Source of the DNA: an uncultured virus (IMG/VR IMGVR_UViG_3300031134_000641)
Taxonomy: Duplodnaviria > Heunggongvirae > Uroviricota > Caudoviricetes
Length of the DNA: 64,000 nt
Direction: 5' to 3' (one strand)
Virus record (IMG/VR): IMGVR_UViG_3300031134_000641
How positions within the stretch are numbered: the stretch's first letter is position 1; each line of letters opens with the position of its first letter. The position numbers and the translations under genes were made by a program. This document shows, piece after piece, positions 1 to 64,000 of this stretch. The notes under the pieces are model-generated. The model saw only the letters and a list, made by a program, of their open reading frames with translations. It ran no database searches and was not told the DNA's origin.

Positions 1-2
1 CA

Positions 3-365
3 AACGGGGAGTTCACTGAAGTTCTGTTGGATGATGAGTTCAATGCAAGCGTTGTTGACTCTACAGGTAACACCCGACCTGTGTCCTGGCTGTCTGGTGG
101 AGAAGTATCAGCTGTAGCACTATCAATGCGTATTGCTATTGGTCTTCTTATCACAGATGGAAACCCTGAGTTGCTTTGGATGGATGAGGTTCTTACAGCA
201 CAGGACGTCGACCGTAGGACAGCTATGCTTTCAATGATTCGCGGGCTTCCTATTGACCAGATCATTATGATTAACCACACTCATGAGGCAGCGGACATTG
301 TTGACAAGACTATTTCTCTAAACATTGACCGAATTAACGGGTCTTACATCTCTGAAGATGAGTAA
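3..365 (+). CDS. SbcC/Rad50-family ATPase, C-terminal part (5' truncated by window)
   Basis: ABC signature LSGGE, Walker B LLWMDE, His-loop INH; frame is open from the window start. Confidence 0.85.
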   Translation, partial: NGEFTEVLLDDEFNASVVDSTGNTRPVSWLSGGEVSAVALSMRIAIGLLITDGNPELLWMDEVLTAQDVDRRTAMLSMIRGLPIDQIIMINHTHEAADIVDKTISLNIDRINGSYISEDE

Positions 366-418
366 AGTTTAAAAAGTCTGAGCCGATAGATTTTTCAAAG
401 ACCTAAAGGATTTGAAAA

Positions 419-1429
419 ATGAGCGAACCACAGAACCATGATGAATGGGTTAACGACTACAGCGACGAGTACAACCAGGACACTGACGGTGAAGCCGGAT
501 TTGCCTCTGGTGAGGTAATTGTTCTTGATGTTGACAATGCTCCTGCTTTTGCATCAAACGATGAGTCTGAGCACATCACTGTAGTCCAGGTAGACCCTAA
601 CACTGGTCAAGAAGTTATTGAAACAATTGACCTTTCCTTGCCTCCCCTCACTGTTGAGCAGTCAAAGGATATTACTGAGAGAATTCGTACGACAACCAAC
701 GTTCTTTACCTGCTTATCAAGCGCGCTCACGCTGGAAAAGCTCACAAAGCACTAGGTTATGACAACTTTGAGGCATATGTGAATGCAGAGTTCAACATGT
801 CACGTTCATACGCATACAAGCTTCTCAACCAGGCTAACATCATTGCTGCCATTGAAGAGAAAGCTCCTGAGGGAACTCAGATTCATGTTGGAGATGCAAC
901 TGCTCGTAGCCTGAAGAAAGTTCTTCCTGAGCTTCTTTCTGAAGTTGAAGAAAAAACAGCTGGTCTTAGCGCCGACGAAGCTGGTGACGTTATTGAAGAC
1001 GTTATCAACAACATGCGTGAGCAGAAACGTCAGGCTGACGAGGATGCATTAGATGACGAGGATGGCGATGAGCCACGTCAGTTTGACGGTCCTTACACTG
1101 GCGAATACAACGGTGCAAGCTATGATGATGACGATGATGAAGATGACGACGAAGTTGACGAGTTCCTTGACGGTGACCCAGGCGAGGCACGCAGGAAGTT
1201 TGATAAGCTCTACAACCTTTACTCTGGTCTAAAAACCATTTCAATCGTTGATGACCCTAGTGAACTGTTGGACTTCATTCCTACAGACCGTAAAGAAGAA
1301 ATTCGCGGTCTTCTTGATACAGCAATTCCACTACTCAATGCTTTCAATGAGCAGTGGAATGCATATGAAGCTGCTAACCCAACAACTTCTGATGATGAAT
1401 CTTTTGCTGAAGACGATTCTGACGAATAA
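419..1429 (+). CDS. Acidic hypothetical protein with a putative HTH-like DNA-binding segment
   Basis: 336 aa ORF with segment YDNFEAYVNAEFNMSRSYAYKL; CCGATA motif upstream. Confidence 0.6.
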   Translation: MSEPQNHDEWVNDYSDEYNQDTDGEAGFASGEVIVLDVDNAPAFASNDESEHITVVQVDPNTGQEVIETIDLSLPPLTVEQSKDITERIRTTTNVLYLLIKRAHAGKAHKALGYDNFEAYVNAEFNMSRSYAYKLLNQANIIAAIEEKAPEGTQIHVGDATARSLKKVLPELLSEVEEKTAGLSADEAGDVIEDVINNMREQKRQADEDALDDEDGDEPRQFDGPYTGEYNGASYDDDDDEDDDEVDEFLDGDPGEARRKFDKLYNLYSGLKTISIVDDPSELLDFIPTDRKEEIRGLLDTAIPLLNAFNEQWNAYEAANPTTSDDESFAEDDSDE

Positions 1430-1497
1430 ACACAAGAAAAAAAGATACAACCGATATATATACTGTAACGTCCCCCAATCATAAGGAAAAAAGGAAA

Positions 1498-1755
1498 ATG
1501 AAAGATATGCTTCTTAAGGCTTCCGTTAACGCAAGCCTCGCAAAAGACCGTGTTGCTGATAAGTTAGGCCGCGCTGCTCGCGGCGAGAGCGGTGACGTTG
1601 TTCAGGTTATCCTGATCATCGCATTGTTCGTTGTTATCGTTCTAGTAGTAGGACGTATCCTTACTTCAACCATTACTACTCAGGCAAACAACGTTGGTAA
1701 CTGTATCTCTACTTCCAACGCATCTAGCTCTGCTGCATGTAAGAACTTCAAGTAA
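1498..1755 (+). CDS. Flp/type IVb pilin-like protein
   Basis: Basic leader ending RGESG, then a ~20 aa hydrophobic helix; 85 aa; strong SD; adjacent prepilin peptidase. Confidence 0.7.
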   Translation: MKDMLLKASVNASLAKDRVADKLGRAARGESGDVVQVILIIALFVVIVLVVGRILTSTITTQANNVGNCISTSNASSSAACKNFK

Positions 1756-1757
1756 AA

Positions 1758-2492
1758 TTAACTTGCTAGTACCAAACCAGCTATGAAAGTTATAGCTAGG
1801 ACGGGAAGGAAAGGCGTTGCTCGCCTTTCCTTCCCTTTTGGGTTTAACCAAGACTTTTTCTGTGGACGCATTTCGCCCCAATTGAAGATTCTACCTAACA
1901 CTAGTGAGCAGACCAGCTGTAATGCAGCCGCTGCGCCAAAAATGTAAACAAAGCTGTTTATGCCCATCCACCAGCTTGCTCCCCAACCTGCGATGTAGAG
2001 GAAGCGTACGTCACCGAATCCCATGTTAGAGAACACTAATATGGTTGGGATAACTAGGAACAGCAGCATCTGTACGGTAGCGTCAACTGCTGGGTTTAAG
2101 AAGAACGGGAAACCTTGGAAAAAAGTGTATCCTTGCATGGGTACAAGGTTAAACGCAATACCTAATATTGCTCCCGGCACAAGAAGTCTGAAAGCAAAGT
2201 CTGTTATCTCCTGGGGAGCTTTCATTGTCACAGCGTCACTGTAACCTACAGCTGTTCCAGCGGCAGCGAAAATACCTGTCATTGCCATAGCATAGACGTT
2301 GTTATCAGTGTTGAAGTATACCGCTAAGCTTGCAATATATCCTACGGCAACTGACATAGCGTAAACGAAGCCCCAGTCATTTTGTAGTTTGCCGAAACCC
2401 CTTAAACTCCAAGCTGGAATTTCTTTCTTTAAATAGCTGTAACCCAGTATATAAACAATTGCTAGAAAAGCTGTCCCCGTGACTAAGCTCAT
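1758..2492 (-). CDS. Prepilin peptidase (A24 family)
   Basis: Multi-TM protein; first Asp in YSDA..KAP, GFGD (GxGD) motif, C-terminal PFLP. Confidence 0.8.
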   Translation of the reverse strand: MSLVTGTAFLAIVYILGYSYLKKEIPAWSLRGFGKLQNDWGFVYAMSVAVGYIASLAVYFNTDNNVYAMAMTGIFAAAGTAVGYSDAVTMKAPQEITDFAFRLLVPGAILGIAFNLVPMQGYTFFQGFPFFLNPAVDATVQMLLFLVIPTILVFSNMGFGDVRFLYIAGWGASWWMGINSFVYIFGAAAALQLVCSLVLGRIFNWGEMRPQKKSWLNPKGKERRATPFLPVLAITFIAGLVLAS

Positions 2493-2494
2493 TT

Positions 2495-3778
2495 TTACTT
2501 GTTACCTTCTTTTAGGATAATGTGTGCTTCTTTCAAAACTTCGGTTACTGCATCTTGTGTCTTAGGGTTCTTCAGCCACAAGCTTATCTTCTTGCTGCGC
2601 TTCTCGGCACCCCAGTTTTCATAGAATACACCTACAAGGCCGGTTAGACCTTTAGTGCCAGAAACATTCGCTGCTCCTGTTACGATAGATGCAGAAAGGA
2701 GAGTGTTGTTAATCATAGCTTCAATGTTATCGTTTACCAACTCATCTGAGGGCAAAGGAAGCTCGTTGTCTTCCTGGTAGATTGTCCCAGTGTTACGCAA
2801 ATTGAGCACAGTGTTGATAGCCATAGAATCACGTTTAACAGTGTTAACGTCAGTGCCTAAGACCTCTGCTAACTCTTCAGGCTTAGGTTCACGATTGTGC
2901 TTGAGTTTGAACTCTGCAATAGCACGTGAGTGTTTAAGCTCAGCGTCAGCAACTGAACGACCAAATGATTTACGGTTTAGGTTGAACACCCATTTTTTCA
3001 ATGCAGTAGCGAGGTAAGCCCCGAAAGGAATACTTGTGGATGCATCATATCTCTGGATGGCATCCAGAATCCAGATGTAAATCTGCTGCTGAATGTCGTC
3101 TGGCTCAGGAAGGTGCTTAGTGATACTTGACATGTGTGAATGTAAGAGCACTTTAGCGAAAACGCCGTAGTATTCACAGAGGTCTGATACAAAGTGTTTT
3201 GGTAACTCTTCCAGGTTCCTTCTCTTAAGATCCTTTTCAAGTCGTACTCCAGATACTTTCCATTCAGGTTTGACGTTCTGGCTATCTTTGATTAGGTCGT
3301 AGACTTCTGGACCATTTGTTGTGAACACACGGAAGAGTCCGTCTTCATCAATCTGCACAGCTGAGTTCTTTTCACCAGTCAAAGACATGATCTCTTGTTT
3401 TGTGAGACTGCTGTCTGCCCTAAAGTGAATAAGGTCATATGTTTTCAGGTCAGCTATTAGCCAACCGTCATCCTCTAGGATACCACCGAACCAACGAGGC
3501 TGGTATTTCTTGTCCTGAGTGTTTAAGGTTGAGCTAGTGTCTCTCCAGATTCTAAGTTCGTCGCTTTTGAAACGGAAGGACTCGTTACTGCCCTGAAGCA
3601 GGAGTCCTTCGTCAGCTAACTTAGTTAAAGTAGGTAGGAGAGCTTCCTTGGAAACTTTAGTACTGTTTTTGCCTATAGTATCTATGTTCTTCTTAATTTT
3701 ATAGATTGGGTGCCATTGACCGTCTGCTAGTTCATCTAAAACTTGTACTTCTAGGTTTGTTTTCTGTGCTGTAGACAT
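2495..3778 (-). CDS. Sigma-70 family sigma factor (FliA/WhiG-like) with a long N-terminal extension
   Basis: Region 2 DAIQRYDASTSIPFGAYLATALK; region 3 HNREPKPEELAEVLGTDVNTV. Confidence 0.8.
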   Translation of the reverse strand: MSTAQKTNLEVQVLDELADGQWHPIYKIKKNIDTIGKNSTKVSKEALLPTLTKLADEGLLLQGSNESFRFKSDELRIWRDTSSTLNTQDKKYQPRWFGGILEDDGWLIADLKTYDLIHFRADSSLTKQEIMSLTGEKNSAVQIDEDGLFRVFTTNGPEVYDLIKDSQNVKPEWKVSGVRLEKDLKRRNLEELPKHFVSDLCEYYGVFAKVLLHSHMSSITKHLPEPDDIQQQIYIWILDAIQRYDASTSIPFGAYLATALKKWVFNLNRKSFGRSVADAELKHSRAIAEFKLKHNREPKPEELAEVLGTDVNTVKRDSMAINTVLNLRNTGTIYQEDNELPLPSDELVNDNIEAMINNTLLSASIVTGAANVSGTKGLTGLVGVFYENWGAEKRSKKISLWLKNPKTQDAVTEVLKEAHIILKEGNK

Positions 3779-3787
3779 GTTTCTTTC

Positions 3788-4081
3788 TTAGTTCGGTTCA
3801 GTGAAGGCTGGATAGTTATCAAATAGTTCCCTAAAAATTTGTTGCAGGAAAGAGTTGATACGCTTTGCTGCATCATCATCAGCAAGGTTGATTGATATAG
3901 AATAGTTTAGAGCGTTCTCATTAACATTCTTAGGATTGGTCTCAATAGTTTCCAGGTTTACATAGTCGTAAACGTTAAAGCTTTGAGAGATATTCCTAAT
4001 CTCTTCTACTAGCTTGTCTGAAGGGGAGCCTTTCTTTTCGAAAAGCTTTAAATAAATTGGGGTTAGTTGTTCGCTGCTCAT
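3788..4081 (-). CDS. Hypothetical protein
   Basis: 97 aa ORF heading the minus-strand operon. Confidence 0.55.
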   Translation of the reverse strand: MSSEQLTPIYLKLFEKKGSPSDKLVEEIRNISQSFNVYDYVNLETIETNPKNVNENALNYSISINLADDDAAKRINSFLQQIFRELFDNYPAFTEPN

Positions 4082-4152
4082 AAGTGTCTTATACTAGCAT
4101 GGTTTTAAAAAACCGGGCCGATATTTACACTTGAATTTAGAAAGGTTTTTCA

Positions 4153-5130
4153 ATGGTAGACGAAAACCCAGAACAAGGCTCACTAGAACGCCTTAGCATC
4201 CCGGTTGAAACACAGCTTGGAGAGAATGTTCTGACCCCCGCTTCAGTGAAGAGTGTCCAGTTCAGAGTGGCTGAACCCAAAGGTTACTACTTCAAAGATG
4301 TAGAGGACTTTGTTAACACAATGCTGCTACCATCCCTTGAATGGTATGCTAAAACACTGCATGACCGTGACAATGCTATCTACAAGCTTGGTGAAGAGCT
4401 TGACCGCTCCGAAGTGGACCGTACTAACCTACGATTCCAGCTTCAGGCAGCAGAGTATGGTAGTGCTGTACAAAAAGGTGTTGACGCCAACGAGGAAGAC
4501 AAAGAGATGGCTGATCTCCTCAGCCGTCTCACTGATGCTCAAGCTCAGCTAAGTAAAGTGCAGCAGGACCTAGCTTCCGCTCAGCAGTATTCTGAGGAAC
4601 AGGATGTATACATTGACTCTATCCTAGAAGAGCTTGCAAAGGCACAGAATGGGCAGGGCAGTAACTCTGCGTCTGTCACCGCTGCGGGCCTTGTAGGCGC
4701 TGTAGCGGGCGCGTCAGCAGCAAGTCTAGCCGATGACAACCAAGACGTTGAGGAAGTAGAAGCTGAGCCGGTTGCAGAAGATGTAGTCTATGATGAGCCT
4801 GTTTACGTAGAACCTGAAGTAGCTGAGCTTGCGTATGCAGAACCTGAAGTAGCTGAGCTTGCGTATGCAGAACCTGAAGTAGTTGAGCCTGCGTATGAAG
4901 CACCTGTCGAGTCTGTGGACTACGCTGCTCTTCAGGAGGCAGACGACCAAATTTCATATCCTGTCTATGAACCTGTTGAAACCTCCGAAGTCTATGTTGA
5001 AGAGCAAGCTGTTCAAGAGTACCCTGTCTACGAAGAAGAGGAATCTGAGCCTGAAGTAGCGCAACCCGCTGAGAAAGTCCACCCTGTCTATGGTGTGTTG
5101 CCTCCCGGCATCAGCCCAGATGATCTTTGA
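4153..5130 (+). CDS. DivIVA-domain coiled-coil protein with acidic repeat tail
   Basis: LTPASVKSVQF..KGYYFKDVEDFV DivIVA motif followed by a coiled coil. Confidence 0.75.
   Translation: MVDENPEQGSLERLSIPVETQLGENVLTPASVKSVQFRVAEPKGYYFKDVEDFVNTMLLPSLEWYAKTLHDRDNAIYKLGEELDRSEVDRTNLRFQLQAAEYGSAVQKGVDANEEDKEMADLLSRLTDAQAQLSKVQQDLASAQQYSEEQDVYIDSILEELAKAQNGQGSNSASVTAAGLVGAVAGASAASLADDNQDVEEVEAEPVAEDVVYDEPVYVEPEVAELAYAEPEVAELAYAEPEVVEPAYEAPVESVDYAALQEADDQISYPVYEPVETSEVYVEEQAVQEYPVYEEEESEPEVAQPAEKVHPVYGVLPPGISPDDL
4811..4900 (+). repeat. 3 x 30-nt in-frame tandem repeat (EPEVAELAYA)
   Basis: aacctgaagtagctgagcttgcgtatgcag twice plus one variant copy. Confidence 0.9.
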
Positions 5131-5147
5131 GCAGTTAGGATATAACC

Positions 5148-5780
5148 ATGGCTGACAAAGTTAAACTAAGAAAACATGGCTCACTTGTAAATGCGACTTC
5201 TGTAGAACCAGAACGACAGTTTGCCGGTGGCGCGCAGAACATCATTGAGGTTAAAGAAGAATCTTGGGCTTCCATCATTCTGGGTTGGGTAAAAACAATC
5301 GTTGGTTACTTTGCGCTAGTTGTTGTACTGCTTCTTGCCGTATACACTGGTCTTGCTGCCACCGTCGTTTTCTTCTCCTCAGTCGGAGGTCAAACTGCGC
5401 TAGTGGCTAGAGGTACCTTCATCGGAGGCATCCCTGACAAAGGCGATATGATGTACATCTCTAATGACACACCTGACCCTAAATCTCCAGTAAACAATGT
5501 TGTAGTAGGCTTTAAAGGTGCCCCCGAAGCATCTATCGTAGAAAACATGTCTGCTGAGTATGACAAAGTTAGCGTTAGTGGAAACAACATTCAAATTGCT
5601 GACCAGGTGATTAATGATGCTGTGTTACTCAACGCAAAAGGCGACCGTGTTACTAGCGGTACCATTTCACTAAACAACCAGTATGTTGTCCAGTGTGTTA
5701 CAGGGGCATGTGACGCAGATTCTTATCTAGTAATAGACAGTAAGCAAATCTACGGCGAGATTAAGAACGTTTCACGTTAA
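5148..5780 (+). CDS. Membrane-anchored hypothetical protein (possible degenerate signal peptidase I fold)
   Basis: One TM segment, then a beta-rich domain ending DS..IDSKQIYG; catalytic residues not evident. Confidence 0.45.
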   Translation: MADKVKLRKHGSLVNATSVEPERQFAGGAQNIIEVKEESWASIILGWVKTIVGYFALVVVLLLAVYTGLAATVVFFSSVGGQTALVARGTFIGGIPDKGDMMYISNDTPDPKSPVNNVVVGFKGAPEASIVENMSAEYDKVSVSGNNIQIADQVINDAVLLNAKGDRVTSGTISLNNQYVVQCVTGACDADSYLVIDSKQIYGEIKNVSR

Positions 5781-5794
5781 AGGCCCGATGCACC

Positions 5795-6082
5795 ATGAGT
5801 AAAAGACACCCGACATGGGTAACACCAGATGAGCTAAAAGAGTTGGATGATTCGCTAATGAAGTTAGACGACTTGTCATCTAATTCACTGGCACAAGGTT
5901 TGCAGTCAGAGCTTAGCGTGGCACAAACACGATTTAGTAACGGCAGGTATCGTTCAGGCCTGTTAGCTACGGTGTTAGGCCTAGACAAAACGATGATTCC
6001 CATCCGCTTATCTGAAGAGGAGAAGACTTTCCTTTTGGAATACCTCAATCTTTCCGAGGCTGTAAAGGATAAGCTAAAATGA
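5795..6082 (+). CDS. Hypothetical protein
   Basis: ORF in operon, overlapping the next start codon. Confidence 0.55.
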   Translation: MSKRHPTWVTPDELKELDDSLMKLDDLSSNSLAQGLQSELSVAQTRFSNGRYRSGLLATVLGLDKTMIPIRLSEEEKTFLLEYLNLSEAVKDKLK

Positions 6083-6561
6083 TAGATGAGAATGTATATT
6101 CAGTTCAAACTTTGAGCACATTGTTTAAGCTCAATGAATTTGACATTGAGAAGATTCTTCTTAAAGAAGGCAAAATCTGTTTCTCAATGAAGAACACTTC
6201 TTTCGTGGTATTCATACCAACGCTAAATATGTTCACAACTTTTGATAGCAAAAGGCATTATGAGCTTTACAACAATCTAAGCTCTGCTCCTTTCTCAGTT
6301 ACAAGGGAGCACAGCCTACTAAAAGTAAGCCTAGCAGATTCTTTCTCCAGCTCCTTCTTGCTAACTGATTCATTTGTGCCAAAAATTGAGGAACATATGG
6401 ATGTAACAGAGGACACTTATTTTCTGCTTTCCGATAGATTAGATGTTCCGTTATTTATTGGGAACAAGAATGTCATCTCTAGGTTAGCTGATGACTTTGA
6501 TGGCGACACTTCAGTTCTTTCTATTAAGGACTTTAACGAATGGAGGGCACAAAATGTTTGA
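6079..6561 (+). CDS. Hypothetical protein
   Basis: Translationally coupled ORF (ATGA overlap). Confidence 0.55.
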   Translation: MIDENVYSVQTLSTLFKLNEFDIEKILLKEGKICFSMKNTSFVVFIPTLNMFTTFDSKRHYELYNNLSSAPFSVTREHSLLKVSLADSFSSSFLLTDSFVPKIEEHMDVTEDTYFLLSDRLDVPLFIGNKNVISRLADDFDGDTSVLSIKDFNEWRAQNV

Positions 6562-6820
6562 GACTGAGAATAGTTTAGAAGCTAAGCCCAAACGTGTTCA
6601 GGACCGTCCAGCCCGACCTCGCCCACAGGAGATAGCTCACCGCCCGACCCAGCCATGGTTGGCATCTACTAATCCTTCTGCTTCGCTAAAGAAAGATCGT
6701 TCATCTTTGAAAGGCAAAGTAGATTACGGTGTGCGTATTGCTATGCCTACAGTCGGTGTCATCATCTTAGGTGTGATTGGGTACCGTATTTTTGACTTGA
6801 TAACTGGAGTGTACTCATAA
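6554..6820 (+). CDS. Small membrane protein
   Basis: ATG at 6554 after SD ggaggg; C-terminal TM helix. Confidence 0.55.
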   Translation: MFETENSLEAKPKRVQDRPARPRPQEIAHRPTQPWLASTNPSASLKKDRSSLKGKVDYGVRIAMPTVGVIILGVIGYRIFDLITGVYS

Positions 6821-7477
6821 ATGAGAAAAGCAATTCCCTGGGAGTATGATGAGACAGGGTCAATTAAGATTTGGCGTTGGTTGACCAACAGCTTTGAAGT
6901 TACAGTATTTTCTGAAGGTAGTGCGAAGAAAGCTTTCGGATGGAGAATTGTTGACCGGTCACAGGGAAGAGACATTCCTTTTGACTCTTCAACAGCAACT
7001 TCGTTTAATGAAGCGGTCGAATCAATATTAGAGCTAATCGGTAAGTCCTATGAGCCATCACTAGGCTACCAAGCTTACGCTGGCGAGCTTGCAACTACCT
7101 TTGCTATTTCCACCGGCCACAAAGTTGACTTTGCACCTTTAATAGGTGAGACTGTCATAGTAAAAGTAATTGAAGATGATCTTGAAGAGCGAATCATCAG
7201 AGGTGTACTACATGTCTCCAACTATGTCATCAGAATTTTGACTGACTCAACCTCAGCTGTAAATATTCCGCCTAACCGCATTAGAGATGTTCAAAAAGAG
7301 TACGGTGGACGTAGTATTCTTGATAACAGTAAAAAATCCTCCGAGGTAACAAGCACAAGGATGAAACGTGTATTCAACACTGAGTACACTAAGGGATGCA
7401 CTGGTAGGCCTGGTTTCAAGCCAAATACGGTAGAGCACGGTCCTGGTGACAGTTACTGCCCTATCCACAATGTTTAA
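6821..7477 (+). CDS. Hypothetical protein with C-terminal Cys/His motif
   Basis: 218 aa ORF ending GCTGRPG..EH..YCPIH. Confidence 0.6.
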   Translation: MRKAIPWEYDETGSIKIWRWLTNSFEVTVFSEGSAKKAFGWRIVDRSQGRDIPFDSSTATSFNEAVESILELIGKSYEPSLGYQAYAGELATTFAISTGHKVDFAPLIGETVIVKVIEDDLEERIIRGVLHVSNYVIRILTDSTSAVNIPPNRIRDVQKEYGGRSILDNSKKSSEVTSTRMKRVFNTEYTKGCTGRPGFKPNTVEHGPGDSYCPIHNV

Positions 7478-7572
7478 TTCTGAGAATCATTCTCAATAAA
7501 GTTCCGTTTCGACTTGACAAATCGGTTTTTATATAATAGTATGTTCCTTGTACCAATTACTTAAGGAACCAA

Positions 7573-9447
7573 ATGTCATTAGAAGACACTGTTATTGATA
7601 GCGAGCTTGACACCAACCCGAAACTATCTGTTAGGGTTGTTGATGAGGACAAAGAGGATTGGGATAAAATCGGTCGGCTTTATCGTAAGCCTGATTTTAT
7701 CCTACCAGAGAATTATCGTAGCGTCCCGGTATTGCGTGAGCTTATCCGCAGCGGAGACCTGATGCCTTCAGTCACGAACGTTCTTGCTGTGCGCAACTCA
7801 CCTTATCTTGTTAAGTGGGCTGCTAAGCTGGTAGCCACAGAAGCTGTCAGTGTTGCACAGAAGTTCCCTCATCGTATCACTGAGGCACCTCAGAAGGCTC
7901 TCTACTACCTTAAGAACATCCCCGACAATGAGAAAAAGTTCTGGGGTAAACAGGGTACAAAGATTCACGCTGCCTGTGAGCTTTTAGCTTTGGGCAAGAG
8001 TATTGACCACATTGAGTTCACAGAATACGAAAAGCTTTCTATTGAGCGTTGGAAGGAATGGCTGGACCTTTTCCAGCCGAAATTTGGACACCTAGAGATT
8101 ACAGGATTTGGAGAAACAAACGACATGAAGTATGCCGGGACTGCTGACTTTACAGCTGAGATTAACGGGGTAAAAACAATCGGAGATTATAAGTGTGCTG
8201 TCAATAGCACACCGGTTCTTCTTCCTAGTGGTATCAGTATTAGAGCAGATGAGGTCCAGCTGGGCCAGGAAGTTGTTGCCTGGACTAAAGATAAAGGCTT
8301 GCACATAAGCAAAGTCTCTTATGTCGGTGACAACGGCAAACACAGCACCGTCCGCATGGTAACAGCCAACGGTCAGGAGCTTGAGGTAACAAAAAACCAC
8401 CCTATGCTTGCTTCTCGTGATGACCAGAACTTTGGTTGGGTGAAAGCTGAGGACCTTAAACTAGGTGACACTCTTTATGTTGCTCTAGGTTGGAACTACA
8501 GCCCCCACTTTGTAGAAACAGCATGGCCTTACGCTAAATACTTCTCTCCCTACCTGTTCGGTCTAGTTTGGGCACTCTCGTCATTCAGCAAAGAAAAATG
8601 GACAGTAGACACCACTGTTGAGCTTCCTAAGCTTTCACGGCCAACCCTGCGTGAGGAGCTAAGCGACTTTGGCTTCACCTTTAACAAGCAAGGTATTATG
8701 AATGTTAAGCCTGGCCTAGAGAAAATTGCTCGCAAGAATAAAACAACAGTAGAAGAAGTTCTAGCTATTCTAACTCCTGAGCGTCTGCCAGAGTTTGTTT
8801 ACTCTGCTCCAGCTATCGCTCGCCAGGCTGTTATCTCTGGGGTGCAAGAAATATTTGCCAACAAAGAAATTCATGAGAAAGAATTCTACATTGTGTTCAA
8901 TAATGCTGACGCTCTTAAAGACTTGCACCAGTTCTACACAAACCACGGTCAGGTCGCAACAATTGGTTCTGATGCTAACTCTGGTATGAACTTCCTCCGT
9001 GTACCTTTCGCCGCTGATGACACAATCTTTGTGCATGGTCCCACTGCAACACGCATTGTGGAACTTGATGTTAATGAGGAGCCTACCTCTACTGTTGCAA
9101 TAGAAGTTGAAGGTTCACACACTCATGTTACCGGTGGCCTTATCTCTCACAACACGAATCGCAGTGGCCTTCATATTGATATTGCGCTTCAGCTGGCTGC
9201 TAACGCTCGCGCTACGCACATTACACCTGACAGTCTCAACTTGATTCCTATGCCTACAATTGAGAAGGGCCTTGGAGTTCATATTTCACCTAAAGGTGTT
9301 GAGACAGTTGAAGTTGATATTTCTGATAAAGTTATGGATGTTTTCTCTGCTCTACGCAGCGCTTGGAGCTTCCATGTCTTTGAGGGTAAGACTGATTCTC
9401 CTACTGGCGTCATGCTCCGTAAGATTAAAACTCCTAAAGATTTGTAA
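7573..9447 (+). CDS. PD-(D/E)XK exonuclease (phage RecB/Cas4-like) interrupted by an intein
   Basis: PSVT, GTKIH, E, YAGTAD, GDYK|T and QLAAN motifs flank the intein. Confidence 0.85.
   Translation: MSLEDTVIDSELDTNPKLSVRVVDEDKEDWDKIGRLYRKPDFILPENYRSVPVLRELIRSGDLMPSVTNVLAVRNSPYLVKWAAKLVATEAVSVAQKFPHRITEAPQKALYYLKNIPDNEKKFWGKQGTKIHAACELLALGKSIDHIEFTEYEKLSIERWKEWLDLFQPKFGHLEITGFGETNDMKYAGTADFTAEINGVKTIGDYKCAVNSTPVLLPSGISIRADEVQLGQEVVAWTKDKGLHISKVSYVGDNGKHSTVRMVTANGQELEVTKNHPMLASRDDQNFGWVKAEDLKLGDTLYVALGWNYSPHFVETAWPYAKYFSPYLFGLVWALSSFSKEKWTVDTTVELPKLSRPTLREELSDFGFTFNKQGIMNVKPGLEKIARKNKTTVEEVLAILTPERLPEFVYSAPAIARQAVISGVQEIFANKEIHEKEFYIVFNNADALKDLHQFYTNHGQVATIGSDANSGMNFLRVPFAADDTIFVHGPTATRIVELDVNEEPTSTVAIEVEGSHTHVTGGLISHNTNRSGLHIDIALQLAANARATHITPDSLNLIPMPTIEKGLGVHISPKGVETVEVDISDKVMDVFSALRSAWSFHVFEGKTDSPTGVMLRKIKTPKDL
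8194..9153 (+). mobile_element. Intein (~320 aa) with degenerate LAGLIDADG-like region
   Basis: Starts CAVNSTPV, block B VTKNHP, ends GGLISHN followed by Thr(+1). Confidence 0.9.
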
Positions 9448-9514
9448 GCCAAAAACTGAGGCGAAAAAACAAACCATGGTAGAATAGTTTTACACTAACA
9501 AGGAGAATTTAACC

Positions 9515-11200
9515 ATGAAACCATTCGTTTCTTATGACGGAAAAGATGAAAACAACGTCCGCGCTGAGGTTCACGTAAACCAGAACACAGGCATTATCTC
9601 AGATATCAAAGAGGGAGATAAAGGCACCGCAGATGTTCACTTTAAGGTGGAAGGGCTAAAGTTCCCAATCCACGGCTGGGTGGGTATGGACGACAACGTT
9701 TACAAAGCAGCTGTTGAGGCGAAAGCCAAAAACGAGACTGTTGAGTTCAGGATTGAATCTCAGCGTAAGCGAAAAGTTGACCGCACCATTCCTATTGCTG
9801 AACTACGTTCATCAACTGACCTAGCACGTGAGAACACAACTCCTATTCTTGCTGGCATCAACGGGCTTCTTTCAAGCGAGGCTGTTACTAACCCTCGTGA
9901 AGACCCAAAGCAGACTTCTGGTGGACGTTACAGTGCAACAGATGAGGACATGGAAGCTCCTGCTGGTAATAACAACGGAGCAGTTGGCTCCAGCTTAAAC
10001 GCTGGTGCTTTACTTGATGTTCTTACAAAGATATCAGGTGAGTCCAACGTCACCAACGATGTTGTTGCTGTTGTCGCTGGTCTTGCTTTGGCTGCCGGTG
10101 CGGATGCTACAGCTATCCACAGTGCTGTAGCTGGCAAGGACCGCCGCGATTCAACTCAGCCAGAGCCACGTCAGTCTTTCTCAGTGGAAGCACCAGCTTG
10201 GAAAGAGTTCAACAGTGATGGTCGTTTTAACTTAGGTTCCTCAGCTGTCCAGGCAGGCGTAGGAACAGAGGTATTCGTTCGTCGTCTGCTCAGTGAGATT
10301 AACTCTGAAGCTCTTCTTCAGGATAAAGGCTTCGCAGCGGTTGACTACTTCACAGGCCTTGTCCTCGCCATTGCTGACCGCGTTCAGGTAGCAAGCTACG
10401 GTGAAGGCTTCAAAGCTGACCGTGGTGCACAGTCTCACACACGTGTTCGTGGTATTGTCTACGACACAATTGAACACTACTGCCCTCTTCCTGTCGCCGC
10501 TGACCTTACAATCAACGGTGACGCTCAGGCAACCATCAAAGAATGGGTTGCCAGCGTAGGTAAGCTTTCAGTTGGACGTTTCCGTACTGCTGTTGAGCGT
10601 TCCAGTGTCATCACTGGTTTCCAGATTGAAATTCCAGCATCTTTAATTAATGGTAGCTCTCAGAAAGTCGTAGACGCTACCGCTAGTGCCCCTGTAACAC
10701 CGCCTAAGCCAGTTTCAGCACCAGAGCCAGTAGTTGAGTCTCCTACCCCTGCTGAGCCTGTACAAAGCATTACAGCCCCTCAGGAGGAACTTCCGGAGGA
10801 GCCAACAGATGAGGAAGAACCTCCCGCAGAGGAGCAGTTTGTTGAAAGTGTAGTCGTATACGATGAGACTGACAGCGAACAAGAATCTGAAAATAATGCC
10901 GATACTCTAAACATGTTCCCCAAGAACCTGTTGGATGAGTCCATTCTAGTCAATGGTTCTCTTCCAGCTGATAAGGCACCATCAGAAGAGAACAAGTCCA
11001 TGTTCCGCGAGTTTGTCAACGAATCTGAGCTTCCTCAGGAAGAGCTTTACAAAGTTGCTCGTCTGCTAGCTTGGACATTCGGCCCAAGCTTTGGCAAGGT
11101 AGCAAACATTCCTGATGAGGTTCTACAGGACTTCCTTGACTTCTACATTGCTGATGGAACAGAACATTTCATTGAAGTACTAAACAAAGTTGCGGAATAA
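9515..11200 (+). CDS. Hypothetical protein in recombination module
   Basis: 561 aa ORF with strong SD, between the exonuclease and RuvC-like genes. Confidence 0.6.
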   Translation: MKPFVSYDGKDENNVRAEVHVNQNTGIISDIKEGDKGTADVHFKVEGLKFPIHGWVGMDDNVYKAAVEAKAKNETVEFRIESQRKRKVDRTIPIAELRSSTDLARENTTPILAGINGLLSSEAVTNPREDPKQTSGGRYSATDEDMEAPAGNNNGAVGSSLNAGALLDVLTKISGESNVTNDVVAVVAGLALAAGADATAIHSAVAGKDRRDSTQPEPRQSFSVEAPAWKEFNSDGRFNLGSSAVQAGVGTEVFVRRLLSEINSEALLQDKGFAAVDYFTGLVLAIADRVQVASYGEGFKADRGAQSHTRVRGIVYDTIEHYCPLPVAADLTINGDAQATIKEWVASVGKLSVGRFRTAVERSSVITGFQIEIPASLINGSSQKVVDATASAPVTPPKPVSAPEPVVESPTPAEPVQSITAPQEELPEEPTDEEEPPAEEQFVESVVVYDETDSEQESENNADTLNMFPKNLLDESILVNGSLPADKAPSEENKSMFREFVNESELPQEELYKVARLLAWTFGPSFGKVANIPDEVLQDFLDFYIADGTEHFIEVLNKVAE

Positions 11201-11202
11201 AC

Positions 11203-11715
11203 TTGATAACAATAGGCATTGACCCGGGGGCGAGATATACAGCCGTCGTCGTACGAGAGTATGATGACGTGCTGCTCGCCTCCACCTACGTCAGACCACA
11301 GGACATGGCACCAGTCACATGGGCTACAAATGTTGTTGAAATGATTCAACGAGACATTATACCTCTCTACCCTGATGCGTATATTGGGATAGAAGGAATT
11401 AGCTCACCCAAAGGTTACCAGAATGGTAAGCTAGCCCCTATTAACCCCAAAGATATCATCAAGGCAGGCATGGTGTTAGGCACTCTCGCGCTGGCTTTCA
11501 AGCCAGTAGGTGCTGTCATTGTTCCCCCTAAGAAGAATGGGTCAACAGGAGAGTACCCTGAATGCCTTAATGGTCGCAGGCCAAAGGATCTAGCAGGTTC
11601 CTCTGTCGGTGCTGGTACTAGAAACCACGAAAAATCAGCTTATGACGTTGCCGGTAAGGTCATGTTCCTACGTAATGATGGTTTTATTTTAGATGAAAGA
11701 ACAGAAATTGTATAA
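11203..11715 (+). CDS. RuvC-like Holliday junction resolvase
   Basis: N-terminal IGIDPG, central IGIE, RNase H-like pattern. Confidence 0.7.
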   Translation: MITIGIDPGARYTAVVVREYDDVLLASTYVRPQDMAPVTWATNVVEMIQRDIIPLYPDAYIGIEGISSPKGYQNGKLAPINPKDIIKAGMVLGTLALAFKPVGAVIVPPKKNGSTGEYPECLNGRRPKDLAGSSVGAGTRNHEKSAYDVAGKVMFLRNDGFILDERTEIV

Positions 11716-12019
11716 CGAAGAAACACCACGTCCAGTCAAAGAGAAAAAGCCTCAGAAGAAGCATAAACTCCATGATATTCGGCTGCACACCAACATTGGC
11801 GATAATGACTTGAAAGTTAAACTCAAGCAGGTAGAGTCATTCCTTTCCAAAAAAGATCAGGTCCGCATCACAGTTCAACTGCGTGGTAGAGAGAAATCTC
11901 GCCCGCAGTCTGGGTTAGACTTTATCAACAAAATAATTGAACAGTTAGAGCATATAGGTAAGCCTCAAACAATGCCAACGACAGTAAATCTTTCTGTGGT
12001 ATTAAACCCTAAAAAATGA
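11693..12019 (+). CDS. infC: Translation initiation factor IF-3, C-terminal domain only
   Basis: IRLHTNIGDNDLKVKLKQVESFL..DQVRITVQLRGRE matches the IF3-C pattern. Confidence 0.85.
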   Translation: MKEQKLYNEETPRPVKEKKPQKKHKLHDIRLHTNIGDNDLKVKLKQVESFLSKKDQVRITVQLRGREKSRPQSGLDFINKIIEQLEHIGKPQTMPTTVNLSVVLNPKK

Positions 12020-12080
12020 GGTAAAACAAAAAACCATGATAGTATATAAATACAAACGAGATTAAAAGGATAACATTCAA

Positions 12081-12539
12081 ATGGCAGATAACACCCCCTT
12101 CACCGGTAACCTTGGCGCAGACCCTGAGCTTCGCTACACCCCCAACGGTAAAGCCGTAGCTACATTCAACTTAGGTAAGACTGACCGTCGTATGGACCCC
12201 ACCACACGTGAGTGGACAGACGGCGACACACTATGGCTTCGCGTTGAGGTCTGGAATGAGCAGGCTGAGAACGTCGCAGCTTCTCTAACCAAGGGCACCA
12301 GCGTTGTAGTTCTAGGACAGCTTAAGTCCAACAACTACGAAAAAGACGGTGTCAAGCGTGAAGGCGTCAAGGTCGTTGCTGACCTAGTAGCTCCTTCACT
12401 CAAGAACGCTACAGCTAAGGTTGAGCGTAAGGCTCGTGCAGCTGGCGGAAGCAACGGCGGCGGATACTCAGGTGGCGGAAACTCAGCCCCTGCTGGTAAC
12501 GCTGGTAGCTTCGGTGGAAGCGACGACACTCCTTTCTGA
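12081..12539 (+). CDS. ssb: Single-stranded DNA-binding protein (actinobacterial type)
   Basis: GNLGADPELRYTPNGKAVA; AENVAASLTKG; Gly-rich tail ending DDTPF. Confidence 0.95.
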   Translation: MADNTPFTGNLGADPELRYTPNGKAVATFNLGKTDRRMDPTTREWTDGDTLWLRVEVWNEQAENVAASLTKGTSVVVLGQLKSNNYEKDGVKREGVKVVADLVAPSLKNATAKVERKARAAGGSNGGGYSGGGNSAPAGNAGSFGGSDDTPF

Positions 12540-12550
12540 TAGACAGGATA

Positions 12551-12585
12551 AAAGCCCCTCAGAGTCTGACTCTGAGGGGCTTTTT
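12551..12585 (+). terminator. Intrinsic terminator
   Basis: aaagcccctcagagtc-t-gactctgaggggcttttt. Confidence 0.8.
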
Positions 12586-12645
12586 GGTTCCCTGAAACCC
12601 TTTAAAATCAGCGTTTTAGGCTCCCAAGCCGATAGTTTTAGAGTC

Positions 12646-14841
12646 ATGGAACAAAATATCTCTTACTCAATAATCGTTGGAATTGGTTTGCTTATAGGCT
12701 TCCCGGTTCTCCTAGCTGTCGGCAGTTACTTGTGGAACAACAAATGGCGTCCGATGCAGTCAGCTAGAGGAAAAGTGGTGGACAAATTTGGCGGTATCAT
12801 GTCCAGGGCGCAGAAGTTCATCTTCAAAGAGGACAGTCTCACTCTTTCTCCAAAAGTGAAAAGCAAATTCCTAAGAAAACTTATCACTATAAAAAAGATA
12901 TACTTAGCCTTGTTCCTCACATCTTTGGTCATGATTTGGTTCATGAACAACCTGTTTGCCATACCTCTCGTAATCATGCTCATGGTAATGTTCGTAAGAA
13001 CAAGCGCAGTGTTCCGTCAACGTCATGACATTATGATGAAGATGTTTGAAGTTGCCGCGTCTGAGTTCCGTTATGGTCGTGGGACAGAACTAGAAGTACG
13101 TAAGTATGTCAAAATTGTTGAATGGGAGAACAAAGTTGTCCCAAGCAAAACAATTATTACTTACCCTTCTGCATTCAAAGTAGAGAACCCTCAGAACCGT
13201 GACAGCTTTGAGCGTCACTTCAATTCTTCTGTTACAGATGAAAACCTTTGGGACTATGAGTGGGAACCAACAAAACCTCTTGTCATTTGTACACCCGTGC
13301 CTCACTTGAAAGATAGAGCACCTTATCCAGGTGCTGAAATCAATGCTTGGGATGAGTTTGCCGTAGGTGACGGTCTACGAGGACCGGTTGTATACAACGT
13401 TTCTAAAACACCGCACATTCTTGTTTGTGGTCCTACTGGTTCTGGTAAGTCTGTGTTGCAGCGCAACATTCTGTTCCACTGCATTCAGCACAATGATATG
13501 TGGAGATTCCTAGGTGTAGACGTTAAGCGAGTGGAGCTTAGCCCCTACGCTAAATACAAGAACACAGTTCTAGGTATTGGAACAAGCCTTGAAGATGGAG
13601 CCGAAATTGTTGCTTATGCAAAAAAGCAGATGGAAGACCGCTATGAGCACATGGAATCTGTTGGCGTTAACCATTTCCTAGACTTACCTAAGGACCCTAG
13701 TGGCAAGCTTCCTTATTACGCTATCCTTCTTATGATTGATGAGGCGTTCATGTTCATGGGTCTAGAAGGTAACAAAACTGATGAAGGTAAAGCCCGAGAT
13801 GAGTTACACGGTCAAGCTTCATCTATGATTGGTGATATCGCCCGTCTAGGTCGTGCTGCTGGTGTACACCTTGTTATCGCTACACAGCGTCCAGATGCTA
13901 CAGTTATTAAGGGTGAGCTTAAAGCCAACCTTGACACCCGTATTGCTGCGGGTCGTTTGAACTCTGTCTCCTCAAGCATGATCCTTGACTCAATGGAGGG
14001 AACGCTTCTTCCAGGTCACATCAAAGGACGTGGAGCCATCAGTATTAGTGGTGAAGTTGAGCAATTCCAAGGATACTTTGCCGAACAAAAATGGATTGAT
14101 GAATGGTTAGCAAAGCCAGAGAACAAGTGGCGTGAGCCTCAGCTGTTTGATGACGACACTACCAACGATCTTCTTAACTTGGATGACCTTGAAAGCCAGA
14201 TCCCTGGTATCGGTGAAGAAACAGCTGAAGTCCTTGATGAGGCTAAAGAAGATTTCTATGATGAACAGTCTGAGCTACCCATAGACCCAGTTTCGCTGCC
14301 AGTGGCACCGCCTGCTTCTCCTGTAGTGGCTCCTGCGGCCCCTCTAACCATGTCTAAGCCTGTTACATCCCCAGTAGTCAAAGCTACTCCACCTGCGCCT
14401 AGAAGAGTCTCACAGCCTGTACAGCAGTTGACTCCTACCCCTGTGGTAACACCTGCTTTCGTTGATGACTTTGACGACGAAGATGATAACGACACCAACG
14501 ACACTAATGATGGTCTGATAGGTCCTGATGATGTTCGTAATGCAGCTATCTTCGGAGGATTAGACGATAGTGGTTATGACAGTGGCTCTTCAGATGACAA
14601 TGATGAGAAGTATGAGGAATTAGAGTCAGAGGAAGAATACCTGAAGCGTATCTTCCTTCCTAGTACTTCAGATGAGACAACCGCAGTTGCAGCACCACCA
14701 GTGTTCTCACCTGCTAAAAATGGTTTACCTAAGAAACCAGCTGTTGTTGCTCCTAAACCAGTCACCAGCTTCCCTAAGCGTCCTACTCGTCCTCAGGCGG
14801 CACCTGCTAAGCAGTTAGATATAGAAGACTACAACTTTTAA
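12646..14841 (+). CDS. FtsK/SpoIIIE-family membrane ATPase with Pro/acidic tail
   Basis: N-terminal TMs; PHILVCGPTGSGKS; LMIDE; ARLGRAAGVHLVIATQRP. Likely start is ATG 12646, downstream of the terminator. Confidence 0.9.
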   Translation: MEQNISYSIIVGIGLLIGFPVLLAVGSYLWNNKWRPMQSARGKVVDKFGGIMSRAQKFIFKEDSLTLSPKVKSKFLRKLITIKKIYLALFLTSLVMIWFMNNLFAIPLVIMLMVMFVRTSAVFRQRHDIMMKMFEVAASEFRYGRGTELEVRKYVKIVEWENKVVPSKTIITYPSAFKVENPQNRDSFERHFNSSVTDENLWDYEWEPTKPLVICTPVPHLKDRAPYPGAEINAWDEFAVGDGLRGPVVYNVSKTPHILVCGPTGSGKSVLQRNILFHCIQHNDMWRFLGVDVKRVELSPYAKYKNTVLGIGTSLEDGAEIVAYAKKQMEDRYEHMESVGVNHFLDLPKDPSGKLPYYAILLMIDEAFMFMGLEGNKTDEGKARDELHGQASSMIGDIARLGRAAGVHLVIATQRPDATVIKGELKANLDTRIAAGRLNSVSSSMILDSMEGTLLPGHIKGRGAISISGEVEQFQGYFAEQKWIDEWLAKPENKWREPQLFDDDTTNDLLNLDDLESQIPGIGEETAEVLDEAKEDFYDEQSELPIDPVSLPVAPPASPVVAPAAPLTMSKPVTSPVVKATPPAPRRVSQPVQQLTPTPVVTPAFVDDFDDEDDNDTNDTNDGLIGPDDVRNAAIFGGLDDSGYDSGSSDDNDEKYEELESEEEYLKRIFLPSTSDETTAVAAPPVFSPAKNGLPKKPAVVAPKPVTSFPKRPTRPQAAPAKQLDIEDYNF

Positions 14842-14859
14842 TAGAAAGAAAGTACAGTA

Positions 14860-15786
14860 ATGGCAAACGGTTCACGACGTAGAACATCCTCCCGCCGCCC
14901 CCGAGCGGGCAAAAAAGGTGGAGGTATTGTAGGTAAGTTTATTTGGGGAATTGTCGTCCTGAGCCTTATTGTTACCTTCTTCCAAATCCCTCATGACCCA
15001 ACTGTAAAAGGTACTTGGGCAATTATGGTTTCCAAGTCCCAGCAAATTGAGAAATGGGCTACAGGTGTTGGTCAAGGGTTAGAGAACGGTGACATTAACT
15101 TACCTAGTGGTCCTGGTGGAGGAACAGCCGGGGGCGGTTCAGCCCCAGGCGGCGCGGGCGGAACTGGTGGTTCAGGCACAGGTGGGGCAACCGGTGGCGG
15201 TGCACCCGCTTCTGACCCTAGCGCGGCAAACAGCAAGTTAGATACGCTAGCTGTTGCTGACGATCAGAAGGTTGAATATAACCGTAAAGAGTGGAAACAC
15301 TGGATTAACGTGCGCTCATGTTGGAACGTACGTGAGCAGGTCTTAGCTGAAGAAGCAGTACCTGGCTCACTTTCTCTTCTTGATGGTTCAGGTAAAGCAA
15401 CAACTGACCTCAACACTGCCTGCGAAGTTGTCTCCGGTGAGTGGAATGACCCTTACACTGGTAAGAAGTTCACTGACCCAGGTAAGCTAGATGTTGACCA
15501 CATGATTCCTCTAGGCCAGGCAGCTGCCGAAGGTGGACAAGCATGGGACTCAGCTAGAAAACAGGCTTACGCTAACAACTTGGCTTACCCTAACCATCTT
15601 GTAGCTGTAGACGCTTCAGCTAACCGCTCTAAGAGTGACAAAGGTCCAGGCGAATGGAAACCATCTAACAAAGCGTACTGGTGTGAGTATGCTACCGCAC
15701 AAGTAGATATCCGTTCTGAATGGGGTCTGACTGTCAATAAAGCTGACAAAGCAGCCTTAAAAGATATGCTGGCTACCTGTAGCTGA
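14860..15786 (+). CDS. Membrane-anchored extracellular His-Me (DUF1524-like) nuclease
   Basis: TM, Gly linker, YNRKEWKHW, LDVDHMIPL, NRSKSDKGP, CEYA. Confidence 0.85.
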   Translation: MANGSRRRTSSRRPRAGKKGGGIVGKFIWGIVVLSLIVTFFQIPHDPTVKGTWAIMVSKSQQIEKWATGVGQGLENGDINLPSGPGGGTAGGGSAPGGAGGTGGSGTGGATGGGAPASDPSAANSKLDTLAVADDQKVEYNRKEWKHWINVRSCWNVREQVLAEEAVPGSLSLLDGSGKATTDLNTACEVVSGEWNDPYTGKKFTDPGKLDVDHMIPLGQAAAEGGQAWDSARKQAYANNLAYPNHLVAVDASANRSKSDKGPGEWKPSNKAYWCEYATAQVDIRSEWGLTVNKADKAALKDMLATCS

Positions 15787-15871
15787 TTATCCGAAAAACG
15801 TGTAGCCTATCTAGTTTTCCTAGTATTTGTCCGATAATATTAGAGAATTTAACTAGATAGGCTACATAACT

Positions 15872-16321
15872 TTGTCCACCGCATTTAAAATAGAGAATAC
15901 CCCTGGATACATTGCCCCACATGATAAGAAAAGCCTTTTCCTATCAAAAGCATCCTACAAAGAGATATTCCAAAACAAAAGAGCAGGGTCGCTCTTCATA
16001 GCTTTTAAGCTAGCATTAGTAGCAATATTCGCATTCGGTTTTCTGTTCTTCCATCTTCTCGGCATGATAATTCTATTTTTCAGTTTAGCTGCTATTTCTA
16101 TTGTATTAGATAAAGAGCTTTTGAGGCTTGCTCGGGTAGAAATATCCCCTGGTCGTTTGGAGTTCGGCGGAGATTTTGCTGAAGGATGGTATCCGGACCC
16201 GTGGGCTTTCGGTAAACCAAATCTTGTTCGCTACTGGGATGGGGCAGAATGGTCTGTTGATAACAAAGTAGCTCAAAAAAAATCACTCCCCGATAGGAAT
16301 ATACCTGTAAACATTAAATGA
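15872..16321 (+). CDS. DUF2510-domain membrane protein
   Basis: GWYPDPW..RYWDGAEWS motif after two TMs. Confidence 0.75.
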   Translation: MSTAFKIENTPGYIAPHDKKSLFLSKASYKEIFQNKRAGSLFIAFKLALVAIFAFGFLFFHLLGMIILFFSLAAISIVLDKELLRLARVEISPGRLEFGGDFAEGWYPDPWAFGKPNLVRYWDGAEWSVDNKVAQKKSLPDRNIPVNIK

Positions 16322-16338
16322 AAGATTAAGGTAGAGAC

Positions 16339-16524
16339 ATGTTTGGCTGGTTGAGAAACTTAGGGGTTACCCTCATTGTGTTGGCTGTTGCCCTAGCTAT
16401 CTATAAAATGTATGGTGGCGATTTAACTGGCTTCCTCACTCTTATCTACGATGTTCTTTGGGGCATTGTTGATGCTGTATCAAACGTCATGGTCAAAGCT
16501 TGGACCGCAGTGTTTGGTAGCTAA
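16339..16524 (+). CDS. Small membrane protein
   Basis: 61 aa hydrophobic ORF with SD, followed by a terminator. Confidence 0.55.
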   Translation: MFGWLRNLGVTLIVLAVALAIYKMYGGDLTGFLTLIYDVLWGIVDAVSNVMVKAWTAVFGS

Positions 16525-16677
16525 CACGTGAAATGAGGTTGTTCGGGTGACGTTATCTTGAACATTTCACGGCCCGGAGTCAGTGGTTTTAAGCCTTCCA
16601 CTGATTCCGGGCTTTTTCATGCCCTGAACCGATGTTATATGATAAGATAATACAGATTTGGAAAACGGAGAAACTTT

Positions 16678-17511
16678 ATGGTTATGGGGCCAACCCACTC
16701 AATGAGTGGAGCAGCAGCCTGGTTAGCTGGAGTAGCTATCTACTCAAACTTAACCCAAACACCGATTGACCCAGCTTTACTTGTATTGGGAACAGCTGTG
16801 TCCGCTGGTGCTGCCTTAGCCCCCGACATTGACTCAAACAGTTCTACTGTTGTTCGCTCATTTGGTTTTGTTGGTAAAGGCCTGCATCATGCTGTTAACA
16901 TCCTCAGTGTTGCTATATACAACATCACACGAAGACGCAAGGATGAACCTAGAGAAAATGGGCACCGAACGTTGTTCCACACGGGTGTTTTTGCTATCCT
17001 CGCTGGAGGTTTGACAGCGCTAGCGGCATTGTCAACAGGTGATGCCATTACGGTGGCGGGGACCACGCTCTCATGGGGCCAAGTGTTCTCCCTGATCATC
17101 ATGACTGTGTTCACTCATCTAGCTCTCGCTGGACTGTTTGAAAAGCCCATCAAAAAAGCGAGAAAAGCTTTTGGTCCTCTACCCCTTCTAGCCATGTCTC
17201 TAGTAATTACTATTGCGACAGCTATCCTTTTGCCTCCAGCAGACGGGGCTTCTTATTCATGGCTTGGGCTGGCTGTAGGATTCGGTTGGTTCATGCATCT
17301 TCTAGGTGATGCTATTACCAAAATGGGTGTTCCTCTGGCATGGCCTCTACCCATTCGTGGTCGTGCTTGGTGGGATGTTTCTCTTCCAGGTTTCATGAGA
17401 ATCACAGCAGGTGGAACATTTGAGTACGTTTTCTTGTTACCTGTATTGACGTTAGCAGCAATTGGTTTCGGAATATGGGATGTAATTATTTGGTCAGGAA
17501 TGGTGAATTAG
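16678..17511 (+). CDS. Membrane metal-dependent hydrolase (YdjM-like)
   Basis: MGPTH, PDID, HRTLFH, HLLGDAITKMGVP motifs. Confidence 0.85.
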   Translation: MVMGPTHSMSGAAAWLAGVAIYSNLTQTPIDPALLVLGTAVSAGAALAPDIDSNSSTVVRSFGFVGKGLHHAVNILSVAIYNITRRRKDEPRENGHRTLFHTGVFAILAGGLTALAALSTGDAITVAGTTLSWGQVFSLIIMTVFTHLALAGLFEKPIKKARKAFGPLPLLAMSLVITIATAILLPPADGASYSWLGLAVGFGWFMHLLGDAITKMGVPLAWPLPIRGRAWWDVSLPGFMRITAGGTFEYVFLLPVLTLAAIGFGIWDVIIWSGMVN

Positions 17512-17515
17512 AAGT

Positions 17516-18010
17516 ATGTCAGAGCCGCAGAACCCTGTAGCTACAGTTAAGCTCGCATATCGTGGGCAAGCGATTAATCTGGATGAGATTCCACATCATG
17601 AACTTCCCCCACCTGGTAGCGTGTCAATTAACTCACAGTTCAAAGACTATGAGCCAGCAATTGATGTTGACTATGAAGACCTACTCTCAGTAAACCGTCA
17701 GCTCATAGAGTTGCGCATGCGAATTCATAGAATCCGTAAAGAGCTTGAAGTCGCTAAACGCCGCGCTTTGGCAGCTAAATATGTTTATGAATCCGAGAAA
17801 AAACGTGTTTGGATTGGTATTACAGGTGGGTCAGATAAAAGTCGTGAGGCGGCAGCTGAGCTTATGTGTGAAGAGTCCCTTACAAAGTACCTTGTTGCAA
17901 ACACTGTAGCAGATGAGATCAACCAGCACTCACGTGACATTAAAACCGAGTTGGACACGCTGAAGGAAATTTCAAACAACCTTCGCCGCCAAATCGGTTT
18001 GAACGACTAA
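17516..18010 (+). CDS. Coiled-coil hypothetical protein
   Basis: 164 aa helical ORF. Confidence 0.55.
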   Translation: MSEPQNPVATVKLAYRGQAINLDEIPHHELPPPGSVSINSQFKDYEPAIDVDYEDLLSVNRQLIELRMRIHRIRKELEVAKRRALAAKYVYESEKKRVWIGITGGSDKSREAAAELMCEESLTKYLVANTVADEINQHSRDIKTELDTLKEISNNLRRQIGLND

Positions 18011-18021
18011 GGTATAAACAC

Positions 18022-18579
18022 ATGCAAGTAAATAAGTCTTTCTCCATCCTAAGTATAATCTTAGGGGCAATATCCTTTGTCGCTGCCACAGTGCTGACCT
18101 TGGATAAAATTAAATTGCTAATGGACCCGTCTTTTGTACCTGCATGTAGCATAAGCCCTTTCGTAGCGTGTGGACCAGTGATGAGTTCACCTCAAGCTTC
18201 TGCATTTATCATACCTAATTCAGTGATAGGTATGATAGCTTTCACCCTAGTCGTATTCATTGGAATATTGTCGCTTTTCACAGTCTTCCCTAGATGGTTC
18301 TGGTATGGGTACACAGCTGGCATAGCGTTAGGAATGGGATTCATTATATGGTTGATGACTCAATCCTTATATGTGATCTCCGCTTTGTGCATATACTGTA
18401 TGTGCGTTTGGGTATGTATGATACTTTTGTTCTGGTTTAGTGTTGGCAATATTGTCAAAGACACAAAGCTTAACTTTATCAACGAATACAAGACCTTATT
18501 CATTATTGCTTCATATGTCGCTGTGGCTTTAGCTATCTTTTTCAGATTTGAAACATACTGGATCTCTCTTTTAAGCTAA
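18022..18579 (+). CDS. Vitamin K epoxide reductase (VKOR) family protein
   Basis: CSISPFVACGPVMSS loop cysteines; TM CIYC (CxxC). Confidence 0.9.
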   Translation: MQVNKSFSILSIILGAISFVAATVLTLDKIKLLMDPSFVPACSISPFVACGPVMSSPQASAFIIPNSVIGMIAFTLVVFIGILSLFTVFPRWFWYGYTAGIALGMGFIIWLMTQSLYVISALCIYCMCVWVCMILLFWFSVGNIVKDTKLNFINEYKTLFIIASYVAVALAIFFRFETYWISLLS

Positions 18580-18609
18580 CCATGTCTTCCGTTCTGTTAT
18601 ATATTAAAC

Positions 18610-19116
18610 ATGCCTAAAGAATACTGCCGTGCTAAGAACCCAGCACAATGCGTTGATTCTAACTGCCCTGAAAAGAGGGGTGTGGCTAACCGCCTTAGTG
18701 CAGCAGTTAAAGCGCAAGACTTTGATGCTTTTGTGTCTGCCAAGCAAGCTGAAGCAAAACCTCGCAAGAAAATAAACCGTGTTCCCAAAACTCGGGATGC
18801 TTTGAAGGCTGAGATAGCAAAGAAATACCCTTCAGTCACTTTCCATTTGAATGGTAGTGAAGCTGACTACGTAGTGCTTGACCTTATTAGCGTACCTAAG
18901 AACTTACGTGGTCAAGGTGTAGCTAAAGAGATTATGCAAAAGCTTGTTGACACTGCCGACCAGAACAGCTGGAATTTGGCTTTGACACCTAGTAATGACT
19001 TTGGAGCAAGCAAACCACGGCTTGAAGCTTTCTATAGAAGCTACGGCTTCGTCAAAAATGCAGGGCGGAACAAAGATTTCACAACTATGAACAGTATGAT
19101 CAGGCCCAAAAGCTAA
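18610..19116 (+). CDS. GNAT acetyltransferase with N-terminal Cys motif
   Basis: VPKNLRGQGVA and FYRSYGF motifs; N-terminal CRAKNPAQC. Confidence 0.8.
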   Translation: MPKEYCRAKNPAQCVDSNCPEKRGVANRLSAAVKAQDFDAFVSAKQAEAKPRKKINRVPKTRDALKAEIAKKYPSVTFHLNGSEADYVVLDLISVPKNLRGQGVAKEIMQKLVDTADQNSWNLALTPSNDFGASKPRLEAFYRSYGFVKNAGRNKDFTTMNSMIRPKS

Positions 19117-19161
19117 TGAGTTAAGCCCCGCAGAATTGATTCTGCGGGGCTTAACTCATTA
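19113..19161. terminator. Bidirectional terminator-like palindrome
   Basis: taatgagttaagccccgcagaat / attctgcggggcttaactcatta between convergent genes. Confidence 0.75.
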
Positions 19162-19203
19162 AACAAACAACCTCAGCTTGCTGCTCTATAAAAGCCTCAG
19201 AAG

Positions 19204-19374
19204 CTATCCTGTGCCTTCTCTGATGGCAATCTCGTCCTCTAGAGCGTTAATAAGTGGAAGTTTTGTTCGCGCTTTAGCTAACAAGTTGTTTTTGATGCAA
19301 TTGTCGTAGCTTTTCATTGTCTCAGCAAGCTTAGCTTTAATTTCTTCTAGGCTTAGTTCAGTTAGATTCTCCAT
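19204..19374 (-). CDS. Small hypothetical protein (56 aa, below ORF-track cutoff)
   Basis: MENLTELSLEEIKAKLAE... read by hand. Confidence 0.45.
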   Translation of the reverse strand: MENLTELSLEEIKAKLAETMKSYDNCIKNNLLAKARTKLPLINALEDEIAIREGTG

Positions 19375-19428
19375 GGTTCAACCAAAGAGTTTGGGCCGCA
19401 TAGAATATTCCATGCGGCCCAAACTCTT

Positions 19429-20766
19429 TTAGACAATACCACCAAGAGCAGGCTGTGAAACCTTCTTCTTAGCTACAGTCTCAATGGCCTCAACAAGGTT
19501 AGGCAGGTCAAGCTGGCGAGGGCAGGATGCAACAAGTGTTGAAAGTGCAAAGTCCTCTCCTACGTTCATGTTGATGAGGTCGCGGAAGGTGATAAGCTCA
19601 CGCATCTGTGGAACCCAAACCCCAGGGCCACCAGCTGCAATGTCACGCTGGTTGCGTGTCTCAAGGTTGCGAGCAATCTTGATAGCAAGGTCGGGGACCT
19701 TCAGACGCTTGGCCGTGGTGAAGTCAGTTGTAACCTCAATCTGTACACGGAAACGAGACACAAGAGCCTCATCCAGTGCGCGAGCGCCTAGGGTGTCAGG
19801 GTTGTAGCCCATGACAACATAGAAACCAGGGATAGCGGTAACCATGGGAAGGTCAGGGCGGTCGTCAATACGAAGAACACCACGACCATCCATGACAGAG
19901 AACAGAATGTTCAGGACTTCAGTGGGAATACGTGTACCCTCATCAACGAACAGAACATGACCGTTCTTCATCGCACGGACCAGAGGACCATCAGACCAAA
20001 TCCATCCACCAGGGTTAGCAGGGTCAGGAAGGTAGTTACCGACGAAGTTTGCCACAGTCATATCACCGTGGCCGTTCACTGTAACGAGATCCTTGAAGCT
20101 ACCCTCAACGAGGGCTGTCTTACCACCGCCAGGAGGGCCAGCAAGTCGGACGAAGACGCCCTTAGTGCGGAACTCATGCAGAAGCGCAACATCAGTGTGA
20201 CCAAAAATCTCACGGGGGAAGTACTCTTCACCGTTAGGACGAATGGACTTGCCACCAGTCTTAGTGAACTTCTGAGAAGCCGCCGCAACATGCTGCTTGG
20301 AGGCAACAGGAGCCTGAGGTGCGACAGGAGCAGTAGACCCACCAGCCAGGAACTTGGTGACAGGGTCGCCATATGTTGAGTATGAGTTGGGCACAGTAGT
20401 TTTGGTACCGGCAAGTCGGCTGGCCTCAGAGCGGAAACGGTCCATGGCTGCTTTCATCTTAGCCTCAGTCCACCAGTTCAGGTCAGCTGACTGGGGAACG
20501 TCAGGAATGTCTACTTTAACGAAGCCGTAGGAAAGCTCGTTGTACTCGTTCTTCTTCACCTTGGAGTTGAAAACGCTAGCAACAGCGCTGGCAAGACTAG
20601 CCTTACGGTACTTGTCTGTACGGTAGGTACCGGGTGTCAGAGCATTTGTCGCACGGTTTCGCTGACCTGAGTGTGTCAGGACTAGACCGTTCTCAAAAGC
20701 GATCACAGTGTAGTGCTTACGTCCGGGGCTTGTTGAGCTTGACAGCATGTAACCAATAGCTAGCAT
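19429..20766 (-). CDS. MoxR/CbbQ-type AAA+ ATPase with N-terminal extension
   Basis: GPPGGGKT; WSDGPLVRAM; LFVDE; GYNP; DEALVSRF. Confidence 0.9.
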   Translation of the reverse strand: MLAIGYMLSSSTSPGRKHYTVIAFENGLVLTHSGQRNRATNALTPGTYRTDKYRKASLASAVASVFNSKVKKNEYNELSYGFVKVDIPDVPQSADLNWWTEAKMKAAMDRFRSEASRLAGTKTTVPNSYSTYGDPVTKFLAGGSTAPVAPQAPVASKQHVAAASQKFTKTGGKSIRPNGEEYFPREIFGHTDVALLHEFRTKGVFVRLAGPPGGGKTALVEGSFKDLVTVNGHGDMTVANFVGNYLPDPANPGGWIWSDGPLVRAMKNGHVLFVDEGTRIPTEVLNILFSVMDGRGVLRIDDRPDLPMVTAIPGFYVVMGYNPDTLGARALDEALVSRFRVQIEVTTDFTTAKRLKVPDLAIKIARNLETRNQRDIAAGGPGVWVPQMRELITFRDLINMNVGEDFALSTLVASCPRQLDLPNLVEAIETVAKKKVSQPALGGIV

Positions 20767-20814
20767 GTTATGCCTCTTTCTGATGAAGTATGATACGAAA
20801 ATTAATGTACCTTT

Positions 20815-20895
20815 ACTCTAGCAAAGGTATAAGCCTATGTCAAGTCGAAAACAAACTTTTTTAGAGTTGACATATATGCTGCCATACTGTACAGT
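20815..20895. promoter_or_regulatory. Divergent sigma70-type promoters for the AAA and vWA genes
   Basis: + strand TTGACA(20867)-17-TACAGT, ATG 6 nt later; - strand TTGACA(20843)-17-TAGAGT. Confidence 0.7.
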
Positions 20896-20901
20896 GTAAC
20901 T

Positions 20902-22689
20902 ATGAGTATTTGGACTGATGCAAAAGACCCAGAGTGGGCTGAGCTTGCTAAGCGAACTGAAGAGTTCGTTGACAAGCTCACAGCAAGAGGAGACCTTGTT
21001 GTTATTGTCGCGCCTGACCTCAGAGAGGATGAAGAAAAAGCCAAGCTTGATGTTGACGCTCTCCCCGCAGGCTACTTTGACCCTAACAAAGCAGAGATTC
21101 ACCTTGACGCTTCGCAGCTGCTTGACAACCGTCTAGCTGATGTGAAATTTGTTGACCCCGGAGCTTTCTACTCACAGCGGGCATTCCCCCAGTATGTGGG
21201 TGCTGTAGTTCACGAGTCTGCTCATGCAAAGCACTCAAACACCGACTTCCCTGAAAAGATCAACTCTAACGTACTAAAGTGGATGACTACACTAGAGGAG
21301 ACTCGCTGCGAAGGTCAGCTTCTAGAGGATTTCCCTCAGTACACTCGCTATGTCAAGAGTATCGTTAAGACTCTTGTTGCTGGTGACTTCATCAAGAACC
21401 CTAAGATCATCGCGCACCTAGGCAAGGATGTGTATGCTCGCTACGAGGTAACACGCACTGCTCTTCTTGTAATGGCACGTGAGGATATTGGTGTTTTTGA
21501 GCCAGGAGAGCTTGACAACGCTGAGAGCCGTATCATCAACGTTCTAGGCAAAGAAGATTACTTCAAAATTCGTGACCTGTGGCTTGAAGCTCAGAACGTT
21601 GCCGATGGCGACATTGCAGAGCTACAGGAAATTGCTGAAGAGATCCAGAAGATTGTTGACCCCAACAATGAAAAGGACAAAGTTGATGAGGCTTTTGTAG
21701 CTGGAACTCTAACTGGTGACGGTTCCGGTGCAGCAAATGTTGCAGCCAGTGCTTCAAGCGTTATTGACCAGATTATCAATGACGTTGATGTTATTGGTCA
21801 GTCCACTGTTAAGGAAATTCGGGATGATGCAGGTAACACCTACAACTTCAAGAAGAACCAGCAGCAGGAGGACCAGGAGCTTCGTGAGCAGAACCAGAAG
21901 GTTGCTCAGAACTTCAACTCAACCCCTGGTTCAGGCATCGGGCGTGGATGGTATGACCCTACTTTCCGGCTTGTTGACCCGAAGGCGACAGACATTGGAC
22001 GAATGCGTGCTATTACGCTGGCTTTGAAGAAAGCACAGTATCGTGAAGTTCATAAGTCTCACATTCGTTCGCAGCTTCCCCCGGGAAGACTGGACATGCG
22101 TGAAGCACTGAACCGTCAGGCTCAGATTGAGTCTAACCAGAACATCACCGCTGCTCCTTGGAAGCAGACAAGGCGACGTGAGGTTGACAACCCGCCAATC
22201 ACATTAGCTGTTGCATCAGATATCTCTGGTTCAATGTCTGCTTGGCAGTATGAGGTTTCCTCATTCACTTGGGCTGTGGCAAACAGTGTTCGTCAGATGC
22301 AGGGTAAAGTTGGTGCAGTAGCATGGAACGGTAAGTCGTACCCTTTGATTAAGCCGAACAACGTTCAGCCTAAGATTGGTTACTACTCTGCTAACGGTGG
22401 TAGTGATGGCTGCCCTGATGCCATGAAGACACTTGACGGCCTGATGGACCTGAGCTTTGGTGAGGGTGTTAAGGTGCTGGCAATCATCACTGATGGTCTT
22501 CTTCCGAACAACAAAGAAATTCAGAAGGAAATTACCAGATTGACTCAGCGTGGTGTTATTGTTCTTTGGATTCTCACAGAAAGCCGTGGTTTCCGCCCCA
22601 AGAACACAACCGTTGCTGTACTCAGAAAGCCTGAAGAGTTTGGCGTTGTAGTCGGCCAGAAGCTGATTGAAGCGCTAAGCGAAGCGTAA
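20902..22689 (+). CDS. CobT-like protein: HExxH metallopeptidase-like domain plus vWA domain
   Basis: VHESAH; MIDAS DISGSM; ITDG. Confidence 0.85.
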   Translation: MSIWTDAKDPEWAELAKRTEEFVDKLTARGDLVVIVAPDLREDEEKAKLDVDALPAGYFDPNKAEIHLDASQLLDNRLADVKFVDPGAFYSQRAFPQYVGAVVHESAHAKHSNTDFPEKINSNVLKWMTTLEETRCEGQLLEDFPQYTRYVKSIVKTLVAGDFIKNPKIIAHLGKDVYARYEVTRTALLVMAREDIGVFEPGELDNAESRIINVLGKEDYFKIRDLWLEAQNVADGDIAELQEIAEEIQKIVDPNNEKDKVDEAFVAGTLTGDGSGAANVAASASSVIDQIINDVDVIGQSTVKEIRDDAGNTYNFKKNQQQEDQELREQNQKVAQNFNSTPGSGIGRGWYDPTFRLVDPKATDIGRMRAITLALKKAQYREVHKSHIRSQLPPGRLDMREALNRQAQIESNQNITAAPWKQTRRREVDNPPITLAVASDISGSMSAWQYEVSSFTWAVANSVRQMQGKVGAVAWNGKSYPLIKPNNVQPKIGYYSANGGSDGCPDAMKTLDGLMDLSFGEGVKVLAIITDGLLPNNKEIQKEITRLTQRGVIVLWILTESRGFRPKNTTVAVLRKPEEFGVVVGQKLIEALSEA

Positions 22690-22807
22690 GCTTTCAAACA
22701 AATGCCGGGATACACAAGTTTCTGTGTATCCCGGCATTTGACTTTCCTAAGAGATTCCAGTACAGTAATAAACGACCACCTGTTGGAATAGAAAAATTGG
22801 AGCTTCA

Positions 22808-24235
22808 ATGTTTATCTTTGTTGCCATTACCACCGTCGCAGCTGTTTTCGTGGCGCTTGCTGTTAAGTACTTTGTCAACGTCGGCTGGGTTGCTGTTACT
22901 GCTGCAACCGCCATTGTTGCAGCAGTTGTCGCCCCTGCCACCTTTGCGATTGGTTCCAACATCGCTATCCGCGATGCCACCACATTCCACGAATACTGGA
23001 ACGGTTACGAGACTGCTGCAAAAACAAAGATTGTTGACTGCCAAAGGGATGGTAGTTGCGTACACGAGTACAACTGTGACCCCTACCAGGAAACTTATTA
23101 TGTCACTGTGACTGACAGTAAAGGAAACTCCCACAGCGAGCCGCGTCAGCGCACAGCTTACCACGACTGCCCTTATTCGACTCAGGAGACCACCTACTAC
23201 GTTGAGTCAACCCTTGACTCTTACACAATTGCTTCCAATTACATGACGGGTAACGACTGGCGTGCAGGTCACCCCATTCCTGGTGGCCGTCAGGAGGCTC
23301 CTGCCCAGTGGACCGCCGCACGTGAGCGTGTTGAGTCGGGCAAGCCTGGCCCTGTCACTGCTGTCAAGAACTACGCTAACTACATTCTTGCTTCATCTGA
23401 GACTCTTTTCTCCAAGTATGAGGGAGCGATTGAACAGTATAAGACTGATGGCATGCTTACTACCCCTTCAAAGGGTGTCTACGACAGTTACAATGCTGAC
23501 AAAGCATACTTTGTCGGTGGAGTCAAAAACCTTGACCAGGCTGACCTTAAAAAGCAGGTTGCTTACTTAAACGGGGCTTCAGGTGTGGAGCTTCAGGGTG
23601 ACGTACATGTTGTCTTTGCTCCTGCCACAACCGCAGGAGACCCCACAGACTACAGCAATGCGCTTCTTGCTTACTGGCAGTCTAAAGAACTTGGACGTGA
23701 CGCTATCTCAAAGAACTCCATCATCGTTGTTGTGGGTGTTGACAAGCTGAAGAATGCTGATACAGGTGATAGCTACACGGGGGCCAAGTGGGTCAAAGCT
23801 TTCACAGGTATGCCTCTCGGTAACGAGTACATGCTGACACAGGTTGAGTCTGAGCTTAAAAACGCTCCGATTGATGCTTCTTTCATTGGTACACCTAACT
23901 ACACCGTTTCCACAGGAAAAATCACTCACTCAGATGGCAAGCTTGAAAGCATCCTCTGGGGCGACCATAAGTTTGAGCGGGTGTCAATGACAGCTGGTGA
24001 CGACAATGATAAGGGTGCCGGATTTGAGTTCCTGAAAGATCAGCTGAAGCCCAGCGCGGGCGCTATTGTAGGTATGAGCTTTGTTGCTGGATTCATTGGT
24101 CTTATGACTTTCTTTGCAGCTGTACTATTGAGCTTCAACTACTCCAGCCAGAACACTGCTAAAAGCTCACACCCGTTTGAAAGAACCTGGTCGTCAAGTG
24201 AGAGAAAGCGTTCAAACAGCTTCTACAGTTTTTGA
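22808..24235 (+). CDS. Membrane protein with large extracytoplasmic domain
   Basis: N- and C-terminal TMs; Cys-rich EYWNG..CDPY..CPY region. Confidence 0.7.
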   Translation: MFIFVAITTVAAVFVALAVKYFVNVGWVAVTAATAIVAAVVAPATFAIGSNIAIRDATTFHEYWNGYETAAKTKIVDCQRDGSCVHEYNCDPYQETYYVTVTDSKGNSHSEPRQRTAYHDCPYSTQETTYYVESTLDSYTIASNYMTGNDWRAGHPIPGGRQEAPAQWTAARERVESGKPGPVTAVKNYANYILASSETLFSKYEGAIEQYKTDGMLTTPSKGVYDSYNADKAYFVGGVKNLDQADLKKQVAYLNGASGVELQGDVHVVFAPATTAGDPTDYSNALLAYWQSKELGRDAISKNSIIVVVGVDKLKNADTGDSYTGAKWVKAFTGMPLGNEYMLTQVESELKNAPIDASFIGTPNYTVSTGKITHSDGKLESILWGDHKFERVSMTAGDDNDKGAGFEFLKDQLKPSAGAIVGMSFVAGFIGLMTFFAAVLLSFNYSSQNTAKSSHPFERTWSSSERKRSNSFYSF

Positions 24236-24308
24236 TTTGACTTTCAAAAACTAACCCGCTATACTTCAACTACACTTACAAGATTCCTACAGAACAGAGA
24301 GTACAACA

Positions 24309-25007
24309 ATGTCAACTAACTCAACTTCGTCTGACGCTAAGAACTTCTTCCAGAAGCACATGAAGCTCATCCTTGGTGGCATCGCAGCGTTCGTGCTGAT
24401 CATCATGGTTCTCAGCACTTTCGGTTTCGTGGACACAACTCGTAATGAGGGAATCCAGAAGGAGGCTGCTCTGGTCGCTCAGTACAACGACAACCAGAAT
24501 GAGCTTTCTTCCTACCTTGTGACAACCTACGAGGCACTAGGCATCGCTGACCGACAGTCGGAGGAGCTAAACAAAATTCTCGTTGAGGCTGTTAAGGGCC
24601 GCTACGACAACGATGGCTCTCTCCAGCCTGGTACTGGAGGCGCACTGTTCTCATCCATTACCGAGGCTTACCCTGACCTGAGCGGTAACACTGAGCTTTA
24701 CGGTAAGGTGCAGGACCAGATCATCTCTGGCCGTAACGCTTATAAGAACAAGCAGACCCTACTTACCCAGCAGATTGCCAACTACAACACCTGGCGTGAG
24801 AGCGGACTGTTCAAGTCATTCGTTATCAAGCAGCTTGGGTTCCCCTCTGACCGCCTGGTAGTCACCGTCAACGGCCAGAAGGTCCGTGGTGAGGATGCTC
24901 TAGACCAGATTGCCACCCTTGTCCTCACTGACGAGGCCCGAGAGTCCTACGACTCAGGCACTCTAGACCCCATCATCATGCCTCGTGGGGATGATGAAAC
25001 AGAGTAA
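24309..25007 (+). CDS. LemA-like membrane-anchored protein
   Basis: TM, then helical bundle with ITEAYPDL and GRNAYKNKQ..YN. Confidence 0.55.
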   Translation: MSTNSTSSDAKNFFQKHMKLILGGIAAFVLIIMVLSTFGFVDTTRNEGIQKEAALVAQYNDNQNELSSYLVTTYEALGIADRQSEELNKILVEAVKGRYDNDGSLQPGTGGALFSSITEAYPDLSGNTELYGKVQDQIISGRNAYKNKQTLLTQQIANYNTWRESGLFKSFVIKQLGFPSDRLVVTVNGQKVRGEDALDQIATLVLTDEARESYDSGTLDPIIMPRGDDETE

Positions 25008-25084
25008 CAAGTTAATAGCAAAGCCCTTCACATTAGATTGTGGAGGGCTTTGCTATTTGGGCTAAAGTATGATACAATCACTAC

Positions 25085-25768
25085 ATGCTATACTTATTCG
25101 CTATGCTACTGAGTACCGGTTCAATCGGTTTCCTTACGTGGGTTGTTGCCGACAGTTTTAAAAACCGCAGAAGCAGCCAAGCTGCCCTGCCTAGTCTACA
25201 CAAAAGCGATGTGAAGAGTATAAAAGCAGCCCAAGTCAAAGCCATCAACAGTATGCTGAAAGACCCTGCTCTACCTTCGGAGATTAAAGCATCAATCACC
25301 GAAATTACACAAAAGGTTGATTATCTAAAGGGCAACCTACAGCACTGCTCAGCTGAGGAAAAGCATACAGTTAACTCTGTTCTCACAAACTACCTGCCTA
25401 ACATTGTTGCAAACTATCTTGACCTACCAGAAGATATACGAAACTCAAAGAACGAAACTACAATTAAGGTGTTCAACCAGATTCAGGTTATCAACGAGCG
25501 TCTAGACGCAATCAAAGAGAACACAACAGCCCGTGCGGTTGCAAAAGTAGACACAGAGTCAGACTTTCTTCATGAACGTTTTGGCGCTCTAGAAAAGCCG
25601 GTTGAGTTAAAGCAAATTACTCCTCCTAAGAAAAAAGCTATAACTGCTACCGAAAACCAGCAAGCGGAGTCACCCACAGATTTAGATACCAGAACACTTC
25701 AATCAGAAGTAACTGACACAGACGAAATAAACCAAATTTTTGAAGCACTCTTTAAGGACAAACACTAA
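25085..25768 (+). CDS. Membrane-anchored helical protein (XpaC-like)
   Basis: TM plus NYLPNIVANYLDLP; paralog of the next gene. Confidence 0.5.
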   Translation: MLYLFAMLLSTGSIGFLTWVVADSFKNRRSSQAALPSLHKSDVKSIKAAQVKAINSMLKDPALPSEIKASITEITQKVDYLKGNLQHCSAEEKHTVNSVLTNYLPNIVANYLDLPEDIRNSKNETTIKVFNQIQVINERLDAIKENTTARAVAKVDTESDFLHERFGALEKPVELKQITPPKKKAITATENQQAESPTDLDTRTLQSEVTDTDEINQIFEALFKDKH

Positions 25769-26617
25769 ATGAAACTCGCAAAGAAAATTCACCTTCTCGG
25801 TGTCAAGCAGTACACAACCTTAGTCTCCGGTGGAGGACTAGCATACGGACTAGTAGCCCTTGGCACACCTCTTCTCGGTGGAGTTCCAATCGGGATTGGT
25901 GCGTCTGCGGTTTCTATCGCAGTTGGTGCCGCAGCAATTATCCCATTCCGTAAAACCAATGTTCTAGCAGCTGAGCCAGAAATCATCAAGGCTAAAGCCA
26001 TTGTTCCTGATAACGAAGCGAAAAGAGACAACACTAAGCTGACACAGAACATCAACAAAATCAAAGTACAGACTGCCAGCGCAAAATATACCCTCCCCGC
26101 TAGCGCTCAGACTGAACTAGACAAAATTCATGCTAAAGCCTTGGAGATTATCACTCAGGAGGACCTGAACAACGTAGAAACCCGCCTGAGGATGACATTG
26201 GAGTCTATGTTCTCTTCATATATCCCTGAGTCAATCAGTTACTTCTCTCAGCTGACACCTAAAGATAGGATGGAAGGCACACCTGGTGCTGTGCAGCTTA
26301 AAGACCAGTTTGAGAGAATGCTGAAAGCAATCAATAAGGTAGAAAAAGAAATCTACGACTCAAAGATTGAAAAGTTTGAAGTGCATTCCAGATTCGTACA
26401 AGACCGTTTCGCTGACTATGACGAAGAAAGTAAGGCCAATTCTTCTGAATCCCCAGTGGCGTCTTTCCCCCGCATCCCTAATGCCGCTGAGACAGAAGCT
26501 CTAACTCTTGCAAAGCTGGAAGAACGAGATCGTCAACGAGAACTACAGCTAGCAGGTAACAGGCGGAAACCCGCAGCAGCTGTTGCACAGCCTAAGAAGC
26601 GCCGCTGGTTTTCCTGA
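25769..26617 (+). CDS. Membrane-anchored helical protein (XpaC-like)
   Basis: TMs plus SYIPESISYFSQL..RFVQDRF. Confidence 0.5.
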   Translation: MKLAKKIHLLGVKQYTTLVSGGGLAYGLVALGTPLLGGVPIGIGASAVSIAVGAAAIIPFRKTNVLAAEPEIIKAKAIVPDNEAKRDNTKLTQNINKIKVQTASAKYTLPASAQTELDKIHAKALEIITQEDLNNVETRLRMTLESMFSSYIPESISYFSQLTPKDRMEGTPGAVQLKDQFERMLKAINKVEKEIYDSKIEKFEVHSRFVQDRFADYDEESKANSSESPVASFPRIPNAAETEALTLAKLEERDRQRELQLAGNRRKPAAAVAQPKKRRWFS

Positions 26618-26678
26618 GAAAATGGTTGAGGGCTTTACCAAATCCTGGTAAAGCCCTCAACCATTTTTCGTATATGTC

Positions 26679-27758
26679 TTAAGATTCTGTAGGAGCAAAA
26701 GCAGTTGCCTTAGCTAACTTAGAGAAGCCGCTAACGCCAGTTTTAGCACTCAACAACTTCACGAACAAATTGTGTTTGGTGACCGAAGCTCGCTTACGAA
26801 CTTCAAAGAAACCTTTCGGGTTCCAACTCATAAAAATGTTGCCGCCAATGATACAGTTTTCTTTCGGCTGAGGAGGTACATCATATAGAACAGTCTTGTG
26901 TAAGCTGTCCACATAAACTAAGTTACCCCCAGCAAAGACCGTTCCTGAAGCAGCTGCTTTAACGGATTCAAGAGAACCCTCCCAAGCGTTAGTTCCACTG
27001 AGTTTCTTTTTCAGCATCAACTCAACATCAAAAAGCTTAGTAAGCTCATCAACTGAGACAACAATAACATCTTCTGTCTTCAGATCAACCTGAACAACCA
27101 GTTTATAGTCTTGTTTCAGTAACTCTCGCTTAAACCATTCGGCGGGAATTAGCTTGTCTTCACCCGTAACATTATTATACTCAGGGTATTTATTGAAGAA
27201 GCCAACAAGTTTCCCATCATCATGGTGGAAACCATTTTCATCTACGGACACTGTATCCCACACACCCTGGTACTTTGTTGGCACAATGAGGGCTTTGACA
27301 GTAGATGAATCAGAATGCAGTACGACAGTTGATGTGTTCTGGATATCACCAGCCCATTCATCTCCAAACGAGGACAATAAAAAAGATAACCCCACGGCAG
27401 TCGCCTGATTGTACTTACCGGATACACCTGACAACTTTAAAGCACCCTTAACGCTGTCGTCTCTCATCAGCAGGGAAGCTTTGTAAGCCGCTAACTGAGA
27501 TTTGCGTAAAGCTTCGCCATCTACCATCTTTTTAGTCAACAAGCTACGACGTACAGGGTCAGCTTCCTGATCGCGTTCTTGCCTTAGCAGGTTCTGTCCA
27601 CGAGGTGTTGAATTGAAAGCAGCTGTTTTCTCGTCCAGTATTTTTCCAAGCCTAATCTTCTCAGTAGGCTCCGAGCAGTACTCAAATGCTCTCAGGGCAT
27701 CTAAGTAATCTGCGTTAGCATGGGCGCTACATCTTGGTCCAGGTTGGGGGAAGCACAT
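26679..27758 (-). CDS. Cys-tag family protein (MCFPQPGPRCSAH) with unknown cargo domain
   Basis: Shared N-terminal motif plus FNSTPRG; CCGATA upstream on the minus strand. Confidence 0.7.
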   Translation of the reverse strand: MCFPQPGPRCSAHANADYLDALRAFEYCSEPTEKIRLGKILDEKTAAFNSTPRGQNLLRQERDQEADPVRRSLLTKKMVDGEALRKSQLAAYKASLLMRDDSVKGALKLSGVSGKYNQATAVGLSFLLSSFGDEWAGDIQNTSTVVLHSDSSTVKALIVPTKYQGVWDTVSVDENGFHHDDGKLVGFFNKYPEYNNVTGEDKLIPAEWFKRELLKQDYKLVVQVDLKTEDVIVVSVDELTKLFDVELMLKKKLSGTNAWEGSLESVKAAASGTVFAGGNLVYVDSLHKTVLYDVPPQPKENCIIGGNIFMSWNPKGFFEVRKRASVTKHNLFVKLLSAKTGVSGFSKLAKATAFAPTES

Positions 27759-27828
27759 GCCAATACTATCGGATAGGTGGCCTAGTTGTTAGGTATTACA
27801 TGTAAGCTTGAAAGGCTAAAATTTTTTA

Positions 27829-29316
27829 ATGTGCGAAGTATACCCTGGCCCCCGATGCAGCCATGAGATGGAAAAGAAAGTCTCAACACGTTCTGCTGCG
27901 TTGGACAAAGCCGTAAAACGGTATGGAGCTAACTCACCTGAGGCTAGCCTAGCTAGCGTGAGGTTGCATACAGCAGAGCAAGAGTATCAGTCAACCCCTA
28001 AAGGCATAGCTGAACTTACAGCCCAAGCACAAAGTGAACCAACAGAAGAGAACGTAACTAAGTTCCGCAAAGCTGAGTTAACACGTCAACTTCAAACAAG
28101 CGCTCTAAACGAAATCAATAACAAAAGGTTTGAAGCTGTAGTAACTCTCGGGGCAGAGAACGAAACTTTCTTAGACGCCGAAGAAAAACGTAGCATACTT
28201 GAAGCGGCAAGAGAAAATCAGGAAAGGCAAGCTCTTCATAACCCTCTGGATACAGTAGAACCTGTATCCAACGAAGAGTACATGGGTTATATAGAGCAGT
28301 TAGAAGACACTCTCAGCAAAAAGTATGACAACAAGATGCCTTTTGAGTTGAAAGAGCAAATTGAGAACCTTAAGTCAATGACACCACCTGACAGTGTCAG
28401 CTTTAACGCCTACAAAAGCTACCCAAAAGTGTTAGACAAATCAAAGCAATCACTTAACCGTGAGATAACTAAGATTGCTTCCATCCAAGGGGTGAACAAA
28501 AATGTTGCTCAGGCGTACTACGAAGGCTACCGTCAACAGTACGCTAACGAGTTCGCTGGTCTTCCGAAGACAGAACGCCCTGACCCACCCAACGACTGGG
28601 TTCGTGGTGAGACAGCAACTTCCGGTTACACACAAGACCCAACTTCAGCTTTCTCCCCTAGGGATGCTGCCTCACTATATGCTGTCTACAGGTTAAGAAG
28701 CGATGACAACGCTACCCCAGATTTCCTTAAGACCTCCCAGAACATAGCCTCACTGGAGCTAGAGACAGTACCCGCCATTAAAAATAAGCTTGACCCTAAA
28801 GCTGACACAATTACAGGTGTGAGTGTCGTCTCTTTTAACAATAAAGGTAAAGAGGTCAGCCGTTACTACCAGAAAGTAGATGACACAGCAGAGCCAATAA
28901 CTGGTGACACCAAAAAGCTCTCCAACGTTTTACCCCAGGTTACTTCATTGTTGGAAGGCAAAACCCTTCTGACTCAGAACAACTTCTACCAGCACAACTG
29001 GTTACAAAACCATCTTCAAGGGTACAACAGTGACAAACGTGCAACGATGATAGATACACAGGACATGTCACGTAAGCACTTAGATCTTCCTTCACATAAT
29101 GTCAAAACAATCTTAAGTAGCCTACAGGTTACAGCGCAAGATAACACTCCTGGCGGTTCAGCTGCAACAACAGGACTAGCTTACTTTGAGATGCGTAAGT
29201 ATGTACGAAAAACATGGAACTCCAAACCAGCACGACGTGACGCGCCAACTTTAAAGACAACTCCTCTTAGCTCGCGCTGGGATGCTATCAAATTTAACCC
29301 TATGTACAAGAAATAA
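27829..29316 (+). CDS. Cys-tag family protein (MCEVYPGPRCSH) with degenerate DEDDh exonuclease-like C-domain
   Basis: N-terminal motif plus YQSTPKG; C-terminal IASLELET, LLTQN, MIDT. Confidence 0.65.
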   Translation: MCEVYPGPRCSHEMEKKVSTRSAALDKAVKRYGANSPEASLASVRLHTAEQEYQSTPKGIAELTAQAQSEPTEENVTKFRKAELTRQLQTSALNEINNKRFEAVVTLGAENETFLDAEEKRSILEAARENQERQALHNPLDTVEPVSNEEYMGYIEQLEDTLSKKYDNKMPFELKEQIENLKSMTPPDSVSFNAYKSYPKVLDKSKQSLNREITKIASIQGVNKNVAQAYYEGYRQQYANEFAGLPKTERPDPPNDWVRGETATSGYTQDPTSAFSPRDAASLYAVYRLRSDDNATPDFLKTSQNIASLELETVPAIKNKLDPKADTITGVSVVSFNNKGKEVSRYYQKVDDTAEPITGDTKKLSNVLPQVTSLLEGKTLLTQNNFYQHNWLQNHLQGYNSDKRATMIDTQDMSRKHLDLPSHNVKTILSSLQVTAQDNTPGGSAATTGLAYFEMRKYVRKTWNSKPARRDAPTLKTTPLSSRWDAIKFNPMYKK

Positions 29317-29378
29317 AAAACTCCCGATAACTGTTTACAGTGATACCATAAACTAGAAACAGCATTGAAGGAGCAAAA

Positions 29379-29789
29379 ATGGCAGAACACGTACGTAGAG
29401 ATGTAATAGCAGACTCACTATTTTCACCGGAAGCTTTTGACAAAGCAAGAAGTCGTTTGATAGCAGACTTACAGGCTGCTTTTAAACCAGCTTTCACAAG
29501 ACATGACAACGAAGAGTCAACCGTTTTAGAGTTCAGCCTAGCTGGCTACAGCGAGGAACAAGTAAAAGTCACGTTTGACCCTGCCGCACACAAATTGCGT
29601 GTACGAGCGTTACAGAACTTCGCAGGCCACCGACGCTCTTACAACACTGAGATTCCTTTACTGTCACATGTTAGACCAGAGGATATCAAAGTAACCCACA
29701 AGAATGGTTTACTAACAGTAACTATTGCTCGTGGAGAGAGAATAGAGGAGAGTCCTTCCGAGATTGTCATTCCTCTGAACCAGGAGTAG
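29379..29789 (+). CDS. Small heat shock protein (Hsp20)
   Basis: LAGYSEEQVKV and IKVTHKNGLLTVTI alpha-crystallin motifs. Confidence 0.85.
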   Translation: MAEHVRRDVIADSLFSPEAFDKARSRLIADLQAAFKPAFTRHDNEESTVLEFSLAGYSEEQVKVTFDPAAHKLRVRALQNFAGHRRSYNTEIPLLSHVRPEDIKVTHKNGLLTVTIARGERIEESPSEIVIPLNQE

Positions 29790-30265
29790 AAACAAAACAT
29801 CAAAAGGTAATGGCCTCACACATATGTATGTGTGAGGCCATTACCTTTTAGTTTAGCTTGTAAAATCTATAGGCTGGACAAGCTGCCAGAATTTATCCGT
29901 GTTACCAGTGTCAGGAGCGGAATCTCCGTTGCAGAGGAACCGCTCCTCACTGCTGACCTTGTTGCTGCTGCGGTCAACCTGCACATACTCACCAGTGATA
30001 ATTACGATGGCACCAGTGTCTACTTTCTCATCTAACATAATAGTTTCCTCCAAAACTTGTTTAATGAACAAAAACATGCTACCATTAATTTCGGTTAAAA
30101 CACCAGCCGATAGGGATACAAATAGCAAATAAAAGGTGAACAAAAAAGTTTTTTGAAGTTTTTTCAAAAAAATCGTCAAAAAACTTGCGGGACGCCGATA
30201 AGTATGTTATAGTAGTAATATCAAGTAAGCAACCGGCTCACTTGAACAACGGAAATCTGAAGGGA

Positions 30266-30436
30266 ATGAATCACATGTTTAATACATCAAACATCGTCTG
30301 TGACATTGCCCGTTCCGTGAACCCAGGGCACTTGGTCGCCGTCTCAGTTAGAGATCTAGACGCCAAGCAGCGCGGGTATATTAATCAGCCCGCCAAGCAA
30401 AACTGGCAGCCCCTCGCAACCCTAACCCATAACTAA
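30266..30436 (+). CDS. Putative leader peptide heading the tRNA cluster
   Basis: SD gaaggga then ATG 30266; stop codon lies within a predicted stem. Confidence 0.4.
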   Translation: MNHMFNTSNIVCDIARSVNPGHLVAVSVRDLDAKQRGYINQPAKQNWQPLATLTHN

Positions 30437-30510
30437 AAACAGTCCAAAACTTTTTTAGTAAGTAAGTTGCACCACAGTCAAAAATGTGGTACGGTGTAAA
30501 AACCAGGTAA

Positions 30511-30570
30511 GAGGGATGAAGTGCATTAGGGCACTCAACCGAGTAGCGTTCGACTCGCTACCATCTCACG
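30511..30570 (+). ncRNA. Mini tRNA-like RNA (acceptor-like stem, small hairpin, T-arm)
   Basis: gggatg/catctc; gtgc-attagg-gcac; gtagcg-ttcgact-cgctac. Confidence 0.45.
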
Positions 30571-30649
30571 GAACAAACAGTATCCAACGATTCTAGACCT
30601 TAGGGAATAGAAACAAAACGGTGCATGTTTGCCCAACACAACAAAATAT

Positions 30650-30722
30650 AGGGGTGTCATATAGCGGCCTAGTATGGTGGTCTCCAAAACCACTCACGTG
30701 AGTTCAAATCTCACCACCCCTG
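30650..30722 (+). tRNA. tRNA-Trp(CCA)
   Basis: gtggt-ctCCAaa-accac; cloverleaf. Confidence 0.9.
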
Positions 30723-30983
30723 CGATAACAGAAATGTTACCAAATTTTGCTCCTCCGCTTATGGGGAGTGAACGAATATTGAAAAGTTTATAGAGGAAAC
30801 CATAACCTGGAAACAGGGTAACCAAGAAAGCCGGTGGCTTAACAGCCGAAATCGGTTCCCTCTGGTAACCCTGCCTCCAGGTAACATGTAGAGTTTCATG
30901 GTTGAGGTTGGTAACAACAGCAAAAGCTAGCTACGGTTAGCATTTGAGGTTGAAGTTAACCTCAACCATGGAACACTATATAA

Positions 30984-31060
30984 CAGGGTATGGGAAAGTT
31001 TGGTAATCCGTCATGTTAGGAACGTGAAGACCGCGAGTTCAAATCTCGCTACCCTGACCA
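30984..31060 (+). tRNA. tRNA-Pro(AGG)
   Basis: tcatg-ttAGGaa-cgtga; encoded CCA. Confidence 0.85.
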
Positions 31061-31096
31061 GCATTTAAAAGATTTTGAAAATAAAATCAAATAAAG

Positions 31097-31126
31097 TTGA
31101 CAAGCACAGAAAATGTGTGCTATAGT
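31097..31126 (+). promoter_or_regulatory. Sigma70-type promoter in tRNA cluster
   Basis: TTGACA-18-TATAGT. Confidence 0.7.
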
Positions 31127-31180
31127 AGTAATTAAGAAGCCAAGCAAATAACACAACTTGTTATAGCATGGTTATCCTAC

Positions 31181-31254
31181 CGGGATGTAGGAAAGTTTGG
31201 TAATCCGTTTCGTTTGGGGCGAAAAGATCGCAGGTTCGAATCCTGTCATCCCGA
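31181..31254 (+). tRNA. tRNA-Pro(TGG)
   Basis: tttcg-ttTGGgg-cgaaa. Confidence 0.9.
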
Positions 31255-31408
31255 CAAAAGGTAGCTGAGTAAGCCTGCAAAGGCTAAAAGGCCAGGGGTT
31301 TTGCACCCTCTTACCACCTTGCGCACAAGTGCTCAAAAAGGGTAAGGTACTCTAGACTGAGTAAACTGGGTCTGTTTTTTGTACGAACAGTCACAGGAAG
31401 CAAAGATT

Positions 31409-31481
31409 GTGGATGTAGCTCAGCTGGTAGAGCGCAACCTTGCCAAGGTTGAGGTCGCGGGTTCGAACCCCGTCATCCGCT
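31409..31481 (+). tRNA. tRNA-Gly(GCC)
   Basis: caacc-ttGCCaa-ggttg. Confidence 0.95.
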
Positions 31482-31620
31482 CGGATAGTTGTAAATCCAA
31501 AGTCGGGTACAGGATATTCGGCAGTGTGAGAACAAAACAGGAACCCAGCGCGTATGGACCTGACAAAAAACACATAAGATAACCCGTTGTCCTGCTGTCT
31601 TCACAGTAGGGCTTCGGTTT

Positions 31621-31696
31621 GCGGGTGTAGCTCAATTTCGGTTAGAGCGTCACTCTTCCAAAGTGAAGGTTGCCGGTTCGAAGCCGGTCACCCGCT
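31621..31696 (+). tRNA. tRNA-Gly(TCC)
   Basis: tcact-ctTCCaa-agtga. Confidence 0.9.
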
Positions 31697-31803
31697 CTCA
31701 GAGTAAAGTTGTGGTCACGGAAACCACTCTGCTTTATACAAGCAGGTAGCTTAATCATGCCGAGGGCAGAAAGCATTACTCATTTTCTGGCTGAAAAGCC
31801 TGA

Positions 31804-31879
31804 CTGGATGTGGGGCAGTTGGTAGCCCGCTACTCTCGGACAGTAGAGGTCGTGGGTTCAAATCCCACCATCCAGACCA
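31804..31879 (+). tRNA. tRNA-Pro(CGG)
   Basis: ctact-ctCGGac-agtag; CCA. Confidence 0.9.
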
Positions 31880-31933
31880 TACCGTATGTTGTGCTGCGAC
31901 AGATAACATACAGTAGAAGAGTAAGGAGAAAAC

Positions 31934-32176
31934 ATGAGTGACTATGATAGATACAATCCTGATACTTACGACAGAGATGCTGGGTATGCTTTTTATACTC
32001 TAGGTTTCGTGTTCTTTGTAATAGGAATTGGTAGCATGAATACGTTCTTTTTCTTAGGAATTGCTTTCGCGTTCTTAGCCCATTACTCTTATCTTCCTGT
32101 TGGTGAGTTGCTTAACTTTAAACCTGCCGATAGGAATGATGCAGAAAAGAAAACAGAATCTGACACTGAAGTTTAG
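31934..32176 (+). CDS. Small membrane protein within tRNA cluster
   Basis: SD aaggag; two TMs. Confidence 0.65.
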   Translation: MSDYDRYNPDTYDRDAGYAFYTLGFVFFVIGIGSMNTFFFLGIAFAFLAHYSYLPVGELLNFKPADRNDAEKKTESDTEV

Positions 32177-32188
32177 CGTCAGAAGTAC

Positions 32189-32266
32189 GCCGCCTTAGCT
32201 CAGCCCGGCCAGAGCAGCTGTCTTGTAAACAGCAGGTCATCGGTTCGAATCCGATAGGCGGCTCCA
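32189..32266 (+). tRNA. tRNA-Thr(TGT)
   Basis: gctgt-ctTGTaa-acagc; CCA. Confidence 0.95.
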
Positions 32267-32297
32267 AACAGGTCAAACCCTGTATGAAAAAGTTTAT

Positions 32298-32368
32298 TGC
32301 CCTATAGTGTAACGGCAGCACGAGAGTCTTTGGAACTCTTTGTCTAGGTTCGAATCCTGGTGGGGCAG
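32298..32368 (+). tRNA. tRNA-Gln(TTG)
   Basis: agagt-ctTTGga-actct. Confidence 0.9.
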
Positions 32369-32472
32369 CGAAACAGTAGTTAAGGTTCATGTTGGAGTTA
32401 ACCTTTGAGATTACTGTTGTATCGAAAGTTTGCATTGAGCTTGCGTAGCGAATTCATTGTAACTCCAACTTG

Positions 32473-32561
32473 GGAAGCGTGTCAGAGTCCGGCTTATTGA
32501 GTTAGTCTTGAAAACTAAAGTGGTGTTAAAGCCACCGGGGGTTCGAATCCCTCCGCTTCCG
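32473..32561 (+). tRNA. tRNA-Ser(TGA)
   Basis: ttagt-ctTGAaa-actaa; long variable arm. Confidence 0.95.
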
Positions 32562-32663
32562 CGTAGTAAAGCATGCGTACTATGAATGTGATTGACGCCC
32601 AGCATTGACGGAAACTGATGTAGCTGGTCACACAGTTTTTGTGTGGCAAAAAAATTCATATTA

Positions 32664-32737
32664 GGGGATGTAGCTTAATGGTAAAGCTTCAGTCTTCCAA
32701 ACTGATGACGCGGGTTCGATTCCCGTCATCCCCTCCA
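32664..32737 (+). tRNA. tRNA-Gly(TCC)
   Basis: tcagt-ctTCCaa-actga; CCA. Confidence 0.95.
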
Positions 32738-32885
32738 AAGCCTTTGAACAATCCCTAGCCTGGAAGATTGGTTAGATTGCTTAGGTTACCGTCTTCCTAC
32801 ATAATCTTTTGTGTAGAAAAGGTCTAACGCGACTTGACTTCCTGTTAAGCATGTGTTAGAGTAATATCAACAAGCAACATAATGC

Positions 32886-32957
32886 GCCTTCATAGCTCAA
32901 CGGAAGAGCAAGTGTTTTCTAGGCACCAGGTTGGGGGTTCGAATCCCTCTGGGGGCA
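32886..32957 (+). tRNA. tRNA-Arg(TCT)
   Basis: agtgt-ttTCTag-gcacc, imperfect stem. Confidence 0.7.
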
Positions 32958-32985
32958 CGCAACAATTTAATAAGCAACACAACAT

Positions 32986-33065
32986 GCGGATGTATACCCT
33001 CTCGCTGATAACGAGTTGAAAGGTTAATAGGTTGCACGTGGGTTCAATTCCCACCATCCGCACCA
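32986..33065 (+). ncRNA. Rearranged tRNA-like RNA with GAT anticodon arm, no canonical D-arm, CCA end
   Basis: gcggatg/catccgc-ACCA; ctcg-ctGATaa-cgag; gtggg-ttcaatt-cccac. Confidence 0.75.
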
Positions 33066-33383
33066 CATATTCATTCTCAACCAAAAGATTTTTGGTGACA
33101 GTAAAAGTTCGTTTTGAATGGGTAGCTCACGGTACGCACGGGTGAGCGAATGTCAGCTATAGGCAGGGTGACGCTGGCGCATCGTAACAAAGTTTCTACG
33201 AAAAGCATTTGACTTGAATGTTAACATGTGTTATCGTAGAGTATACGGCGTAATGCTCTCAGAACAAGTGAGAGACAACCGCTACTCTAACTTCAGGTAA
33301 AGCATCACAGCTACAGTATTGTGAAGCGGTGCCTTCCGTAATCAGTCGGACGTATGTTTGCCTACGAAAAAGGTGAACACCAT

Positions 33384-33456
33384 TGCCCCATAGCTCAATT
33401 GGCAGAGCGGCGCACTGTTAATGCGTAGGTTGTAGGTTCGAGTCCTACTGAGGCAG
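33384..33456 (+). tRNA. tRNA-Asn(GTT)
   Basis: gcgca-ctGTTaa-tgcgt. Confidence 0.9.
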
Positions 33457-33540
33457 CGCAACGTAAACATCTTTCGCTTAAAGCTTGACGTGTTTCACGG
33501 GCCTGGGACTATATGCTGCGGCAGTCTTAGGTCAGCACAT

Positions 33541-33613
33541 GGTCCTGTAGCTCAAAGGATAGAGCGCTTCGCTACGAACGAAGAGGTTGGGGGTTCGAGT
33601 CCCTTCAGGACCA
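33541..33613 (+). tRNA. tRNA-Arg(ACG)
   Basis: cttcg-ctACGaa-cgaag. Confidence 0.95.
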
Positions 33614-33745
33614 CGCAAAAAACTGGTTGCCGTACTTTGGAGTGGGTACAGCAAGGGCTTATGCGCCCTACCGTGACCAGTATAAATATGCATGGTTCAA
33701 CCAAAAAAGGTTGAGCTTCACTACAGGTGAAGAAAGCATATATTT

Positions 33746-33819
33746 GCTCGCTTAACTCAGTTGGCTAGAGTGCCACCTTTACACGGTGGAGGTCGGGGGT
33801 TCGAGTCCCTCAGCGAGCA
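33746..33819 (+). tRNA. tRNA-Val(TAC)
   Basis: ccacc-ttTACac-ggtgg. Confidence 0.95.
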
Positions 33820-34012
33820 CGCTCCCATGAAAATGGGAACAGTATTAACCGTTTGCTTATACTTCTAGTCACAACCTAACCACCGTAATGTATCGCGCTG
33901 GTTAGCTGTGTCACAGGAAACTGTGTTTAGAGAACTCTACGGAGGCCGAAAGGTAGAAAGTCACTGAGAACGATACTAACATGGTAAAACATGTTACGGT
34001 TAATGCACATAT

Positions 34013-34084
34013 TGCCCTATAGTGTAACTGGCAACACGAGAGGTTCTGATTCTCTTATTCCTGGTTCGAATCCAGGTAGGGTAG
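34013..34084 (+). tRNA. tRNA-Gln(CTG)
   Basis: agagg-ttCTGat-tctct. Confidence 0.9.
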
Positions 34085-34161
34085 CAAAGCTAGTAGATGA
34101 AAATTTGCTAGCGCCGGAGGACTAGCGGGCTGAAGTTAGGCTTCCCCCTCCGGTTATTTTC

Positions 34162-34210
34162 GGGCGTAGCTGTTGTAGCCGGAAGGTTAGATTCCTTTCT
34201 GCGTCCACCA
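34162..34210 (+). ncRNA. 49-nt minihelix tRNA-like RNA ending ACCA
   Basis: gggcgta/tgcgtcc-ACCA; T-arm gaagg-ttagatt-ccttt; no anticodon arm. Confidence 0.65.
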
Positions 34211-34237
34211 CTTGGAAAGCTGAAAAGTTTTCCGCAT

Positions 34238-34313
34238 GTGACTGTAGGGGAGCCTGGCCGTCCCCGCCACCCTGTCAAGGTGGAGATCGCGGGTTCAAAT
34301 CCCGTCTTTCGCG
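34238..34313 (+). tRNA. tRNA-Asp(GTC), mismatched acceptor stem
   Basis: ccacc-ctGTCaa-ggtgg; gtgactg/ctttcgc. Confidence 0.75.
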
Positions 34314-34366
34314 CTCAGCTTTGCATTGTCAAAGCTTAAACTATGTCAGTGTTTCATCTGACATTT

Positions 34367-34440
34367 GCTCTCTTAACTCAGCTGGCTAGAGTGCCACCTT
34401 TACACGGTGGAGGTCGGGGGTTCAAGTCCCTCAGGGAGCA
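34367..34440 (+). tRNA. tRNA-Val(TAC)
   Basis: ccacc-ttTACac-ggtgg. Confidence 0.95.
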
Positions 34441-34497
34441 CGCAACAAAACAGAAATATGTGATATGGTAAAGTCAGACCAACAGGAAAGGCAAACC

Positions 34498-34980
34498 ATG
34501 ACAACAATTGCTAAAGCTCACCAACGTGAGCTAAAAGCTTGGAAACGTGCAGAGAAGCTAGACACTGCACGAGAGCAACAGAAGCGTAAACGAACACATA
34601 AGGAAGCAGAGTACGAGCTTAACGTAGCCATCCAGCGCGTTAGAGACAACAAAGTTGCTTTCATCAAAATTAAAAACCGCTGGGAAGCGGCAAGAAAAGC
34701 TCAGAAAAAGAATGCAAAAGCAACAATCAGTCATCTAAAAGCAAACAACGCAAGCGGAGAAAAAATTACCGCTGCAAAGGTGGCCGCTAAAGAAGCAGCA
34801 CGGAAACATGATGCTTATGTTAAATCTGAGACTGTACGCATCAAAGAGCTAATTAGTAACATCAAAATTGAATCAAAAGTTGACCGTAGTATCGCGCGAG
34901 AGAGCCTAAGCGTTCCCTTCAAAGTGGTCAACGCAGTACCAGACTGGCTAGCTGTTAGAGTTCCTAGCTTAACCTGGTAA
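34498..34980 (+). CDS. Basic coiled-coil hypothetical protein
   Basis: SD ggaaagg then ATG 34498; Lys/Arg/Ala-rich. Confidence 0.65.
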   Translation: MTTIAKAHQRELKAWKRAEKLDTAREQQKRKRTHKEAEYELNVAIQRVRDNKVAFIKIKNRWEAARKAQKKNAKATISHLKANNASGEKITAAKVAAKEAARKHDAYVKSETVRIKELISNIKIESKVDRSIARESLSVPFKVVNAVPDWLAVRVPSLTW

Positions 34981-35008
34981 AACATAGGAAGCCCTCAGGG
35001 TTTCTTAT

Positions 35009-35083
35009 GCTCACGTATCCCAACTGGCAGAGGAGCTAAGCTCAGACCTTAGTAATGTGTGGGTTCAAATCCCACCGTGAGCA
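35009..35083 (+). tRNA. tRNA-Leu(CAG) with short variable loop
   Basis: ctaag-ctCAGac-cttag. Confidence 0.85.
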
Positions 35084-35085
35084 CT

Positions 35086-35159
35086 GTGGCCGTGGCAGAG
35101 GCGGAAAATGCGACAGTTTGTGGAACTGTTTTGTGCGGGTTCGAACCCCGTCGGTCACC
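35086..35159 (+). tRNA. tRNA-His(GTG)
   Basis: acagt-ttGTGga-actgt; C discriminator. Confidence 0.85.
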
Positions 35160-35164
35160 CGAAA

Positions 35165-35952
35165 GCTTCACTTGTGAAGCTGAACAATAGCGGCATGACG
35201 CTATAAACCATCGCAAGGTGGGGAAAGACCAGTGTGACACCTGGTCGCCGTGTAAGCGGTATCTCATGCAATCTGAAACTGTTAAACGCTCCCGCAACGG
35301 GGTGTTAATGGTGCGAGTTACATGTAAGATCAAGTGAAGGGCAACTGCTATATAACTTGGTAAAGCTAACGGGGCTGTTTACATGCTGCAAGCACCATTT
35401 CAGTAAGGAAGGAATAGTAGTCCAAGCCTGTCAAGCGAGGGCGGATTCCACGAACGGAAAATAGGGAACGCCGGTTTCCTTGCCAGTCCGGGAGATTGCA
35501 ATTAGTGTGACAACGAAAGCATCAGAGGTGTGAAGTATTCTGTGAGTCAAAAACTTACGGAGCTTTGCGGAAAAGCACATCTCTAGTCAAAGATATTAGC
35601 TCAATTGGCAGAGCAACTGTATATGAAACAGTGAGTTGGTGGTTCAATCCCATCATATCATTCAAAGCGAAAGACTTTTCCTGTCACTTCGTGAAAGTGC
35701 CTTAATGCTTGGCCCGTGAGGGAACCAAGCCTCCAAGAAGCCCGCAAGGTGGAATGGAGTTCATGTGAAAGTAGTGCAGCAAAGAGGTTTAGCGGCCCCT
35801 TTGCGAATCAAAATCAGTGGAGAAGCGTGTGACATAAGGAGTAGCATCCCGAAGATGCTAGGCACGGAAGATACAGTGGGGACACTGTGGAAAAGTTGGG
35901 AAACAATAATCCAACTAAAGGCTTCCAACAAAGGGTTTATTCTCAGCCCTTT
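35165..35952 (+). ncRNA. GOLLD-like giant structured ncRNA (~790 nt) with embedded tRNA-like element
   Basis: No credible ORF; GNRA-capped hairpins between tRNA-His and tRNA-Gln; blocks gaggtgtgaagtattc..tcaaaa..cacatctc, gaaagtgccttaat..cccgcaagg and 3' aaggg..ctcagccctt resemble GOLLD as recalled, not aligned. Confidence 0.7.
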
Positions 35953-35955
35953 TAT

Positions 35956-36027
35956 TGCCCTATAGTGTAACTGGCAACACGAGAGGTTCTGATTCTCTTA
36001 TTCCTGGTTCGAATCCAGGTAGGGTAG
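35956..36027 (+). tRNA. tRNA-Gln(CTG), identical to the copy at 34013
   Basis: agagg-ttCTGat-tctct. Confidence 0.9.
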
Positions 36028-36293
36028 CGCAAACCATACTCGCTTGAAGATGCAACTAATCAAGCGAGAGTCACCTGAATGAATAGCATCTTCATTACGA
36101 GGTAACGTGGTAGGTAAGTTAATTCACCGGTCAACCCTTTGCAGGCCGACTGGTGAGGTTGATGTATTCTCTGACAACGGGGCACCGCTCAGGGAACTGA
36201 CCAAAAACTTTCCTACAGCGGTCATAATTTTACCAAAATGAACACGTTTAGTGTCGCACCGAGCGGCGTGAAATAAAAGTCGGTGCACTGTAG

Positions 36294-36376
36294 TCCGGTG
36301 ATGGGAAATTGGCGTCCTAGCAAGCTGTTAACTTGTGGCTGAAATATGCATGTAGGTTCGAATCCTGCCTCCGGAG
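36294..36376 (+). tRNA. tRNA-Asn(GTT) with long variable arm
   Basis: gcaag-ctGTTaa-cttgt; variable region ggctgaaatatgcat. Confidence 0.75.
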
Positions 36377-36511
36377 CAAATAGCGTATTCTAAAAAGTAT
36401 GCTATGATAGGTAGTAACACGACTGGCTGTTCTCCCCGTGAACAGGTTAACACTCCCTGTTTCCATGAAAATGTGAAGAGAGGCAGCCAGTTTTCTTCTC
36501 AAAGGAAAACA

Positions 36512-36742
36512 ATGTCACAAACACTACTCAGTAGATCAGAAAGAGCCGCCCGTTCAGTTATGCTAAAAAAAGAAATAATGAGGCTGCTAGCAGACGGTAA
36601 ACCAAAAGATATAAACACTGTTCTCGCTGAAGCCGCTGCACCCTGCGGACTTATTTCAGATGATGTAGCCCCTGTGCTGAGCAGTATGATTTACAAAAAA
36701 GAACTCACAGTAGACTTTTTGGTTAACACCGTTCGCGTCTAA
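36512..36742 (+). CDS. Small putative winged-helix protein
   Basis: SD aagga then ATG 36512; EIMRLLADGKP..LSSMIYKKEL. Confidence 0.55.
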   Translation: MSQTLLSRSERAARSVMLKKEIMRLLADGKPKDINTVLAEAAAPCGLISDDVAPVLSSMIYKKELTVDFLVNTVRV

Positions 36743-36771
36743 GAGTTCTCCCAAAAAGTTTCAGAATAGAC

Positions 36772-36801
36772 TTGACAAGCAACAACAAGTCATGTTATGA
36801 T
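36772..36801 (+). promoter_or_regulatory. Sigma70-type promoter
   Basis: TTGACA-18-TATGAT. Confidence 0.7.
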
Positions 36802-36920
36802 TAGAACATAACAGAAAACGACCTGAGTGAAACAGTCAGGGAAGCTGAGAACTGCATAGGCAAAGAGAACCTGTGCAGGGAAGCTAAAAAGGTGAACTTC
36901 TCACTCACCACTGTTTATAT

Positions 36921-36993
36921 TGCCTCATAGCTCAATTGGCAGAGCGGCGAGCTGTTAACTCGTAGGTTGTAGGTTCGAGTCCTACTGAGGCAG
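36921..36993 (+). tRNA. tRNA-Asn(GTT)
   Basis: gcgag-ctGTTaa-ctcgt. Confidence 0.95.
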
Positions 36994-37025
36994 CGACTGC
37001 ACCATGTGTGTAGTGTTACAAACTT

Positions 37026-37220
37026 GGGGTTATCGTTCAGTATACGGGAAGATGGCTGCATTAGGATTGATCTCCTGATGATCATGATAAACTTTCGTGA
37101 GGCATAACTAAAAAGTCAAAGCTGATAGAAGTGGGTTCGAGTCCCGCGACCGTTCTGACAAGGGGCGGTGATAACTGGACTAATTGATGCTCAGCCGGGG
37201 GCAGTACCCGGAGTTATACA
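37026..37220 (+). ncRNA. tRNA-derived RNA with large insertions, overlapping a minihelix with GGCAGTA T-loop
   Basis: ggttatc/gataact; T-arm gtggg-ttcgagt-cccgc; ccggg-ggcagta-cccgg. Confidence 0.5.
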
Positions 37221-37297
37221 AAACAACTTAATAAACTAAACTTTTCGGCCCCTCTTCAGGGTAAGCTCCTGAACTATAGGAGGCGCAGTCAAGTTAC

Positions 37298-37370
37298 GGG
37301 GACTTAGCTCAATTGGTAGAGCATCAGTTTTGCATACTGAAGGTCAGGGGTTCGATTCCCCTAGTCTCCA
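37298..37370 (+). tRNA. tRNA-Ala(TGC)
   Basis: tcagt-ttTGCat-actga; G3:U70. Confidence 0.95.
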
Positions 37371-37523
37371 CAGCTTTCACCTGATACGGCAAATAGTACG
37401 GTGAATGGGATTGGGAGTTTTGCCGCTTCACGAATCCTGACGAAATCCATCGTCTGCCTGTAAATCGTTTTTATCCTGTAAGACTTGCGCTTGGAGGATA
37501 AAAACGCTGGGAAACGGATGCTT

Positions 37524-37596
37524 GGGGACTTAGCTCAATTGGTAGAGCATCTGCTTTGCAAGCAGAAGGTCAGGGGTTCAATTCCCCTAGTCTCCA
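37524..37596 (+). tRNA. tRNA-Ala(TGC)
   Basis: tctgc-ttTGCaa-gcaga. Confidence 0.95.
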
Positions 37597-37783
37597 CCGA
37601 AAGTCAGGTGTTGTACTTAGCGGTACAACTAAGGGTCAGCCTAGACCAATCAGCTTGACTACTAACCTCACAGTAAAGGTTCCCTTAAAGGAAGTGCATT
37701 CTCCGGAAAGGTTATGTGAGAGAAGGACAACCGATAGTAAAATATCGTAACAATTGTTTTAGCTGGTGTACATGCTAGAATAT

Positions 37784-37855
37784 GCCTCTGTAGCTCAAAG
37801 GAAGAGCATCGGTCTTTTAAACCGAGGGTTGTGGTGTCGGGATCCACTGGGGGCA
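37784..37855 (+). tRNA. tRNA-Lys(TTT), aberrant T-loop (possible pseudogene)
   Basis: tcggt-ctTTTaa-accga; T region gtggtgtcgggatccac. Confidence 0.6.
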
Positions 37856-37886
37856 CTTAGTAACATTGTCAAAGTAATATAGATAT

Positions 37887-37968
37887 GCGCTTGTGGCGGA
37901 ATTGGCAGACGCGCTAGGTTTAGGTCCTAGTACCGCAAGGTGTGGAGGTTCAAGTCCTCTCAGGCGCA
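37887..37968 (+). tRNA. tRNA-Leu(TAG)
   Basis: ctagg-ttTAGgt-cctag. Confidence 0.95.
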
Positions 37969-38186
37969 CAAAGCAAGAATCAGATACGGGTTGCCAACCC
38001 TGTAGACTTCACTGTGGCGGTGAAGGGTGGTCTGATTGCCTTGCCTGCACTGTCTGGTCAACAGTGAGTATGCTAAACGTAAACCAGCCTTTGACCTTGC
38101 GGTTAAGTGGTAGCATACAAACCAACTTGTGTTGTTAGTAAATCTGATAAGCTTCTATTGTTAGATATAAGCAAGCAACACAGTTT

Positions 38187-38259
38187 GGGCCTCTAGCTCA
38201 ATTGGCAGAGCAGCGTCCTTTTAAGTCGCGGGTTCTCGGTTCAAGTCCGAGGGGGCCTA
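38187..38259 (+). tRNA. tRNA-Lys(TTT)
   Basis: gcgtc-ctTTTaa-gtcgc. Confidence 0.85.
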
Positions 38260-38291
38260 CAAAACTTTTTCAAAAAAGTTTGCTTGTCAGC

Positions 38292-38320
38292 TTGACAAGC
38301 TTTGAAGCATCGTGTATAGT
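38292..38320 (+). promoter_or_regulatory. Sigma70-type promoter
   Basis: TTGACA-17-TATAGT. Confidence 0.75.
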
Positions 38321-38587
38321 TAGATATGTAAGCAAGGGAAGCCAAGCTTACAAAAGAAAAGTAAGGAAAGTCGGAATATGATTTGACTTACTGAAGTTAA
38401 CATGATATAGTTAACCTAGATGCTTGATAAAACAATAGTGGAAAACAATTTTATTGTAAAGCTTTTTATACACTCACAATGTTGAATGTATAAAAAGTTC
38501 TGCAAGGAACATACCTCGTCCGGCTTGACCCGTCCGGAACGATCAGGGCTACTTGGTAGCGAGGTTAGTCAACGGGTCCCAATATAT

Positions 38588-38660
38588 GCATCTGTAGCTC
38601 AGTCGGTAGAGCAGCTGCCTCTTAAGCAGCGGGTCGTGGGTTCGAGCCCCACCGGATGCA
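38588..38660 (+). tRNA. tRNA-Lys(CTT)
   Basis: gctgc-ctCTTaa-gcagc. Confidence 0.95.
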
Positions 38661-38955
38661 CAATGACTTAACTTTACAGGTTAAGTCAGGCAATAAAAAG
38701 AAATCCGTGGTACGAGTGGCAACTCGTTTTGTTGATTGAATTGGAAGGTGACCGCCACGGTTAAATCCTTTCCGCTGCATCCGAAATCTCTTGCCAGAGG
38801 TTGCAGTTCTTTTTGAGGTGGAGTTCAGTGTAGGATTGACTAACCGCTTCGTTTTTTTGATGTTATGGTCTTGGTCTCTAGTAGGCTCTGGGGTAGCATC
38901 TTGTTGAGAAATACCATTCCACCTGATAGGTTGATAAAGCCTGACGGTGGAATAT

Positions 38956-39038
38956 GGGAGTGTTGAGCAATTGGCTGGCTCGACGGACTGTAAATCCGTT
39001 CCCTTCGGGGCTTGCAGGTTCGAATCCTGTCACTCCCA
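38956..39038 (+). tRNA. tRNA-Tyr(GTA)
   Basis: acgga-ctGTAaa-tccgt; variable arm. Confidence 0.9.
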
Positions 39039-39190
39039 CAGACTGTTCATTTGAGTCGTGCACAATCAAGACTTTGAAGTACTCAGTGAACTGTTCAGTG
39101 CTCATAGAAGATACAGGGTTAGCGTCCTGCTTACCGGGTTGAGTCTACTTGGTTAGGTTTAAAGTAAAACCGTCTGTGCTGCATGTTATC

Positions 39191-39331
39191 GTGTCAAAAG
39201 AACACTCCGGCTATGGAAGTAGCTGGTGGTGGAAGAGTGCTGTTGGTGAAGCACAGTAGGCCAAGAGCCTACTCTCCCCTTCCAGGGAGGAAGCGTGGGT
39301 TCAATTCCCATTCACCGCGTTCGTTTGACAC
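39191..39331 (+). ncRNA. tRNA-like domain with extra arms, closed by an outer stem
   Basis: gtgtcaaa/tttgacac outer stem; four hairpins plus T-arm gtggg-ttcaatt-cccat. Confidence 0.6.
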
Positions 39332-39335
39332 ACTT

Positions 39336-39408
39336 GGCCCCATCGTATAGCGGCCTATTACGTCGCCCTCTCACGGCGGTAACACGGGTTCGAATCCCGT
39401 TGGGGTCA
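39336..39408 (+). tRNA. tRNA-Glu(CTC)
   Basis: tcgcc-ctCTCac-ggcgg. Confidence 0.95.
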
Positions 39409-39566
39409 CAAAGGAAGACAACATGTTTCCTGAAGTGATATGTATCAAAATGCAGGAAAGCCTTTCATGAATGTAACGCGGTGAGGCCACGTGCGACTGT
39501 GGGGTTTGGTTGCACACAAAATTATCAGAGCAGGTTGAACTTAACAGTTCAGCTTGCTCTGATTCT

Positions 39567-39639
39567 GGGGACTTAGCTCAATTGGTAGAGCATCTGCTTT
39601 GCAAGCAGAAGGTCAGGGGTTCGATTCCCCTAGTCTCCA
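39567..39639 (+). tRNA. tRNA-Ala(TGC)
   Basis: tctgc-ttTGCaa-gcaga. Confidence 0.95.
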
Positions 39640-39679
39640 CAGAAAATAACAAAGAAGCAGACATGTTTCGTTCTTTTCT

Positions 39680-39853
39680 CATGTAAATAACTAATGTATG
39701 GTGGAATTGGCATACACGGCAGACTAGAGCTAAAGCGTTCAACCGATGGGTTGGGTGTCATGCTCGGAATCTGCCGCCCTAAGGTATGCGAGTGGAAACG
39801 CTTACTACTGAACGGCACGCAGGTTCGAATCCTGTTACACGAAAGTTTACATG
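39680..39853 (+). ncRNA. Leu-type tRNA-derived RNA with hairpin replacing the anticodon and giant variable arm
   Basis: D-arm gtggaattggcatacac; gcaga-ct[~40 nt]aa-tctgc; T-arm gcagg-ttcgaat-cctgt; outer stem catgtaaa/tttacatg. Confidence 0.7.
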
Positions 39854-39858
39854 CGTTT

Positions 39859-39931
39859 GGGGACTTAGCTCAATTGGTAGAGCATCAGTTTTGCATACTG
39901 AAGGTCAGGGGTTCGATTCCCCTAGTCTCCA
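39859..39931 (+). tRNA. tRNA-Ala(TGC)
   Basis: tcagt-ttTGCat-actga. Confidence 0.95.
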
Positions 39932-40113
39932 CAATGTTATCTGAGGTAACTTAGGTGACAGAGTTTTTGGTGTTATGTGTGGTGTAAGAGAATTATGCAC
40001 ACCCTACTAATTTTGTGGGGAGGGCCGCGCTTCAACTCAGTGTAGTAAATATGACAACAAAAACGGTTAGAGCTTTTAAGGTTAGCGTCAGTTCGGCTGA
40101 GGGAAACCTGTAT

Positions 40114-40196
40114 GGTGGTTATGGCGTAATTGGTAGCCGCGCTGGATTGTGATTCCAGTGTCTTCGGACGTGCGGGTTCAAGTCCCGTTAATCACC
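40114..40196 (+). tRNA. tRNA-His(GTG) with G-1 and class II-like variable arm
   Basis: ctgga-ttGTGat-tccag; variable arm tgtc-ttcg-gacg. Confidence 0.8.
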
Positions 40197-40333
40197 CGAG
40201 ATGCTGCTGGTGCCTCTCCTGTCTTGAACAGTGAAGCTAAAGCAGCAGCCTTCTGTTGGCTTCTCCCGGCTTGAACGGTGTCAGCTGACAGAAGGTTTTT
40301 ATATGATGGTTAGAGGTTCAATTCCTCTGAGGC

Positions 40334-40418
40334 TAGCATCACAAACCCATGATAATGGTGTTAGCTGAAGTCGTGGAGGCGCTGAGGTTCAAACCCTCAA
40401 CACAGTGTGGGTGTGCTA
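40334..40418 (+). ncRNA. Y-RNA-like (D-loop plus T-arm on a long stem) RNA candidate
   Basis: tagca..accca..gtgt / acac..tgggt-gtgcta; T-arm tgagg-ttcaaac-cctca; no anticodon arm. Confidence 0.45.
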
Positions 40419-40485
40419 CGGTAAGGCAATAGGTTCGCGCAACCGCCAGCTGATTTCCCGGTTACAGTCAAAAAACCAGGGACCT

Positions 40486-40557
40486 GCCCTCATAGCTCAA
40501 TAGGTAGAGCGGTGCATTGAAGACGCATATATCTCGGTTCAATTCCGGGTGTGGGCA
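40486..40557 (+). tRNA. tRNA-Phe(GAA), atypical
   Basis: gtgca-ttGAAga-cgcat with mismatches. Confidence 0.65.
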
Positions 40558-40716
40558 CGCTATTCCCCCAGCCGCACAGTATCAGGTGGGTTGATAAATA
40601 GGGGTTTGCTGTAAAAGTGACAACAAGAAATTTGTTTCCCTTTTGCGGATTATTATAGGGAAGGTGGAATCTGGTTTCACCACATAGGCGGTTGGAAGGT
40701 TCCGCATATGAGTTTT

Positions 40717-40790
40717 GGCTGGGTAGCTCAGTCTGGTAGAGCGCTGCACTGAAAATGCAGAGGTCCACGGATCAACGCCGTGTCCAGCCA
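40717..40790 (+). tRNA. tRNA-Phe(GAA), T-loop ATCAACG
   Basis: ctgca-ctGAAaa-tgcag. Confidence 0.85.
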
Positions 40791-40867
40791 CAACATAATT
40801 TAATATGAACACCCTGAGCCGCTTAGGTCTCCCATTTATTGGGTTAGGTTTTATACCCTCAGGTTAT

Positions 40868-40951
40868 GCTTGTGTGGCGGAATTGGTAGACGCGCTAGAC
40901 TAAGGATCTAGTTCCCGTAAGGGAGTGGGAGTTCGACTCTCCCCATGAGCA
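40868..40951 (+). tRNA. tRNA-Leu(AAG)
   Basis: ctaga-ctAAGga-tctag; Leu D-arm and variable arm. Confidence 0.9.
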
Positions 40952-40985
40952 CTCATCCTTGACAGTTATATGGTTAAACTGTTAT

Positions 40986-41072
40986 GCACGTGTGGCGGAA
41001 TGGTAGACGCGCAGCGTTGAGGTCGCTGTGAGATTTTCTCTCGTGCTGGTTCGACTCCAGTCATGTGCACCA
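40986..41072 (+). tRNA. tRNA-Leu(GAG)
   Basis: cagcg-ttGAGgt-cgctg; CCA. Confidence 0.95.
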
Positions 41073-41217
41073 AGTTTTCTGTTAGTTTCTTTTAAAAACT
41101 GACCACGTTATCAATGGCAGACGTGTGGGAACAATTTTGTAAAGTTCATGAGCTTTACAGAAAACATTTCCAAAAACCGCAATAAGTTTAAGCGCTTGAA
41201 CTTATTATTGGTAGCTT

Positions 41218-41287
41218 TTTTCTCTTGAATAATGGCAGTTCGGCTCCCGTGGAGGGGGCAGGTGTAGGTTCGAATCCTACGAGAAAT
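41218..41287 (+). pseudogene. tRNA-like sequence with non-canonical anticodon loop (cgTGGag)
   Basis: D-arm gaat/gttc; gctcc/ggggc; T-arm gtagg-ttcgaat-cctac; G at position 33. Confidence 0.55.
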
Positions 41288-41289
41288 AC

Positions 41290-41364
41290 GCCTTGTTAGC
41301 TCAGCCTGGCTAGAGCGCCATCTTGGTATGATGGAGGTCGTCGGTTCAAGTCCGACACGAGGCT
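41290..41364 (+). tRNA. tRNA-Thr(GGT)
   Basis: ccatc-ttGGTat-gatgg. Confidence 0.95.
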
Positions 41365-41529
41365 CCGTGCTGTTCGGTAGGTGCTACTACAACCTATTGA
41401 GCTTAGTCCACTCATGTTCCCTACGCTGGGATACGGGTGGATAATTTTGGGGTCTGCTCCCATAAGAAAGCCTAGTGTGGTTATTCTGTTGTAGTAGACA
41501 GAGTACCGTGTGTCCACATATTTTACCTT

Positions 41530-41654
41530 ATTCTCAGGTAGTTGGCTTAGAAGCAGCCATCTTTAAAGAGTGACGGCAGTATCAGGAGCCGGGGTTTGTA
41601 CCTGCCCCACACGCTTTTTAGTGTGGTCTTTGGCGTAATAGCACACCCGTGAAT
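41530..41654 (+). ncRNA. 23S rRNA GTPase-associated centre (H43-H44, L11 site) mimic RNA with ~60-nt insertion
   Basis: GTTGGCTTAGAAGCAGCCATC-TTTAAAGAGTG ... GCGTAATAGC-ACAC reproduces the conserved 23S ~1059-1104 core. Confidence 0.8.
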
Positions 41655-41670
41655 TTTGTAAATATGTTTT

Positions 41671-41757
41671 GGAAGCGTGTCCGAGAGGCTTATGGTGTAA
41701 CCTTGGAAAGGTTATGTGGCGTCAAAACCACCGCAGGTTCGAATCCTGTCGCTTCCG
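41671..41757 (+). tRNA. tRNA-Ser(GGA)
   Basis: taacc-ttGGAaa-ggtta. Confidence 0.95.
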
Positions 41758-41782
41758 CGTTAACTTGCTTAGCAGGGGACTT

Positions 41783-41924
41783 GTCGTGTTGATAGAGTCA
41801 GGTTCAATATTGCGGTGGAGGATACCTTCTTTGAGGGATAAGCCAAACCCGCGTAGTAGCGAACACCCGGCGAAAGCTGGGAGTAGTGTTCAGCTGCGCA
41901 CAGGTTCAAATCCTGTACACGGCC
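41783..41924 (+). ncRNA. Ser/Leu-type tRNA-derived RNA with hairpin-replaced anticodon and giant variable arm
   Basis: gtcgtgt/acacggc acceptor; gcgg/ccgc around a ~33 nt insert; gaacac-ccggc-gaaa-gctgg..gtgttc; T-arm acagg-ttcaaat-cctgt. Confidence 0.7.
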
Positions 41925-41986
41925 CTTATTCAAGTTTTTTGGTTCTAAGTTGCGGAAGTACTTGTTTGTAGTGTATAGTAGTTCTT

Positions 41987-42063
41987 GCCCCTTTAGCTTA
42001 GCAGGTTAGAGCACCCCGCTCATAACGGGTCGGTCGTCGGTTCAAGTCCGACAAGGGGCACCA
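41987..42063 (+). tRNA. tRNA(CAT), likely Ile2 or elongator Met
   Basis: ccccg-ctCATaa-cgggt; CCA. Confidence 0.85.
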
Positions 42064-42092
42064 ATTACTTTCTGGCAGGTTAGCCTGCTTTT

Positions 42093-42176
42093 GCTCTTGT
42101 GGCGGAATTGGCAGACGCGGTTGACTTAAAATCAATTGTCCTTACGGGCGTGTGGGTTCGAGTCCCATCAGGAGTA
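42093..42176 (+). tRNA. tRNA-Leu(TAA)
   Basis: gttga-ctTAAaa-tcaat. Confidence 0.95.
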
Positions 42177-42209
42177 CGGTAACAAAGGTAGGCTCTTCGG
42201 AGTTTATAG

Positions 42210-42285
42210 TGACTGGTAGTTTAACTGGTAAAACGCAAGGCCGTTTTTTACGCCTTGTTTTTAGGTTCAAGTCCTGAACGGTCAG
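42210..42285 (+). ncRNA. tRNA-like RNA with enlarged anticodon loop
   Basis: caaggc-cgttttttac-gccttg; normal D- and T-arms. Confidence 0.6.
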
Positions 42286-42425
42286 CAAAAGGTTTTGATA
42301 CGTTAACCTTGTGTCAGCAAAAAACGTTAGTGGTTGTCCGGCGTTCAGGTTTAGTTGCAAAGCTAGGCGGTGTTCATTGGCTTCCATGATTTCCTATGCA
42401 GGACTGTACAACCTGTTAGGAGTAT

Positions 42426-42495
42426 TCTTTAGTTGAAGCTATGCGGTAGCAAAACACGAACGTGTTCATTCCTGGTTCGAATCCGGGCTAAAGAG
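42426..42495 (+). ncRNA. Anticodon-less tRNA-like RNA (tetraloop arm)
   Basis: tctttag/ctaaaga; aacac-gaac-gtgtt; cctgg-ttcgaat-ccggg. Confidence 0.6.
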
Positions 42496-42613
42496 CTTGT
42501 TAGACAACGAATCTGTCACACAGCGAAAGGCAGCACCTGCCACTACCAGGAGGGTAAGGAGGGGATATTAATCCGCTGTTCGTCTAATAGTTTTTAAACT
42601 GCTTTTGTAGTTT

Positions 42614-42686
42614 GCCTTCTTAGCTCAGTTGGTAGAGCGCATTACTCGTAATAATGAGGTCACCGGTTCGATTCCGGTAGGAGGCT
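42614..42686 (+). tRNA. tRNA-Thr(CGT)
   Basis: catta-ctCGTaa-taatg. Confidence 0.95.
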
Positions 42687-42817
42687 CAGAGGCTCTGTAA
42701 GGAGTCCGAACGCGTTACCCTACAGGTAGACGTTCAAAGCTAAAAAGTGCGTTAAAATGGATTCTGGAGGGGATGAGAGTGGTTTACAAGCAATCTAGTA
42801 GCCGACAGGATTTTAAC

Positions 42818-43162
42818 ATGGGCCGTACACGAGATTATTCGCGGAAACACTACGGTGGCGACGAGCCTCTGGCCCAGTGGGAGCAGGAGCTTCTTATCGC
42901 AGGAGACTCTAACGTGAAGAAATATCTTAACCCTTCTCGTGAAGAGCTAATCAAAGTTATTTGTGAAGCTTTAGCGTACAAAGGAGAATGGTATCACTCT
43001 CAACTTGTCCTACCAGTTTATGCTGACTTCGGTAGCTTAGAAGATAAAGCAGCTGAATTAGGCCCAGGCTATGGTATTCACATAATTCATAGTTACGAGG
43101 AACAAATTCAGCAACCTAAAAAAGGTTATAACCAGAGGGAGACAAATAGAAATGTCATCTGA
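42818..43162 (+). CDS. Hypothetical protein (paralog of next gene)
   Basis: YKGEWYHSQL..GSLEDKAAELG. Confidence 0.65.
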   Translation: MGRTRDYSRKHYGGDEPLAQWEQELLIAGDSNVKKYLNPSREELIKVICEALAYKGEWYHSQLVLPVYADFGSLEDKAAELGPGYGIHIIHSYEEQIQQPKKGYNQRETNRNVI

Positions 43163-43538
43163 AAACAAAAGGCGCGTGTACACTTGTACTCCAGACCATG
43201 AATGTACTCTTGAAGAAATTAGGGATATGATACATGAAAGCCGTAGAATTGATGCAGATGCTTCTGTAGAAGATTTTGGTGAAGCTAGCCAAGAAGACTT
43301 GGCTAAGATAATCCGTAAAGCCCAGCTTTACACTGGCGAGTGGTATCACTCTAAAGCAACGATTTCAAGTCAGTTGGCTAAGACACCTGGAACTTTAGAG
43401 CATCAGGTTGCTCAGCTTGGTGAAGAAAATGGTATTAGCTTGTCCTTCTTTATGGACAGAAGGTTCATGGACAGCAAAGAAACTGCTGAGTATGACGCTC
43501 TGGAAGATAAGTTAGAAAAAATGTTTCAAAAATCTTGA
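43152..43538 (+). CDS. Hypothetical protein (paralog of previous gene)
   Basis: YTGEWYHSKA..GTLEHQVAQLG. Confidence 0.65.
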   Translation: MSSENKRRVYTCTPDHECTLEEIRDMIHESRRIDADASVEDFGEASQEDLAKIIRKAQLYTGEWYHSKATISSQLAKTPGTLEHQVAQLGEENGISLSFFMDRRFMDSKETAEYDALEDKLEKMFQKS

Positions 43539-43617
43539 CTTTGTTGCCGATAGTATGCTATACTAATTATGTTGGCGCAGTTGTTAGCTATATAAAGTCA
43601 ACACAGTAACACAGTTA

Positions 43618-43690
43618 GGCCCCATCGTTTAGCGGCCAAGGACGCTAGGCTTTCATCCTAGTAGCACGGGTTCGAATCCCGTTGGGGTCA
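43618..43690 (+). tRNA. tRNA-Glu(TTC)
   Basis: ctagg-ctTTCat-cctag. Confidence 0.95.
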
Positions 43691-43724
43691 CTTGGAAGAA
43701 ACAAAGTTGTTTCATTCCCATCGA

Positions 43725-43801
43725 CGCGGAGTGGGGAAGTTCGGTATCCCGCTAGGCTCATAACCTAGAGGTCGCAGGTTCAAATCCTGCCTCCGCAACC
43801 A
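43725..43801 (+). tRNA. tRNA-fMet-like (CAT)
   Basis: C1:A72 mismatch; ctagg-ctCATaa-cctag; CCA. Confidence 0.9.
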
Positions 43802-43822
43802 TGTTAGCCAAGAACACAAACT

Positions 43823-43894
43823 TGGTAGGTATATAGTGTATTAGAGCACGCCATCGTGAGATGGAAGCGAAAACTGCGAATGTTTTCTTTACCA
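43823..43894 (+). ncRNA. Anticodon-less tRNA-like RNA (GNRA-capped arm)
   Basis: gtgt-attaga-gcac; ccatc-gtga-gatgg; gaaaac-tgcgaat-gttttc. Confidence 0.55.
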
Positions 43895-43895
43895 C

Positions 43896-43973
43896 TGCGG
43901 AGTAACTGGAGTTCGGTCCCAGTCCAGGCTCATAACCTGGCGTACGTCAGTTCAAATCTGACCTCCGCTTCCA
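43896..43973 (+). tRNA. tRNA-fMet-like (CAT), atypical D-arm
   Basis: U1:U72 mismatch; ccagg-ctCATaa-cctgg; CCA. Confidence 0.8.
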
Positions 43974-44000
43974 CTTCATTAAGGTAACTTAATGATTTTT

Positions 44001-44078
44001 GGCCCGTTAGCTTAGTCGGCTTAAAGCGCCACCCTGTCACGGTGGAGATCGCCGGTTCGAATCCGGTACGGGTCGCCA
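44001..44078 (+). tRNA. tRNA-Asp(GTC)
   Basis: ccacc-ctGTCac-ggtgg; CCA. Confidence 0.95.
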
Positions 44079-44357
44079 AACCCATAAAGCGTTACTGTAG
44101 CGAACATGTCAACTACGGTAACGCTTTTTCTTGAAATACCCTTTCGTTTTTGTTTTGAATACGATAAAGTTGTTTTCTGCATTTGTTTGCAGGATGTGAA
44201 GTCATTCGGCCATGGATTCACGTTTGTGTGGGCTGAAAACATAAAGTTTAAGCCCACACAAAACTTTTCTGGTAAATAGTTTGACTTTCTTCCGATAGTC
44301 TGTTATAGTATAAGTAGTGACAAAGTAACAACAGCAATAAAACTAAATAGTTTCAAT

Positions 44358-44431
44358 GGCCCGTTAGCTCAGTTGGTTAGAGCGCCACCCTGTCACGGTG
44401 GAGGTCGCCGGTTCGAGTCCGGTACGGGTCG
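44358..44431 (+). tRNA. tRNA-Asp(GTC)
   Basis: ccacc-ctGTCac-ggtgg. Confidence 0.95.
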
Positions 44432-44445
44432 CGGTAACAAAATAT

Positions 44446-44519
44446 GGCGATGTGCCCGAGTAGCCAAGGGAACAGTCTGCAAAACTGTACAATCGCGGGT
44501 GCAAGTCCCGTCGTCGCCT
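44446..44519 (+). tRNA. tRNA-Cys(GCA)
   Basis: acagt-ctGCAaa-actgt; U73. Confidence 0.9.
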
Positions 44520-44543
44520 CAAATACAACTGAATATAAACTAT

Positions 44544-44618
44544 GCCGGTGTAGCTCATGATGGTCAGAGCGTCGCACTCATAACGCGGAGGTAGTGGGTT
44601 CGGCTCCCACCACCGGTA
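44544..44618 (+). tRNA. tRNA-Met(CAT)
   Basis: tcgca-ctCATaa-cgcgg. Confidence 0.8.
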
Positions 44619-44641
44619 CAGATAACACAAGTAACACCCAT

Positions 44642-44713
44642 TGGGGTATGGTGTAATTGGCAACACGAGTGATTCTGGTTCATTTGTTCTTGGTTCGAGT
44701 CCAGGTACCCCAG
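44642..44713 (+). tRNA. tRNA-Gln(CTG)
   Basis: agtga-ttCTGgt-tcatt. Confidence 0.95.
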
Positions 44714-44720
44714 CAGATAT

Positions 44721-44797
44721 GCTGCTATAGCTTAGCTTGGTAGAGCGCTATCCTGACACGATAGAGGTCGCAGGTTCAAATCCTGCTAGCAGCACCA
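44721..44797 (+). tRNA. tRNA-Val(GAC)
   Basis: ctatc-ctGACac-gatag; CCA. Confidence 0.95.
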
Positions 44798-44870
44798 AAC
44801 AGAAAACAGTGAACTTATTTGTTCGCTGTTTTCTGTTTTGAGGTACAATAAAATAAGTAACACATGCTAT

Positions 44871-44954
44871 GCTCTTGTGGCGGAATTGGTAGACGCGCTT
44901 GACTCAAAATCAAGTGCCCTTACGGGCGTGTGGGTTCGAGTCCCACCAGGAGTA
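44871..44954 (+). tRNA. tRNA-Leu(CAA)
   Basis: cttga-ctCAAaa-tcaag. Confidence 0.95.
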
Positions 44955-45009
44955 CACAATGACAAAAACAAACATGCAAAAAGTGAGAAAAAAGTAAACA
45001 CTTTACCAG

Positions 45010-45507
45010 GTGACAAAATTTGAAGTTTGGGTTCACCCTCCCTTTGAAGACAATGTCATACATCAAGCCCTCATATTCACAGAGTCAAGCGACCAAGAGT
45101 GGCTTCTCAGTGTAGAGGACGCTGGTATAAGTCAAATGATACCTGAAAGGGAACTCTCCGGGCTTTCTTTTCTCCTGCAAGAAGGTCTCAAAGACTACCA
45201 GGAGCCAACAGATGAAGCTCTCTATGAAGCTGACTCTTGGGCACCTTATGCGACTCGCCTTCCAGGTGTCCGCACCAAAGACGTGTCTGACAGTAAAGTG
45301 TACGAGGTCAACATTCCATGGCCTGAAGAGAAAAGTATAATAGTAGGACAAGAAACTTTTAACCAGATGAGGCTGTATCAGGTCGGAGGAGAATGGTTCC
45401 TGAAATTCCCCTACGGTCCTAAGACACTTCATTTGGAGTATAACGCTCTACCTATGTTGTCTAAGATGGTCACAAAAGTTTTGAAGCACGTTAACAAAAA
45501 CAGTTGA
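45010..45507 (+). CDS. Hypothetical protein
   Basis: 165 aa ORF, possibly two internal repeats. Confidence 0.55.
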   Translation: MTKFEVWVHPPFEDNVIHQALIFTESSDQEWLLSVEDAGISQMIPERELSGLSFLLQEGLKDYQEPTDEALYEADSWAPYATRLPGVRTKDVSDSKVYEVNIPWPEEKSIIVGQETFNQMRLYQVGGEWFLKFPYGPKTLHLEYNALPMLSKMVTKVLKHVNKNS

Positions 45508-45710
45508 GTTTGGCTGGTGAAGAGAGAAACTTCCCGTAAGATTACATGTATACGAAGCATGCCTCGTGTGTGTTGTAGATGTAGTTTCCTGTTGAATGTC
45601 TCCTCTGCTCTCACGGTGTTATCACAGTAAACTCCCCCAGGACGGAAACGTAGCAAGGGTAGCTGTGCTCTAGCAGGTGTGATGGGCAGAGGAGACTTTT
45701 TTGTGCTACA

Positions 45711-46256
45711 ATGGCTCATATGGATACAACCGAGCTTAGAAGCAAAGCCTACAATATTCTCTCTGATACTAGACAGCTGAAAAGTAAGACAGTAAGCATG
45801 CAGAAGATTTGTTCTCATGAGGGCATTAAGGTAATTGACAGCAAAAACTATGACCTTGAAGACTACAATACATTAGGTCGGGTTTCATACACTGGCAAGA
45901 TTTTCCAGATTGTAGTAAACAACACCCTTTCTCCAGTAGAACAAAGGGTGGAAGAAGCTGTACTCTATGCTTACGTTAAACTAAACGGTCACACTCTGGT
46001 AGACCGCTGGGCGAAAGAAAAACTCCCCAACGGAAGAGTTTGGGCTGCTCGTCACAAGCGTGACTCAGAAGAGTGGGAGAGATACACTCTGTTCGCGCAG
46101 TACATTCTCCTAGGATCTTTTATTGGTAAGGAACGCAAGATTGTACAAGATAAGAATGCTCTAAAGCACATACACAAATATGCACACCAGAAGAAAGTAT
46201 CAACAGAGTTCCTGGTGCAGTATCTGACTCGTGAAGCAGCTAAAAAAGTTAACTGA
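45711..46256 (+). CDS. ImmA/IrrE-like fold protein lacking HExxH
   Basis: ICSHEGIKV..IVVNNTLSPVEQR..FAQYILL. Confidence 0.45.
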   Translation: MAHMDTTELRSKAYNILSDTRQLKSKTVSMQKICSHEGIKVIDSKNYDLEDYNTLGRVSYTGKIFQIVVNNTLSPVEQRVEEAVLYAYVKLNGHTLVDRWAKEKLPNGRVWAARHKRDSEEWERYTLFAQYILLGSFIGKERKIVQDKNALKHIHKYAHQKKVSTEFLVQYLTREAAKKVN

Positions 46257-46341
46257 ACTAGCTAATTTAACTTATGCAGATAATCTCTACTGTGAGAATG
46301 AGCGGCATACTCACACAAACAGCAGAGGTATTACAATACAC

Positions 46342-47454
46342 ATGTCTTCAATAACAAAAAACGGCAAAAAAATGGGGCTGACGCTTCTCGCAGCGTCAGC
46401 TTTACTTCTTACAACAACAGTACCAGCATCAGCAGCAACGCCTAAGTTTACGTTAGCAAGCTTAACTGCTTCAGTAAACGGGACAACAGTGACAGCTTCA
46501 ACTACTGTCAAAGCATCAGCAGACACGAAAGTAACAACATTAGGTATATGCGCACGAAACTCAGCTAACGCTGACGTGGACTTTCCAGGTGTCTCAGGGG
46601 CAACAGTAAAAACAGCTGGAACAACGGTAACTAAAACGAAAACTTTACCAGTAGGTACATACAGTTACTTCGCATGTGTTAACTACAACAACACTTGGTA
46701 CAATGTCGGTTCAGCTAAAACATTCACAGTCAAACCAGCTACAGCAGCGTCAACAGCGTTGCCTGAAGGTAACCTACCAGGGTGGACACAGACCTTTAAA
46801 GAGGACTTCAACTCTCCACTCTCAGCTGGAGGATTCCCCGGCTCTTACTCAAACCAGTGGCTTAGCTACACAGGCTTCACCGACACGTTCAAAAACGGTG
46901 ACTACGACCAAAGTATCCTCTCCGTGAAAGACGGTAAACTTAACGCTTACCTCCACACTGGTGCTGACGGCAGACCAAAAACTGCTGCACCAGTTCCTCT
47001 GGTCAACGGTCAATGGGGCGGGCAACAGTATGGCCGCTTTAGCGTGAGAATGAGGACAGGCTCACTGCCTGGCTACAAAACAGCTTTCCTGCTTTGGTCA
47101 GATGAAAACAACTGGAATGATGGAGAAGTTGACTTCCCCGAAGGCCAACTCAACGGGACAGTTAACGGGTTCAACCATTGTGTTGGCAACCCCACACAGA
47201 ACTGTATGGTAGCTGAAACAGGTGCTAAATTCACTGACTGGCACACTTACACAATTGATTGGACCCCAAGTAAGCTGACATACTATGTTGACGGGGTAGC
47301 TGTTGGTTCAACAACTGAGTCCATCCCCACAGCTAAAATGCACTGGGTGATGCAGATTGAAACAGCTGACGGGATGGTTCCATCTAAAACAACGGCAGGT
47401 AACGTAGAAATAGATTGGGCAACAATCTATGCTTACACGCCCACAACAAAATAA
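46342..47454 (+). CDS. Secreted glycoside hydrolase family 16
   Basis: Signal peptide; catalytic GEVDFPEG; YGRFSVRM; WHTYTIDW. Confidence 0.9.
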   Translation: MSSITKNGKKMGLTLLAASALLLTTTVPASAATPKFTLASLTASVNGTTVTASTTVKASADTKVTTLGICARNSANADVDFPGVSGATVKTAGTTVTKTKTLPVGTYSYFACVNYNNTWYNVGSAKTFTVKPATAASTALPEGNLPGWTQTFKEDFNSPLSAGGFPGSYSNQWLSYTGFTDTFKNGDYDQSILSVKDGKLNAYLHTGADGRPKTAAPVPLVNGQWGGQQYGRFSVRMRTGSLPGYKTAFLLWSDENNWNDGEVDFPEGQLNGTVNGFNHCVGNPTQNCMVAETGAKFTDWHTYTIDWTPSKLTYYVDGVAVGSTTESIPTAKMHWVMQIETADGMVPSKTTAGNVEIDWATIYAYTPTTK

Positions 47455-47545
47455 GTCAAAGTTTTTTTAAAAAACGGTTTGACTTAAACCAACTGTTGTG
47501 TTATAGTAGTACTTGTAACAAAGTAATGCTATAACACAACAGTAA

Positions 47546-47618
47546 GGCCCCATCGTTTAGCGGCCAAGGACGCTAGGCTTTCATCCTAGTAGCACGGGTT
47601 CGAATCCCGTTGGGGTCA
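47546..47618 (+). tRNA. tRNA-Glu(TTC), identical to the copy at 43618
   Basis: ctagg-ctTTCat-cctag. Confidence 0.95.
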
Positions 47619-47674
47619 CGCAACAAAAATAAAGTGGACATACCGATAAAAGTATGGTACACTAGAAATAACAT

Positions 47675-47764
47675 GGAAGCGTGGTAGAGCGGCTTATTAC
47701 ACCACCCTGCTAAGGTGGAGTTCCTGAAAGGGGACCGCAGGTTCAAATCCTGTCGCTTCCGCCA
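47675..47764 (+). tRNA. tRNA-Ser(GCT)
   Basis: ccacc-ctGCTaa-ggtgg; CCA. Confidence 0.95.
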
Positions 47765-48009
47765 AACAACTAAATAGCGTAACAATTTTTCTGGCTGATT
47801 CTTCGTAGGGGTATGAAGAACAGGACTCACGACTGCGAAACCCCTCCAGTGTGGTGAGTGCGACTTTCAAGTATGTCGGTCTAAAACTTGTTGCTTACAA
47901 TTGATGAGGCTGTAAGCAGAACTAAAGCTAGTAGCTTCGCGGGTTGATGTATTGAGGTTACCTTCGGGTAACTGAAACTGACGCAAAAGGCAAACGCCAC
48001 TCATCACAT

Positions 48010-48083
48010 GCTCTCTTAACTCAGTTGGCTAGAGTGCCACCTTTACACGGTGGAGGTCGGGGGTTCGAGTCCCTCAGGGAGCA
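48010..48083 (+). tRNA. tRNA-Val(TAC)
   Basis: ccacc-ttTACac-ggtgg. Confidence 0.95.
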
Positions 48084-48188
48084 CCGTGAACGGGTTTGTA
48101 TTCAACAACCAAATTGTTGAATACAAACCCGTTTTGTTTTTGAAAAGCGAGTGCCTAAGTAAAAATGAGCATCTGTTATATATAATGT

Positions 48189-49133
48189 ATGACAAGTACG
48201 AGAAACAGATGCGAATCAAAATTCGGGCGCGCACTATGCCGACACCACGGCACAGCACGTCCTGACTTCAGTAAAGGTGGTCTAAAGAACGAACTTAAAT
48301 CTTTAGACACTCAGATCTCTCACGCAAGCGCTAAAGCAGACTTTAATAAAGTTGAAGAACTGAAAGAAAAAGCCGAAACTGTACAGGCGCAGCTGTTCCG
48401 TATGCACCCACCAATTAACAAGCTTAGTCCTGCATACCAGAACTACGTAGCTAAAGGTGGAGACCGATACGGCGACAAAGCTCTCAACATAGGACGCCAC
48501 GAGTACATCGCAGAGGCTGTGAAAACACAGTTCGGTGCAGACTCAGAGGAGTACCGTTCATTCACTGCGAAAGACATTCCTGAGTCAAGCTACCTTGTAG
48601 ACCCAGCCAAGTTCTCTACAGCTTTTGGTGAAGCAGGAGACAAAAGCTTCGGCAACCCAACCGCTGAATTCCAAGTCAAGAAAGTCCAAGCTCTAGCATA
48701 CGCTAAGCTACATGGCGCTGACGGAATCCAGCTTGTTGACAAAGTTGGTGTCATGGGAAGAGGATGGGTGCCATACAAACTTCCTAAAGGGTCAGACAAA
48801 AGTGCTTTTATGGACTTTGATACCCGTAACAAAATTCAGCATTCCCCCACAATGTTTGCTTTCACACAGAACGCAAAAAATGTGTATGACTCAGCTAAAG
48901 TAGGTCTACAGGAACCAACTTCACTGATGGAACTTCCTGCTAAAGACGCTCCCAAGAAGCCATTGCAGCGTCACCCAATCAGCCGTGGAGGCGGCGATGA
49001 CAACTACGTAAGCCCGCGAGAACGTAAAGACAGAGAACGTGCAGAGTTCTACGCCACCATGGATTACGGCGTTTCCGGCAACAAACCTGAGAAGCCAAAG
49101 CCTGCTGGACGTAACTCCAAGTGGGATGACTGA
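48189..49133 (+). CDS. Cys-tag family hypothetical protein
   Basis: N-terminal CESKFGRALCRHHG. Confidence 0.65.
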   Translation: MTSTRNRCESKFGRALCRHHGTARPDFSKGGLKNELKSLDTQISHASAKADFNKVEELKEKAETVQAQLFRMHPPINKLSPAYQNYVAKGGDRYGDKALNIGRHEYIAEAVKTQFGADSEEYRSFTAKDIPESSYLVDPAKFSTAFGEAGDKSFGNPTAEFQVKKVQALAYAKLHGADGIQLVDKVGVMGRGWVPYKLPKGSDKSAFMDFDTRNKIQHSPTMFAFTQNAKNVYDSAKVGLQEPTSLMELPAKDAPKKPLQRHPISRGGGDDNYVSPRERKDRERAEFYATMDYGVSGNKPEKPKPAGRNSKWDD

Positions 49134-49220
49134 CAACAATAGATAAATACGAAACGCCCTACAGACTTATTATCTGTAGGGCGTTTCGTGTAACCAAGCT
49201 AAATATGGTATCATAGAAAC

Positions 49221-49940
49221 ATGGCAACTTATGACAACGAAAAACCAGTATGTCTAAACAAAGCATATCAGGAAGCCGTCAAAGCCAGCAAAGCTAACAA
49301 AACAGCATCAGAAGCACAAGAACTTGCTAACAAAAAGAATGAAATTTTAGAACAAAAACGCTTCATCAACCAGATGGAAGCAGAATTACAGCGAAAAGCA
49401 GAAGAGTTCTCTCCTACACTAGCGAACACGAACGCAAAAATAGTACAAGCAAAGAAGAGGAAGAAACCCGCCATGAGTACTTCAAGTGACGAGACTGTAA
49501 GCCAGAACTCATACCACATGGGTATTCGTGATGCACTAAAATACGTCACAGCTGTCAAAGCCGACCGAAACATCCTAGACCTAAGCTATATGCGCAAGCA
49601 CGCTGGAGTAACCATAAAGAACAGCAACCTCCAGTTCCTACAGAACATAACCGGACACAGACACCCTAAAGCAGTTTTCCTCAGAGTTGAAGTAGGCTAC
49701 ACAACAAAAACAGTAATCTGCCTCAACAAGACGCTCCTGAACGCAGAGAAAAAACAGGTCTTAGCTCGCATGCTCGGATATTATCTGTACACACTAAACC
49801 ACGGCATCCCCAGTGGAGACTACGTGTTCGTATACTCAGAAGAAAACACCGCGAAAAACCCCACCGACGACTATGCCGAAGGAGTCGGAGTGTTCCTAGA
49901 AAAACACATTAAACTCAGGAAAGATGACCCACTATCATGA
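49221..49940 (+). CDS. Coiled coil plus ImmA/IrrE-like domain lacking HExxH
   Basis: ICLNKTLLNAEKKQVLARMLGYYL. Confidence 0.5.
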   Translation: MATYDNEKPVCLNKAYQEAVKASKANKTASEAQELANKKNEILEQKRFINQMEAELQRKAEEFSPTLANTNAKIVQAKKRKKPAMSTSSDETVSQNSYHMGIRDALKYVTAVKADRNILDLSYMRKHAGVTIKNSNLQFLQNITGHRHPKAVFLRVEVGYTTKTVICLNKTLLNAEKKQVLARMLGYYLYTLNHGIPSGDYVFVYSEENTAKNPTDDYAEGVGVFLEKHIKLRKDDPLS

Positions 49941-50215
49941 CAGCAATCCTAGCCTCACAGCTAACAGAAAACCACTACAACAGAACTGTTGTATTCCTCA
50001 GCCAAGCTAAACTGCGTGCCTGGCCCCGATACCGTGAAGTAACAGGAGAATACAGCCTGGACATGACAACAAAGCAGACAAGAAAACACGGCCCACATAC
50101 TTTCACCATCAAATCAGTAACCCACAAAACAAACGGGCAGACCAGCATCAAATTCTATGGAATCCCCAACAACTTCCTCTGCGCACCCACCTGCGAAATA
50201 GAGTTTGCAAAATAG
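49937..50215 (+). CDS. Hypothetical protein
   Basis: ATGA-coupled ORF. Confidence 0.55.
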   Translation: MTAILASQLTENHYNRTVVFLSQAKLRAWPRYREVTGEYSLDMTTKQTRKHGPHTFTIKSVTHKTNGQTSIKFYGIPNNFLCAPTCEIEFAK

Positions 50216-50275
50216 TATGAAATGATGTACACTAGCAACACCAACGTAAACCAGCAAACGAGGTGAAAACAACCT

Positions 50276-51043
50276 ATGAGCATGACCGACTACACAACAC
50301 GCATTACAGCGAGGGAAGCCGAAAAGCTCTCCCGCCAATTCAACGAAGCATACTGTATCAACACAGAAGACAGCCGCTACTATGAGAATAGCGAATGGAC
50401 ATGGTGGTACGACGGCTCAGCAGACTCATACATGAACGCACCCGGAACAAAAGTTTATGACCAGCCACTCGGACCCCAAGAGAACATCCAAGTTCCCACA
50501 CATGTTAACCGAGAAGTGCTCAAAACAACCAACCCTGGACTAACCTATGAAAAAACATGGCACATCCCCGGATGCAGCACCCTGCGTAAGGCAGCCAGAA
50601 ACCCGTGGGAATACATAAACGAAATCCAGCACATCAGGTACAATAACCCTGAAGCAGAACCGTACAATGCTCTGCTCAAAGAGCACATGCGACGAATGAT
50701 TATCTCAAAAGATGACGAAATTCTTGCAAGCATTCCAGAAGACTACGACCTCAACACGGTACACCAAGAAACCTGGGACATGCTAGTAAGTTGCTCAGAC
50801 TACTATGTGGGCATGGACTTCTACAAGAAAATGCCAGCAGAAGCTGCCAAAACTAATCTGATAACAGAAGTACTCAAAGAAACTGAACTCAGCCAGCCTT
50901 GCCTTCTAGTGGCAGTACACGAAAACCCTGCATTTCAGGATTTACCACTAGAATGGTTCATGGCCCTGTGGACAACATACCCTAAGCGAGTACAGCAGTA
51001 CATCAAAAACAACGACCATCTGGAAGCGCTAAAGCGCCCATAA
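50276..51043 (+). CDS. Hypothetical protein (paralog of next gene)
   Basis: WHIPGCSTLRK; HENPAFQDLPLEWF. Confidence 0.65.
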   Translation: MSMTDYTTRITAREAEKLSRQFNEAYCINTEDSRYYENSEWTWWYDGSADSYMNAPGTKVYDQPLGPQENIQVPTHVNREVLKTTNPGLTYEKTWHIPGCSTLRKAARNPWEYINEIQHIRYNNPEAEPYNALLKEHMRRMIISKDDEILASIPEDYDLNTVHQETWDMLVSCSDYYVGMDFYKKMPAEAAKTNLITEVLKETELSQPCLLVAVHENPAFQDLPLEWFMALWTTYPKRVQQYIKNNDHLEALKRP

Positions 51044-51054
51044 GGAGTAAAAAG

Positions 51055-51615
51055 GTGAATTGGAACTACACAGTACATTACGCTAAATACGCTGTCCCAC
51101 GTAATGCAAAACCACATCTGCACCCAAAAGAGAACGACTGGATGAAAGAAACACCCCTCAAAGAAAGCGCGACAATCTGGAGGCTACGAGGTGCAGAGCA
51201 TCTACGTAAAACACAAAACAGCCCCTGGCTGCACGCAGCAGAAGTATACAGGACAGCTGAGGAAACACAAGACCCTCAGCTAGCCGAAACACTCAAACAC
51301 TACTACAAAACACTAATCATCCACCACGGGGCGACAATCTGGCATGACAAACCAGAGGCAACACCCTACAGCACATACGACTTCTGGGTAGCATACCGGC
51401 ACGCAGCTGACTGGGGAGTAGTGAAAGAAATCCTCAAAGAAATGCCCAGAGACCACGCAATCCGGTACGCCGCAGAAGCAATCCCAAACATATGGGCAGC
51501 CCAGACAGCAGATGAACTCAAAGCCATCCACAAAAACGCAGCATTCAAAGACTCACCATGGGATATGTTCATCGCAAGTTACCATGCATATGCAGATAAA
51601 GTAACAAGCAACTAA
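51055..51615 (+). CDS. Hypothetical protein (paralog of previous gene)
   Basis: WRLRGAEHLRK; HKNAAFKDSPWDMF. Confidence 0.65.
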   Translation: MNWNYTVHYAKYAVPRNAKPHLHPKENDWMKETPLKESATIWRLRGAEHLRKTQNSPWLHAAEVYRTAEETQDPQLAETLKHYYKTLIIHHGATIWHDKPEATPYSTYDFWVAYRHAADWGVVKEILKEMPRDHAIRYAAEAIPNIWAAQTADELKAIHKNAAFKDSPWDMFIASYHAYADKVTSN

Positions 51616-51741
51616 ATTGTTTGTCTAATTGGTCAACAAGCTGTTGACCAATTAGACAAACGAAATCAGGAAAAATATGAAAATGGTAAACAAGCACTAA
51701 AAAAGTGTGCTATGATAGAGATATAACAACAGAATAGATAT

Positions 51742-51816
51742 GCCGCTAAGGCCCAGTCTGGTGTGGGCAGGATACTTATAATATCAAGGTCGTGGGTTCA
51801 AATCCCACTAGCGGTA
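51742..51816 (+). tRNA. tRNA-Ile(TAT)
   Basis: ggata-ctTATaa-tatca; own upstream TG-TATGAT promoter. Confidence 0.8.
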
Positions 51817-51855
51817 CAACAGGTTCAATTATAACTTTTGTGGTATAGTTGAAGT

Positions 51856-53028
51856 ATGACTAATATTCGCATAACGGATCTACTGAAAAATAACCCCGAA
51901 GAGGTTACCAAAGTCATCCAGTCGTCTACTTCAATCACTGTAGCTGCAAAACGTTTGGGCGTAAGTGCAAACAATACCTTAGCCCGTAAGCACATCAAAG
52001 CTTTTGCTGATGCTCATAATATTGCCTTTTCAGTTAAAGAAAAATCACCTGCTAATAATCCCATGGTCAATCCAAAAGTGACAGCAGAGCAACGTAAAAA
52101 GCTAATAGTTGAAAAGTACTTTATTGTTCACCAGTCTGCTACTTCCGGCAATGCAGCTATCAAAAGTTACATCTTAAGATACGATCTTATCCCCTATGTT
52201 TGCTCAGCCAAAGATTGCGGTTTACCTGGTGAGTGGAAAGGCAAGATGCTAAGTCTCCATCTAGACCACAAAGATGGGAACAAGCAAAATTGCACTCTAG
52301 AAAATTTGCGTTTTTTGTGTCCTAATTGTCATTCTCAAACAGATACATACACCGCCAGGAACTCAAACGCTTATAAGGACATGTCTACCAGTGATTGCTT
52401 ACGCTGTGGAGAGATTTCAAAGAGTGGGGATTACTGTCGTGCATGTAAACCCTATGTATCTGTATCAAGCGAAAAATCTGAACTTCCTTCAATTTCTCAG
52501 CTTATACGAGAAGCCACAACATATAACCCCTTCTATGTGTCCAAGAAATATGGCCTAGACATTGCTACGTTGAAAAAGGTTATCGCGGCACCTGAAAACT
52601 ACTCAGCTTACCCTTCTCGTTCTAGAATTATCTTTCCTAAGGCAAAGGAAGTAGAAGCATACATTCTATCAAACCCTAGTTTGTCATTAGCGGAAGTTGC
52701 TCGCCACTATGATGTTCCTACTAATCCTTTCTATAATTATGTAAGAAACAACAACATCTCTGGGGTAGAACCATATACACCAGCTATCCAAGACGAATGC
52801 GCTTGCGGAAACCAGAAGAGTAGCCAAACTAAGTATTGCTCAACATGCCGCCCTTCTCAACTGAATACTAAGTATCCTCCTGTTGAGGAGCTTTTGTCTC
52901 GTGTTGAGTTGGAGGGGTATGAGGTGTTGTCTAGGGAGCTTGGTGTTTCCGGGAACGCTATTCGTAAGCATTTGAAGGTTCGCACTGGCAGCTATCCTAA
53001 GACTCGCTCTAGGTTGACTAAACCGTAA
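51856..53028 (+). CDS. HNH endonuclease with zinc ribbons and HTH repeats
   Basis: LHLDHKDGNKQNCTLENLRFLCPNCHSQT; CxxC pairs; LSRELGVSGNAIRK. Confidence 0.9.
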   Translation: MTNIRITDLLKNNPEEVTKVIQSSTSITVAAKRLGVSANNTLARKHIKAFADAHNIAFSVKEKSPANNPMVNPKVTAEQRKKLIVEKYFIVHQSATSGNAAIKSYILRYDLIPYVCSAKDCGLPGEWKGKMLSLHLDHKDGNKQNCTLENLRFLCPNCHSQTDTYTARNSNAYKDMSTSDCLRCGEISKSGDYCRACKPYVSVSSEKSELPSISQLIREATTYNPFYVSKKYGLDIATLKKVIAAPENYSAYPSRSRIIFPKAKEVEAYILSNPSLSLAEVARHYDVPTNPFYNYVRNNNISGVEPYTPAIQDECACGNQKSSQTKYCSTCRPSQLNTKYPPVEELLSRVELEGYEVLSRELGVSGNAIRKHLKVRTGSYPKTRSRLTKP

Positions 53029-53055
53029 GGCTAAGATTACTGTTAGTTATGATGT

Positions 53056-53964
53056 ATGTCTAAGTTTAAGCGTGTTCCTGTGGGTGATGGCAGTTTCTGC
53101 TATTCTGGTCCTGGATGCAAGCTTCATGCTGCTGAGCACAAAGAGTTTTTAGTAAGTTCTTTGGTGTCAGACTTTGAGGGTAGACACGCAAACGTTGGCA
53201 ATGTTGTCTCTGATGCTATCTGTGAGGGCAGTGTTGATGATTTGAATTCTTTGGAAGACCTTGGAGTTGACTCACATGCCCCTGGTTTAGCTGTTCGCAA
53301 GTGCGAAAAGCACGGTGTTTACCATAGGTATAACAAAGATAGAATCTCTGGTGTTATTTCAAGGTTCAATAGTCAGGCTAAAGCTCCTTTCAGGGAAGGT
53401 CTGGTTCAAGCGAAGAATGATGGTCTTCTGACTGGCCCTGATATCCCTGTTTACTCAGGTAAGATAAGTTTTATTTTGGGTGATACCTCCAGGTTAGCTG
53501 GTTTAGACGCTGACACGCAGACTCTTAAGGAGTATCAGTCTTCTCTAAGAAAAAGCAACCCGGAGCTATATGAAGCTTCTTTAGCTAAACGCAAGGGCCA
53601 TAGTGAGTCGGCACGTGCCGCTTTTGTTGAGGGTATACAGACTCCTGGTTATCAGGGTGACAAACCTAAAGAAAAGGTTGTTGTGCCCCCTAAGGTAGCT
53701 AGTGAGAATGTTCCTCCGGCAGCTTTGCTTGAGTATTGGAAGTGTGGTCGTAAGTCTTCTTATAGTTCGTTTGGTGAGGCTGAGTCTAATAAGACAAAGA
53801 ATGACACTTTGTCTACGTATAAGTGCAACTATGGGGATCATTATCATCTTGGGCATGGCGATGGTAAGTCATCTGATGAGTCTCAGTTAGAGAAGGCTGC
53901 GGTTCACTGGAAGTATCATTCTGAGTTAGCTGACCTTTTTGCGTTTCAGAAGAAGCTTATCTAA
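53056..53964 (+). CDS. Cys-tag family protein with C-terminal zinc finger
   Basis: FCYSGPGCKLH; CGRKSSY..YKCNYGDHYHLGH. Confidence 0.65.
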   Translation: MSKFKRVPVGDGSFCYSGPGCKLHAAEHKEFLVSSLVSDFEGRHANVGNVVSDAICEGSVDDLNSLEDLGVDSHAPGLAVRKCEKHGVYHRYNKDRISGVISRFNSQAKAPFREGLVQAKNDGLLTGPDIPVYSGKISFILGDTSRLAGLDADTQTLKEYQSSLRKSNPELYEASLAKRKGHSESARAAFVEGIQTPGYQGDKPKEKVVVPPKVASENVPPAALLEYWKCGRKSSYSSFGEAESNKTKNDTLSTYKCNYGDHYHLGHGDGKSSDESQLEKAAVHWKYHSELADLFAFQKKLI

Positions 53965-53987
53965 CTGCTGTCCGATATCTTTAGCCT

Positions 53988-54536
53988 ATGGCTGAGTTAT
54001 TGTTCCCTGATCGTAAGATGTGTAAATCGTGCGGTAAGCTGCTTGTTCCTGGCAGCGTTCTGAAGCGTTTGTTTTGTTCGTATAAGTGTGCGGGAGTACG
54101 TAAGCCTTCTGATGGCTTAGAGGCCGCTTCTAGGGCTTGTAAGAAGCCTTCTAAGGATGGTAAGGGCTGGGAGTGGAAGAAGCCTTACGACTACGCAGGT
54201 AAAGTACATCCTAAGCTACAGGCTGACCCTACAGTTAACATCTATGAGTGTGAGCGTTGCCTCATGTTCCATATTGGTCATAATAAGGTAGACAATGTTC
54301 CTGGTGTCGCCGGGGTTAACTTCAAGCGTGCGGTCCCTGATTTGCAGACTCTTGGTTCTGTGATTGAGCGGCGCAGGTTGCAGTATAACTTGGATAAAAA
54401 GATTCTTGCGAAAAAGATGAAGGTGCCTGCTATCCGTATCACTGAGATTGAGGCGGGTAACCCTAATATGAACATGGATGTTCTTTTCCGTCTACTGTTT
54501 GAGTTGCGTTTGACTTTTGAGCTTTCTGGTCGTTGA
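53988..54536 (+). CDS. Zinc-finger plus XRE-type HTH protein
   Basis: CKSC..FCSYKC; YECERCLMFH; LAKKMKVPAIRITEIEAG. Confidence 0.75.
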   Translation: MAELLFPDRKMCKSCGKLLVPGSVLKRLFCSYKCAGVRKPSDGLEAASRACKKPSKDGKGWEWKKPYDYAGKVHPKLQADPTVNIYECERCLMFHIGHNKVDNVPGVAGVNFKRAVPDLQTLGSVIERRRLQYNLDKKILAKKMKVPAIRITEIEAGNPNMNMDVLFRLLFELRLTFELSGR

Positions 54537-54599
54537 CCGACAAATGAAGTGTGGCCCTGAACTAAGTTAGTTCAGGGCCACACTTCATTTGTTTTGTAT

Positions 54600-55706
54600 T
54601 CAGTCGCAGTTGTCGCAGACGCCTTTAAGGTTTTTAGTCATGAAGCAAGAGGAGCAGATTTCCCCGTGTTTCTGTACGCTGGATGCGAACATTTCATTTT
54701 TCTTTTTCTCTCGCGCTTCAGCCTGGTTTTTGGAGGCTGAGATTGCACGGTTGACTGTTTCCTGTTGCTGCTGGCTTAGTGCTGAACTGAAATCAGATTT
54801 GCTTAGAGTGTCAGCCCATGTGTTGATTGTTGCTGCGCGGCGTCGGGCAACTGTTTCCTCGTATCCGCCGTCCTGCTGGATTGTTTTGACAAGATTCTCT
54901 TTGCTGTCTCCACCTTCACGGTAGGACTGCATGACTGGTGTTGCCTCTACCATCTGCTGTAGCATTTGTGTTCGCTGTTCTGGTGGGAGGGCAAGGAACT
55001 GCTGTCCAGCCATTGTCAGGTGGTATTGTGTGCCTTCAATATCGTCTTTGTGTTTCTCTACTAGACCGATGTAACCTGCGGCGTTAGCGTAGTATGAACC
55101 TTGACGGTCTACGGCTCCGATTGCTTCACCGATGCTGTCAGCTGTGTTAGCTCCACCGTTGATGCTGTCTACCACTGTGGACAGTTTGTCTAGGTTGTCT
55201 GCTTGTGGGACAGGCCAGTTTGAATACTCCTCATTGTATGTTGTGCCGTCATATGGCTTACGGGTGCTACTGATCCTTTTTCGGGTTTCCTGTAGACGGT
55301 CGGCTGCTGCCTGACGGGCAACGTCTTGGCGTAGTTTCTCTTTTGAGTTGATTCGTTCACGTAGGTGCTGGAGAGCGTAGAAGCCTTTCCCGGATACTGT
55401 GTTGACTTTCAGGGAACTGTCAAGCTTCTTCATTAAAGCTTTCTTCTTGTCCACTGGGATACCTGGGTGGCTGTAGATGGCGTGTTTTTCGCTTTTGACG
55501 AACTCTGCGAACTCTTTAGCTGTTGGTTCAGGGTATGCACCTGGTTCGTTGCGAAGTTCGTTCCATGTTTTTAGGGTGTCACCGAGAAGGTCGCGGTTAC
55601 GGTTTGAGCCGTTGTATGCTGTGATAGCTAGGGTGTCTATGACAGCTTGTTTAGCTGGATGGTGCGCGTCACAGCGTTTGCCGCCTTCAGCTTTGGATTC
55701 GCACAT
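54600..55706 (-). CDS. Cys-tag family protein with winged-helix-like cargo domain
   Basis: MCESKAEGGKRCDAHH; PQADNLDK..RQGSYYANAAGYIGLV..LTMAG..RRRAAT. Confidence 0.7.
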   Translation of the reverse strand: MCESKAEGGKRCDAHHPAKQAVIDTLAITAYNGSNRNRDLLGDTLKTWNELRNEPGAYPEPTAKEFAEFVKSEKHAIYSHPGIPVDKKKALMKKLDSSLKVNTVSGKGFYALQHLRERINSKEKLRQDVARQAAADRLQETRKRISSTRKPYDGTTYNEEYSNWPVPQADNLDKLSTVVDSINGGANTADSIGEAIGAVDRQGSYYANAAGYIGLVEKHKDDIEGTQYHLTMAGQQFLALPPEQRTQMLQQMVEATPVMQSYREGGDSKENLVKTIQQDGGYEETVARRRAATINTWADTLSKSDFSSALSQQQQETVNRAISASKNQAEAREKKKNEMFASSVQKHGEICSSCFMTKNLKGVCDNCD

Positions 55707-55831
55707 GAGTTGCCTTTCAGAGAATATGGTTACTCTTAATATTTATCGGGTTCAACAAACTTTTTGAGCGGGTATATCGTTTGTATATTTGATTGTTAGA
55801 TATGAAAGGTATCAACTATTGGAGATAAAAA

Positions 55832-56782
55832 ATGTGTTACGCCAAACCAGGTCCACGTTGTGCTCCTCATGCTGCTGAAAAGCGTCAGAAATCGCTTGTT
55901 AGACTGTATGAGGCGCTGCCTGAATCATATAAAGCCCGCGTTGACCCAGAGCTTAAAACCGATGAAATCAATTTGGCTAAGCTGCGTAAAGAAGTTGTGT
56001 CCTCTGCTGGTTATGAGCACGATTTTAGACGTGAATTTGGTGAACGTGCGGGCCAGAAAAATGAGCAGTTACGTAGCTTAGGTGAAAGTCTAAGGCTAGG
56101 TTCTATATCCGAGGACGAAGTAATCACTGCTATCAAAACTCTTGAATTATCGTTTGACACTACGCCTTACGAGAACGCGACACCCGCCAGGCCAATTGAC
56201 CATGTGGCATCTTTTGCATCTAGGGTCTTCAAGAAAGAAGAGTCAAACAGGGAAAAGTTAGCAAAAGCAATCAGTGCTAAAGCTGTTGACGACGGTTTTG
56301 CCATTATGGACCAAAGATTTGCTTATGATCGTAAGGCTGAAAACAATCCTCAACTTGCCATGGATGCTGCATCTGTACGAGAACTTCAGCGTGAAATTAA
56401 AAACACGGAAATTACTTTAGCTCGTAGGAAAGAGAAAGTAGCTGAAATTGCGTCCAAAGATTTGTCTTTTTCTGGAGACACAAAAATTTCTACTCTAAGT
56501 GAAGCCTACAGAGAGGCTAAGAAAGAACATCAGCTGACCCCCGGTTACCGTAATAATGCTCGTTCCGCTGCTGAGTATGCAACAAGGATGGGTGAGCCAG
56601 GCGCAGCAAAGTTGACACAGAGAAGCCAAAACCTTGACAAAGAATTCAGTGCAAAATATGCTGGCTGGCTTGGATCCCGAGAAGGCAAACAATATTCTAG
56701 GGCGAAAGATAAAGCCCGTCTATCTGAAGTAATTTCAAGTGACTACGAAAACTTTAAATCAAGTTTTGACAACATCAAATAG
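55832..56782 (+). CDS. Cys-tag family helical protein
   Basis: MCYAKPGPRCAPH. Confidence 0.75.
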   Translation: MCYAKPGPRCAPHAAEKRQKSLVRLYEALPESYKARVDPELKTDEINLAKLRKEVVSSAGYEHDFRREFGERAGQKNEQLRSLGESLRLGSISEDEVITAIKTLELSFDTTPYENATPARPIDHVASFASRVFKKEESNREKLAKAISAKAVDDGFAIMDQRFAYDRKAENNPQLAMDAASVRELQREIKNTEITLARRKEKVAEIASKDLSFSGDTKISTLSEAYREAKKEHQLTPGYRNNARSAAEYATRMGEPGAAKLTQRSQNLDKEFSAKYAGWLGSREGKQYSRAKDKARLSEVISSDYENFKSSFDNIK

Positions 56783-56878
56783 TCATCAAGAGTTAGCCTA
56801 ACCTGTAAAACCTATCTGCTACACAGGTTAGGCTAACTCTTTGATTTTCCCGATAAGTATGATATAGTCCTTATGTGC

Positions 56879-56950
56879 GCCCCTATGGTCCAAGGGATAA
56901 GGCGTCTCCCTCCTAAGGAGAAGATCCAGGTTCGAGTCCTGGTAGGGGCA
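56879..56950 (+). tRNA. tRNA-Arg(CCT)
   Basis: tctcc-ctCCTaa-ggaga. Confidence 0.95.
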
Positions 56951-57042
56951 CAGAAGTAATATTTGTTTCGCAACGAGTCCACTGCAAATTTAAGTTTGCA
57001 GTGGACTCGTTAGTTATAAAGCAATTACTTAGGAGTTTTATT

Positions 57043-58023
57043 ATGTGTTATGCCAAACCTGGCCCACGATGCCAAGGGCATGCTGCTGAAAAGGTACAGG
57101 ATAGTACTAAGCGGCTATACGATGCATTGCCTGAAGAATATAAACAGTCTAATCCGAAGCTAAAGCAGTTTAGAGACCATCAGACTATCCAACAACAGAA
57201 AATCGTTGAGGCTCAGTCTACATTTGCTTTGTACAGCAAAGCTTCAGCTGATTTAACTTCTATTAATGATAGCGTTCGCAGTGGAAAAATGAGTGAAGCT
57301 GAGGCGATTCAGAGCATCAAAGACTCTAAACTTCCCATGGATGTAAGCACCTGGGAACACAATGATGTTCTGCCTATTGAAAGGCTAGTCTCTTTTGTTT
57401 CGCGTATTACAGGTGGGACACAGGATTCAGTTGATTCACCTCCTCCCTTCTCTTCAGCTTTAGCTCAGAAAACAAATTTTTATGCTAATGCTAAATCTGA
57501 AGCAGCTAAAGAAGTCAAAAGTTTAAACAAAGGCCAAGCGAGCTTACAGAAAAACTTAGATAACTATAAAGTTCACTTTGTTGATTATGCCTCTAAAGAT
57601 CTTACAGTTCTTAGTGACCCCAAGCTCGGTAAATTGGCTGAAGAGTATTCTTACAACAAAAAAGAGCTTAACCTCACCTCTGGCTACCGACGTGACCTTA
57701 AAAAGAAAGCTGACACCTCTCTAGAGTCCGGTGATATTCCTGCTTTTAACAAGCGAATGGATGAGTACGATAGTCTTCAAGCCGAGTACAGTATCAAATA
57801 TGGAGCCTGGGAGAAAGCACGTAAACGTGACAAACCTGCGGTAGTTGCTTCAGCTAACACTACCATTGCTGAACACGACACAGTTGTAAATACGGCTGCT
57901 CCTGTTCTAAGCAAGCAACAAGAAAAACAGAAAGTTAAAGAGAAAGCTTTACAGCGTCAGGCTGAAGCAAATACAAAGTTAGGAATCAAGTCTCCTGATG
58001 TTGACTTTGATGTAGAGTTTTAA
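57043..58023 (+). CDS. Cys-tag family helical protein (paralog of 55832)
   Basis: SD aggag then ATG 57043; MCYAKPGPRCQGH. Confidence 0.75.
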   Translation: MCYAKPGPRCQGHAAEKVQDSTKRLYDALPEEYKQSNPKLKQFRDHQTIQQQKIVEAQSTFALYSKASADLTSINDSVRSGKMSEAEAIQSIKDSKLPMDVSTWEHNDVLPIERLVSFVSRITGGTQDSVDSPPPFSSALAQKTNFYANAKSEAAKEVKSLNKGQASLQKNLDNYKVHFVDYASKDLTVLSDPKLGKLAEEYSYNKKELNLTSGYRRDLKKKADTSLESGDIPAFNKRMDEYDSLQAEYSIKYGAWEKARKRDKPAVVASANTTIAEHDTVVNTAAPVLSKQQEKQKVKEKALQRQAEANTKLGIKSPDVDFDVEF

Positions 58024-58148
58024 AATCCTATGATAAAAAAACGCTGAGGCCAAATAGCTTAGATTCTATTTGGCCTCAGCGTTTTTTATGGGCCAGCAAA
58101 AAGTCTAAAAAGATGCTATGATGGTATTAACTTAGAAAGAGAGCTATC

Positions 58149-58694
58149 ATGGCTAAAGAAGAAGCTATCGCCTGGATTGACGTTGAGTGCACAGGCATTG
58201 AAGCAGCTGACCATTTCCTACTTGAGGTTGCGTGTCTTGTTACCGACTCGCAGCTTAACGTGCTTGAGGACAAAGGCTTCCAGGCTGAAGTTTTCTATGA
58301 TGCTACGAGTATCACTCAGCTGAAGGCTCTCACTAGCGATTATGTTATTGATATGCATACCAAAACTGGCCTGTGGGACCGTTTGGAGTCTGGTACACCC
58401 ATGGACCAGCTTGACGATGAGCTTCACGCTTACATCTCTGGCCTAGTTCCTGAGGTAGGCACCGCATGGCTTGGTGGTAACAGTGTCAAGCTTGACCGTG
58501 ACTTTATCAACATGAACCTCCCCAAGTCAGCTGGTCACCTTCTTTATCGTAGCGTTGATGTTACCTCCTTTGCTTTTGCTGCTCGTCACTGGTACGGACT
58601 TGAGTTCTCCAAAAAGCTGACACACTCAGCGTTCAGCGATATCCGTGAGTCTATTGATGAGCTACGTTTCTACCGTGAGAACATTCTTAAATGA
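58149..58694 (+). CDS. orn: Oligoribonuclease
   Basis: WIDVECTG; MHTKTGL; LGGNSV..DRDFI; YRSVDVTS; HSAFSDIRESIDEL. Confidence 0.9.
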   Translation: MAKEEAIAWIDVECTGIEAADHFLLEVACLVTDSQLNVLEDKGFQAEVFYDATSITQLKALTSDYVIDMHTKTGLWDRLESGTPMDQLDDELHAYISGLVPEVGTAWLGGNSVKLDRDFINMNLPKSAGHLLYRSVDVTSFAFAARHWYGLEFSKKLTHSAFSDIRESIDELRFYRENILK

Positions 58695-59014
58695 GCGAAC
58701 CCGGTTATCAGGAGTTTTTCTGTTTAGCTTGCGGGGAGAACCTTCACCCTGGGTATAGGGAGTCCTCGTACACCGAACTTGTCTTCCCTGATGACGGTGT
58801 TATCTTCAAAGCGACAGGCAACTATGGTTCACAGCTTTACGACCCTTTAACTGGGGGTCAGTGGCTAGAAATTGTTGTATGCGATAGTTGCGTAGCGGTC
58901 GCTGCGGAGCTAGGCAGGATAAGGAAAGCAACTGCTGCTCGGGACAAAAACGGGGACTGGGATGAGCCTACTTATGCAAAGTGGTCAGTAGATGACGACA
59001 GTGATAACGATTAG
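58691..59014 (+). CDS. Small zinc-binding hypothetical protein
   Basis: CLAC..GNYGS..YDP..CDSC. Confidence 0.65.
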   Translation: MSEPGYQEFFCLACGENLHPGYRESSYTELVFPDDGVIFKATGNYGSQLYDPLTGGQWLEIVVCDSCVAVAAELGRIRKATAARDKNGDWDEPTYAKWSVDDDSDND

Positions 59015-59036
59015 TGTTTCAACCGATAAAAATACT

Positions 59037-59330
59037 ATGAATTCTACTACAAAACCTTCTGAGATCTCTGTTGAAGATTTAGGCCATTCTTGGCTTGTTA
59101 CTGGCACCATGAACCCTCGTGAGGCTAAGCAGGCTGTTAAAGATTGGATTGCTGAGTTCTTGCAGGATTCTCTTTCTGAGAGCCACTTCCATGAGGTTGA
59201 CTCTGCTTCCACTGTTGTCAAAAAGGATTGGTTCTGGAAGCCTTTCAACGATAACAAGTTTGAGCTAGCTTCTGCTACAGAACATGGTATAGTAGTGGCA
59301 GATGCTTTCCCAGGCGTTTTAATCAAATAA
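59037..59330 (+). CDS. Hypothetical protein
   Basis: ATG 59037 just after a CCGATA motif. Confidence 0.55.
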   Translation: MNSTTKPSEISVEDLGHSWLVTGTMNPREAKQAVKDWIAEFLQDSLSESHFHEVDSASTVVKKDWFWKPFNDNKFELASATEHGIVVADAFPGVLIK

Positions 59331-59341
59331 AGGAGTAACGC

Positions 59342-59608
59342 ATGTTCAATTACACTGCTGACGAAGATGTTGATGCCGACTACCTTAGGCTGTCAGATAA
59401 GGTTGTTGTGCGCACAGAGGAGATAAACAACTTCGTTCTTGTTGACGTTGATGACTTCAACTGTGTTGTTGGAGTAGAAGGCCTTAGTATTGGTGTGGAT
59501 ATTCCTTGGGCTGAGTTGCAGGAAAGGTTTGCTTTCCCTGAAGGCTTCCCGGCTGAAGGTGTTGAGCTAAACCAGAAACCGCTTGCTCAGGTCTCTTTGG
59601 AGAGCTAA
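59342..59608 (+). CDS. DUF2283-like protein
   Basis: DEDVDADYLRLSD..VLVDVDD..VVGVE. Confidence 0.7.
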   Translation: MFNYTADEDVDADYLRLSDKVVVRTEEINNFVLVDVDDFNCVVGVEGLSIGVDIPWAELQERFAFPEGFPAEGVELNQKPLAQVSLES

Positions 59609-59643
59609 ACAAGCGGTTTCATTTAGAAGTACCGGATGGTTAT

Positions 59644-59925
59644 TTACTTCCGGTACTTCTTTTTTAGTTTGTACTTTTCTAGGATAGGCATTTCATAGGT
59701 AGCAGATAAAGCGTATTCTCTACCTGCCTGCGTTAGAGAGGCACGGTAGGTTTTCTCTACGTTACCTGACATTACATTAATGAGACCAAGGTCTCCTAAA
59801 TGCTCTAGCATGCGTTTGAGTTTGGAGTCAAAAGGCCATAGGTTCTCTCCAGCACGGTAGCGCGCCGCTAGAACCTCCATGATCAGGTCTTCTGTGGGGG
59901 TTAAGTTAAAGTTTGCTGTGGACAT
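59644..59925 (-). CDS. Small winged-helix-like protein
   Basis: LTPTEDLIMEVL..LGDLGLI..SLTQAG. Confidence 0.6.
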   Translation of the reverse strand: MSTANFNLTPTEDLIMEVLAARYRAGENLWPFDSKLKRMLEHLGDLGLINVMSGNVEKTYRASLTQAGREYALSATYEMPILEKYKLKKKYRK

Positions 59926-60289
59926 GAATAAAAGTATACCACATCCTGTGGCAGGACCGATTCTTTAGCTAAAGGAGAAAAGGATGCAAACTTCGGAGAT
60001 TAACATCAAGATAGCTGATTTAGCACATAAGAAGCATATAACTCTGGCGGAAGCTGTGGCTCTTATACAGGAGGAAGAAGAGACAGAGGAAAGATGGGAT
60101 ACAGACTACTCTGAATAAATGGTTGCGTTTTTTCTAGTTTATGGTATAGTTGTGTTAGCTCAAGAAGTTACACCGATGGAATGCAATTGATGTTCTGTTA
60201 GTTATGTTCTTGACACATCATAGTCTGGTCTGCTTGTTCTCAGTAAGCAAAGGCCAGCAGTTGTTTGTTTTGCACTGAGAATACTGATT

Positions 60290-60361
60290 GCCTTCGTAGC
60301 TCAGAGGAAGAGCGTTGGTCTTCGGAACCAAGCGTCGGGGGTTCGAATCCCTCCGGGGGCA
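60290..60361 (+). tRNA. tRNA-Arg(TCG)
   Basis: ttggt-ctTCGga-accaa. Confidence 0.9.
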
Positions 60362-60407
60362 CAAATATCCGATAAGAATAGCAACAATGTTGTAGAGGAA
60401 GGTTAAG

Positions 60408-60761
60408 ATGAGTAAAACTCTTAAAACACGACCAATTTCCGTTCGCATGGCCGACAAAGGCGATAAGGGTGTAGGCATTCAGGAAGTACATGACCACCGT
60501 GACGGTAAAGTGTGTGATTTGCCTGAGATGACAGACACTAAAGTGTATCAGCACAACGTAACCTTTTTGTCAGGCAACTGTCACTACCAGTGGGAGTACG
60601 TGGGTGTGAACGTGTGCGCCTGCAACGTTTGCTCAGATCCTAAAGGCCGCAGGAACAGTGTCCGCCACAATCGCCAGGAAGCACGTAAGAAAATACGTGC
60701 AATTGTTCAAGGTGATGACGCTGACGATTACGTTTTTGCCGATAATTACAACAAGTGGTAA
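60408..60761 (+). CDS. Cys/His-rich basic hypothetical protein
   Basis: MSKTLKTRP..HDHRDG.VCDLP..CACNVC. Confidence 0.65.
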   Translation: MSKTLKTRPISVRMADKGDKGVGIQEVHDHRDGKVCDLPEMTDTKVYQHNVTFLSGNCHYQWEYVGVNVCACNVCSDPKGRRNSVRHNRQEARKKIRAIVQGDDADDYVFADNYNKW

Positions 60762-60766
60762 AAAGT

Positions 60767-60840
60767 GCGGACGTAGCTCAGTTGGTTAGAGCGCAACCTT
60801 GCCAAGGTTGAGGTCGCGGGTTCGAGTCCCGTTGTCCGCT
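60767..60840 (+). tRNA. tRNA-Gly(GCC)
   Basis: caacc-ttGCCaa-ggttg. Confidence 0.95.
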
Positions 60841-60898
60841 CAGAAAGTTAAATTCTCCTTCTCGGAATATGTTATAGTATTCTGAGAAGGAGAATTTT

Positions 60899-61264
60899 TT
60901 GTTTACTAATAAACTAACTCACGAGCAGACAACTGCAAGCCAGAAGTATGAACCAGGTGAAGAAGATCAAAAGGTAGTCTCAGATTGGATTGAGGTCCCT
61001 ACAGAAAAATCTCCTTTCACTAGGTCACAGATTGCTGCTGCTCGCTTGGAGATGACGATTTTGAAGCGTTTAGGCCGCGATGTTCCCGCCGAGGTTTCTT
61101 ACATGGCTTCCTCCGGGTATGAATATTCAATCTATCTTATTAATGAAGCTAAGACAGTTGAGGACAAAATCAAGGCCGCTAGATTTGTAACAAGTGAATA
61201 CGAGCAAAATAATCAACCTGTTCCCCGTCAGATACGTAATTTGGCTGAGAAAAGACTCCCCTAG
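60899..61264 (+). CDS. Hypothetical protein with two short internal repeats
   Basis: IAAARL..GRDVPAEV / IKAARF..NQPVPRQI. Confidence 0.55.
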   Translation: MFTNKLTHEQTTASQKYEPGEEDQKVVSDWIEVPTEKSPFTRSQIAAARLEMTILKRLGRDVPAEVSYMASSGYEYSIYLINEAKTVEDKIKAARFVTSEYEQNNQPVPRQIRNLAEKRLP

Positions 61265-61372
61265 AAAAAGTTGACAAGGGCCGACTCAACTTTTTCTAGA
61301 TTTTTCACTTGAAAAGAAAAAATCGTGCTACAATAAGGTTAATACTTAAAAAGGAAAGGACAAGTATTATAT

Positions 61373-63241
61373 ATGTCAAGAGCAGTTGGAATTGACCTCG
61401 GAACAACAAACAGTGCAGTAGCAGTGTTAGAAGGTGGAGAGCCAACAGTAATTGCAAACGCTGAAGGACTCCGCACAACCCCCTCTGTTGTAGCTTTCAC
61501 TAAAGGTGCAAACAGTGAAGTGCTGGTAGGAGAGACAGCCAAACGACAGAACGTAACCAATGTTGACCGCACTGTTTCCTCAGTGAAGCGCCACATTGGA
61601 ACAAACTGGACTTTCCCAGTTGATGGAAAAAACTATACTCCGCAGGAAATTAGCGCCCGAATCCTTCAGAAGCTGAAGCGTGACGCTGAGCAGTACTTAG
61701 GTGAGCCTGTGACCGACGCTGTAATCACAGTACCTGCATACTTCAACGATGCTGAACGCCAGGCAACAAAAGATGCAGGAGAGATTGCAGGACTTAATGT
61801 GCTTCGTATCATTAACGAGCCAACAGCTGCTGCCCTGGCCTACGGCCTTGAAAAAGGTAAAGAAGATGAGAACATTCTGGTATTCGACCTTGGTGGTGGA
61901 ACATTTGACGTGAGCCTCCTTGAAGTTGGTAAAGATGATGGGTTCTCCACAGTCCAGGTTAAGTCAACCTCTGGTGACAACAAGCTCGGTGGAGATGACT
62001 GGGACAAAAAAGTCTCTGACTGGCTTGTAGATAAGTTCAAGCAGAGTTCAGGTGTCAACCTCTCTGGAGACAAGATTGCTATGCAGCGTCTAAAGGAAGC
62101 TGCTGAGCAGGCTAAGAAGGAACTCTCTAGCTCCACTTCAACAACCATTCAGCTTCCTTACCTTTCTTTGACTCCTGAAGGCCCTGTCAACATGGAGGAA
62201 ACCCTTACTCGTGCACAGTTTGAGAGCCTAACTTCTGACCTGCTCGCTCGCACACGTAAGCCGTTTGAGGATGCTATTCGTGAGGCTAAGATCACCGTAG
62301 ATGACATTCACCATGTTGTTCTTGTTGGTGGTTCAACCCGTATGCCTGCTGTAGTTGAGCTTGTTAAAGAACTTACCGGTGGTAAAGCACCTAACCAGGG
62401 AGTAAACCCTGATGAGGTTGTAGCTATTGGTGCTGCTCTTCAGGCCGGTGTGCTAAAGGGTGAGCGTAAAGACGTTCTACTTATTGACGTTACACCTTTG
62501 TCATTGGGAATCGCAACTAATGGTGACATTATGACTAAGATTATTGAGCGTAACACAGCTATCCCGTCTAAGCGTAGTGAGACCTTCACCACTGCTTCTG
62601 ATAACCAGTCTAGTGTGACAATTCAGGTTTACCAGGGTGAGCGTGAGTTCATTCGTGACAACAAGCTTCTTGGCAAGTTTGACCTGACCGGTATTCTGCC
62701 TGCACCTAAGGGCGTTCCTCAGATTGAGGTCAGCTTTGACATTGATGCTAACGGTATCGTGCATGTCTCTGCTAAAGACAAGGCCACAGGACGTGAACAG
62801 CAGACCGTCATCACTGGCGGCTCCTCTCTTTCCAAAGAAGAGGTAGCCCGTATGGTTGCTGACGCTGAAACTCATGCTGCTGAGGATAAGAAACGTCGTG
62901 AGGAAATTGACCTCATCAACTCTTCCGAGCAGCTTGCTTATGCTTTTGAGAAAGCACTCAAAGAGAACGAAGATAAGCTCTCACCTGAAGTCCGCGATGA
63001 GCTACATGCTGACTTGAGTGAGCTTAAAGCAGCTGTAGAGTCTAAAGATGTTGAACGTATCAAGGCTGCCGCTGAGAAGGCTAACAAGAGCCAGAGCAAG
63101 ATTGGTGAAGCAGTCTACGGCGCTCAGGGTTCTAACTCATCTGAGGCCCCTACAGAGCCTCAGGATGCTTCCTCTGAAGCACCTGCTGCCGAAGATGAAG
63201 AAGATATCGTTGACGCAGAAATTGTTGATGACGAGAAGTAA
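61373..63241 (+). CDS. dnaK: Molecular chaperone DnaK (actinobacterial type)
   Basis: [33 protein letters not shown]-terminus DAEIVDDEK. Confidence 0.97.
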
Positions 63242-63340
63242 AGTCAAATAGAAAGTGGGCCATATCAATATTGATATGGCCCACTTTCTATTTAGTCAGA
63301 GGGGTAAAAAACTTTTTTCAGCACAGTTAGATATAGAAGT

Positions 63341-64000
63341 ATGAAGACCACAATCACTAATGTCTGTAAAGCCCAACGCCCTCTGTTCTGTCGTTACCAT
63401 GGCGATGCTAAACGTGCATCCTATGAGAAGCGCCTTCAGACAGCCCTTGTCAACGCGCAAGCTAACGTTGATCGTGCTGCTAAATCTAATGATGCAGAAG
63501 TTTTCTTGGATGCGAAACAGTACCTTGACAATGCGCAGATTGCTTACGCTGCCACCATTGAAGGTGAACAGAAACTCCGTGAAGAAATTGAGGTAAGCTA
63601 CGGGCTAGAACGTGATGTTCTTCAAAAACGCTTGGATGACGCTCTTGCTGAGAGAGACGAATTAGAGCAAGAAGACGACCAGGATGGTATTTACTCTTTC
63701 CCTTCATCTAAACTAGATGAAGCAGTGGCAAAGATTGAGAAGGCCAACCGTAAGTTGACGCGGGCTGGTCTTGAAGGTGAGTTTGGTTACACAACTAGTA
63801 CCTACATTAAAACTGACCCTAAAACTGGTGAACACTACGAGATGACCAGACTTGAACTCAATCGTCCTCCTGTCAAGATAGGCGGATGGGACTTTGTGGC
63901 TTCAGTTGATAAAGCTCCGAACAACGATTTCATCACACGTGTCCTACCTGGACAAGATCTAAACGGTTACCGACCTGATGCACAAGAGTGCGAACATTGT
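63341..64000 (+). CDS. Cys-tag family protein, 3' truncated by window (not in ORF track)
   Basis: Read by hand: MKTTITNVCKAQRPLFCRYHG..AYAATIEG..GGWDFVA..ECEHC, open to the window end. Confidence 0.7.
   Translation, partial: MKTTITNVCKAQRPLFCRYHGDAKRASYEKRLQTALVNAQANVDRAAKSNDAEVFLDAKQYLDNAQIAYAATIEGEQKLREEIEVSYGLERDVLQKRLDDALAERDELEQEDDQDGIYSFPSSKLDEAVAKIEKANRKLTRAGLEGEFGYTTSTYIKTDPKTGEHYEMTRLELNRPPVKIGGWDFVASVDKAPNNDFITRVLPGQDLNGYRPDAQECEHC

What the first reader, a model, noticed from the sequence alone, without database searches (positions are those of the whole stretch)
30500..48090. RNA super-cluster: ~55 tRNAs interleaved with a dense set of non-tRNA structured RNAs
All 20 amino acids are covered in the window, with duplicates (Ala x4, Val-TAC x3, Gln-CTG x3, Asp x3, Asn x3). 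Some isoacceptor copies differ mainly in the anticodon arm, for example the two Ala types. Nearly every spacer folds into closed multi-stem units that tRNA processing would release. Established: phage tRNAs can counter host anticodon nucleases. Inference: the locus is a combined translation-rescue and RNA-decoy arsenal (tRNA mimics, an rRNA mimic, GOLLD).
Basis: partly seen in the sequence, partly recalled or inferred. Interest (0 to 1): 0.75.

Follow-up and report, generated by a model that had tools for sequence, protein, structure and literature searches.

The report
Phage tRNA island with rRNA mimic
A large uncultivated phage carries about sixty tRNA genes in one block, and among them sit several other RNA genes, including a GOLLD RNA and a copy-like imitation of a key ribosomal RNA site that recurs, unannotated, in many other phages.

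Summary
The tRNA block is real. ARAGORN finds 58 co-oriented tRNAs in 30650-48085 (37 anticodons, 19 amino acids; Ile lies at 51742), and Rfam supports 56 of them. The block also holds a GOLLD RNA (230 bits, about 35189-35949, with a tRNA in its linker) and a 4.5S-type SRP RNA (45600-45697).

The "rRNA mimic" is real and is the main result. Window 41530-41655 imitates the uL11-binding GTPase-associated centre (H42-H44) of 23S rRNA. The same element occurs in at least 118 IMG/VR contigs and about ten cultured phages, unannotated, co-oriented with tRNAs (576 same-strand, 0 opposite). Its helices covary strongly. No Rfam family matches it and I found no paper describing it.

The spacers fold better than shuffles (28 of 38 with z < -2; coding controls 4 of 38). 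However, only GOLLD, the mimic, a ~150-nt cloverleaf-like RNA (39694-39840) and one tRNA-like gene have recognisable homologues in the closest related array. The rest are lineage-specific hairpins, promoters, terminators, tRNA-like remnants and ORFs.

In three metatranscriptomes the GOLLD contigs reach depth 214-681, against 2-17 for other array contigs.

The "decoy arsenal" reading is plausible for the mimic but is not shown for any element, and it is not supported for most spacers.

The parts
30650..48085 (+). Array of 58 co-oriented tRNA genes covering 37 anticodons and 19 amino acids
   Evidence: ARAGORN. Of the 58, 56 reach the Rfam RF00005 gathering score.
35189..35949 (+). GOLLD RNA: variable 5' domain, a tRNA-like linker (35590-35663, called His-ATG) and the conserved 3' domain (35523-35949)
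   Evidence: RF02032 at 230 bits. The block 35189-36020 is 86.6% identical to L055, which has its own GOLLD at 237 bits. RNA-library contigs cover 35198-35886 at depth 214-681 in three runs.
41530..41655 (+). Mimic of the 23S rRNA GTPase-associated centre. It has a closing helix, an H43-like hairpin (41540-41562), a junction UAAAGAGU, a variable insert of about 50 nt, an H44-like hairpin (GCGUAAUAGC at 41633-41642) and a 3' closing strand.
   Evidence: Model R1 scores it 56.6 bits.
45600..45697 (+). 4.5S-type small SRP RNA gene, lying between two + strand ORFs
   Evidence: RF00169 at 55 bits against a gathering score of 40, full model length 1-97. The GGAA tetraloop and the flanking CAGG/AGCA loop letters are present in the alignment.
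39694..39840 (+). Cloverleaf-like RNA of about 150 nt with a closing stem, a short D-like hairpin, two long arms and a T-arm-like hairpin (39819-39835)
   Evidence: Alignable with L055 10206-10426. Of 70 predicted pairs, 17 change on both sides and stay paired, against 1-3 in slid controls.
32986..33065 (+). Non-canonical tRNA-like gene ending in CCA. It has a 7-bp acceptor stem, no normal D arm, an anticodon-type loop reading GAT, and a T arm.
   Evidence: Rfam tRNA at 35.7 bits. Homologues in L055, L142 and L155 show compensated acceptor, anticodon-stem and T-stem pairs.
37784..37855 (+). tRNA-like gene found by Rfam only
   Evidence: RF00005 at 47 bits. ARAGORN does not call it.
41783..41925 (+). 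tRNA-like element that ARAGORN calls only when introns are allowed (Ser-GGA with a 47-nt insert). It contains the T-arm-like hairpin at 41900.
30544..30560 (+). T-arm-like hairpin in a spacer, outside any called tRNA
   Evidence: Nine such hairpins lie on the + strand, all inside the array. There are none elsewhere on the + strand and 3 on the - strand of the whole window.
37131..37147 (+). T-arm-like hairpin in a spacer
40312..40399 (+). Two T-arm-like hairpins (starting at 40312 and 40383) in one spacer
42471..42487 (+). T-arm-like hairpin in a spacer
37298..37598 (+). First pair of tRNA-Ala(TGC) genes, one of each anticodon-stem type
   Evidence: family D3.
39567..39932 (+). Second pair of tRNA-Ala(TGC) genes, same two types in the opposite order, flanking the cloverleaf-like RNA
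   Evidence: family D3.
31097..31126 (+). Sigma-70-like promoter site (11 of 12). Similar + strand sites lie at 36772, 38292, 38383, 43535, 44281 and 47479.
   Evidence: Of the 9 sites scoring 10 or more out of 12, 7 are on the + strand. The total count is not above shuffles (26 against 20.7, sd 4.7).
44086..44127 (+). Long hairpin followed by a T run (terminator-like), upstream of the promoter-like site at 44281
   Evidence: Fold. The consensus scan missed it, so this reading is by eye.
44798..44837 (+). 17-bp hairpin followed by TTTTG (terminator-like)
   Evidence: Fold, z = -6.1.
48088..48134 (+). Strong terminator-like hairpin directly after the last tRNA of the block
   Evidence: 20 pairs, followed by a T-rich tail.
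30805..30981 (+). Two very long hairpins. This is the most stable spacer (z = -9.6, -106.8 kcal/mol over 260 nt). It has no homologue.
31934..32176 (+). 80-aa ORF preceded by AGGAG, with a hydrophobic core, inside a spacer
   Evidence: No PHROG family.
34465..34980 (+). 171-aa ORF inside the array, no family match
42773..43538 (+). Two overlapping ORFs (129 and 128 aa) inside the array, no family match
46231..47454 (+). 407-aa ORF with a glycosyl hydrolase family 16 domain, between the SRP RNA and the last three tRNAs
   Evidence: PF00722, E = 5.4e-18.

Best explanation
This is the stable-RNA ("translation") island of a large uncultivated phage. DNA runs labelled plant-surface, plant and straw metagenomes hold it.

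Shown:
- About 60 co-oriented tRNA genes stand in one block.
- Between them lie a few discrete, conserved non-tRNA genes: a GOLLD RNA with a tRNA in its linker, a ~125-nt mimic of the uL11-binding GTPase-associated centre (GAC, H42-H44) of 23S rRNA, a 4.5S-type SRP RNA, a ~150-nt cloverleaf-like RNA, and a CCA-ending non-canonical tRNA-like gene.
- The remaining 100-330-nt spacers are hairpin-rich on the sense strand but specific to this lineage. They hold promoter-like and terminator-like sites, T-arm remnants and small ORFs.

Inferred:
- Several sigma-70-type promoters drive multi-tRNA transcripts, which host RNase P and other processing enzymes cut up.
- The tRNAs keep phage translation running when host tRNAs are scarce or cleaved. 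Isoacceptor copies that differ only in the anticodon arm serve as nuclease-insensitive spares.
- GOLLD accumulates as an abundant stable RNA. Its class forms 14-mer cages in vitro.
- The GAC mimic folds like the ribosomal site and binds something that normally recognises that site. Host uL11 is the prime candidate, so the RNA would act as a sponge or decoy.
- Most other spacers act as processing, insulating or termination elements, not as separate effector RNAs.
For: tRNAs:
- 58 by ARAGORN, 56 of them supported by Rfam.

Phage identity:
- A virion structural protein (phrog_1383, E = 1.2e-27), HNH endonuclease, FtsK-like and sigma-like proteins are present, and most ORFs have no family match.
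- An independent DNA assembly (X3) covers the array at flat depth 74-95.

GOLLD:
- 230 bits.
- The 5' domain is conserved with L055.
- RNA-library contigs reach depth 214-681, against 2-17 for other array contigs. The DNA run is flat (tables 2 and 8).

GAC mimic:
- The H43-like hairpin matches the LSU consensus 23 of 23.
- The H44-like loop GCGUAAUAGC is identical to Salmonella 23S.
- It is conserved in L055 while the flanks have diverged.
- There are 121 occurrences, accompanied by 576 same-strand and 0 opposite-strand tRNAs.
- Covariation in the H43 stem: pair 11-33 reads GC 35, UA 25, AU 17, CG 5, other 1. Pair 35-39 reads UA 40, CG 20, AU 3. None of 500 shuffles reaches the observed score.
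- 74 of 83 non-redundant copies carry the H44-like module, which was not part of the search pattern.
- The closing helix is 78% paired, against 48% when strands are shuffled between copies. The first two pairs of the helix closing the insert are canonical in 72 of 73 copies.

Spacers:
- L055's own spacers behave the same way: mean z -2.58, 15 of 22 below -2.
- The two arrays nevertheless share almost no spacer sequence.

Literature:
- Huge phages encode up to 67 tRNAs (PMC7162821, passages).
- GOLLD lies near tRNA islands, sometimes carries tRNAs in its linker, and forms a 14-mer cage (bioRxiv 10.1101/2024.12.08.627333, passages).
- Phage tRNAs are proposed to be insensitive to anticodon nucleases (PMC10264068, abstract).
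Against: - No experiment bears on any function.
- Only one independent related array (L055; L007 and L057 are near-identical to it) was available for spacer conservation. Faster-evolving functional RNAs could therefore be missed.
- The RNA evidence comes from assembled contigs. It shows no strand and no ends, and gives only a rough level.
- The promoter and terminator scans are not enriched over shuffles (26 against 20.7, sd 4.7; 24 against 18.3, sd 4.0).
- The window's GAC-mimic copy is imperfect. It lacks one base in the outer H43 stem, which gives a U-U mismatch, and two of the nine closing-helix pairs do not pair.
- The mimic is a four-way junction with an inserted domain, not the ribosomal three-way junction, so binding of uL11 is not assured.
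- No conserved protein neighbour points to a partner.
Confidence: 0.8

Rival explanations
1. One reading: the whole locus is a translation-rescue and RNA-decoy arsenal. Nearly every spacer is released by tRNA processing as a functional decoy RNA (tRNA mimics, an rRNA mimic, GOLLD) that soaks up host defence nucleases.
For: - The spacers are more stable than shuffles on the sense strand.
- Nine T-arm-like hairpins lie in spacers, all within the array.
- A real rRNA-site mimic and tRNA-like genes exist.
- RNA-library contigs cover several spacers at low depth, 2-17.
Against: - With tRNAs masked, only 6 short or long stretches of 17.7 kb match the closest related array.
- Only 2 elements match 118 other phage loci.
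- No spacer has a paralogue in the window.
- Three of the five most stable spacers look like a terminator followed by a promoter.
- Outside GOLLD, no spacer contig stands out in RNA depth.
- No decoy activity is shown for any element.
Confidence: 0.2
2. The non-tRNA elements are inert by-products. The spacers are decayed tRNA duplicates plus processing hairpins, and the rRNA-like piece is a captured fragment of host 23S rDNA with no function of its own.
For: - T-arm remnants occur in spacers.
- The spacers are lineage-specific.
- The window's mimic copy has mismatches.
Against: - A captured fragment would not show compensatory changes in four helices across 73-83 non-redundant phage copies. 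It would not keep an H44-like loop across an insert that varies from about 20 to about 340 nt. It would not always point the same way as the tRNAs.
- The flanks of the mimic are unrelated to rRNA. None of the 20 loci scanned has an LSU match at Rfam's gathering score.
Confidence: 0.1
3. The block is a cellular (bacterial) tRNA island or an assembly chimera, not a phage feature.
For: - No whole genome is held for the window.
- An SRP RNA and an Hsp70 gene are normally cellular genes.
- Many tRNA-Ala look-alikes from the metagenome scan lie on bacterial-size contigs.
Against: - The window carries a virion structural protein, HNH endonuclease and other PHROG matches.
- Most ORFs have no family match.
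- The related array L055 has the same GOLLD and GAC-mimic content.
- Contigs of an independent DNA run (X3) cover long stretches at about 99% identity, for example 39904-43646 with 9 differences.
Confidence: 0.05

Closest known systems
tRNA arrays of huge or jumbo phages (Al-Shayeb et al. 2020, PMC7162821; passages read)
   Same: Dozens of phage-encoded tRNAs in one genome, up to 67 reported. They sit in a phage whose proteins mostly match no family, next to other translation-related genes.
   Different: The spacers here are unusually long (38 spacers of 73-362 nt). The block also holds GOLLD, a GAC mimic, an SRP RNA and tRNA-like genes. That paper's text does not contain "signal recognition particle" (listing).
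GOLLD RNA (Rfam RF02032; Kretsch et al., bioRxiv 10.1101/2024.12.08.627333, passages read)
   Same: A full-length match, a position among phage tRNAs, and a tRNA in the linker between a variable 5' and a conserved 3' domain.
   Different: Nothing structural. New here are its abundance in plant-surface metatranscriptome contigs and its company with a GAC mimic.
rRNA-mimicking leaders of ribosomal-protein operons, such as the L10 leader (recalled; compare PMC3616713, seen in a search listing only)
   Same: An RNA outside the ribosome copies an rRNA protein-binding site.
   Different: Those leaders are cis-acting 5' UTRs of ribosomal-protein genes. This element stands alone among tRNAs. None of the 70 flanking ORFs scanned is a ribosomal protein, and none of 5 phage records encodes uL11.
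The GTPase-associated centre of 23S rRNA (H42-H44), the binding site of uL11 and thiostrepton (PMC1802607 and PMC1919483, search listings only; function recalled)
   Same: The H43 hairpin and loop are identical, the H44 loop GCGUAAUAGC is identical, and the junction letters UAAAGA and a closing helix are shared.
   Different: It is isolated from any rRNA gene. A variable domain of about 20 to 340 nt is inserted between the junction and H44, which makes a four-way junction.
[quoted passage not shown] 2023, PMC10264068, abstract read; Azam et al. 2024, PMC11555353, listing only)
   Same: Isoacceptor copies differ in the anticodon arm only (the two Ala types).
   Different: The differences here lie mostly in the anticodon stem (three compensated pairs) plus position 38. 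No host or nuclease is known for this phage.
The small stable RNAs encoded within the phage T4 tRNA gene cluster
   Same: Non-tRNA stable RNAs of unknown function are co-transcribed with phage tRNAs.
   Different: No sequence relation was tested. The scale here is far larger.

Membership tests
GOLLD RNA (RF02032) | Covariance-model score at or above the curated gathering score over the full model | tested here: met
   230 bits against 150, model positions 1-416 of 416.
GOLLD RNA (RF02032) | A less conserved 5' domain precedes the conserved 3' domain, for a total of about 800 nt, often with a tRNA in the linker | tested here: met
   The block 35189-35589 is 85.5% identical to L055, upstream of the Rfam match. 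A tRNA-like gene sits at 35590-35663. The feature is as described in the Kretsch et al. passages.
GOLLD RNA (RF02032) | Located in phages or prophages near tRNA islands | tested here: met
GOLLD RNA (RF02032) | Self-assembly into a 14-mer cage | not testable with these tools
   Known from cryo-EM of another member.
tRNA (RF00005) | Cloverleaf scored at or above the gathering score | tested here: met
   56 of the 58 ARAGORN calls, plus 2 found by Rfam only.
Bacterial small SRP RNA (RF00169) | Score at or above the gathering score, with the domain IV GGAA tetraloop and flanking conserved loops | tested here: met
   55 bits against 40, model 1-97 of 97. GGAA, CAGG and AGCA are present.
Bacterial small SRP RNA (RF00169) | Works together with an Ffh protein | not tested
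   None of the 54 window ORFs scanned against Pfam or PHROGs is an SRP54-type protein. The rest of the genome is not held.
23S rRNA GTPase-associated centre (H42-H44) | H43 hairpin with its 9-nt loop | tested here: met
   23 of 23 to the LSU consensus. The loop is invariant in the other copies by construction, because the search pattern covered it.
23S rRNA GTPase-associated centre (H42-H44) | H44 hairpin with a GUAAUA-type loop | tested here: met
   GCGUAAUAGC is identical to Salmonella 23S. 74 of 83 non-redundant copies have GCGU-NNNN-GC, which was not part of the search pattern.
23S rRNA GTPase-associated centre (H42-H44) | Covarying pair across the junction turn (the position I recall as U1082-A1086 in E. 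coli numbering) | tested here: met
   UA 40, CG 20, AU 3, other 10. The link to the ribosomal pair rests on recalled numbering.
23S rRNA GTPase-associated centre (H42-H44) | Three-way junction embedded in a 23S rRNA gene | tested here: not met
   It is a four-way junction with a variable insert. None of the 20 loci scanned has an LSU match at the gathering score. The flanks are tRNAs or phage ORFs.
Ribosomal-protein leader (autogenous rRNA mimic) | Lies in the 5' UTR of a ribosomal-protein gene | tested here: not met
   None of the 70 flanking ORFs scanned is a ribosomal protein (70 of 101 candidates were passed). uL11 (PF00298) is found in 0 of 5 phage records, with 14 of 14 control genomes positive.
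Group I intron in LSU rDNA (considered for the insert) | Rfam Intron_gpI match and an insert of at least about 200 nt | tested here: not met
   No such Rfam match in the window at E up to 1, nor in the 20 loci at the gathering score. The distance from H43 to H44 is as short as 39 nt.

The most novel reading that the evidence does not exclude
The GAC-mimic element is a previously undescribed, widespread class of phage non-coding RNA. It is a free-standing imitation of the ribosome's uL11/thiostrepton-binding GTPase-associated centre, expressed from tRNA islands. It titrates host uL11 or another factor that docks on that site, such as a translational GTPase, the stringent factor, or a ribosome-targeting defence toxin. 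In that way it would reprogram or protect translation during infection.
Probability: 0.4. Interest if true: 0.9.

Novelty: new variant of a known kind. Interest (0 to 1): 0.8.

Why it matters
Large tRNA blocks and GOLLD in big phages are known, so the block itself is a new member of a known kind.

The new element came out of checking the "rRNA mimic" remark. It is a strongly covarying RNA that copies both loops of the ribosomal GTPase-associated centre. It sits unannotated in tRNA islands of many uncultivated phages and of cultured phages, including jumbo phages such as XacN1, CBB and GAP32 and smaller ones such as pf16.

If it binds uL11 or another factor that reads this site, it would be the first stand-alone rRNA-site decoy of a virus. 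It would also give a direct handle on how phages tamper with the ribosome's factor-binding stalk and possibly with the stringent response.

The idea is immediately testable in cultured, harmless host-phage pairs. The locus further links GOLLD, an abundant cage-forming RNA of unknown function, with a ribosome-site mimic and an SRP RNA in a single island.

Tried and rejected
Searches for relatives:
- Protein-based searches in IMG/VR with two ORFs from inside the array found none.
- The 28-nt tRNA-Ala pattern in IMG/VR gave one unrelated locus with 2 tRNAs.
- megablast and blastn of the array and of GOLLD against the phage collection matched only single tRNAs.
- A tblastn with the phrog_2087 protein gave only distant Aeromonas phage hits.
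- No earlier notes of this scan exist for this place or sequence.
- No whole genome is held for the window.

Technical:
It was re-run with 20 shuffles.

SRP RNA:
- No homologue in the phage collection.
- No SRP RNA at the gathering score in the 24 other phage loci scanned.
- RNA-library contigs give next to no cover over 45250-45843 (0-1.3). This says nothing either way.
- No paper on a phage-encoded full-length SRP RNA appeared in two searches. One paper describes a phage attachment site inside ffs (PMC12540744, listing only). An att-site remnant is unlikely here because the full model length is matched.

GAC mimic:
- No conserved protein neighbour among 70 flanking ORFs. Individual neighbours include a CCA-adding enzyme, PNKP phosphatase, RNase T, homing endonucleases, and a 2'-5' RNA ligase in XacN1.
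- No phage-encoded uL11 in 5 records.
- No second copy in the window or in 99 metagenome loci with model R1.
- A group I intron as the explanation for the insert was rejected (no Rfam match; inserts too short).

Other points:
- Promoter and terminator consensus counts are not above shuffles.
- I did not over-read contig ends at tRNA borders as processing sites. Assemblies break at tRNA sequences that are shared between organisms.

Full report
**1. The observation**

ARAGORN finds 62 tRNA genes in the window, all on the + strand. Of these, 58 lie in 30650-48085. Rfam's tRNA model reaches its gathering score for 56 of the 58. The exceptions are 39226-39319 and 41218-41289. Rfam adds two further hits, 37784-37855 (47 bits) and 32986-33062 (35.7 bits).

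The 58 genes carry 37 different anticodons for 19 amino acids. Isoleucine is supplied by a TAT tRNA at 51742, outside the given coordinates.

The four tRNA-Ala(TGC) genes fall into two types. The types differ by three compensated anticodon-stem pairs and position 38. One copy also has a T-loop change (family D3).

Rfam also finds a full-length GOLLD RNA (35523-35949, 230 bits against 150). Its match encloses the tRNA-like gene at 35590-35663. A bacterial small SRP RNA lies at 45600-45697 (55 bits against 40). Its alignment shows the GGAA tetraloop and the flanking conserved loop letters.

**2. Context**

No whole genome is held for the window. The window encodes:
- a virion structural protein (phrog_1383, E = 1.2e-27),
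- an HNH endonuclease,
- an FtsK-like ATPase,
- a sigma-like protein,
- an intein-bearing nuclease,
- an Hsp70.

Most ORFs match nothing. This is the profile of a large phage.

The array is held by 20 public runs from 17 studies. Eight DNA runs labelled phyllosphere, plant or straw metagenome hold 59-93% of the sampled words. One of them (X3) was laid on the array. It covers it at flat depth with contigs about 99% identical, for example 39904-43646 with 9 differences. The block is therefore not an assembly artefact.

**3. Are the spacers structured?**

There are 38 spacers of 73-362 nt, 7.6 kb in all. Against 20 dinucleotide-preserving shuffles each:

| Set | Mean z | z < -2 | z < -3 |
|---|---|---|---|
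| Sense strand | -3.16 | 28 of 38 | 18 of 38 |
| Reverse complement | -1.89 | 13 of 38 | 9 of 38 |
| Length-matched coding controls from the window | -0.07 | 4 of 38 | 0 of 38 |

The tests give Mann-Whitney p = 6e-11 for sense against coding, and Wilcoxon p = 6e-7 for sense against antisense. The excess structure is real and strand-specific, but "nearly every" spacer overstates it.

**4. Are the spacers conserved?**

A metagenome scan with a tRNA-Ala pattern recovered one truly related array, L055. It has 43 tRNAs, and L007 and L057 are near-identical pieces of it. The scan also recovered a more distant array, L024.

With tRNAs masked, only these window stretches match L055:
- GOLLD (35189-35589 and 35665-35951, 86-89% identity),
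- 39642-39754 (74%),
- 41541-41571 (94%),
- three short stretches at 34184-34210, 32984-33051 and 47497-47526.

No spacer resembles another spacer in the window. L055's own spacers are just as structured (mean z -2.58, 15 of 22 below -2). Hairpin-richness is therefore a shared property, while the sequences turn over.

Three of the five most stable window spacers (38261-38587, 44079-44357, 44798-44870) contain a long hairpin with a T run, followed by a TTGACW-17/18-TATAGT site. That is the ordinary reading of a terminator followed by a promoter. The consensus scans as a whole are not enriched over shuffles.

Nine T-arm-like hairpins lie outside called tRNAs on the + strand, all within the array. 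There are none elsewhere on that strand and three on the - strand of the whole window. These look like tRNA-like genes or remnants.

Eight ORFs, one with a GH16 domain, also sit in the block.

**5. GOLLD**

The conserved block begins at 35189, so the 362-nt "spacer" before the Rfam match is the variable 5' domain of GOLLD. The layout matches published descriptions: a 5' domain, a tRNA in the linker, a conserved 3' domain, all among phage tRNAs (passages of bioRxiv 10.1101/2024.12.08.627333).

In three metatranscriptomic runs from three studies, contigs with 0-4 differences cover 35198-35886:

| Run | GOLLD contig depths |
|---|---|
| X14 | 680.9 and 441.7 |
| X16 | 335.7 and 213.6 |
| X17 | 487.3 and 347.7 |

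The other array contigs listed for the same runs have depth 2-17, and the DNA run is flat at 74-95 (tables 2 and 8). Contig depth is a rough measure and shows neither strand nor ends. Still, the contrast is 20-fold to over 100-fold and repeats in all three runs. One RNA contig (35494-35886) runs across the embedded tRNA.

**6. The rRNA mimic**

*In the window.* Window 41540-41562 matches the bacterial LSU consensus hairpin 23 of 23 (Rfam model positions 1099-1121). Rfam's own E-value for this short local hit is weak (0.05-0.15).

An 18-nt core of the hairpin is unique in the window, with 0.04 matches expected at up to 3 mismatches. It is conserved in L055 while the flanks are unalignable.

In a first pass, 109 of 119 occurrences had fewer than three long-matching neighbours among the loci, so they did not sit in a shared, rRNA-like context. 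None of the 20 loci scanned by Rfam has an LSU match at the gathering score or any family at the motif. One has a ROOL RNA nearby.

*Link to tRNAs.* Across the 121 occurrences:
- 64 of the 83 loci of at least 3 kb carry same-strand tRNAs;
- there are 576 same-strand and 0 opposite-strand tRNAs;
- 32 occurrences have a tRNA 3' end within 100 nt upstream.

*Covariation in the H43 stem.* On 83 non-redundant copies, the outer H43 stem covaries. Pair 11-33 reads GC 35, UA 25, AU 17, CG 5, other 1. Pair 10-34 reads AU 60, CG 7, GC 4, UA 1, other 11. A pair across the junction turn reads UA 40, CG 20, AU 3, other 10. None of 500 shuffles reaches the observed score, and the slid controls are far lower.

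*The full element.* Reading on to the next tRNA revealed the rest of the element. After the junction UAAAGAGU comes a variable insert, closed by its own helix. Then comes YUUUG-GCGUAAUAGC-ACA, and then a strand complementary to the 5' flank.

- 74 of 83 copies have this 3' module, although it was not part of the search pattern.
- Its loop sequence is identical to the H44 loop region of Salmonella 23S rRNA.
- The closing helix of about 8 bp is 78% paired, against 48% (maximum 52%) when strands are shuffled between copies, with all four Watson-Crick types at most positions.
- The first two pairs of the insert-closing helix are canonical in 72 of 73 copies.

The element is thus a four-way junction. 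It keeps both factor-binding loops of the ribosomal H42-H44 domain and adds one variable arm.

*Cultured phages.* The 5' module is also present, unannotated, in:
- Aeromonas phage 4_4572,
- Paenibacillus phage Pd_22F,
- Pectobacterium phage CBB,
- Pseudomonas phages pf16, UNO-G1W1, Milchi and Astolliot,
- Cronobacter phage GAP32,
- a Vibrio phage,
- Xanthomonas phage XacN1.

In XacN1 it lies in an intergenic region after a 2'-5' RNA ligase gene. In Aeromonas phage 4_4572 it lies upstream of a tRNA-Met gene.

*The window copy.* It spans about 41530-41655. Model R1 scores it 56.6 bits, and L055's copy 65 bits. No further copy was found in the window or in 99 metagenome loci. The window copy lacks one base in the outer H43 stem, and two of its nine closing-helix pairs do not pair, so it is a somewhat degraded member. 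RNA-library contigs from two studies cover its spacer at depth 8-9.

*Is it already known?* I found no description of this element. Four full-text searches gave nothing relevant. Three papers on structured RNAs or jumbo phages do not mention it: PMC5737381 has no "23S", "L11" or "rRNA", and the same holds for PMC7824862 and PMC8040213. The library lacks most subscription journals, and I did not read the supplements of these papers, so a prior report cannot be excluded.

**7. Other conserved elements**

The spacer between the second pair of Ala genes aligns with L055 over its whole length. It folds into a cloverleaf-like shape that ends in a T-arm-like hairpin (39694-39840). Of 70 predicted pairs, 17 change on both sides and stay paired, against 1-3 in slid controls. 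The caveat is that only two independent lineages were available and the structure was derived from the same alignment.

The Rfam-only hit at 32986-33065 belongs to a small family with members in L055, L142 and L155. The family has a 7-bp acceptor stem, a conserved replacement of the D arm, a covarying anticodon-type stem and a T arm. In the three copies that reach that far it ends in CCA. The window copy reads GAT in the loop, and the others read ACG.

**8. Mechanism**

The best-supported reading is a phage stable-RNA island.

*tRNAs.* Their role in sustaining translation, and the value of anticodon-arm variants against tRNA nucleases, are inferred from published work, not shown here.

*GAC mimic.* I propose that it binds a ligand of the ribosomal site, with host uL11 first in line. 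Three points support this:
- Both loops and a junction pair of that site are kept under selection.
- The five phage records tested encode no uL11 of their own.
- No ribosomal-protein gene lies beside it, which argues against a cis-regulatory leader.

What binding would achieve is open. It could deplete uL11 and so blunt the stringent response, capture a GTPase or a toxin, or recruit an enzyme.

**9. Verdict**

- The tRNA block and GOLLD are new members of known kinds.
- The phage-encoded SRP RNA is unusual.
- The GAC mimic appears to be an undescribed, widespread RNA class and carries most of the interest.

Noticed in passing
window 45600-45697: A full-length 4.5S-type SRP RNA gene sits inside a phage tRNA island. 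None was found in the 24 other phage loci scanned or in the phage collection, and two literature searches gave no report of a phage-encoded SRP RNA.
   Followed up: partly
L024 2945-3017 and 13037-13109: A 788,683-bp metagenome contig with a related tRNA island carries two tRNAs with anticodon CTA (amber suppressors). This hints at stop-codon recoding in that element.
   Followed up: no
L055 10566-10690 (also L007 2936-3060 and L057 2848-2972): Rfam tRNA hits of 125 nt (46-48 bits) that ARAGORN does not call. They look like tRNA-like genes with an insertion of about 50 nt in the related array.
   Followed up: no
L135 3916-4499 (-): A ROOL RNA (328 bits) lies about 900 nt upstream of a GAC-mimic copy in the same tRNA island. 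The mimic thus keeps company with either of the two cage-forming RNAs, GOLLD here and ROOL there.
   Followed up: no
window 7573-9447: A nuclease- or terminase-like ORF interrupted by an intein (PF14890, E = 3e-10).
   Followed up: no
window 51742-53028: tRNA-Ile(TAT) is followed directly by an HNH homing-endonuclease gene. Three more tRNAs (Arg-CCT, Arg-TCG, Gly-GCC) are scattered downstream to 60841.
   Followed up: no
window 37817/37818: The strain in DNA run X3 has 59 other letters at this point and several 1-3-nt indels in spacers. Spacers vary between strains that are otherwise about 99% identical.
   Followed up: no
L126 2987-3034 and L013 4281-4335: Variant forms of the mimic. L126 has the H44-like loop directly after the junction, with no insert. 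L013 gives a weak R1 hit (E = 0.82) with a different, longer hairpin in place of H43.
   Followed up: no
window 30805-30981: Two very long near-perfect hairpins directly upstream of tRNA-Pro(AGG). This is the most stable spacer (z = -9.6) and it has no homologue. RNase III-type processing sites are a guess.
   Followed up: no

What the first reader, a model, noticed from the sequence alone, without database searches (positions are those of the whole stretch)
32986..33065. Rearranged tRNA-Ile(GAT)-like RNA standing in for the missing canonical Ile tRNA
It has a perfect acceptor stem, A73-CCA, a T-arm and a canonical CU-GAU-AA loop. However, the anticodon arm follows the acceptor strand after only ~8 nt, and a D-loop-like segment (aggttaataggttgcac) lies 3' of it. 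I found no normal Ile(GAU) gene in the window. It may be a functional tRNA with a novel fold or an IleRS/nuclease decoy (inference).
Basis: partly seen in the sequence, partly recalled or inferred. Interest (0 to 1): 0.72.

Follow-up and report, generated by a model that had tools for sequence, protein, structure and literature searches.

The report
Rewired phage tRNA-Ile, D-loop moved
This 80-base gene in a phage tRNA array belongs to a widespread, apparently undescribed class of phage isoleucine and arginine tRNAs in which the D-loop sits after the anticodon arm instead of before it, so the cloverleaf is rewired yet all signs of a working tRNA are kept.

Summary
Window 32986-33065 has a 7-bp acceptor stem, an anticodon hairpin (loop CUGAUAA) only 8 nt after it, a 12-nt GG-containing segment, a normal T arm, A73 and CCA. 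ARAGORN misses it.

It is not a one-off.

In 134 unique copies:
- All helices covary, including a 3-bp helix that encloses the anticodon hairpin.
- Anticodons are almost only Ile or Arg.
- Ile copies carry A73 and GG-U. Arg copies carry GG-A, the place of A20.

In 13 complete phage genomes, 13 of 18 such tRNAs are the only bearer of their anticodon. The window has 62 canonical tRNAs but no other GAU tRNA.

Best reading: a functional elongator tRNA-Ile(GAU) with a transposed D-loop, charged by the host IleRS. Expression and charging are untested. Why the core is rewired is unknown. I found no description in print.

The parts
32986..32992 (+). acceptor stem, 5' strand (G1-G7)
   Evidence: 7 of 7 Watson-Crick pairs with 33055-33061. 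In the family, six of the seven pairs show compensatory changes and 98.2% of cells are paired.
32993..32994 (+). U8 A9 connector
   Evidence: Invariant in 134 of 134 copies, but the search pattern fixed these letters. U8 with A41 could mimic the canonical U8-A14 pair (inference).
32995..32998 (+). U10 A11 C12 C13: 5' strand of the D-stem-like helix that encloses the anticodon hairpin
   Evidence: Pair 11-39 is Watson-Crick in 133 of 134 copies, using all four pair types. Pairs 12-38 and 13-37 change in a compensatory way in copies found by the covariance model only (A-U, G-C; stems CGG/CCG, CAC/GUG, CGA/UCG). RNAalifold predicts the helix on its own.
32999..32999 (+). C14, the single 5' nucleotide of the internal loop
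   Evidence: Invariant, but the pattern fixed it. It may pair with G33 (inference).
33000..33016 (+). anticodon arm: U15.U31 plus the 4-bp stem CUCG/CGAG, loop CUGAUAA, anticodon GAU at 33007-33009
   Evidence: Stem pairs 16-30, 17-29, 18-28 and 19-27 all show compensatory changes. The loop has U33 and A37-A38. The Rfam tRNA model aligns it as the anticodon arm.
33017..33021 (+). U32 G33 A34 A35 A36: 3' side of the asymmetric internal loop or bulge
   Evidence: G33, A35 and A36 are invariant and A34 is at least 90% conserved, partly fixed by the pattern. Divergent copies keep a 3-8-nt purine-rich bulge here, such as AGUA, AGAU or UAUA.
33022..33025 (+). G37 G38 U39 U40: 3' strand of the D-stem-like helix
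   Evidence: See 32995-32998. U10.U40 is U.U in 134 of 134 copies.
33026..33037 (+). A41 A42 U43 A44 G45 G46 U47 U48 G49 C50 A51 C52: D-loop-like plus variable-loop-like linker
   Evidence: G45 and G46 are at least 90% conserved. The base after GG is U in 63 of 65 Ile copies and A in 57 of 66 Arg copies. R42 covaries with Y52 (A-U 85, G-C 35, A-C 7, G-U 2; Fisher 3.5e-22), like the canonical 15-48 pair. The window copy is one of the 7 A-C cases.
33038..33054 (+). T arm: GUGGG / UUCAAUU / CCCAC
   Evidence: Canonical T loop. In the family, four of five stem pairs show compensatory changes and 98.4% of cells are paired.
33055..33065 (+). acceptor 3' strand (33055-33061), discriminator A (33062), encoded CCA (33063-33065)
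   Evidence: The discriminator is A in 63 of 63 Ile-type copies. CCA is encoded in 49 of 109 unique copies.
32834..32958 (+). promoter-like site (32834-32862) and canonical tRNA-Arg(UCU) (32886-32958), 27 nt upstream: a likely shared transcription unit
   Evidence: TTGACT-17-TAGAGT with a TG before the second hexamer. The region gave 2 sites against 1.4 expected, so this is weak. tRNA. Co-transcription is inferred.

Best explanation
Window 32986-33065 encodes a working elongator tRNA-Ile(GAU) of a phage-borne structural class in which the cloverleaf is rewired.

Architecture. After U8-A9, the strand U10-N11-C12-C13 runs straight into the anticodon arm. Its pairing partner (G37-G38-N39-U40) comes after the anticodon arm and a purine bulge (GAAA). 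The D-loop-like stretch (A-R-N-N-G-G-N...C-A-Y) comes last, joined directly to the T arm. The D-stem therefore encloses the anticodon hairpin instead of the D-loop.

Inferred geometry. Five anticodon-stem layers, one C14-G33 layer and four D-like layers give the same ten-layer arm as a normal tRNA. Above them, U8-A41, R42-Y52 and G45-G46 can replace U8-A14, R15-Y48 and G18-G19 at the elbow.

Inferred function. The RNA is cut out of a short tRNA transcript and charged by the host's IleRS through the GAU anticodon and A73. It then reads AUU and AUC in phage messages, completing an otherwise nearly full phage tRNA set.

Shown: the family, its helices and covariation, the restriction to Ile and Arg, the identity marks, and the slot-filling pattern.
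Inferred: the 3D layering, processing, charging and decoding.
Unknown: why the core is rewired.
For: (1) Family.
- blastn of the 80 nt finds 92 phage records, 85 of them covering at least 80% of it. They include 82 Streptomyces and 3 Microbacterium phage records.
- The same scan finds 32 loci in 185,579 species genomes. Most sit inside tRNA arrays.

(2) Structure.
- On 134 unique copies, 90.4% of cells are paired against 62.1% when shuffled. The covariation score is 0.731 against 0.181, with 0 of 500 shuffles reaching it. Slid controls give at most 51.4% paired.
- RNAalifold finds the same four helices without guidance, and 15 of 18 pairs show compensatory changes.
- The window copy scores 93 bits with the family covariance model; the next hit in the window scores 28.9. 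Because the window copy was in that model, the independent check is the leave-out profile, E 3.6e-20.

(3) tRNA-like constraints.
- Anticodons in 134 copies: TAT 40, ACG 34, GAT 25, TCT 17, CCT 7, TCG 6, CAT 2, CCG 1, GCG 1, plus one chance hit.
- The roughly 20 further copies found only by the covariance model are all Ile or Arg.
- The discriminator is A in 63 of 63 Ile copies. In Arg copies it is G 39, A 21, U 6.
- The base after GG is U in 63 of 65 Ile copies and A in 57 of 66 Arg copies. A20 and A/G73 as ArgRS marks and A73 as an IleRS mark are recalled from E. coli identity studies, not tested here.

(4) Slot filling.
- Within +/-10 kb, a canonical tRNA with the same anticodon is present in 4 of 57 cases, against 109 of 279 for the other five Ile/Arg anticodons (Fisher 4.7e-7, not corrected for relatedness).
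- In 13 complete or nearly complete phage genomes, 13 of 18 rearranged tRNAs are the only bearer of their anticodon.
- One genome with 41 canonical tRNAs lacks exactly ACG, GAT and TCT, which are its three rearranged ones.
- Two genomes have no canonical Arg tRNA at all.

(5) The window.
- 62 canonical tRNAs cover all 20 amino acids, but Ile is served only by UAU.
- AUU plus AUC make up 493 of 563 Ile codons in 30 long ORFs.

(6) Precedent. A D-armless tRNA can work on the E. coli ribosome with EF-Tu and HisRS (abstract and passages of PMC11551756).
Against: - No transcript, processing or charging data. Four RNA-library runs gave no contig over the element, which shows nothing either way.
- 5 of 18 copies in complete genomes coexist with a canonical tRNA of the same anticodon (EGole, A3Wally, Magritte, G006, G010). 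For those, 'stand-in' cannot be the whole story.
- The window copy has A42-C52 where 120 of 134 copies have A-U or G-C.
- The motif scan fixed many core letters. Their 'invariance' is therefore partly built in, and sister classes for other amino acids could have been missed.
- The slot-filling statistics ignore relatedness between phages.
- ARAGORN may miss other odd tRNAs.
- The 3D layering is reasoning, not a model.
Confidence: 0.75

Rival explanations
1. A decoy or sponge. The RNA shows a normal Ile (or Arg) anticodon loop and acceptor end to host tRNA-targeting defence nucleases or toxins, or to a synthetase. It soaks them up but is not itself used on the ribosome.
For: tRNA-cleaving defences and phage tRNAs that counter them are established: PrrC, PARIS AriB, retron PtuAB, Schlafen (passages of PMC13056530, and PMC11555353; abstract of PMC10264068). 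5 of 18 copies in complete genomes are redundant with a canonical tRNA of the same anticodon. The core is unusually conserved across very different phages.
Against: A decoy for anticodon nucleases has no need of class-specific discriminators, the A/U split after GG, a 7/5 acceptor-T helix or an encoded CCA. Slot filling in 13 of 18 cases, and phages whose only Arg tRNAs are of this kind, fit decoding better. No nuclease specific for Ile and Arg tRNAs was tied to these phages here.
Confidence: 0.12
2. A charged tRNA used outside ribosomal decoding, for example as an aminoacyl donor for a phage enzyme or as a regulatory or processing signal within the tRNA array.
For: The restriction to two amino acids is odd for a general structural innovation.
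Against: No protein cluster is shared by more than 18 of 112 loci, and the top clusters are spurious frames lying over tRNA genes. There is thus no linked enzyme at blastp sensitivity within +/-6-10 kb. Anticodon diversity (six Arg and two or three Ile anticodons) and slot filling point to codon reading.
Confidence: 0.06
3. A decayed tRNA gene (pseudogene), or a chance tRNA-like fragment created by an indel in the D region.
For: ARAGORN rejects it. The folding z-score is only -1.94. GenBank annotators left it blank in 53 of the 60 rows listed.
Against: There are 134 unique copies with compensatory changes in every helix. The identity marks are conserved, and the family occurs in phages of many host groups.
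Confidence: 0.02
4. A miniature tmRNA-like tRNA domain, as suggested by the weak tmRNA hit in the first Rfam scan.
For: RF00023 gave 27.7 bits, E 1.4e-7, spanning model positions 1-374. The permuted tmRNA model gave 18.2 bits.
Against: Both scores are below the gathering score of 47. The third acceptor pair is G-C, not G.U. There is no tag reading frame or pseudoknot in 80 nt. ARAGORN, which also looks for tmRNA, reports none. When searched alone, the tRNA model wins over the tmRNA model.
Confidence: 0.01

Closest known systems
Canonical bacterial and phage tRNA-Ile(GAU) and tRNA-Arg (Rfam RF00005)
   Same: 7-bp acceptor stem, 5-bp T stem with a UUCRANY loop, 7-nt anticodon loop with U33 and A37, discriminator A73, and CCA. 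A GG motif and an R-Y covarying pair like 15-48 are also present. It lies in a tRNA array. The last 29 nt match canonical tRNA-Ile genes of Gordonia phages at 93%.
   Different: There is no D hairpin between positions 10 and 25. The D-stem-like helix closes over the anticodon arm, and the D-loop-like stretch lies where the variable loop should be. An extra conserved GAAA bulge is present. ARAGORN does not call it.
D-arm-lacking mitochondrial tRNAs of animals (tRNA-Ser(AGY); nematode and mite 'armless' tRNAs)
   Same: Natural decoding tRNAs without a D hairpin, with a three-way junction of acceptor, anticodon and T arms (review passages PMC7609411; abstract of PMC4013460).
   Different: Those have a short 'replacement loop' 5' of the anticodon arm, lose the D-loop/T-loop contact, and rely on adapted mitochondrial factors. 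Here a D-like helix, a GG segment and a full T loop are kept, only in another order. The setting is bacterial viruses using host cytosolic machinery.
Engineered D-armless 'mini HisT' in E. coli (Edelmann et al. 2024, PMC11551756)
   Same: [quoted passage not shown]
   Different: It is artificial, needed a pnp mutation to accumulate, and simply lacks the D arm. Its abstract states that all known bacterial tRNAs are cloverleaves.
Allo-tRNAs and 8/4 or 9/3 tRNAs of bacteria and their phages (Mukai et al. 2017, PMC5389517)
   Same: Non-standard tRNA architectures found by mining metagenomes, some of them in phage tRNA clusters (abstract and passages).
   Different: Those change the split of the 12-bp acceptor/T branch and keep a D hairpin. 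They serve Ser, His, Cys and Sec, not Ile or Arg.
tRNA-like domain of tmRNA
   Same: Acceptor stem plus T arm, with a D-loop analogue that is not closed by its own stem. There is a weak model hit.
   Different: There is no anticodon arm in tmRNA. tmRNA has G3.U70 alanine identity and a message part, and none of these is present here.
Phage tRNAs that escape tRNA-targeting defences (van den Berg 2023; PARIS and retron studies)
   Same: Phage-encoded tRNAs that differ from host tRNAs in ways thought or shown to defeat host nucleases (abstracts; passages).
   Different: The described escapes are point changes in the anticodon loop or stem, or overexpression. Here the anticodon loop is ordinary and the body of the tRNA is rewired. 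No link to a defence system was tested.

Membership tests
tRNA (Rfam RF00005; functional elongator tRNA) | 7-bp acceptor stem, unpaired discriminator, 3' CCA (encoded or added) | tested here: met
   7 of 7 pairs, A at 33062, CCA at 33063-33065. Family: 98.2% of acceptor cells are paired.
tRNA (Rfam RF00005; functional elongator tRNA) | T arm: 5-bp stem and a 7-nt UUCRANY loop | tested here: met
   GUGGG-UUCAAUU-CCCAC. 98.4% of cells are paired in the family.
tRNA (Rfam RF00005; functional elongator tRNA) | Anticodon arm with a 7-nt loop, U33 and purine 37 | tested here: met
   Loop CUGAUAA. The stem covaries. The scan pattern required YU...RA, but model-only copies also keep the loop form, with small variants.
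tRNA (Rfam RF00005; functional elongator tRNA) | D arm: a hairpin between positions 10 and 25 that closes the D loop | tested here: not met
   The Rfam alignment deletes 15 D-arm positions. The helix 11-13/37-39 closes the anticodon arm instead.
tRNA (Rfam RF00005; functional elongator tRNA) | Score at or above Rfam's gathering score; call by a tRNA finder | tested here: inconclusive
   35.7 bits against 29 when searched alone. In the 34-kb search the clan competition kept a tmRNA hit of 27.7 bits instead. ARAGORN gives no call. tRNAscan-SE was not available.
tRNA (Rfam RF00005; functional elongator tRNA) | Aminoacylation and use on the ribosome | not testable with these tools
   Only indirect evidence: identity marks and slot filling.
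Isoleucine identity (bacterial IleRS substrates) | Anticodon GAU (or UAU, or modified CAU), A37/A38 and discriminator A73 (recalled from E. coli identity studies) | tested here: met
   GAU, A37, A38 and A73 in the window copy. A73 in 63 of 63 Ile-type copies.
tmRNA (RF00023) | G3.U70 pair, tag-peptide reading frame, pseudoknots, length of about 300-400 nt | tested here: not met
   G3-C pair, 80 nt. 27.7 bits against a gathering score of 47. No tmRNA from ARAGORN.
D-armless mitochondrial-type tRNA | Short unpaired replacement loop between acceptor and anticodon stems; no D-loop/T-loop elements | tested here: not met
   Here a covarying 3-bp helix and a conserved GG segment are present. ARAGORN's mitochondrial mode finds nothing.

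The most novel reading that the evidence does not exclude
Phages of many bacterial groups carry a topological isomer of tRNA that has gone unnoticed: a natural, translating Ile/Arg tRNA in which the D-stem 5' strand and D-loop are wired in a different order. It arose once and spread. It persists because the altered body escapes host (or phage-inflicted) tRNA-targeting nucleases, modifiers or decay that read the canonical D-arm region, while host IleRS and ArgRS, EF-Tu and the ribosome still accept it.
Probability: 0.3. Interest if true: 0.92.

Novelty: new variant of a known kind. Interest (0 to 1): 0.85.

Why it matters
The cloverleaf is treated as universal outside animal mitochondria. [quoted passage not shown] If these RNAs are charged and decode, several things follow.

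- The bacterial translation machinery naturally accepts a tRNA whose core strands are connected in another order. That bears on which features of the tRNA core are truly required.
- tRNA finders and phage annotation miss a recurrent gene. In 53 of the 60 GenBank rows listed there was no feature at the site, and one record calls it tRNA-Leu. Phage tRNA repertoires for Ile and Arg are therefore under-counted.
- It offers a ready-made scaffold for orthogonal tRNA engineering.
- It gives a concrete test case for the idea that phage tRNAs are shaped by host tRNA-targeting immunity.

Cultured carriers exist (Streptomyces and Microbacterium phages), so all of this can be tested directly.

Tried and rejected
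- Whole genome of the window: none is held.
- megablast of window 7000-27000 against phages: no match. The FtsK-like protein is only 31-32% identical to Bacillus and Mycobacterium phage proteins. The phage is new and its host is unknown.
- Expression. The run search found the DNA in phyllosphere, plant and straw metagenomes, plus four RNA-type runs with small shares. Laid on 32400-33700, their contigs covered only parts of canonical tRNAs and two short pieces from a relative (32785-32962, 33193-33357). Nothing lay over 32986-33065. This says nothing about expression.
- tmRNA reading: rejected (see rivals).
- Permuted tmRNA hit (18.2 bits), and the Plastid-ycf2 and other weak Rfam hits: all below their gathering scores.
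- Thermodynamic folding of the single sequence misses the 4-bp anticodon stem register and is not significant by itself.
- Linked protein partner. From 112 loci, 2988 ORFs of at least 90 aa were compared all against all. No cluster occurred in more than 18 loci, and the representatives of top clusters that I placed lie in the tRNA arrays, one directly over the element, so I read them as spurious frames.
- Recent duplication from the neighbouring canonical tRNA: the same-anticodon partners in G006, G010, EGole and A3Wally are not similar in sequence.
- Earlier findings of this scan: three look-ups returned nothing.
- Literature. Seven full-text searches and look-ups in six papers found no description of such a tRNA. 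Subscription journals and supplements were not searched.

Full report
**What is at the site**

The window holds a dense array of tRNA genes, all on the + strand. ARAGORN finds 62 between 30650 and 60841. The array sits in phage-like DNA with these features:
- an FtsK-like translocase, a sigma-factor-like protein, DUF2510, VKOR, Hsp70, Hsp20, an intein-bearing ORF and HNH (Pfam);
- a GOLLD RNA (230 bits) and a small SRP RNA (55 bits) inside the array.

No near relative is in the phage collection. No whole genome is held.

The element at 32986-33065 reads as follows (G1 = 32986).

| Part | Sequence | Coordinates |
|---|---|---|
| Acceptor 5' strand | GCGGAUG | 32986-32992 |
| Connector | U8 A9 | 32993-32994 |
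| D-like 5' strand | U10 A11 C12 C13 | 32995-32998 |
| Single nucleotide | C14 | 32999 |
| Anticodon arm | U15.U31 plus CUCG/CGAG; loop CUGAUAA | 33000-33016 |
| 3' internal loop | U32 G33 A34 A35 A36 | 33017-33021 |
| D-like 3' strand | G37 G38 U39 U40 | 33022-33025 |
| D-loop-like linker | AAUAGGUUGCAC | 33026-33037 |
| T arm | GUGGG-UUCAAUU-CCCAC | 33038-33054 |
| Acceptor 3' strand, A73, CCA | CAUCCGC, A, CCA | 33055-33065 |

ARAGORN does not call it, even in mitochondrial or pseudogene mode. When the region is searched alone, the Rfam tRNA model scores 35.7 bits (gathering score 29). It deletes the D arm and places an 18-nt insertion in the variable region. In the wider search, clan competition kept a sub-threshold tmRNA hit instead (27.7 bits against 47). 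Single-sequence folding is unremarkable (z -1.94).

**It is a family**

- blastn of the 80 nt against deposited phages finds 92 records, 85 of them covering at least 80%. They comprise 82 Streptomyces records (Samistivirus-type, about 130 kb), 3 Microbacterium, one uncultured 462-kb phage and one Kehishuvirus. Five Gordonia records match only the last 29 nt, within canonical tRNA-Ile genes.
- Of the 60 rows listed, 53 have no feature at the site. One is annotated 'tRNA-Leu', two lie under a CDS, and one record has no annotation at all.
- A four-sequence alignment showed covarying acceptor and T stems, and in A3Wally an Arg anticodon (ACG).
- The same motif found 32 loci among 185,579 species genomes: 31 MAG contigs of many phyla and one Achromobacter isolate. 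Most lie in arrays of 12-40 tRNAs, which is the usual look of phage or mobile DNA.
- Two of the 32 (L127, L135) are chance hits without a T arm.

**Structure**

Of 156 motif matches, 138 are unique. Four with faulty ends were dropped, and 134 were aligned as A2; one chance hit (L127) was left in.

On the proposed structure:
- 90.4% of cells pair against 62.1% when shuffled. The covariation score is 0.731 against 0.181, with 0 of 500 shuffles as high. Sliding the partners by 1-3 columns gives at most 51.4% paired.
- The key pair 11-39 was left free in the motif. It is C-G 62, A-U 53, G-C 10, U-A 8, other 1.
- RNAalifold, run on a 95-sequence subset (A3, picked from the 134 by dropping near-duplicates and faulty rows), predicts the same helices unaided.
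- A covariance model (R1) built from A3 finds further copies in the fetched loci that had missed the motif. In these, pairs 12-38 and 13-37 also change in a compensatory way: A-U, G-C, and stems CGG/CCG, CAC/GUG, CGA/UCG. The GAAA bulge is replaced by other purine-rich bulges.
- R42 and Y52 covary as A-U or G-C (85 and 35, against A-C 7 and G-U 2; Fisher 3.5e-22). This matches positions 15 and 48 of normal tRNAs. The window copy is one of the A-C exceptions.
- U8 and A41 are constant, and G45-G46 nearly so, though the motif fixed U8 and A41.

My reading is an inference. The chain order is acceptor, 8-9, one D-stem strand, anticodon arm, bulge, other D-stem strand, D-loop, T arm. The stacked arm still has ten layers, and the elbow contacts can still form.

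**Signs of function**

- Anticodons among the 134 copies: TAT 40, ACG 34, GAT 25, TCT 17, CCT 7, TCG 6, CAT 2, CCG 1, GCG 1, plus the chance hit.
- The model-only copies are also all Ile or Arg.
- The discriminator is A in 63 of 63 Ile-type copies. In Arg-type copies it is G 39, A 21, U 6.
- The base after GG is U in 63 of 65 Ile-type copies and A in 57 of 66 Arg-type copies. A at position 20 is the classic ArgRS mark in E. coli; that is recalled, not tested here.
- These class-specific marks are what a synthetase substrate needs. A mere nuclease decoy would not need them.

**Slot filling**

- In the +/-10-kb loci, a canonical tRNA with the same anticodon is present in 4 of 57 cases. For the other Ile/Arg anticodons the figure is 109 of 279 (Fisher 4.7e-7; 56 deduplicated loci with at least 5 tRNAs; no correction for relatedness).
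- Local windows can mislead, as EGole shows: its canonical GAU tRNA lies 18 kb away. I therefore fetched 13 complete or nearly complete phage genomes. These were three GenBank records and ten IMG/VR records rated 98-100% complete.
- They hold 18 rearranged tRNAs. For 13 of these, no canonical tRNA with that anticodon exists anywhere in the genome (with Magritte's UCU copy counted by hand).
- One phage with 41 canonical tRNAs lacks exactly ACG, GAT and TCT, which are its three rearranged ones. Two phages have no canonical Arg tRNA at all.
- The five redundant cases are EGole, A3Wally, Magritte (UCU), G006 and G010. In G006 and G010 the canonical partner lies 10-17 nt downstream. It is unrelated in sequence, and in G006 it has a long variable arm.

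**The window copy**

- It scores 93 bits with R1, against 28.9 for the next hit. It was part of that model. The independent check is a profile built without it, which gives E 3.6e-20.
- The array covers all 20 amino acids, but Ile is served only by UAU. AUU plus AUC are 493 of 563 Ile codons in 30 long ORFs.
- The gene lies 27 nt after tRNA-Arg(UCU), downstream of a promoter-like site.

**What remains open**

- Expression, processing and charging are untested. The RNA runs gave no cover.
- I found no reason for the rewiring. No linked protein exists. The link to tRNA-targeting defences is only a hypothesis.
- I found no published description. There were seven searches. The 2020 review of non-canonical tRNAs does not mention phages. 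A 2024 paper states that all known bacterial tRNAs are cloverleaves. Subscription literature and supplements were not covered.

**Verdict**

The element is a member of a large, conserved, phage-borne class of rewired Ile/Arg tRNAs. It is most likely a working tRNA-Ile(GAU) (0.75). I rate it a new variant of a known kind, of high interest.

Noticed in passing
window 35523-35949: GOLLD RNA (Rfam RF02032, 230 bits, full length) inside the tRNA array. ARAGORN calls a tRNA-His(AUG) at 35590-35663 within it.
   Followed up: no
window 45600-45697: Bacterial small SRP RNA (RF00169, 55 bits against a gathering score of 40) encoded in phage-like DNA between tRNA genes.
   Followed up: no
window 35009-35084: A tRNA with anticodon CAG (Leu by ARAGORN) that is only 76 nt long and has a short variable loop, whereas Leu tRNAs normally have a long extra arm. 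It was the second-best hit of the family model (28.9 bits) and starts G..GUAUC like the rearranged class, but it has a D hairpin.
   Followed up: partly
window 30984-31060, 39226-39319, 40868-40952, 35590-35663: tRNAs with A at the first anticodon position (Pro AGG, Leu AAG twice, His AUG). This is unusual in bacteria outside Arg ACG.
   Followed up: no
window 36294-36377 and 40115-40197: tRNA-Asn(GUU) of 84 nt and tRNA-His(GUG) of 83 nt, longer than usual for these classes.
   Followed up: no
window 37784-37855: The Rfam tRNA model hits here at 47 bits, but ARAGORN does not call it. It is a Lys(UUU)-like sequence with a degenerate T loop.
   Followed up: partly
L002 1418-1494 (Microbacterium phage Magritte 73446-73522): A second, divergent rearranged tRNA (Arg UCU; stem CGG/UCG; loop starting with G), directly upstream of the rearranged tRNA-Ile. 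It is unannotated in the record.
   Followed up: partly
G006 138318-138401 (IMG/VR record behind L030): Ten nt after the rearranged tRNA-Ile(GAU) lies an 84-nt tRNA with anticodon GAU and a long variable arm. That is a class-II body with an Ile anticodon.
   Followed up: no
L146 and L148 (MAG contigs labelled Prevotellaceae and Muribaculaceae): Rearranged copies with anticodon CAU (GG-U, A73). They could be Met or lysidine-type Ile. The surrounding arrays show no canonical CAU tRNA.
   Followed up: no
window 7573-9447: An ORF of 624 aa with an intein splicing domain (Pfam PF14890, E 3.2e-10).
   Followed up: no
window 32834-32862 and 33209-33237: Repeated promoter-like sites (TTGACT, 17 nt, TAGAGT or TATCGT, each with TG before the second hexamer) ahead of small groups of tRNA genes.
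   Followed up: no

Follow-up and report, generated by a model that had tools for sequence, protein, structure and literature searches.

Two oversized tRNA-like genes, hereafter c1 (39680..39853) and c2 (41783..41924), are located on the plus strand within the tRNA array of an uncultured virus of the Caudoviricetes (IMG/VR record IMGVR_UViG_3300031134_000641; the window, i.e. the whole stretch of DNA analysed, comprises 64,000 nucleotides). According to the most likely reading, to which we assign about an even chance, both are tRNA-derived, non-decoding RNA genes that are built on a tRNA scaffold and processed together with the tRNAs. In this scheme, c1 and c2 would have retained the upper tRNA half, namely the T arm, a D loop featuring GG and a closing stem, while two long hairpin arms would stand where the anticodon loop and the short variable region once were. 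Presumably, both are co-transcribed with the neighbouring tRNAs of the array, and the tRNA-like elbow would ensure their excision by RNase P and 3'-end enzymes as well as their stabilisation, as for RNA C of phage T4, with the added arms constituting the working part or cargo. c1 may have emerged from a UAA-type phage tRNA-Leu whose anticodon loop received an insertion on its 5' side and whose variable arm became enlarged; c2 would represent an independent case with a different tRNA body. This reading is favoured by the anatomy and stable folds of both elements, by the match of c1 to tRNA-Leu(UAA), by a widespread Leu-type kind that lacks a consistent anticodon and whose insert is constrained in one subfamily, by T4 RNA C, which folds in the same layout, and by strain differences in c1 that break no predicted pair.

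Anatomy and genomic setting of the elements

The predicted fold of c1 is closed by a perfect outer helix of 8 bp (39680-87 with 39846-53), whose length was matched in 33 of 2000 flank shuffles. Inside it lies an imperfect acceptor stem (39692-98 with 39836-42) comprising five of seven pairs, with non-pairs at 2:71 and 3:70, followed by a D arm (39701-17), whose 3-bp stem (39701-03 with 39715-17) encloses a GG-bearing loop of the Leu type, 11 nt in length. The subsequent anticodon-type arm (39718-75; stem 39718-23 with 39770-75) harbours an insert of 46 nt (39724-69) folding as a 4-bp plus a 10-bp hairpin, after which a variable arm of 43 nt (39776-39818; GAAA loop at 39795-98), the T arm (39819-35) and a discriminator A (A73, 39843) complete the element. 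Its minimum free energy (MFE) amounts to -59.8 kcal/mol (z -3.0), and an equally good fold was obtained in 1 of 200 shuffles. Positions 8-33 are those of a canonical phage tRNA-Leu(UAA) (27/27 identity), and by its sequence c1 appears to be a tRNA-Leu derivative; the proposal of the first-pass annotation that it is a chargeable RNA of Leu type is only partially supported, by A73 and the Leu D arm. The Rfam tRNA model (RF00005) scores c1 at 21.0 bits (E 0.028; span 39692-39843, inserts of 44 and 41 nt), below the gathering cut-off of 29 bits for a full-length match, and this score was counted, together with the 5/7 acceptor, against the non-decoding-RNA reading.

Several further candidate features of c1 were rejected. 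An archaeal-type bulge-helix-bulge was discarded due to internal loops of 3x4 and 4x3 in place of two 3-nt bulges around 4 bp, an intron call by ARAGORN (Ser-aga, 73 nt) suffered from poor stems, and both a 21-codon ORF starting in the insert and the words CCUAAG/UAUG at the foot of the variable arm were attributed to chance.

The MFE fold of c2 is a five-arm cloverleaf (z -2.3; equalled in 5 of 200 shuffles). It encompasses an acceptor with 7/7 pairs (41783-89 with 41917-23), a D arm (41792-41808) with 3/4 stem pairs and GG in the loop, a long arm (41812-41852) with a 33-nt insert, a variable arm of 47 nt (41853-41899; GAAA at 41872-75), the T arm (41900-16) and a discriminator C (41924). The Rfam tRNA model recognises the T arm alone (14 bits), and the Leu-type D loop as well as the motif of the oversized Leu-type genes described below are absent from c2. 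Since its discriminator is C, as opposed to the G following the acceptor stem of the adjoining tRNA-Ser(GGA), its earlier designation as a chargeable RNA of 'Ser/Leu-type' is unsupported. A call of Ser(gga) with a 47-nt intron, returned by ARAGORN when introns were allowed, is obtained only by breaking the GAAA hairpin.

With respect to the general design, the description of both elements as tRNA-derived is borne out, the canonical anticodon loop being missing in c2 and interrupted in c1. Likewise, both feature D and T arms, an extended anticodon stem and a GAAA-capped variable arm as initially proposed, albeit with a damaged acceptor in c1. The two had been regarded as unrelated at the primary level, which holds for the arms but not for the T arm together with the 3' strand of the acceptor, where they are alike (local score 40 compared with 27.3 +/- 5.0 for shuffled sequences, reached by 5 of 200). 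Moreover, at 33-46 nt the inserts indeed fall far below the size of group I introns, the ribozyme core of which requires about 200 nt or more, and c1 and c2 matched none of the intron or ribozyme families of Rfam, with no intron family found at E up to 10.

A third element, c3 (37026..37178, plus strand), had been listed as a looser case of the same design, from which it has to be removed: it is a structured spacer (z -1.4) in which a single T-arm-like hairpin (37131-47) is tRNA-like. It was not matched by the Rfam tRNA model, ARAGORN called a tRNA only at the 80% threshold and with a poor stem, and an intron call (Thr-cgt) was likewise poor. In relatives, its T-loop keeps the consensus (G>A at 37139, T>C at 37142).

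The window contains 62 tRNAs as called by ARAGORN, every one of them on the plus strand and most between 30650 and 48085. c1 and c2 share this strand and are in register with the array, starting 25-52 nt after one tRNA and ending 16-62 nt before the next, a placement counted in favour of the non-decoding-RNA reading. The array is highly redundant, with seven tRNA-Leu genes besides c1 and three tRNA-Ser genes, and also includes a GOLLD RNA, while an SRP RNA is encoded within the window as well. The array is present in at least 13 DNA runs. Around c1 and c2 together, neither promoter-like (9 versus 5.7 +/- 2.6) nor terminator-like sites (8 versus 6.2 +/- 2.5) are enriched.

Oversized tRNA-like genes in other phages

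Direct relatives were sought in several collections. Protein-guided searches retrieved none from viral_contigs (ORFs 34465-34980, 45010-45507 and 46231-47454) or metagenome_contigs (ORF 45010-45507), and exact stretches of c1 or c2 were not found in viral_contigs, metagenome_contigs or genome_contigs. Comparison of both elements with 50,697 phage records by blastn yielded only D-arm and T-arm fragments of tRNA-Leu, and a gapped motif specific for c2 gave one chance match, in which a canonical tRNA-Asp comes after a spacer. Relatives of either insert were not found in the searched collections, which was counted against the non-decoding-RNA reading because covariation in the arms would have to be judged from such relatives.

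The design recurs well beyond the window. A gapped scan of IMG/VR for a Leu-type D loop and a T loop separated by 85-115 nt uncovered at least 47 distinct Leu-type oversized tRNA-like genes of 131-158 nt, with perfect, covarying acceptors and unrelated inserts. Among the 117 matches listed, 50 have a perfect acceptor at the canonical offset compared with none at +/-1, +/-2 or +3, and the unique genes, at least 47 in number, display 36 different acceptor sequences. Within the 47 unique genes listed, the discriminator is A in 37 and a canonical tRNA lies at most 200 nt away in only eight; ARAGORN assigns them inconsistent anticodons, Leu in six and scattered ones in the others. The Rfam tRNA cut-off was passed by 13 of 20 tested members (31-40 bits), and Rfam holds no family for such genes. 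In one subfamily from gut phages (21 unique sequences, 49 loci), two-sided changes occur at six of seven acceptor pairs, whereas hardly any variation is seen in the insert, which is thereby marked as the constrained part in that subfamily. Because the inserts of the members are mutually unrelated, they represent a recurring architecture and not necessarily one homologous family. The kind is real and widespread, and uncatalogued in Rfam; outside the window, this architecture is clearly under selection. The four genomes of huge phages in which the nearest DnaK is encoded contained no match to the Leu motif.

c1 resembles these genes in that it contains the motif with a spacing of 106 nt, the discriminator A, an insert after the 5' strand of the anticodon stem and a second hairpin before the T arm. 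It differs from them by its 5/7 acceptor plus outer helix, opposed to 7/7 in the members, by its score below the Rfam tRNA cut-off, by an insert that matches none of theirs and by its location in an array. c2 departs further, as the genes of this kind have the Leu D loop it lacks.

In engineered tRNA scaffolds, the Y RNA-like YrlA and tmRNA, the upper half of a tRNA serves as a handle for processing, stability or protein binding, and different content occupies the anticodon end. Assignment to either natural family was rejected, with 17.9 bits against a cut-off of 69 bits for YrlA and at most 10.5 bits in Rfam, as well as no ARAGORN call, for tmRNA; a Ro-family protein was not recognised within the window. 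Closer in type are RNA C (species 1 RNA, rnaC) and RNA D of phage T4, which are likewise encoded on the tRNA strand of a phage tRNA cluster. In T4 RNA C, a molecule of about 140 nt, the T arm is canonical and directly preceded by a variable-type hairpin, the closing stem is imperfect, and a long arm replaces the D and anticodon arms; the fold of this molecule (z -4.6) shows the same layout as c1 and c2. Cluster, strand, T arm, closing stem and long substitute arms are common to all three. Unlike c1, however, T4 RNA C is devoid of a Leu-type D arm, and in a BLAST comparison (E up to 1) neither c1 nor c2 matched the rnaC stretch. In addition, T4 RNA C is annotated as a 'small, stable RNA' in its sequence record, whereas c1 and c2 are known from sequence alone. 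It is not contained in Rfam, and its role is unknown (PMC3014915).

A second precedent are the tRNAs with 'enigmatic introns' of Lak megaphages, as described by Devoto et al. (2019, PMC6784885). Together with interrupted Leu(UAA) genes, they share with c1 and c2 the location in huge phages and a conserved insert of tens of nucleotides. A literature search on such RNAs retrieved only this paper, the T4 review and the GOLLD/ROOL papers. The proposal of an undescribed ncRNA class has to be narrowed: Rfam lacks a family, but the Lak introns had already been published. The kind is therefore not entirely undescribed, with T4 RNA C and the Lak tRNA introns as its closest precedents.

Decay, splicing and punctuation as alternatives

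A realistic, albeit clearly less probable, alternative is that c1 and c2 are decaying tRNA genes, i.e. two copies in a redundant array that gained hairpin-forming insertions and now drift as functionless pseudogenes. The 5/7 acceptor and sub-threshold tRNA score of c1 fit this explanation, and so does the array itself: seven of 67 plus-strand T-arm motifs fall outside called tRNAs (30544, 37131 in c3, 39819 in c1, 40312, 40383, 41900 in c2 and 42471), and a degenerate tRNA-like stretch occupies 40257-40335. Such orphan T arms and decayed pieces were counted against the non-decoding-RNA reading, and because the same array holds them, the argument of the first-pass annotation that a repeated design speaks against decay is weak within the window. 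The failure to find relatives of c2 in genome_contigs, the phage records and with the c2 motif also agrees with decay. On the other hand, decay does not readily account for the tertiary-core marks kept in c1 and c2, their strongly folding arms with GNRA caps, the perfect acceptor stem of c2, the outer helix backing the damaged stem of c1, or the clear selection on the same architecture elsewhere.

Strain variation bears on both sides of this question. Five differences separate c1 from two related strains and none breaks a predicted pair, the two located in pairs (U.G to C-G and G-C to G.U) being kept; with 62% of the positions paired, two of five changes in pairs are not unusual (P 0.28), and the data are too shallow to support pair conservation in c1. 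Sparing of the predicted pairs by all five differences counts against decay. Conversely, the divergence of c1 from its relatives is at least as large as that of the spacers (5 differences in 244 nt, about equal to 14 in 484 and 16 in 732), which favours decay. For c2, 16 differences were recorded in run X10. One difference in c1 changes the middle base of its only possible anticodon, CGG to CAG. Polymorphism of this anticodon-like triplet is compatible with decay, and it also favours a non-decoding c1, because a decoding tRNA should not tolerate such a change.

It is improbable that c1, at least, is a tRNA with a short intron, in which removal of a 39-nt insert between position 32 and U33 would restore a decoding tRNA-Leu, with CAG in relatives and CGG here. 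An anticodon loop (7 nt, U33, purine 37) is not present in c1 as encoded and appears only after removal of 39725-39763, which yields C32, U33, CGG, A37 and A38 on a 5-bp stem; U33 plus R37 beside a stem, however, arise by chance in about 1 of 8 cases. Comparable interruptions do occur, since 12 of 19 unique matches to a second IMG/VR motif are tRNA-Leu(UAA) genes with an insert of 40-52 nt between C32 and U33, a tRNA-Arg(TCT) of a 735-kb phage genome carries 45 nt at 31/32, and the published Lak phage introns belong here as well. Interrupted Leu(UAA) genes and, in a formal sense, c1 both have their insert on the 5' side of the anticodon loop. Yet the interrupted Leu(UAA) genes and the Lak genes regain a normal cloverleaf without the insert, which c1 and c2 do not: c1 retains a variable arm of 43 nt and a 5/7 acceptor, as against 15-22 nt and six to seven of seven pairs in the interrupted Leu(UAA) genes, and c2 has no anticodon loop as encoded, no candidate loop on either side and none gained by insert removal. 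Furthermore, proline codons would be misread by a CGG anticodon placed on a Leu body, the array already contains Pro(CGG) as well as Leu(CAG) tRNAs, and neither a splicing enzyme nor an RNA ligase was recognised within the window. RNA-library contigs, in which DNA carry-over is possible, cover c1 and c3, and contig X14 (39653-39852) spans c1 without a gap. None of the contig joints removes an insert, those listed linking repeated tRNAs, though contigs drop rare variants and therefore do not bear on the existence of a spliced form; they break at repeated tRNAs, and their ends carry no information on RNA ends.

Very improbable is a role as t-elements, i.e. mere processing signals whose tRNA shape recruits RNase P and RNase Z to free structured spacers while the arms have no role: the array does feature long (100-300 nt), structured spacers, GOLLD and a 70-nt tRNA-like element at 42426..42495 (plus strand; acceptor 7/7, T arm 42471-87, two short hairpins, no anticodon arm, no match in Rfam), but canonical tRNAs every 100-300 nt already punctuate the transcript, so that further signals seem unnecessary, and two long stable arms would be left unexplained.

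Significance for phage tRNA clusters

Within the preferred reading of c1 and c2 as non-decoding RNA genes, a more far-reaching and rather unlikely proposition is that the upper half of tRNA-Leu is in wide use among phages as a portable handle, addressed by RNase P, the CCA-adding enzyme and perhaps still LeuRS, for displaying interchangeable RNA modules. c1 and c2 would then be versions of it located in an array, each equipped with two arms for display. Conceivable roles would be those of chargeable, non-decoding decoys or adaptors, for instance in countering host defences directed at tRNA ends, or of partners to the GOLLD RNA nearby.

Phage tRNA clusters are commonly regarded as codon-supply devices only. 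If oversized tRNA-like genes give rise to stable RNAs, the tRNA fold would also be a carrier for other RNA functions of phages. The kind is common, with at least 47 distinct Leu-type genes, yet it is missed by tRNA finders in their default settings and lacks an Rfam family. These genes also bear on the function of T4 RNA C, a question of 50 years' standing, and offer many natural variants with which it may be tested.

Architecture of the two oversized tRNA-like genes

Both oversized genes, c1 and c2, are genuine derivatives of tRNA genes and are unable to decode as encoded. The Leu-type gene c1 (39680-39853, plus strand) folds at -59.8 kcal/mol (z -3.0) into five parts, namely a closing helix, a D hairpin, an anticodon-type arm, a variable arm and a T arm. 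Its 58-nt anticodon-type arm comprises a 6-bp stem, a 3x4 internal loop, 4 bp, a 4x3 loop and a 10-bp hairpin, and the variable arm of 43 nt is capped by GAAA. The second gene, c2 (41783-41924, plus strand; -51.4 kcal/mol, z -2.3), folds as a cloverleaf whose 7-bp acceptor stem is fully paired; the rest is a D arm, an arm of 41 nt that encloses an inner hairpin, a variable arm of 47 nt, again with a GAAA cap, and a T arm. These folds bear out the coordinates and arm sizes that the first-pass annotation had assigned to both genes. Its view that the two are unrelated at the primary level holds for the other arms but not for the T arm plus the 3' acceptor strand, in which c1 resembles c2. This likeness had been overlooked, as had the canonical acceptor stem of c1, in which only five of seven positions pair; the gene is closed instead by an outer helix in which all 8 bp form (39680-87 with 39846-53), matched in 33 of 2000 flank shuffles. 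The looser third case of the same design proposed at 37026-37178 (c3, plus strand) proved to be a different thing, a T-arm-like hairpin followed by another hairpin in a weakly folding spacer (z -1.4), with no match to the tRNA model.

Under lax filters, the Rfam tRNA model aligned c1 end to end (39692-39843; 21.0 bits versus a cut-off of 29), with 44 nt inserted in the anticodon loop, 41 nt in the variable region and two acceptor non-pairs flagged; on c2 it matched the T arm alone. At a lowered threshold ARAGORN parsed c1 as Ser(AGA) with an intron of 73 nt, and with introns allowed it parsed c2 as Ser(GGA) with a 47-nt intron; both parses were rejected, since they break the strongest hairpins and leave a poor anticodon stem. 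Positions 8-33 of c1 (39699-39725) are identical at 27/27 sites to a canonical 82-nt tRNA-Leu(UAA) of an IMG/VR phage contig, a stretch that covers the D arm, the 5' strand of the anticodon stem and two bases at the start of the loop. The 3' side likewise retains the stem and the final two loop A's, and everything between is new. Judged by this comparison, c1 would clearly be derived from a phage tRNA-Leu(UAA)-type gene. As to putative charging by LeuRS or SerRS, c1 has A73 and the Leu D arm, yet a damaged acceptor stem. Conversely, c2 is not Leu-type, and no set that takes it in was found; its discriminator is C, while the adjoining array tRNA-Ser(GGA) has G after the acceptor stem.

The tRNA array and its phage context

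ARAGORN called 62 tRNA genes in the window, all on the plus strand and mostly within 30650-48085. Rfam placed a GOLLD RNA at 35523-35949 (230 bits) and, on the same strand as the array and just past it, a bacterial-type small SRP RNA at 45600-45697 (55 bits). The flanking ORFs are mostly without recognisable identity, the exceptions being a sigma factor, an FtsK-like protein, an exonuclease or terminase-like protein bearing an intein (7573-9447), an HNH endonuclease, an oligoribonuclease homologue (58149-58694, 146 bits) and a full-length DnaK (61373-63241), whose closest copies among phage records (about 54% identity) include uncultured phage genomes of 635-735 kb. Our reading is that the window derives from a large mobile element, a huge phage or something similar. 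Near-identical DNA occurs in at least 20 runs, which come from 17 studies that sampled the phyllosphere, plants and straw.

The array has further peculiarities. Anticodons starting with A, unusual for bacteria, occur in Pro-AGG, His-ATG and two Leu-AAG genes, and an Ile-TAT tRNA is also present (this set lies at 30984, 35590, 39226, 40868 and 51742). The tRNA-His(ATG) gene (35590-35663) is enclosed by the GOLLD match, and phage tRNAs in the GOLLD linker region are mentioned in a preprint (10.1101/2024.12.08.627333). A Leu-CAG gene (35009-35084) of only 76 nt has no long variable arm. Segmental duplication is seen between 37298-37598 and 39567-39932, and between 34010-34085 and 35953-36028, the latter two being 100% identical copies of tRNA-Gln(CTG). 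Four tRNA-Ala(TGC) genes of two sequence types (37298 like 39859, 37524 like 39567) flank c3 and c1.

A scan for T arms, defined as a 5-bp stem around TTCRANN, yielded 67 on the plus strand, seven of them outside called tRNAs; three of these seven belong to c1, c2 and c3. A further one belongs to a 70-nt element (42426-42495) that neither ARAGORN nor Rfam called; besides this T arm the element has two short hairpins and a fully paired 7-bp acceptor stem, but it lacks an anticodon arm. The other orphans are found at 40383-40399, 30544-30560 and 40257-40335, the last of which has a G.U-rich 7-bp acceptor pairing, lacks any credible D arm or anticodon arm and resembles a decayed tRNA.

Oversized Leu-type genes in IMG/VR

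A motif consisting of a Leu D-loop word, a gap of 85-115 nt and a T-loop word, without acceptor positions, matched at least 115 stretches in IMG/VR. Of the 117 matches listed, 46 combined a normal tRNA-Leu with a second tRNA after it, 61 had both words outside any canonical tRNA and 10 were mixed. All seven acceptor pairs formed at the exact canonical offset in 50 of the 117 (47 unique), as compared with none at offsets of +/-1, +/-2 and +3 and eight at -3. This amounts to at least 47 unique oversized genes of 131-158 nt. Within the 47 listed, there are 36 different acceptor sequences, the discriminator is A in 37, a canonical tRNA lies within 200 nt of only eight, and the anticodons assigned by ARAGORN are scattered (Leu in six); the middles show no kinship to one another nor to c1. 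The Rfam tRNA model matched 13 of 20 members tested end to end (31-40 bits). One locus, L055, does not truly belong to the set, being a 5' fragment that adjoins a real tRNA-Leu, and in another (L116, 190-342) ARAGORN found a 71-nt tRNA-Ile(TAT) nested inside the oversized gene.

A subfamily of 49 loci (L118-L166; 21 unique sequences, 153-158 nt) carries a nearly invariant insert and is found in gut phages of 30-70 kb, where it lies in the module for recombination and replication, between Sak4, NinB, NinG, helicase and DnaD-like genes and with no tRNAs close by. Six of the seven acceptor-stem pairs have changed on both sides, and by eye the alignment contains a covarying inner helix as well, which the tool did not count. 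The only match to this RNA among phage records was an unannotated fecal phage contig. Because acceptor pairing sits at the canonical offset and the subfamily combines two-sided changes with a near-invariant insert, the sequences indicate that the oversized tRNA-like architecture is both common and, in part at least, under selection. With these genes c1 shares the motif, at a spacing of 106 nt, and the discriminator A, but not the perfect acceptor stem.

Stable RNA, decay or intron

The prediction that c1 and c2 yield stable non-decoding RNAs on a tRNA scaffold, which would be excised from the array transcript along with the tRNAs, is one to which we give an even chance. This reading groups them with the oversized Leu-type genes and with T4 RNA C. 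The T4 gene rnaC (species 1 RNA, 139 nt) lies inside a tRNA cluster, lacks an anticodon loop and has no Rfam model; its fold (z -4.6) consists of an imperfect closing stem, a 60-nt arm and, immediately 5' of a canonical T arm, a hairpin of 22 nt. According to a review (PMC3014915), transcription of the T4 tRNA region yields RNA C and RNA D, whose roles are unknown. Aeromonas phage 65.2 likewise has a 118-nt gene annotated 'tRNA-OTHER' within its tRNA cluster.

Somewhat unlikely, though the most serious competitor, is that both genes reflect decay in a redundant array. In sequencing runs X10 and X14 from related strains, c1 has five listed differences (39706, 39711, 39725, 39738, 39766), three in loops and two in predicted pairs that are both kept (39738, U.G to C-G; 39711, G-C to G.U). 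No difference breaks a predicted pair, which is not significant given that 62% of positions are paired (P 0.28 for two or fewer of five), and conservation is no better than in nearby spacers. In c3, both T-loop changes preserve the T-loop consensus.

It is improbable that c1, and c1 only, is an intron-bearing tRNA, unspliced as encoded. Interrupted tRNA genes do exist: three of the 47 genes listed are tRNA-Leu(UAA) with a complete loop and a normal variable arm in which 40-62 nt separate C32 from U33, and among the unique matches to a second motif 12 of 19 are tRNA-Leu(UAA) interrupted likewise. In those from uncultured phages (L170, L176, L178, L179, L180, L188 and L190, also L183), the 47-50 nt insert is built from an outer stem of 7-9 bp and an inner hairpin, whose 7-nt loop is invariant and whose stem covaries, and its CACCA end lies immediately 5' of U33. 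The insert resembles a minihelix, complete with discriminator and CCA, set within the anticodon loop, and RNase P and 3'-end trimming might therefore act on it. A 118-nt tRNA-Arg(TCT) of a published 735-kb phage genome (L195, LR756501 207096-207213) has 45 nt inserted at 31/32, and 'enigmatic introns' in Lak megaphage tRNAs are described in PMC6784885. At L088 (1-184), an interrupted tRNA-Leu(UAA) gene is immediately preceded by the 3' end of a ROOL RNA (121 bits). Parsed in this manner, c1 reads C32, an insert at 39725-39763, then U33-CGG-A37-A38, and G>A at 39766 in two related strains turns CGG into CAG, a leucine anticodon, which is suggestive but weak. The combination of U33 and R37 would arise by chance in about 1 in 8 cases, a proline/leucine swap among near-identical strains is expected of an unused triplet, and c1 also has the damaged acceptor stem and 43-nt variable arm. 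An RNA-library contig spans c1 unspliced and no contig joint removes an insert, although contigs may miss a rare spliced form and DNA carry-over is possible. That c1 and c2 are pure processing signals is very improbable.

No description of the wider kind was found in the literature searched. While c1 and c2 themselves are new elements, the oversized tRNA-like kind already has known examples, and it is common, absent from Rfam and missed by default tRNA finders.
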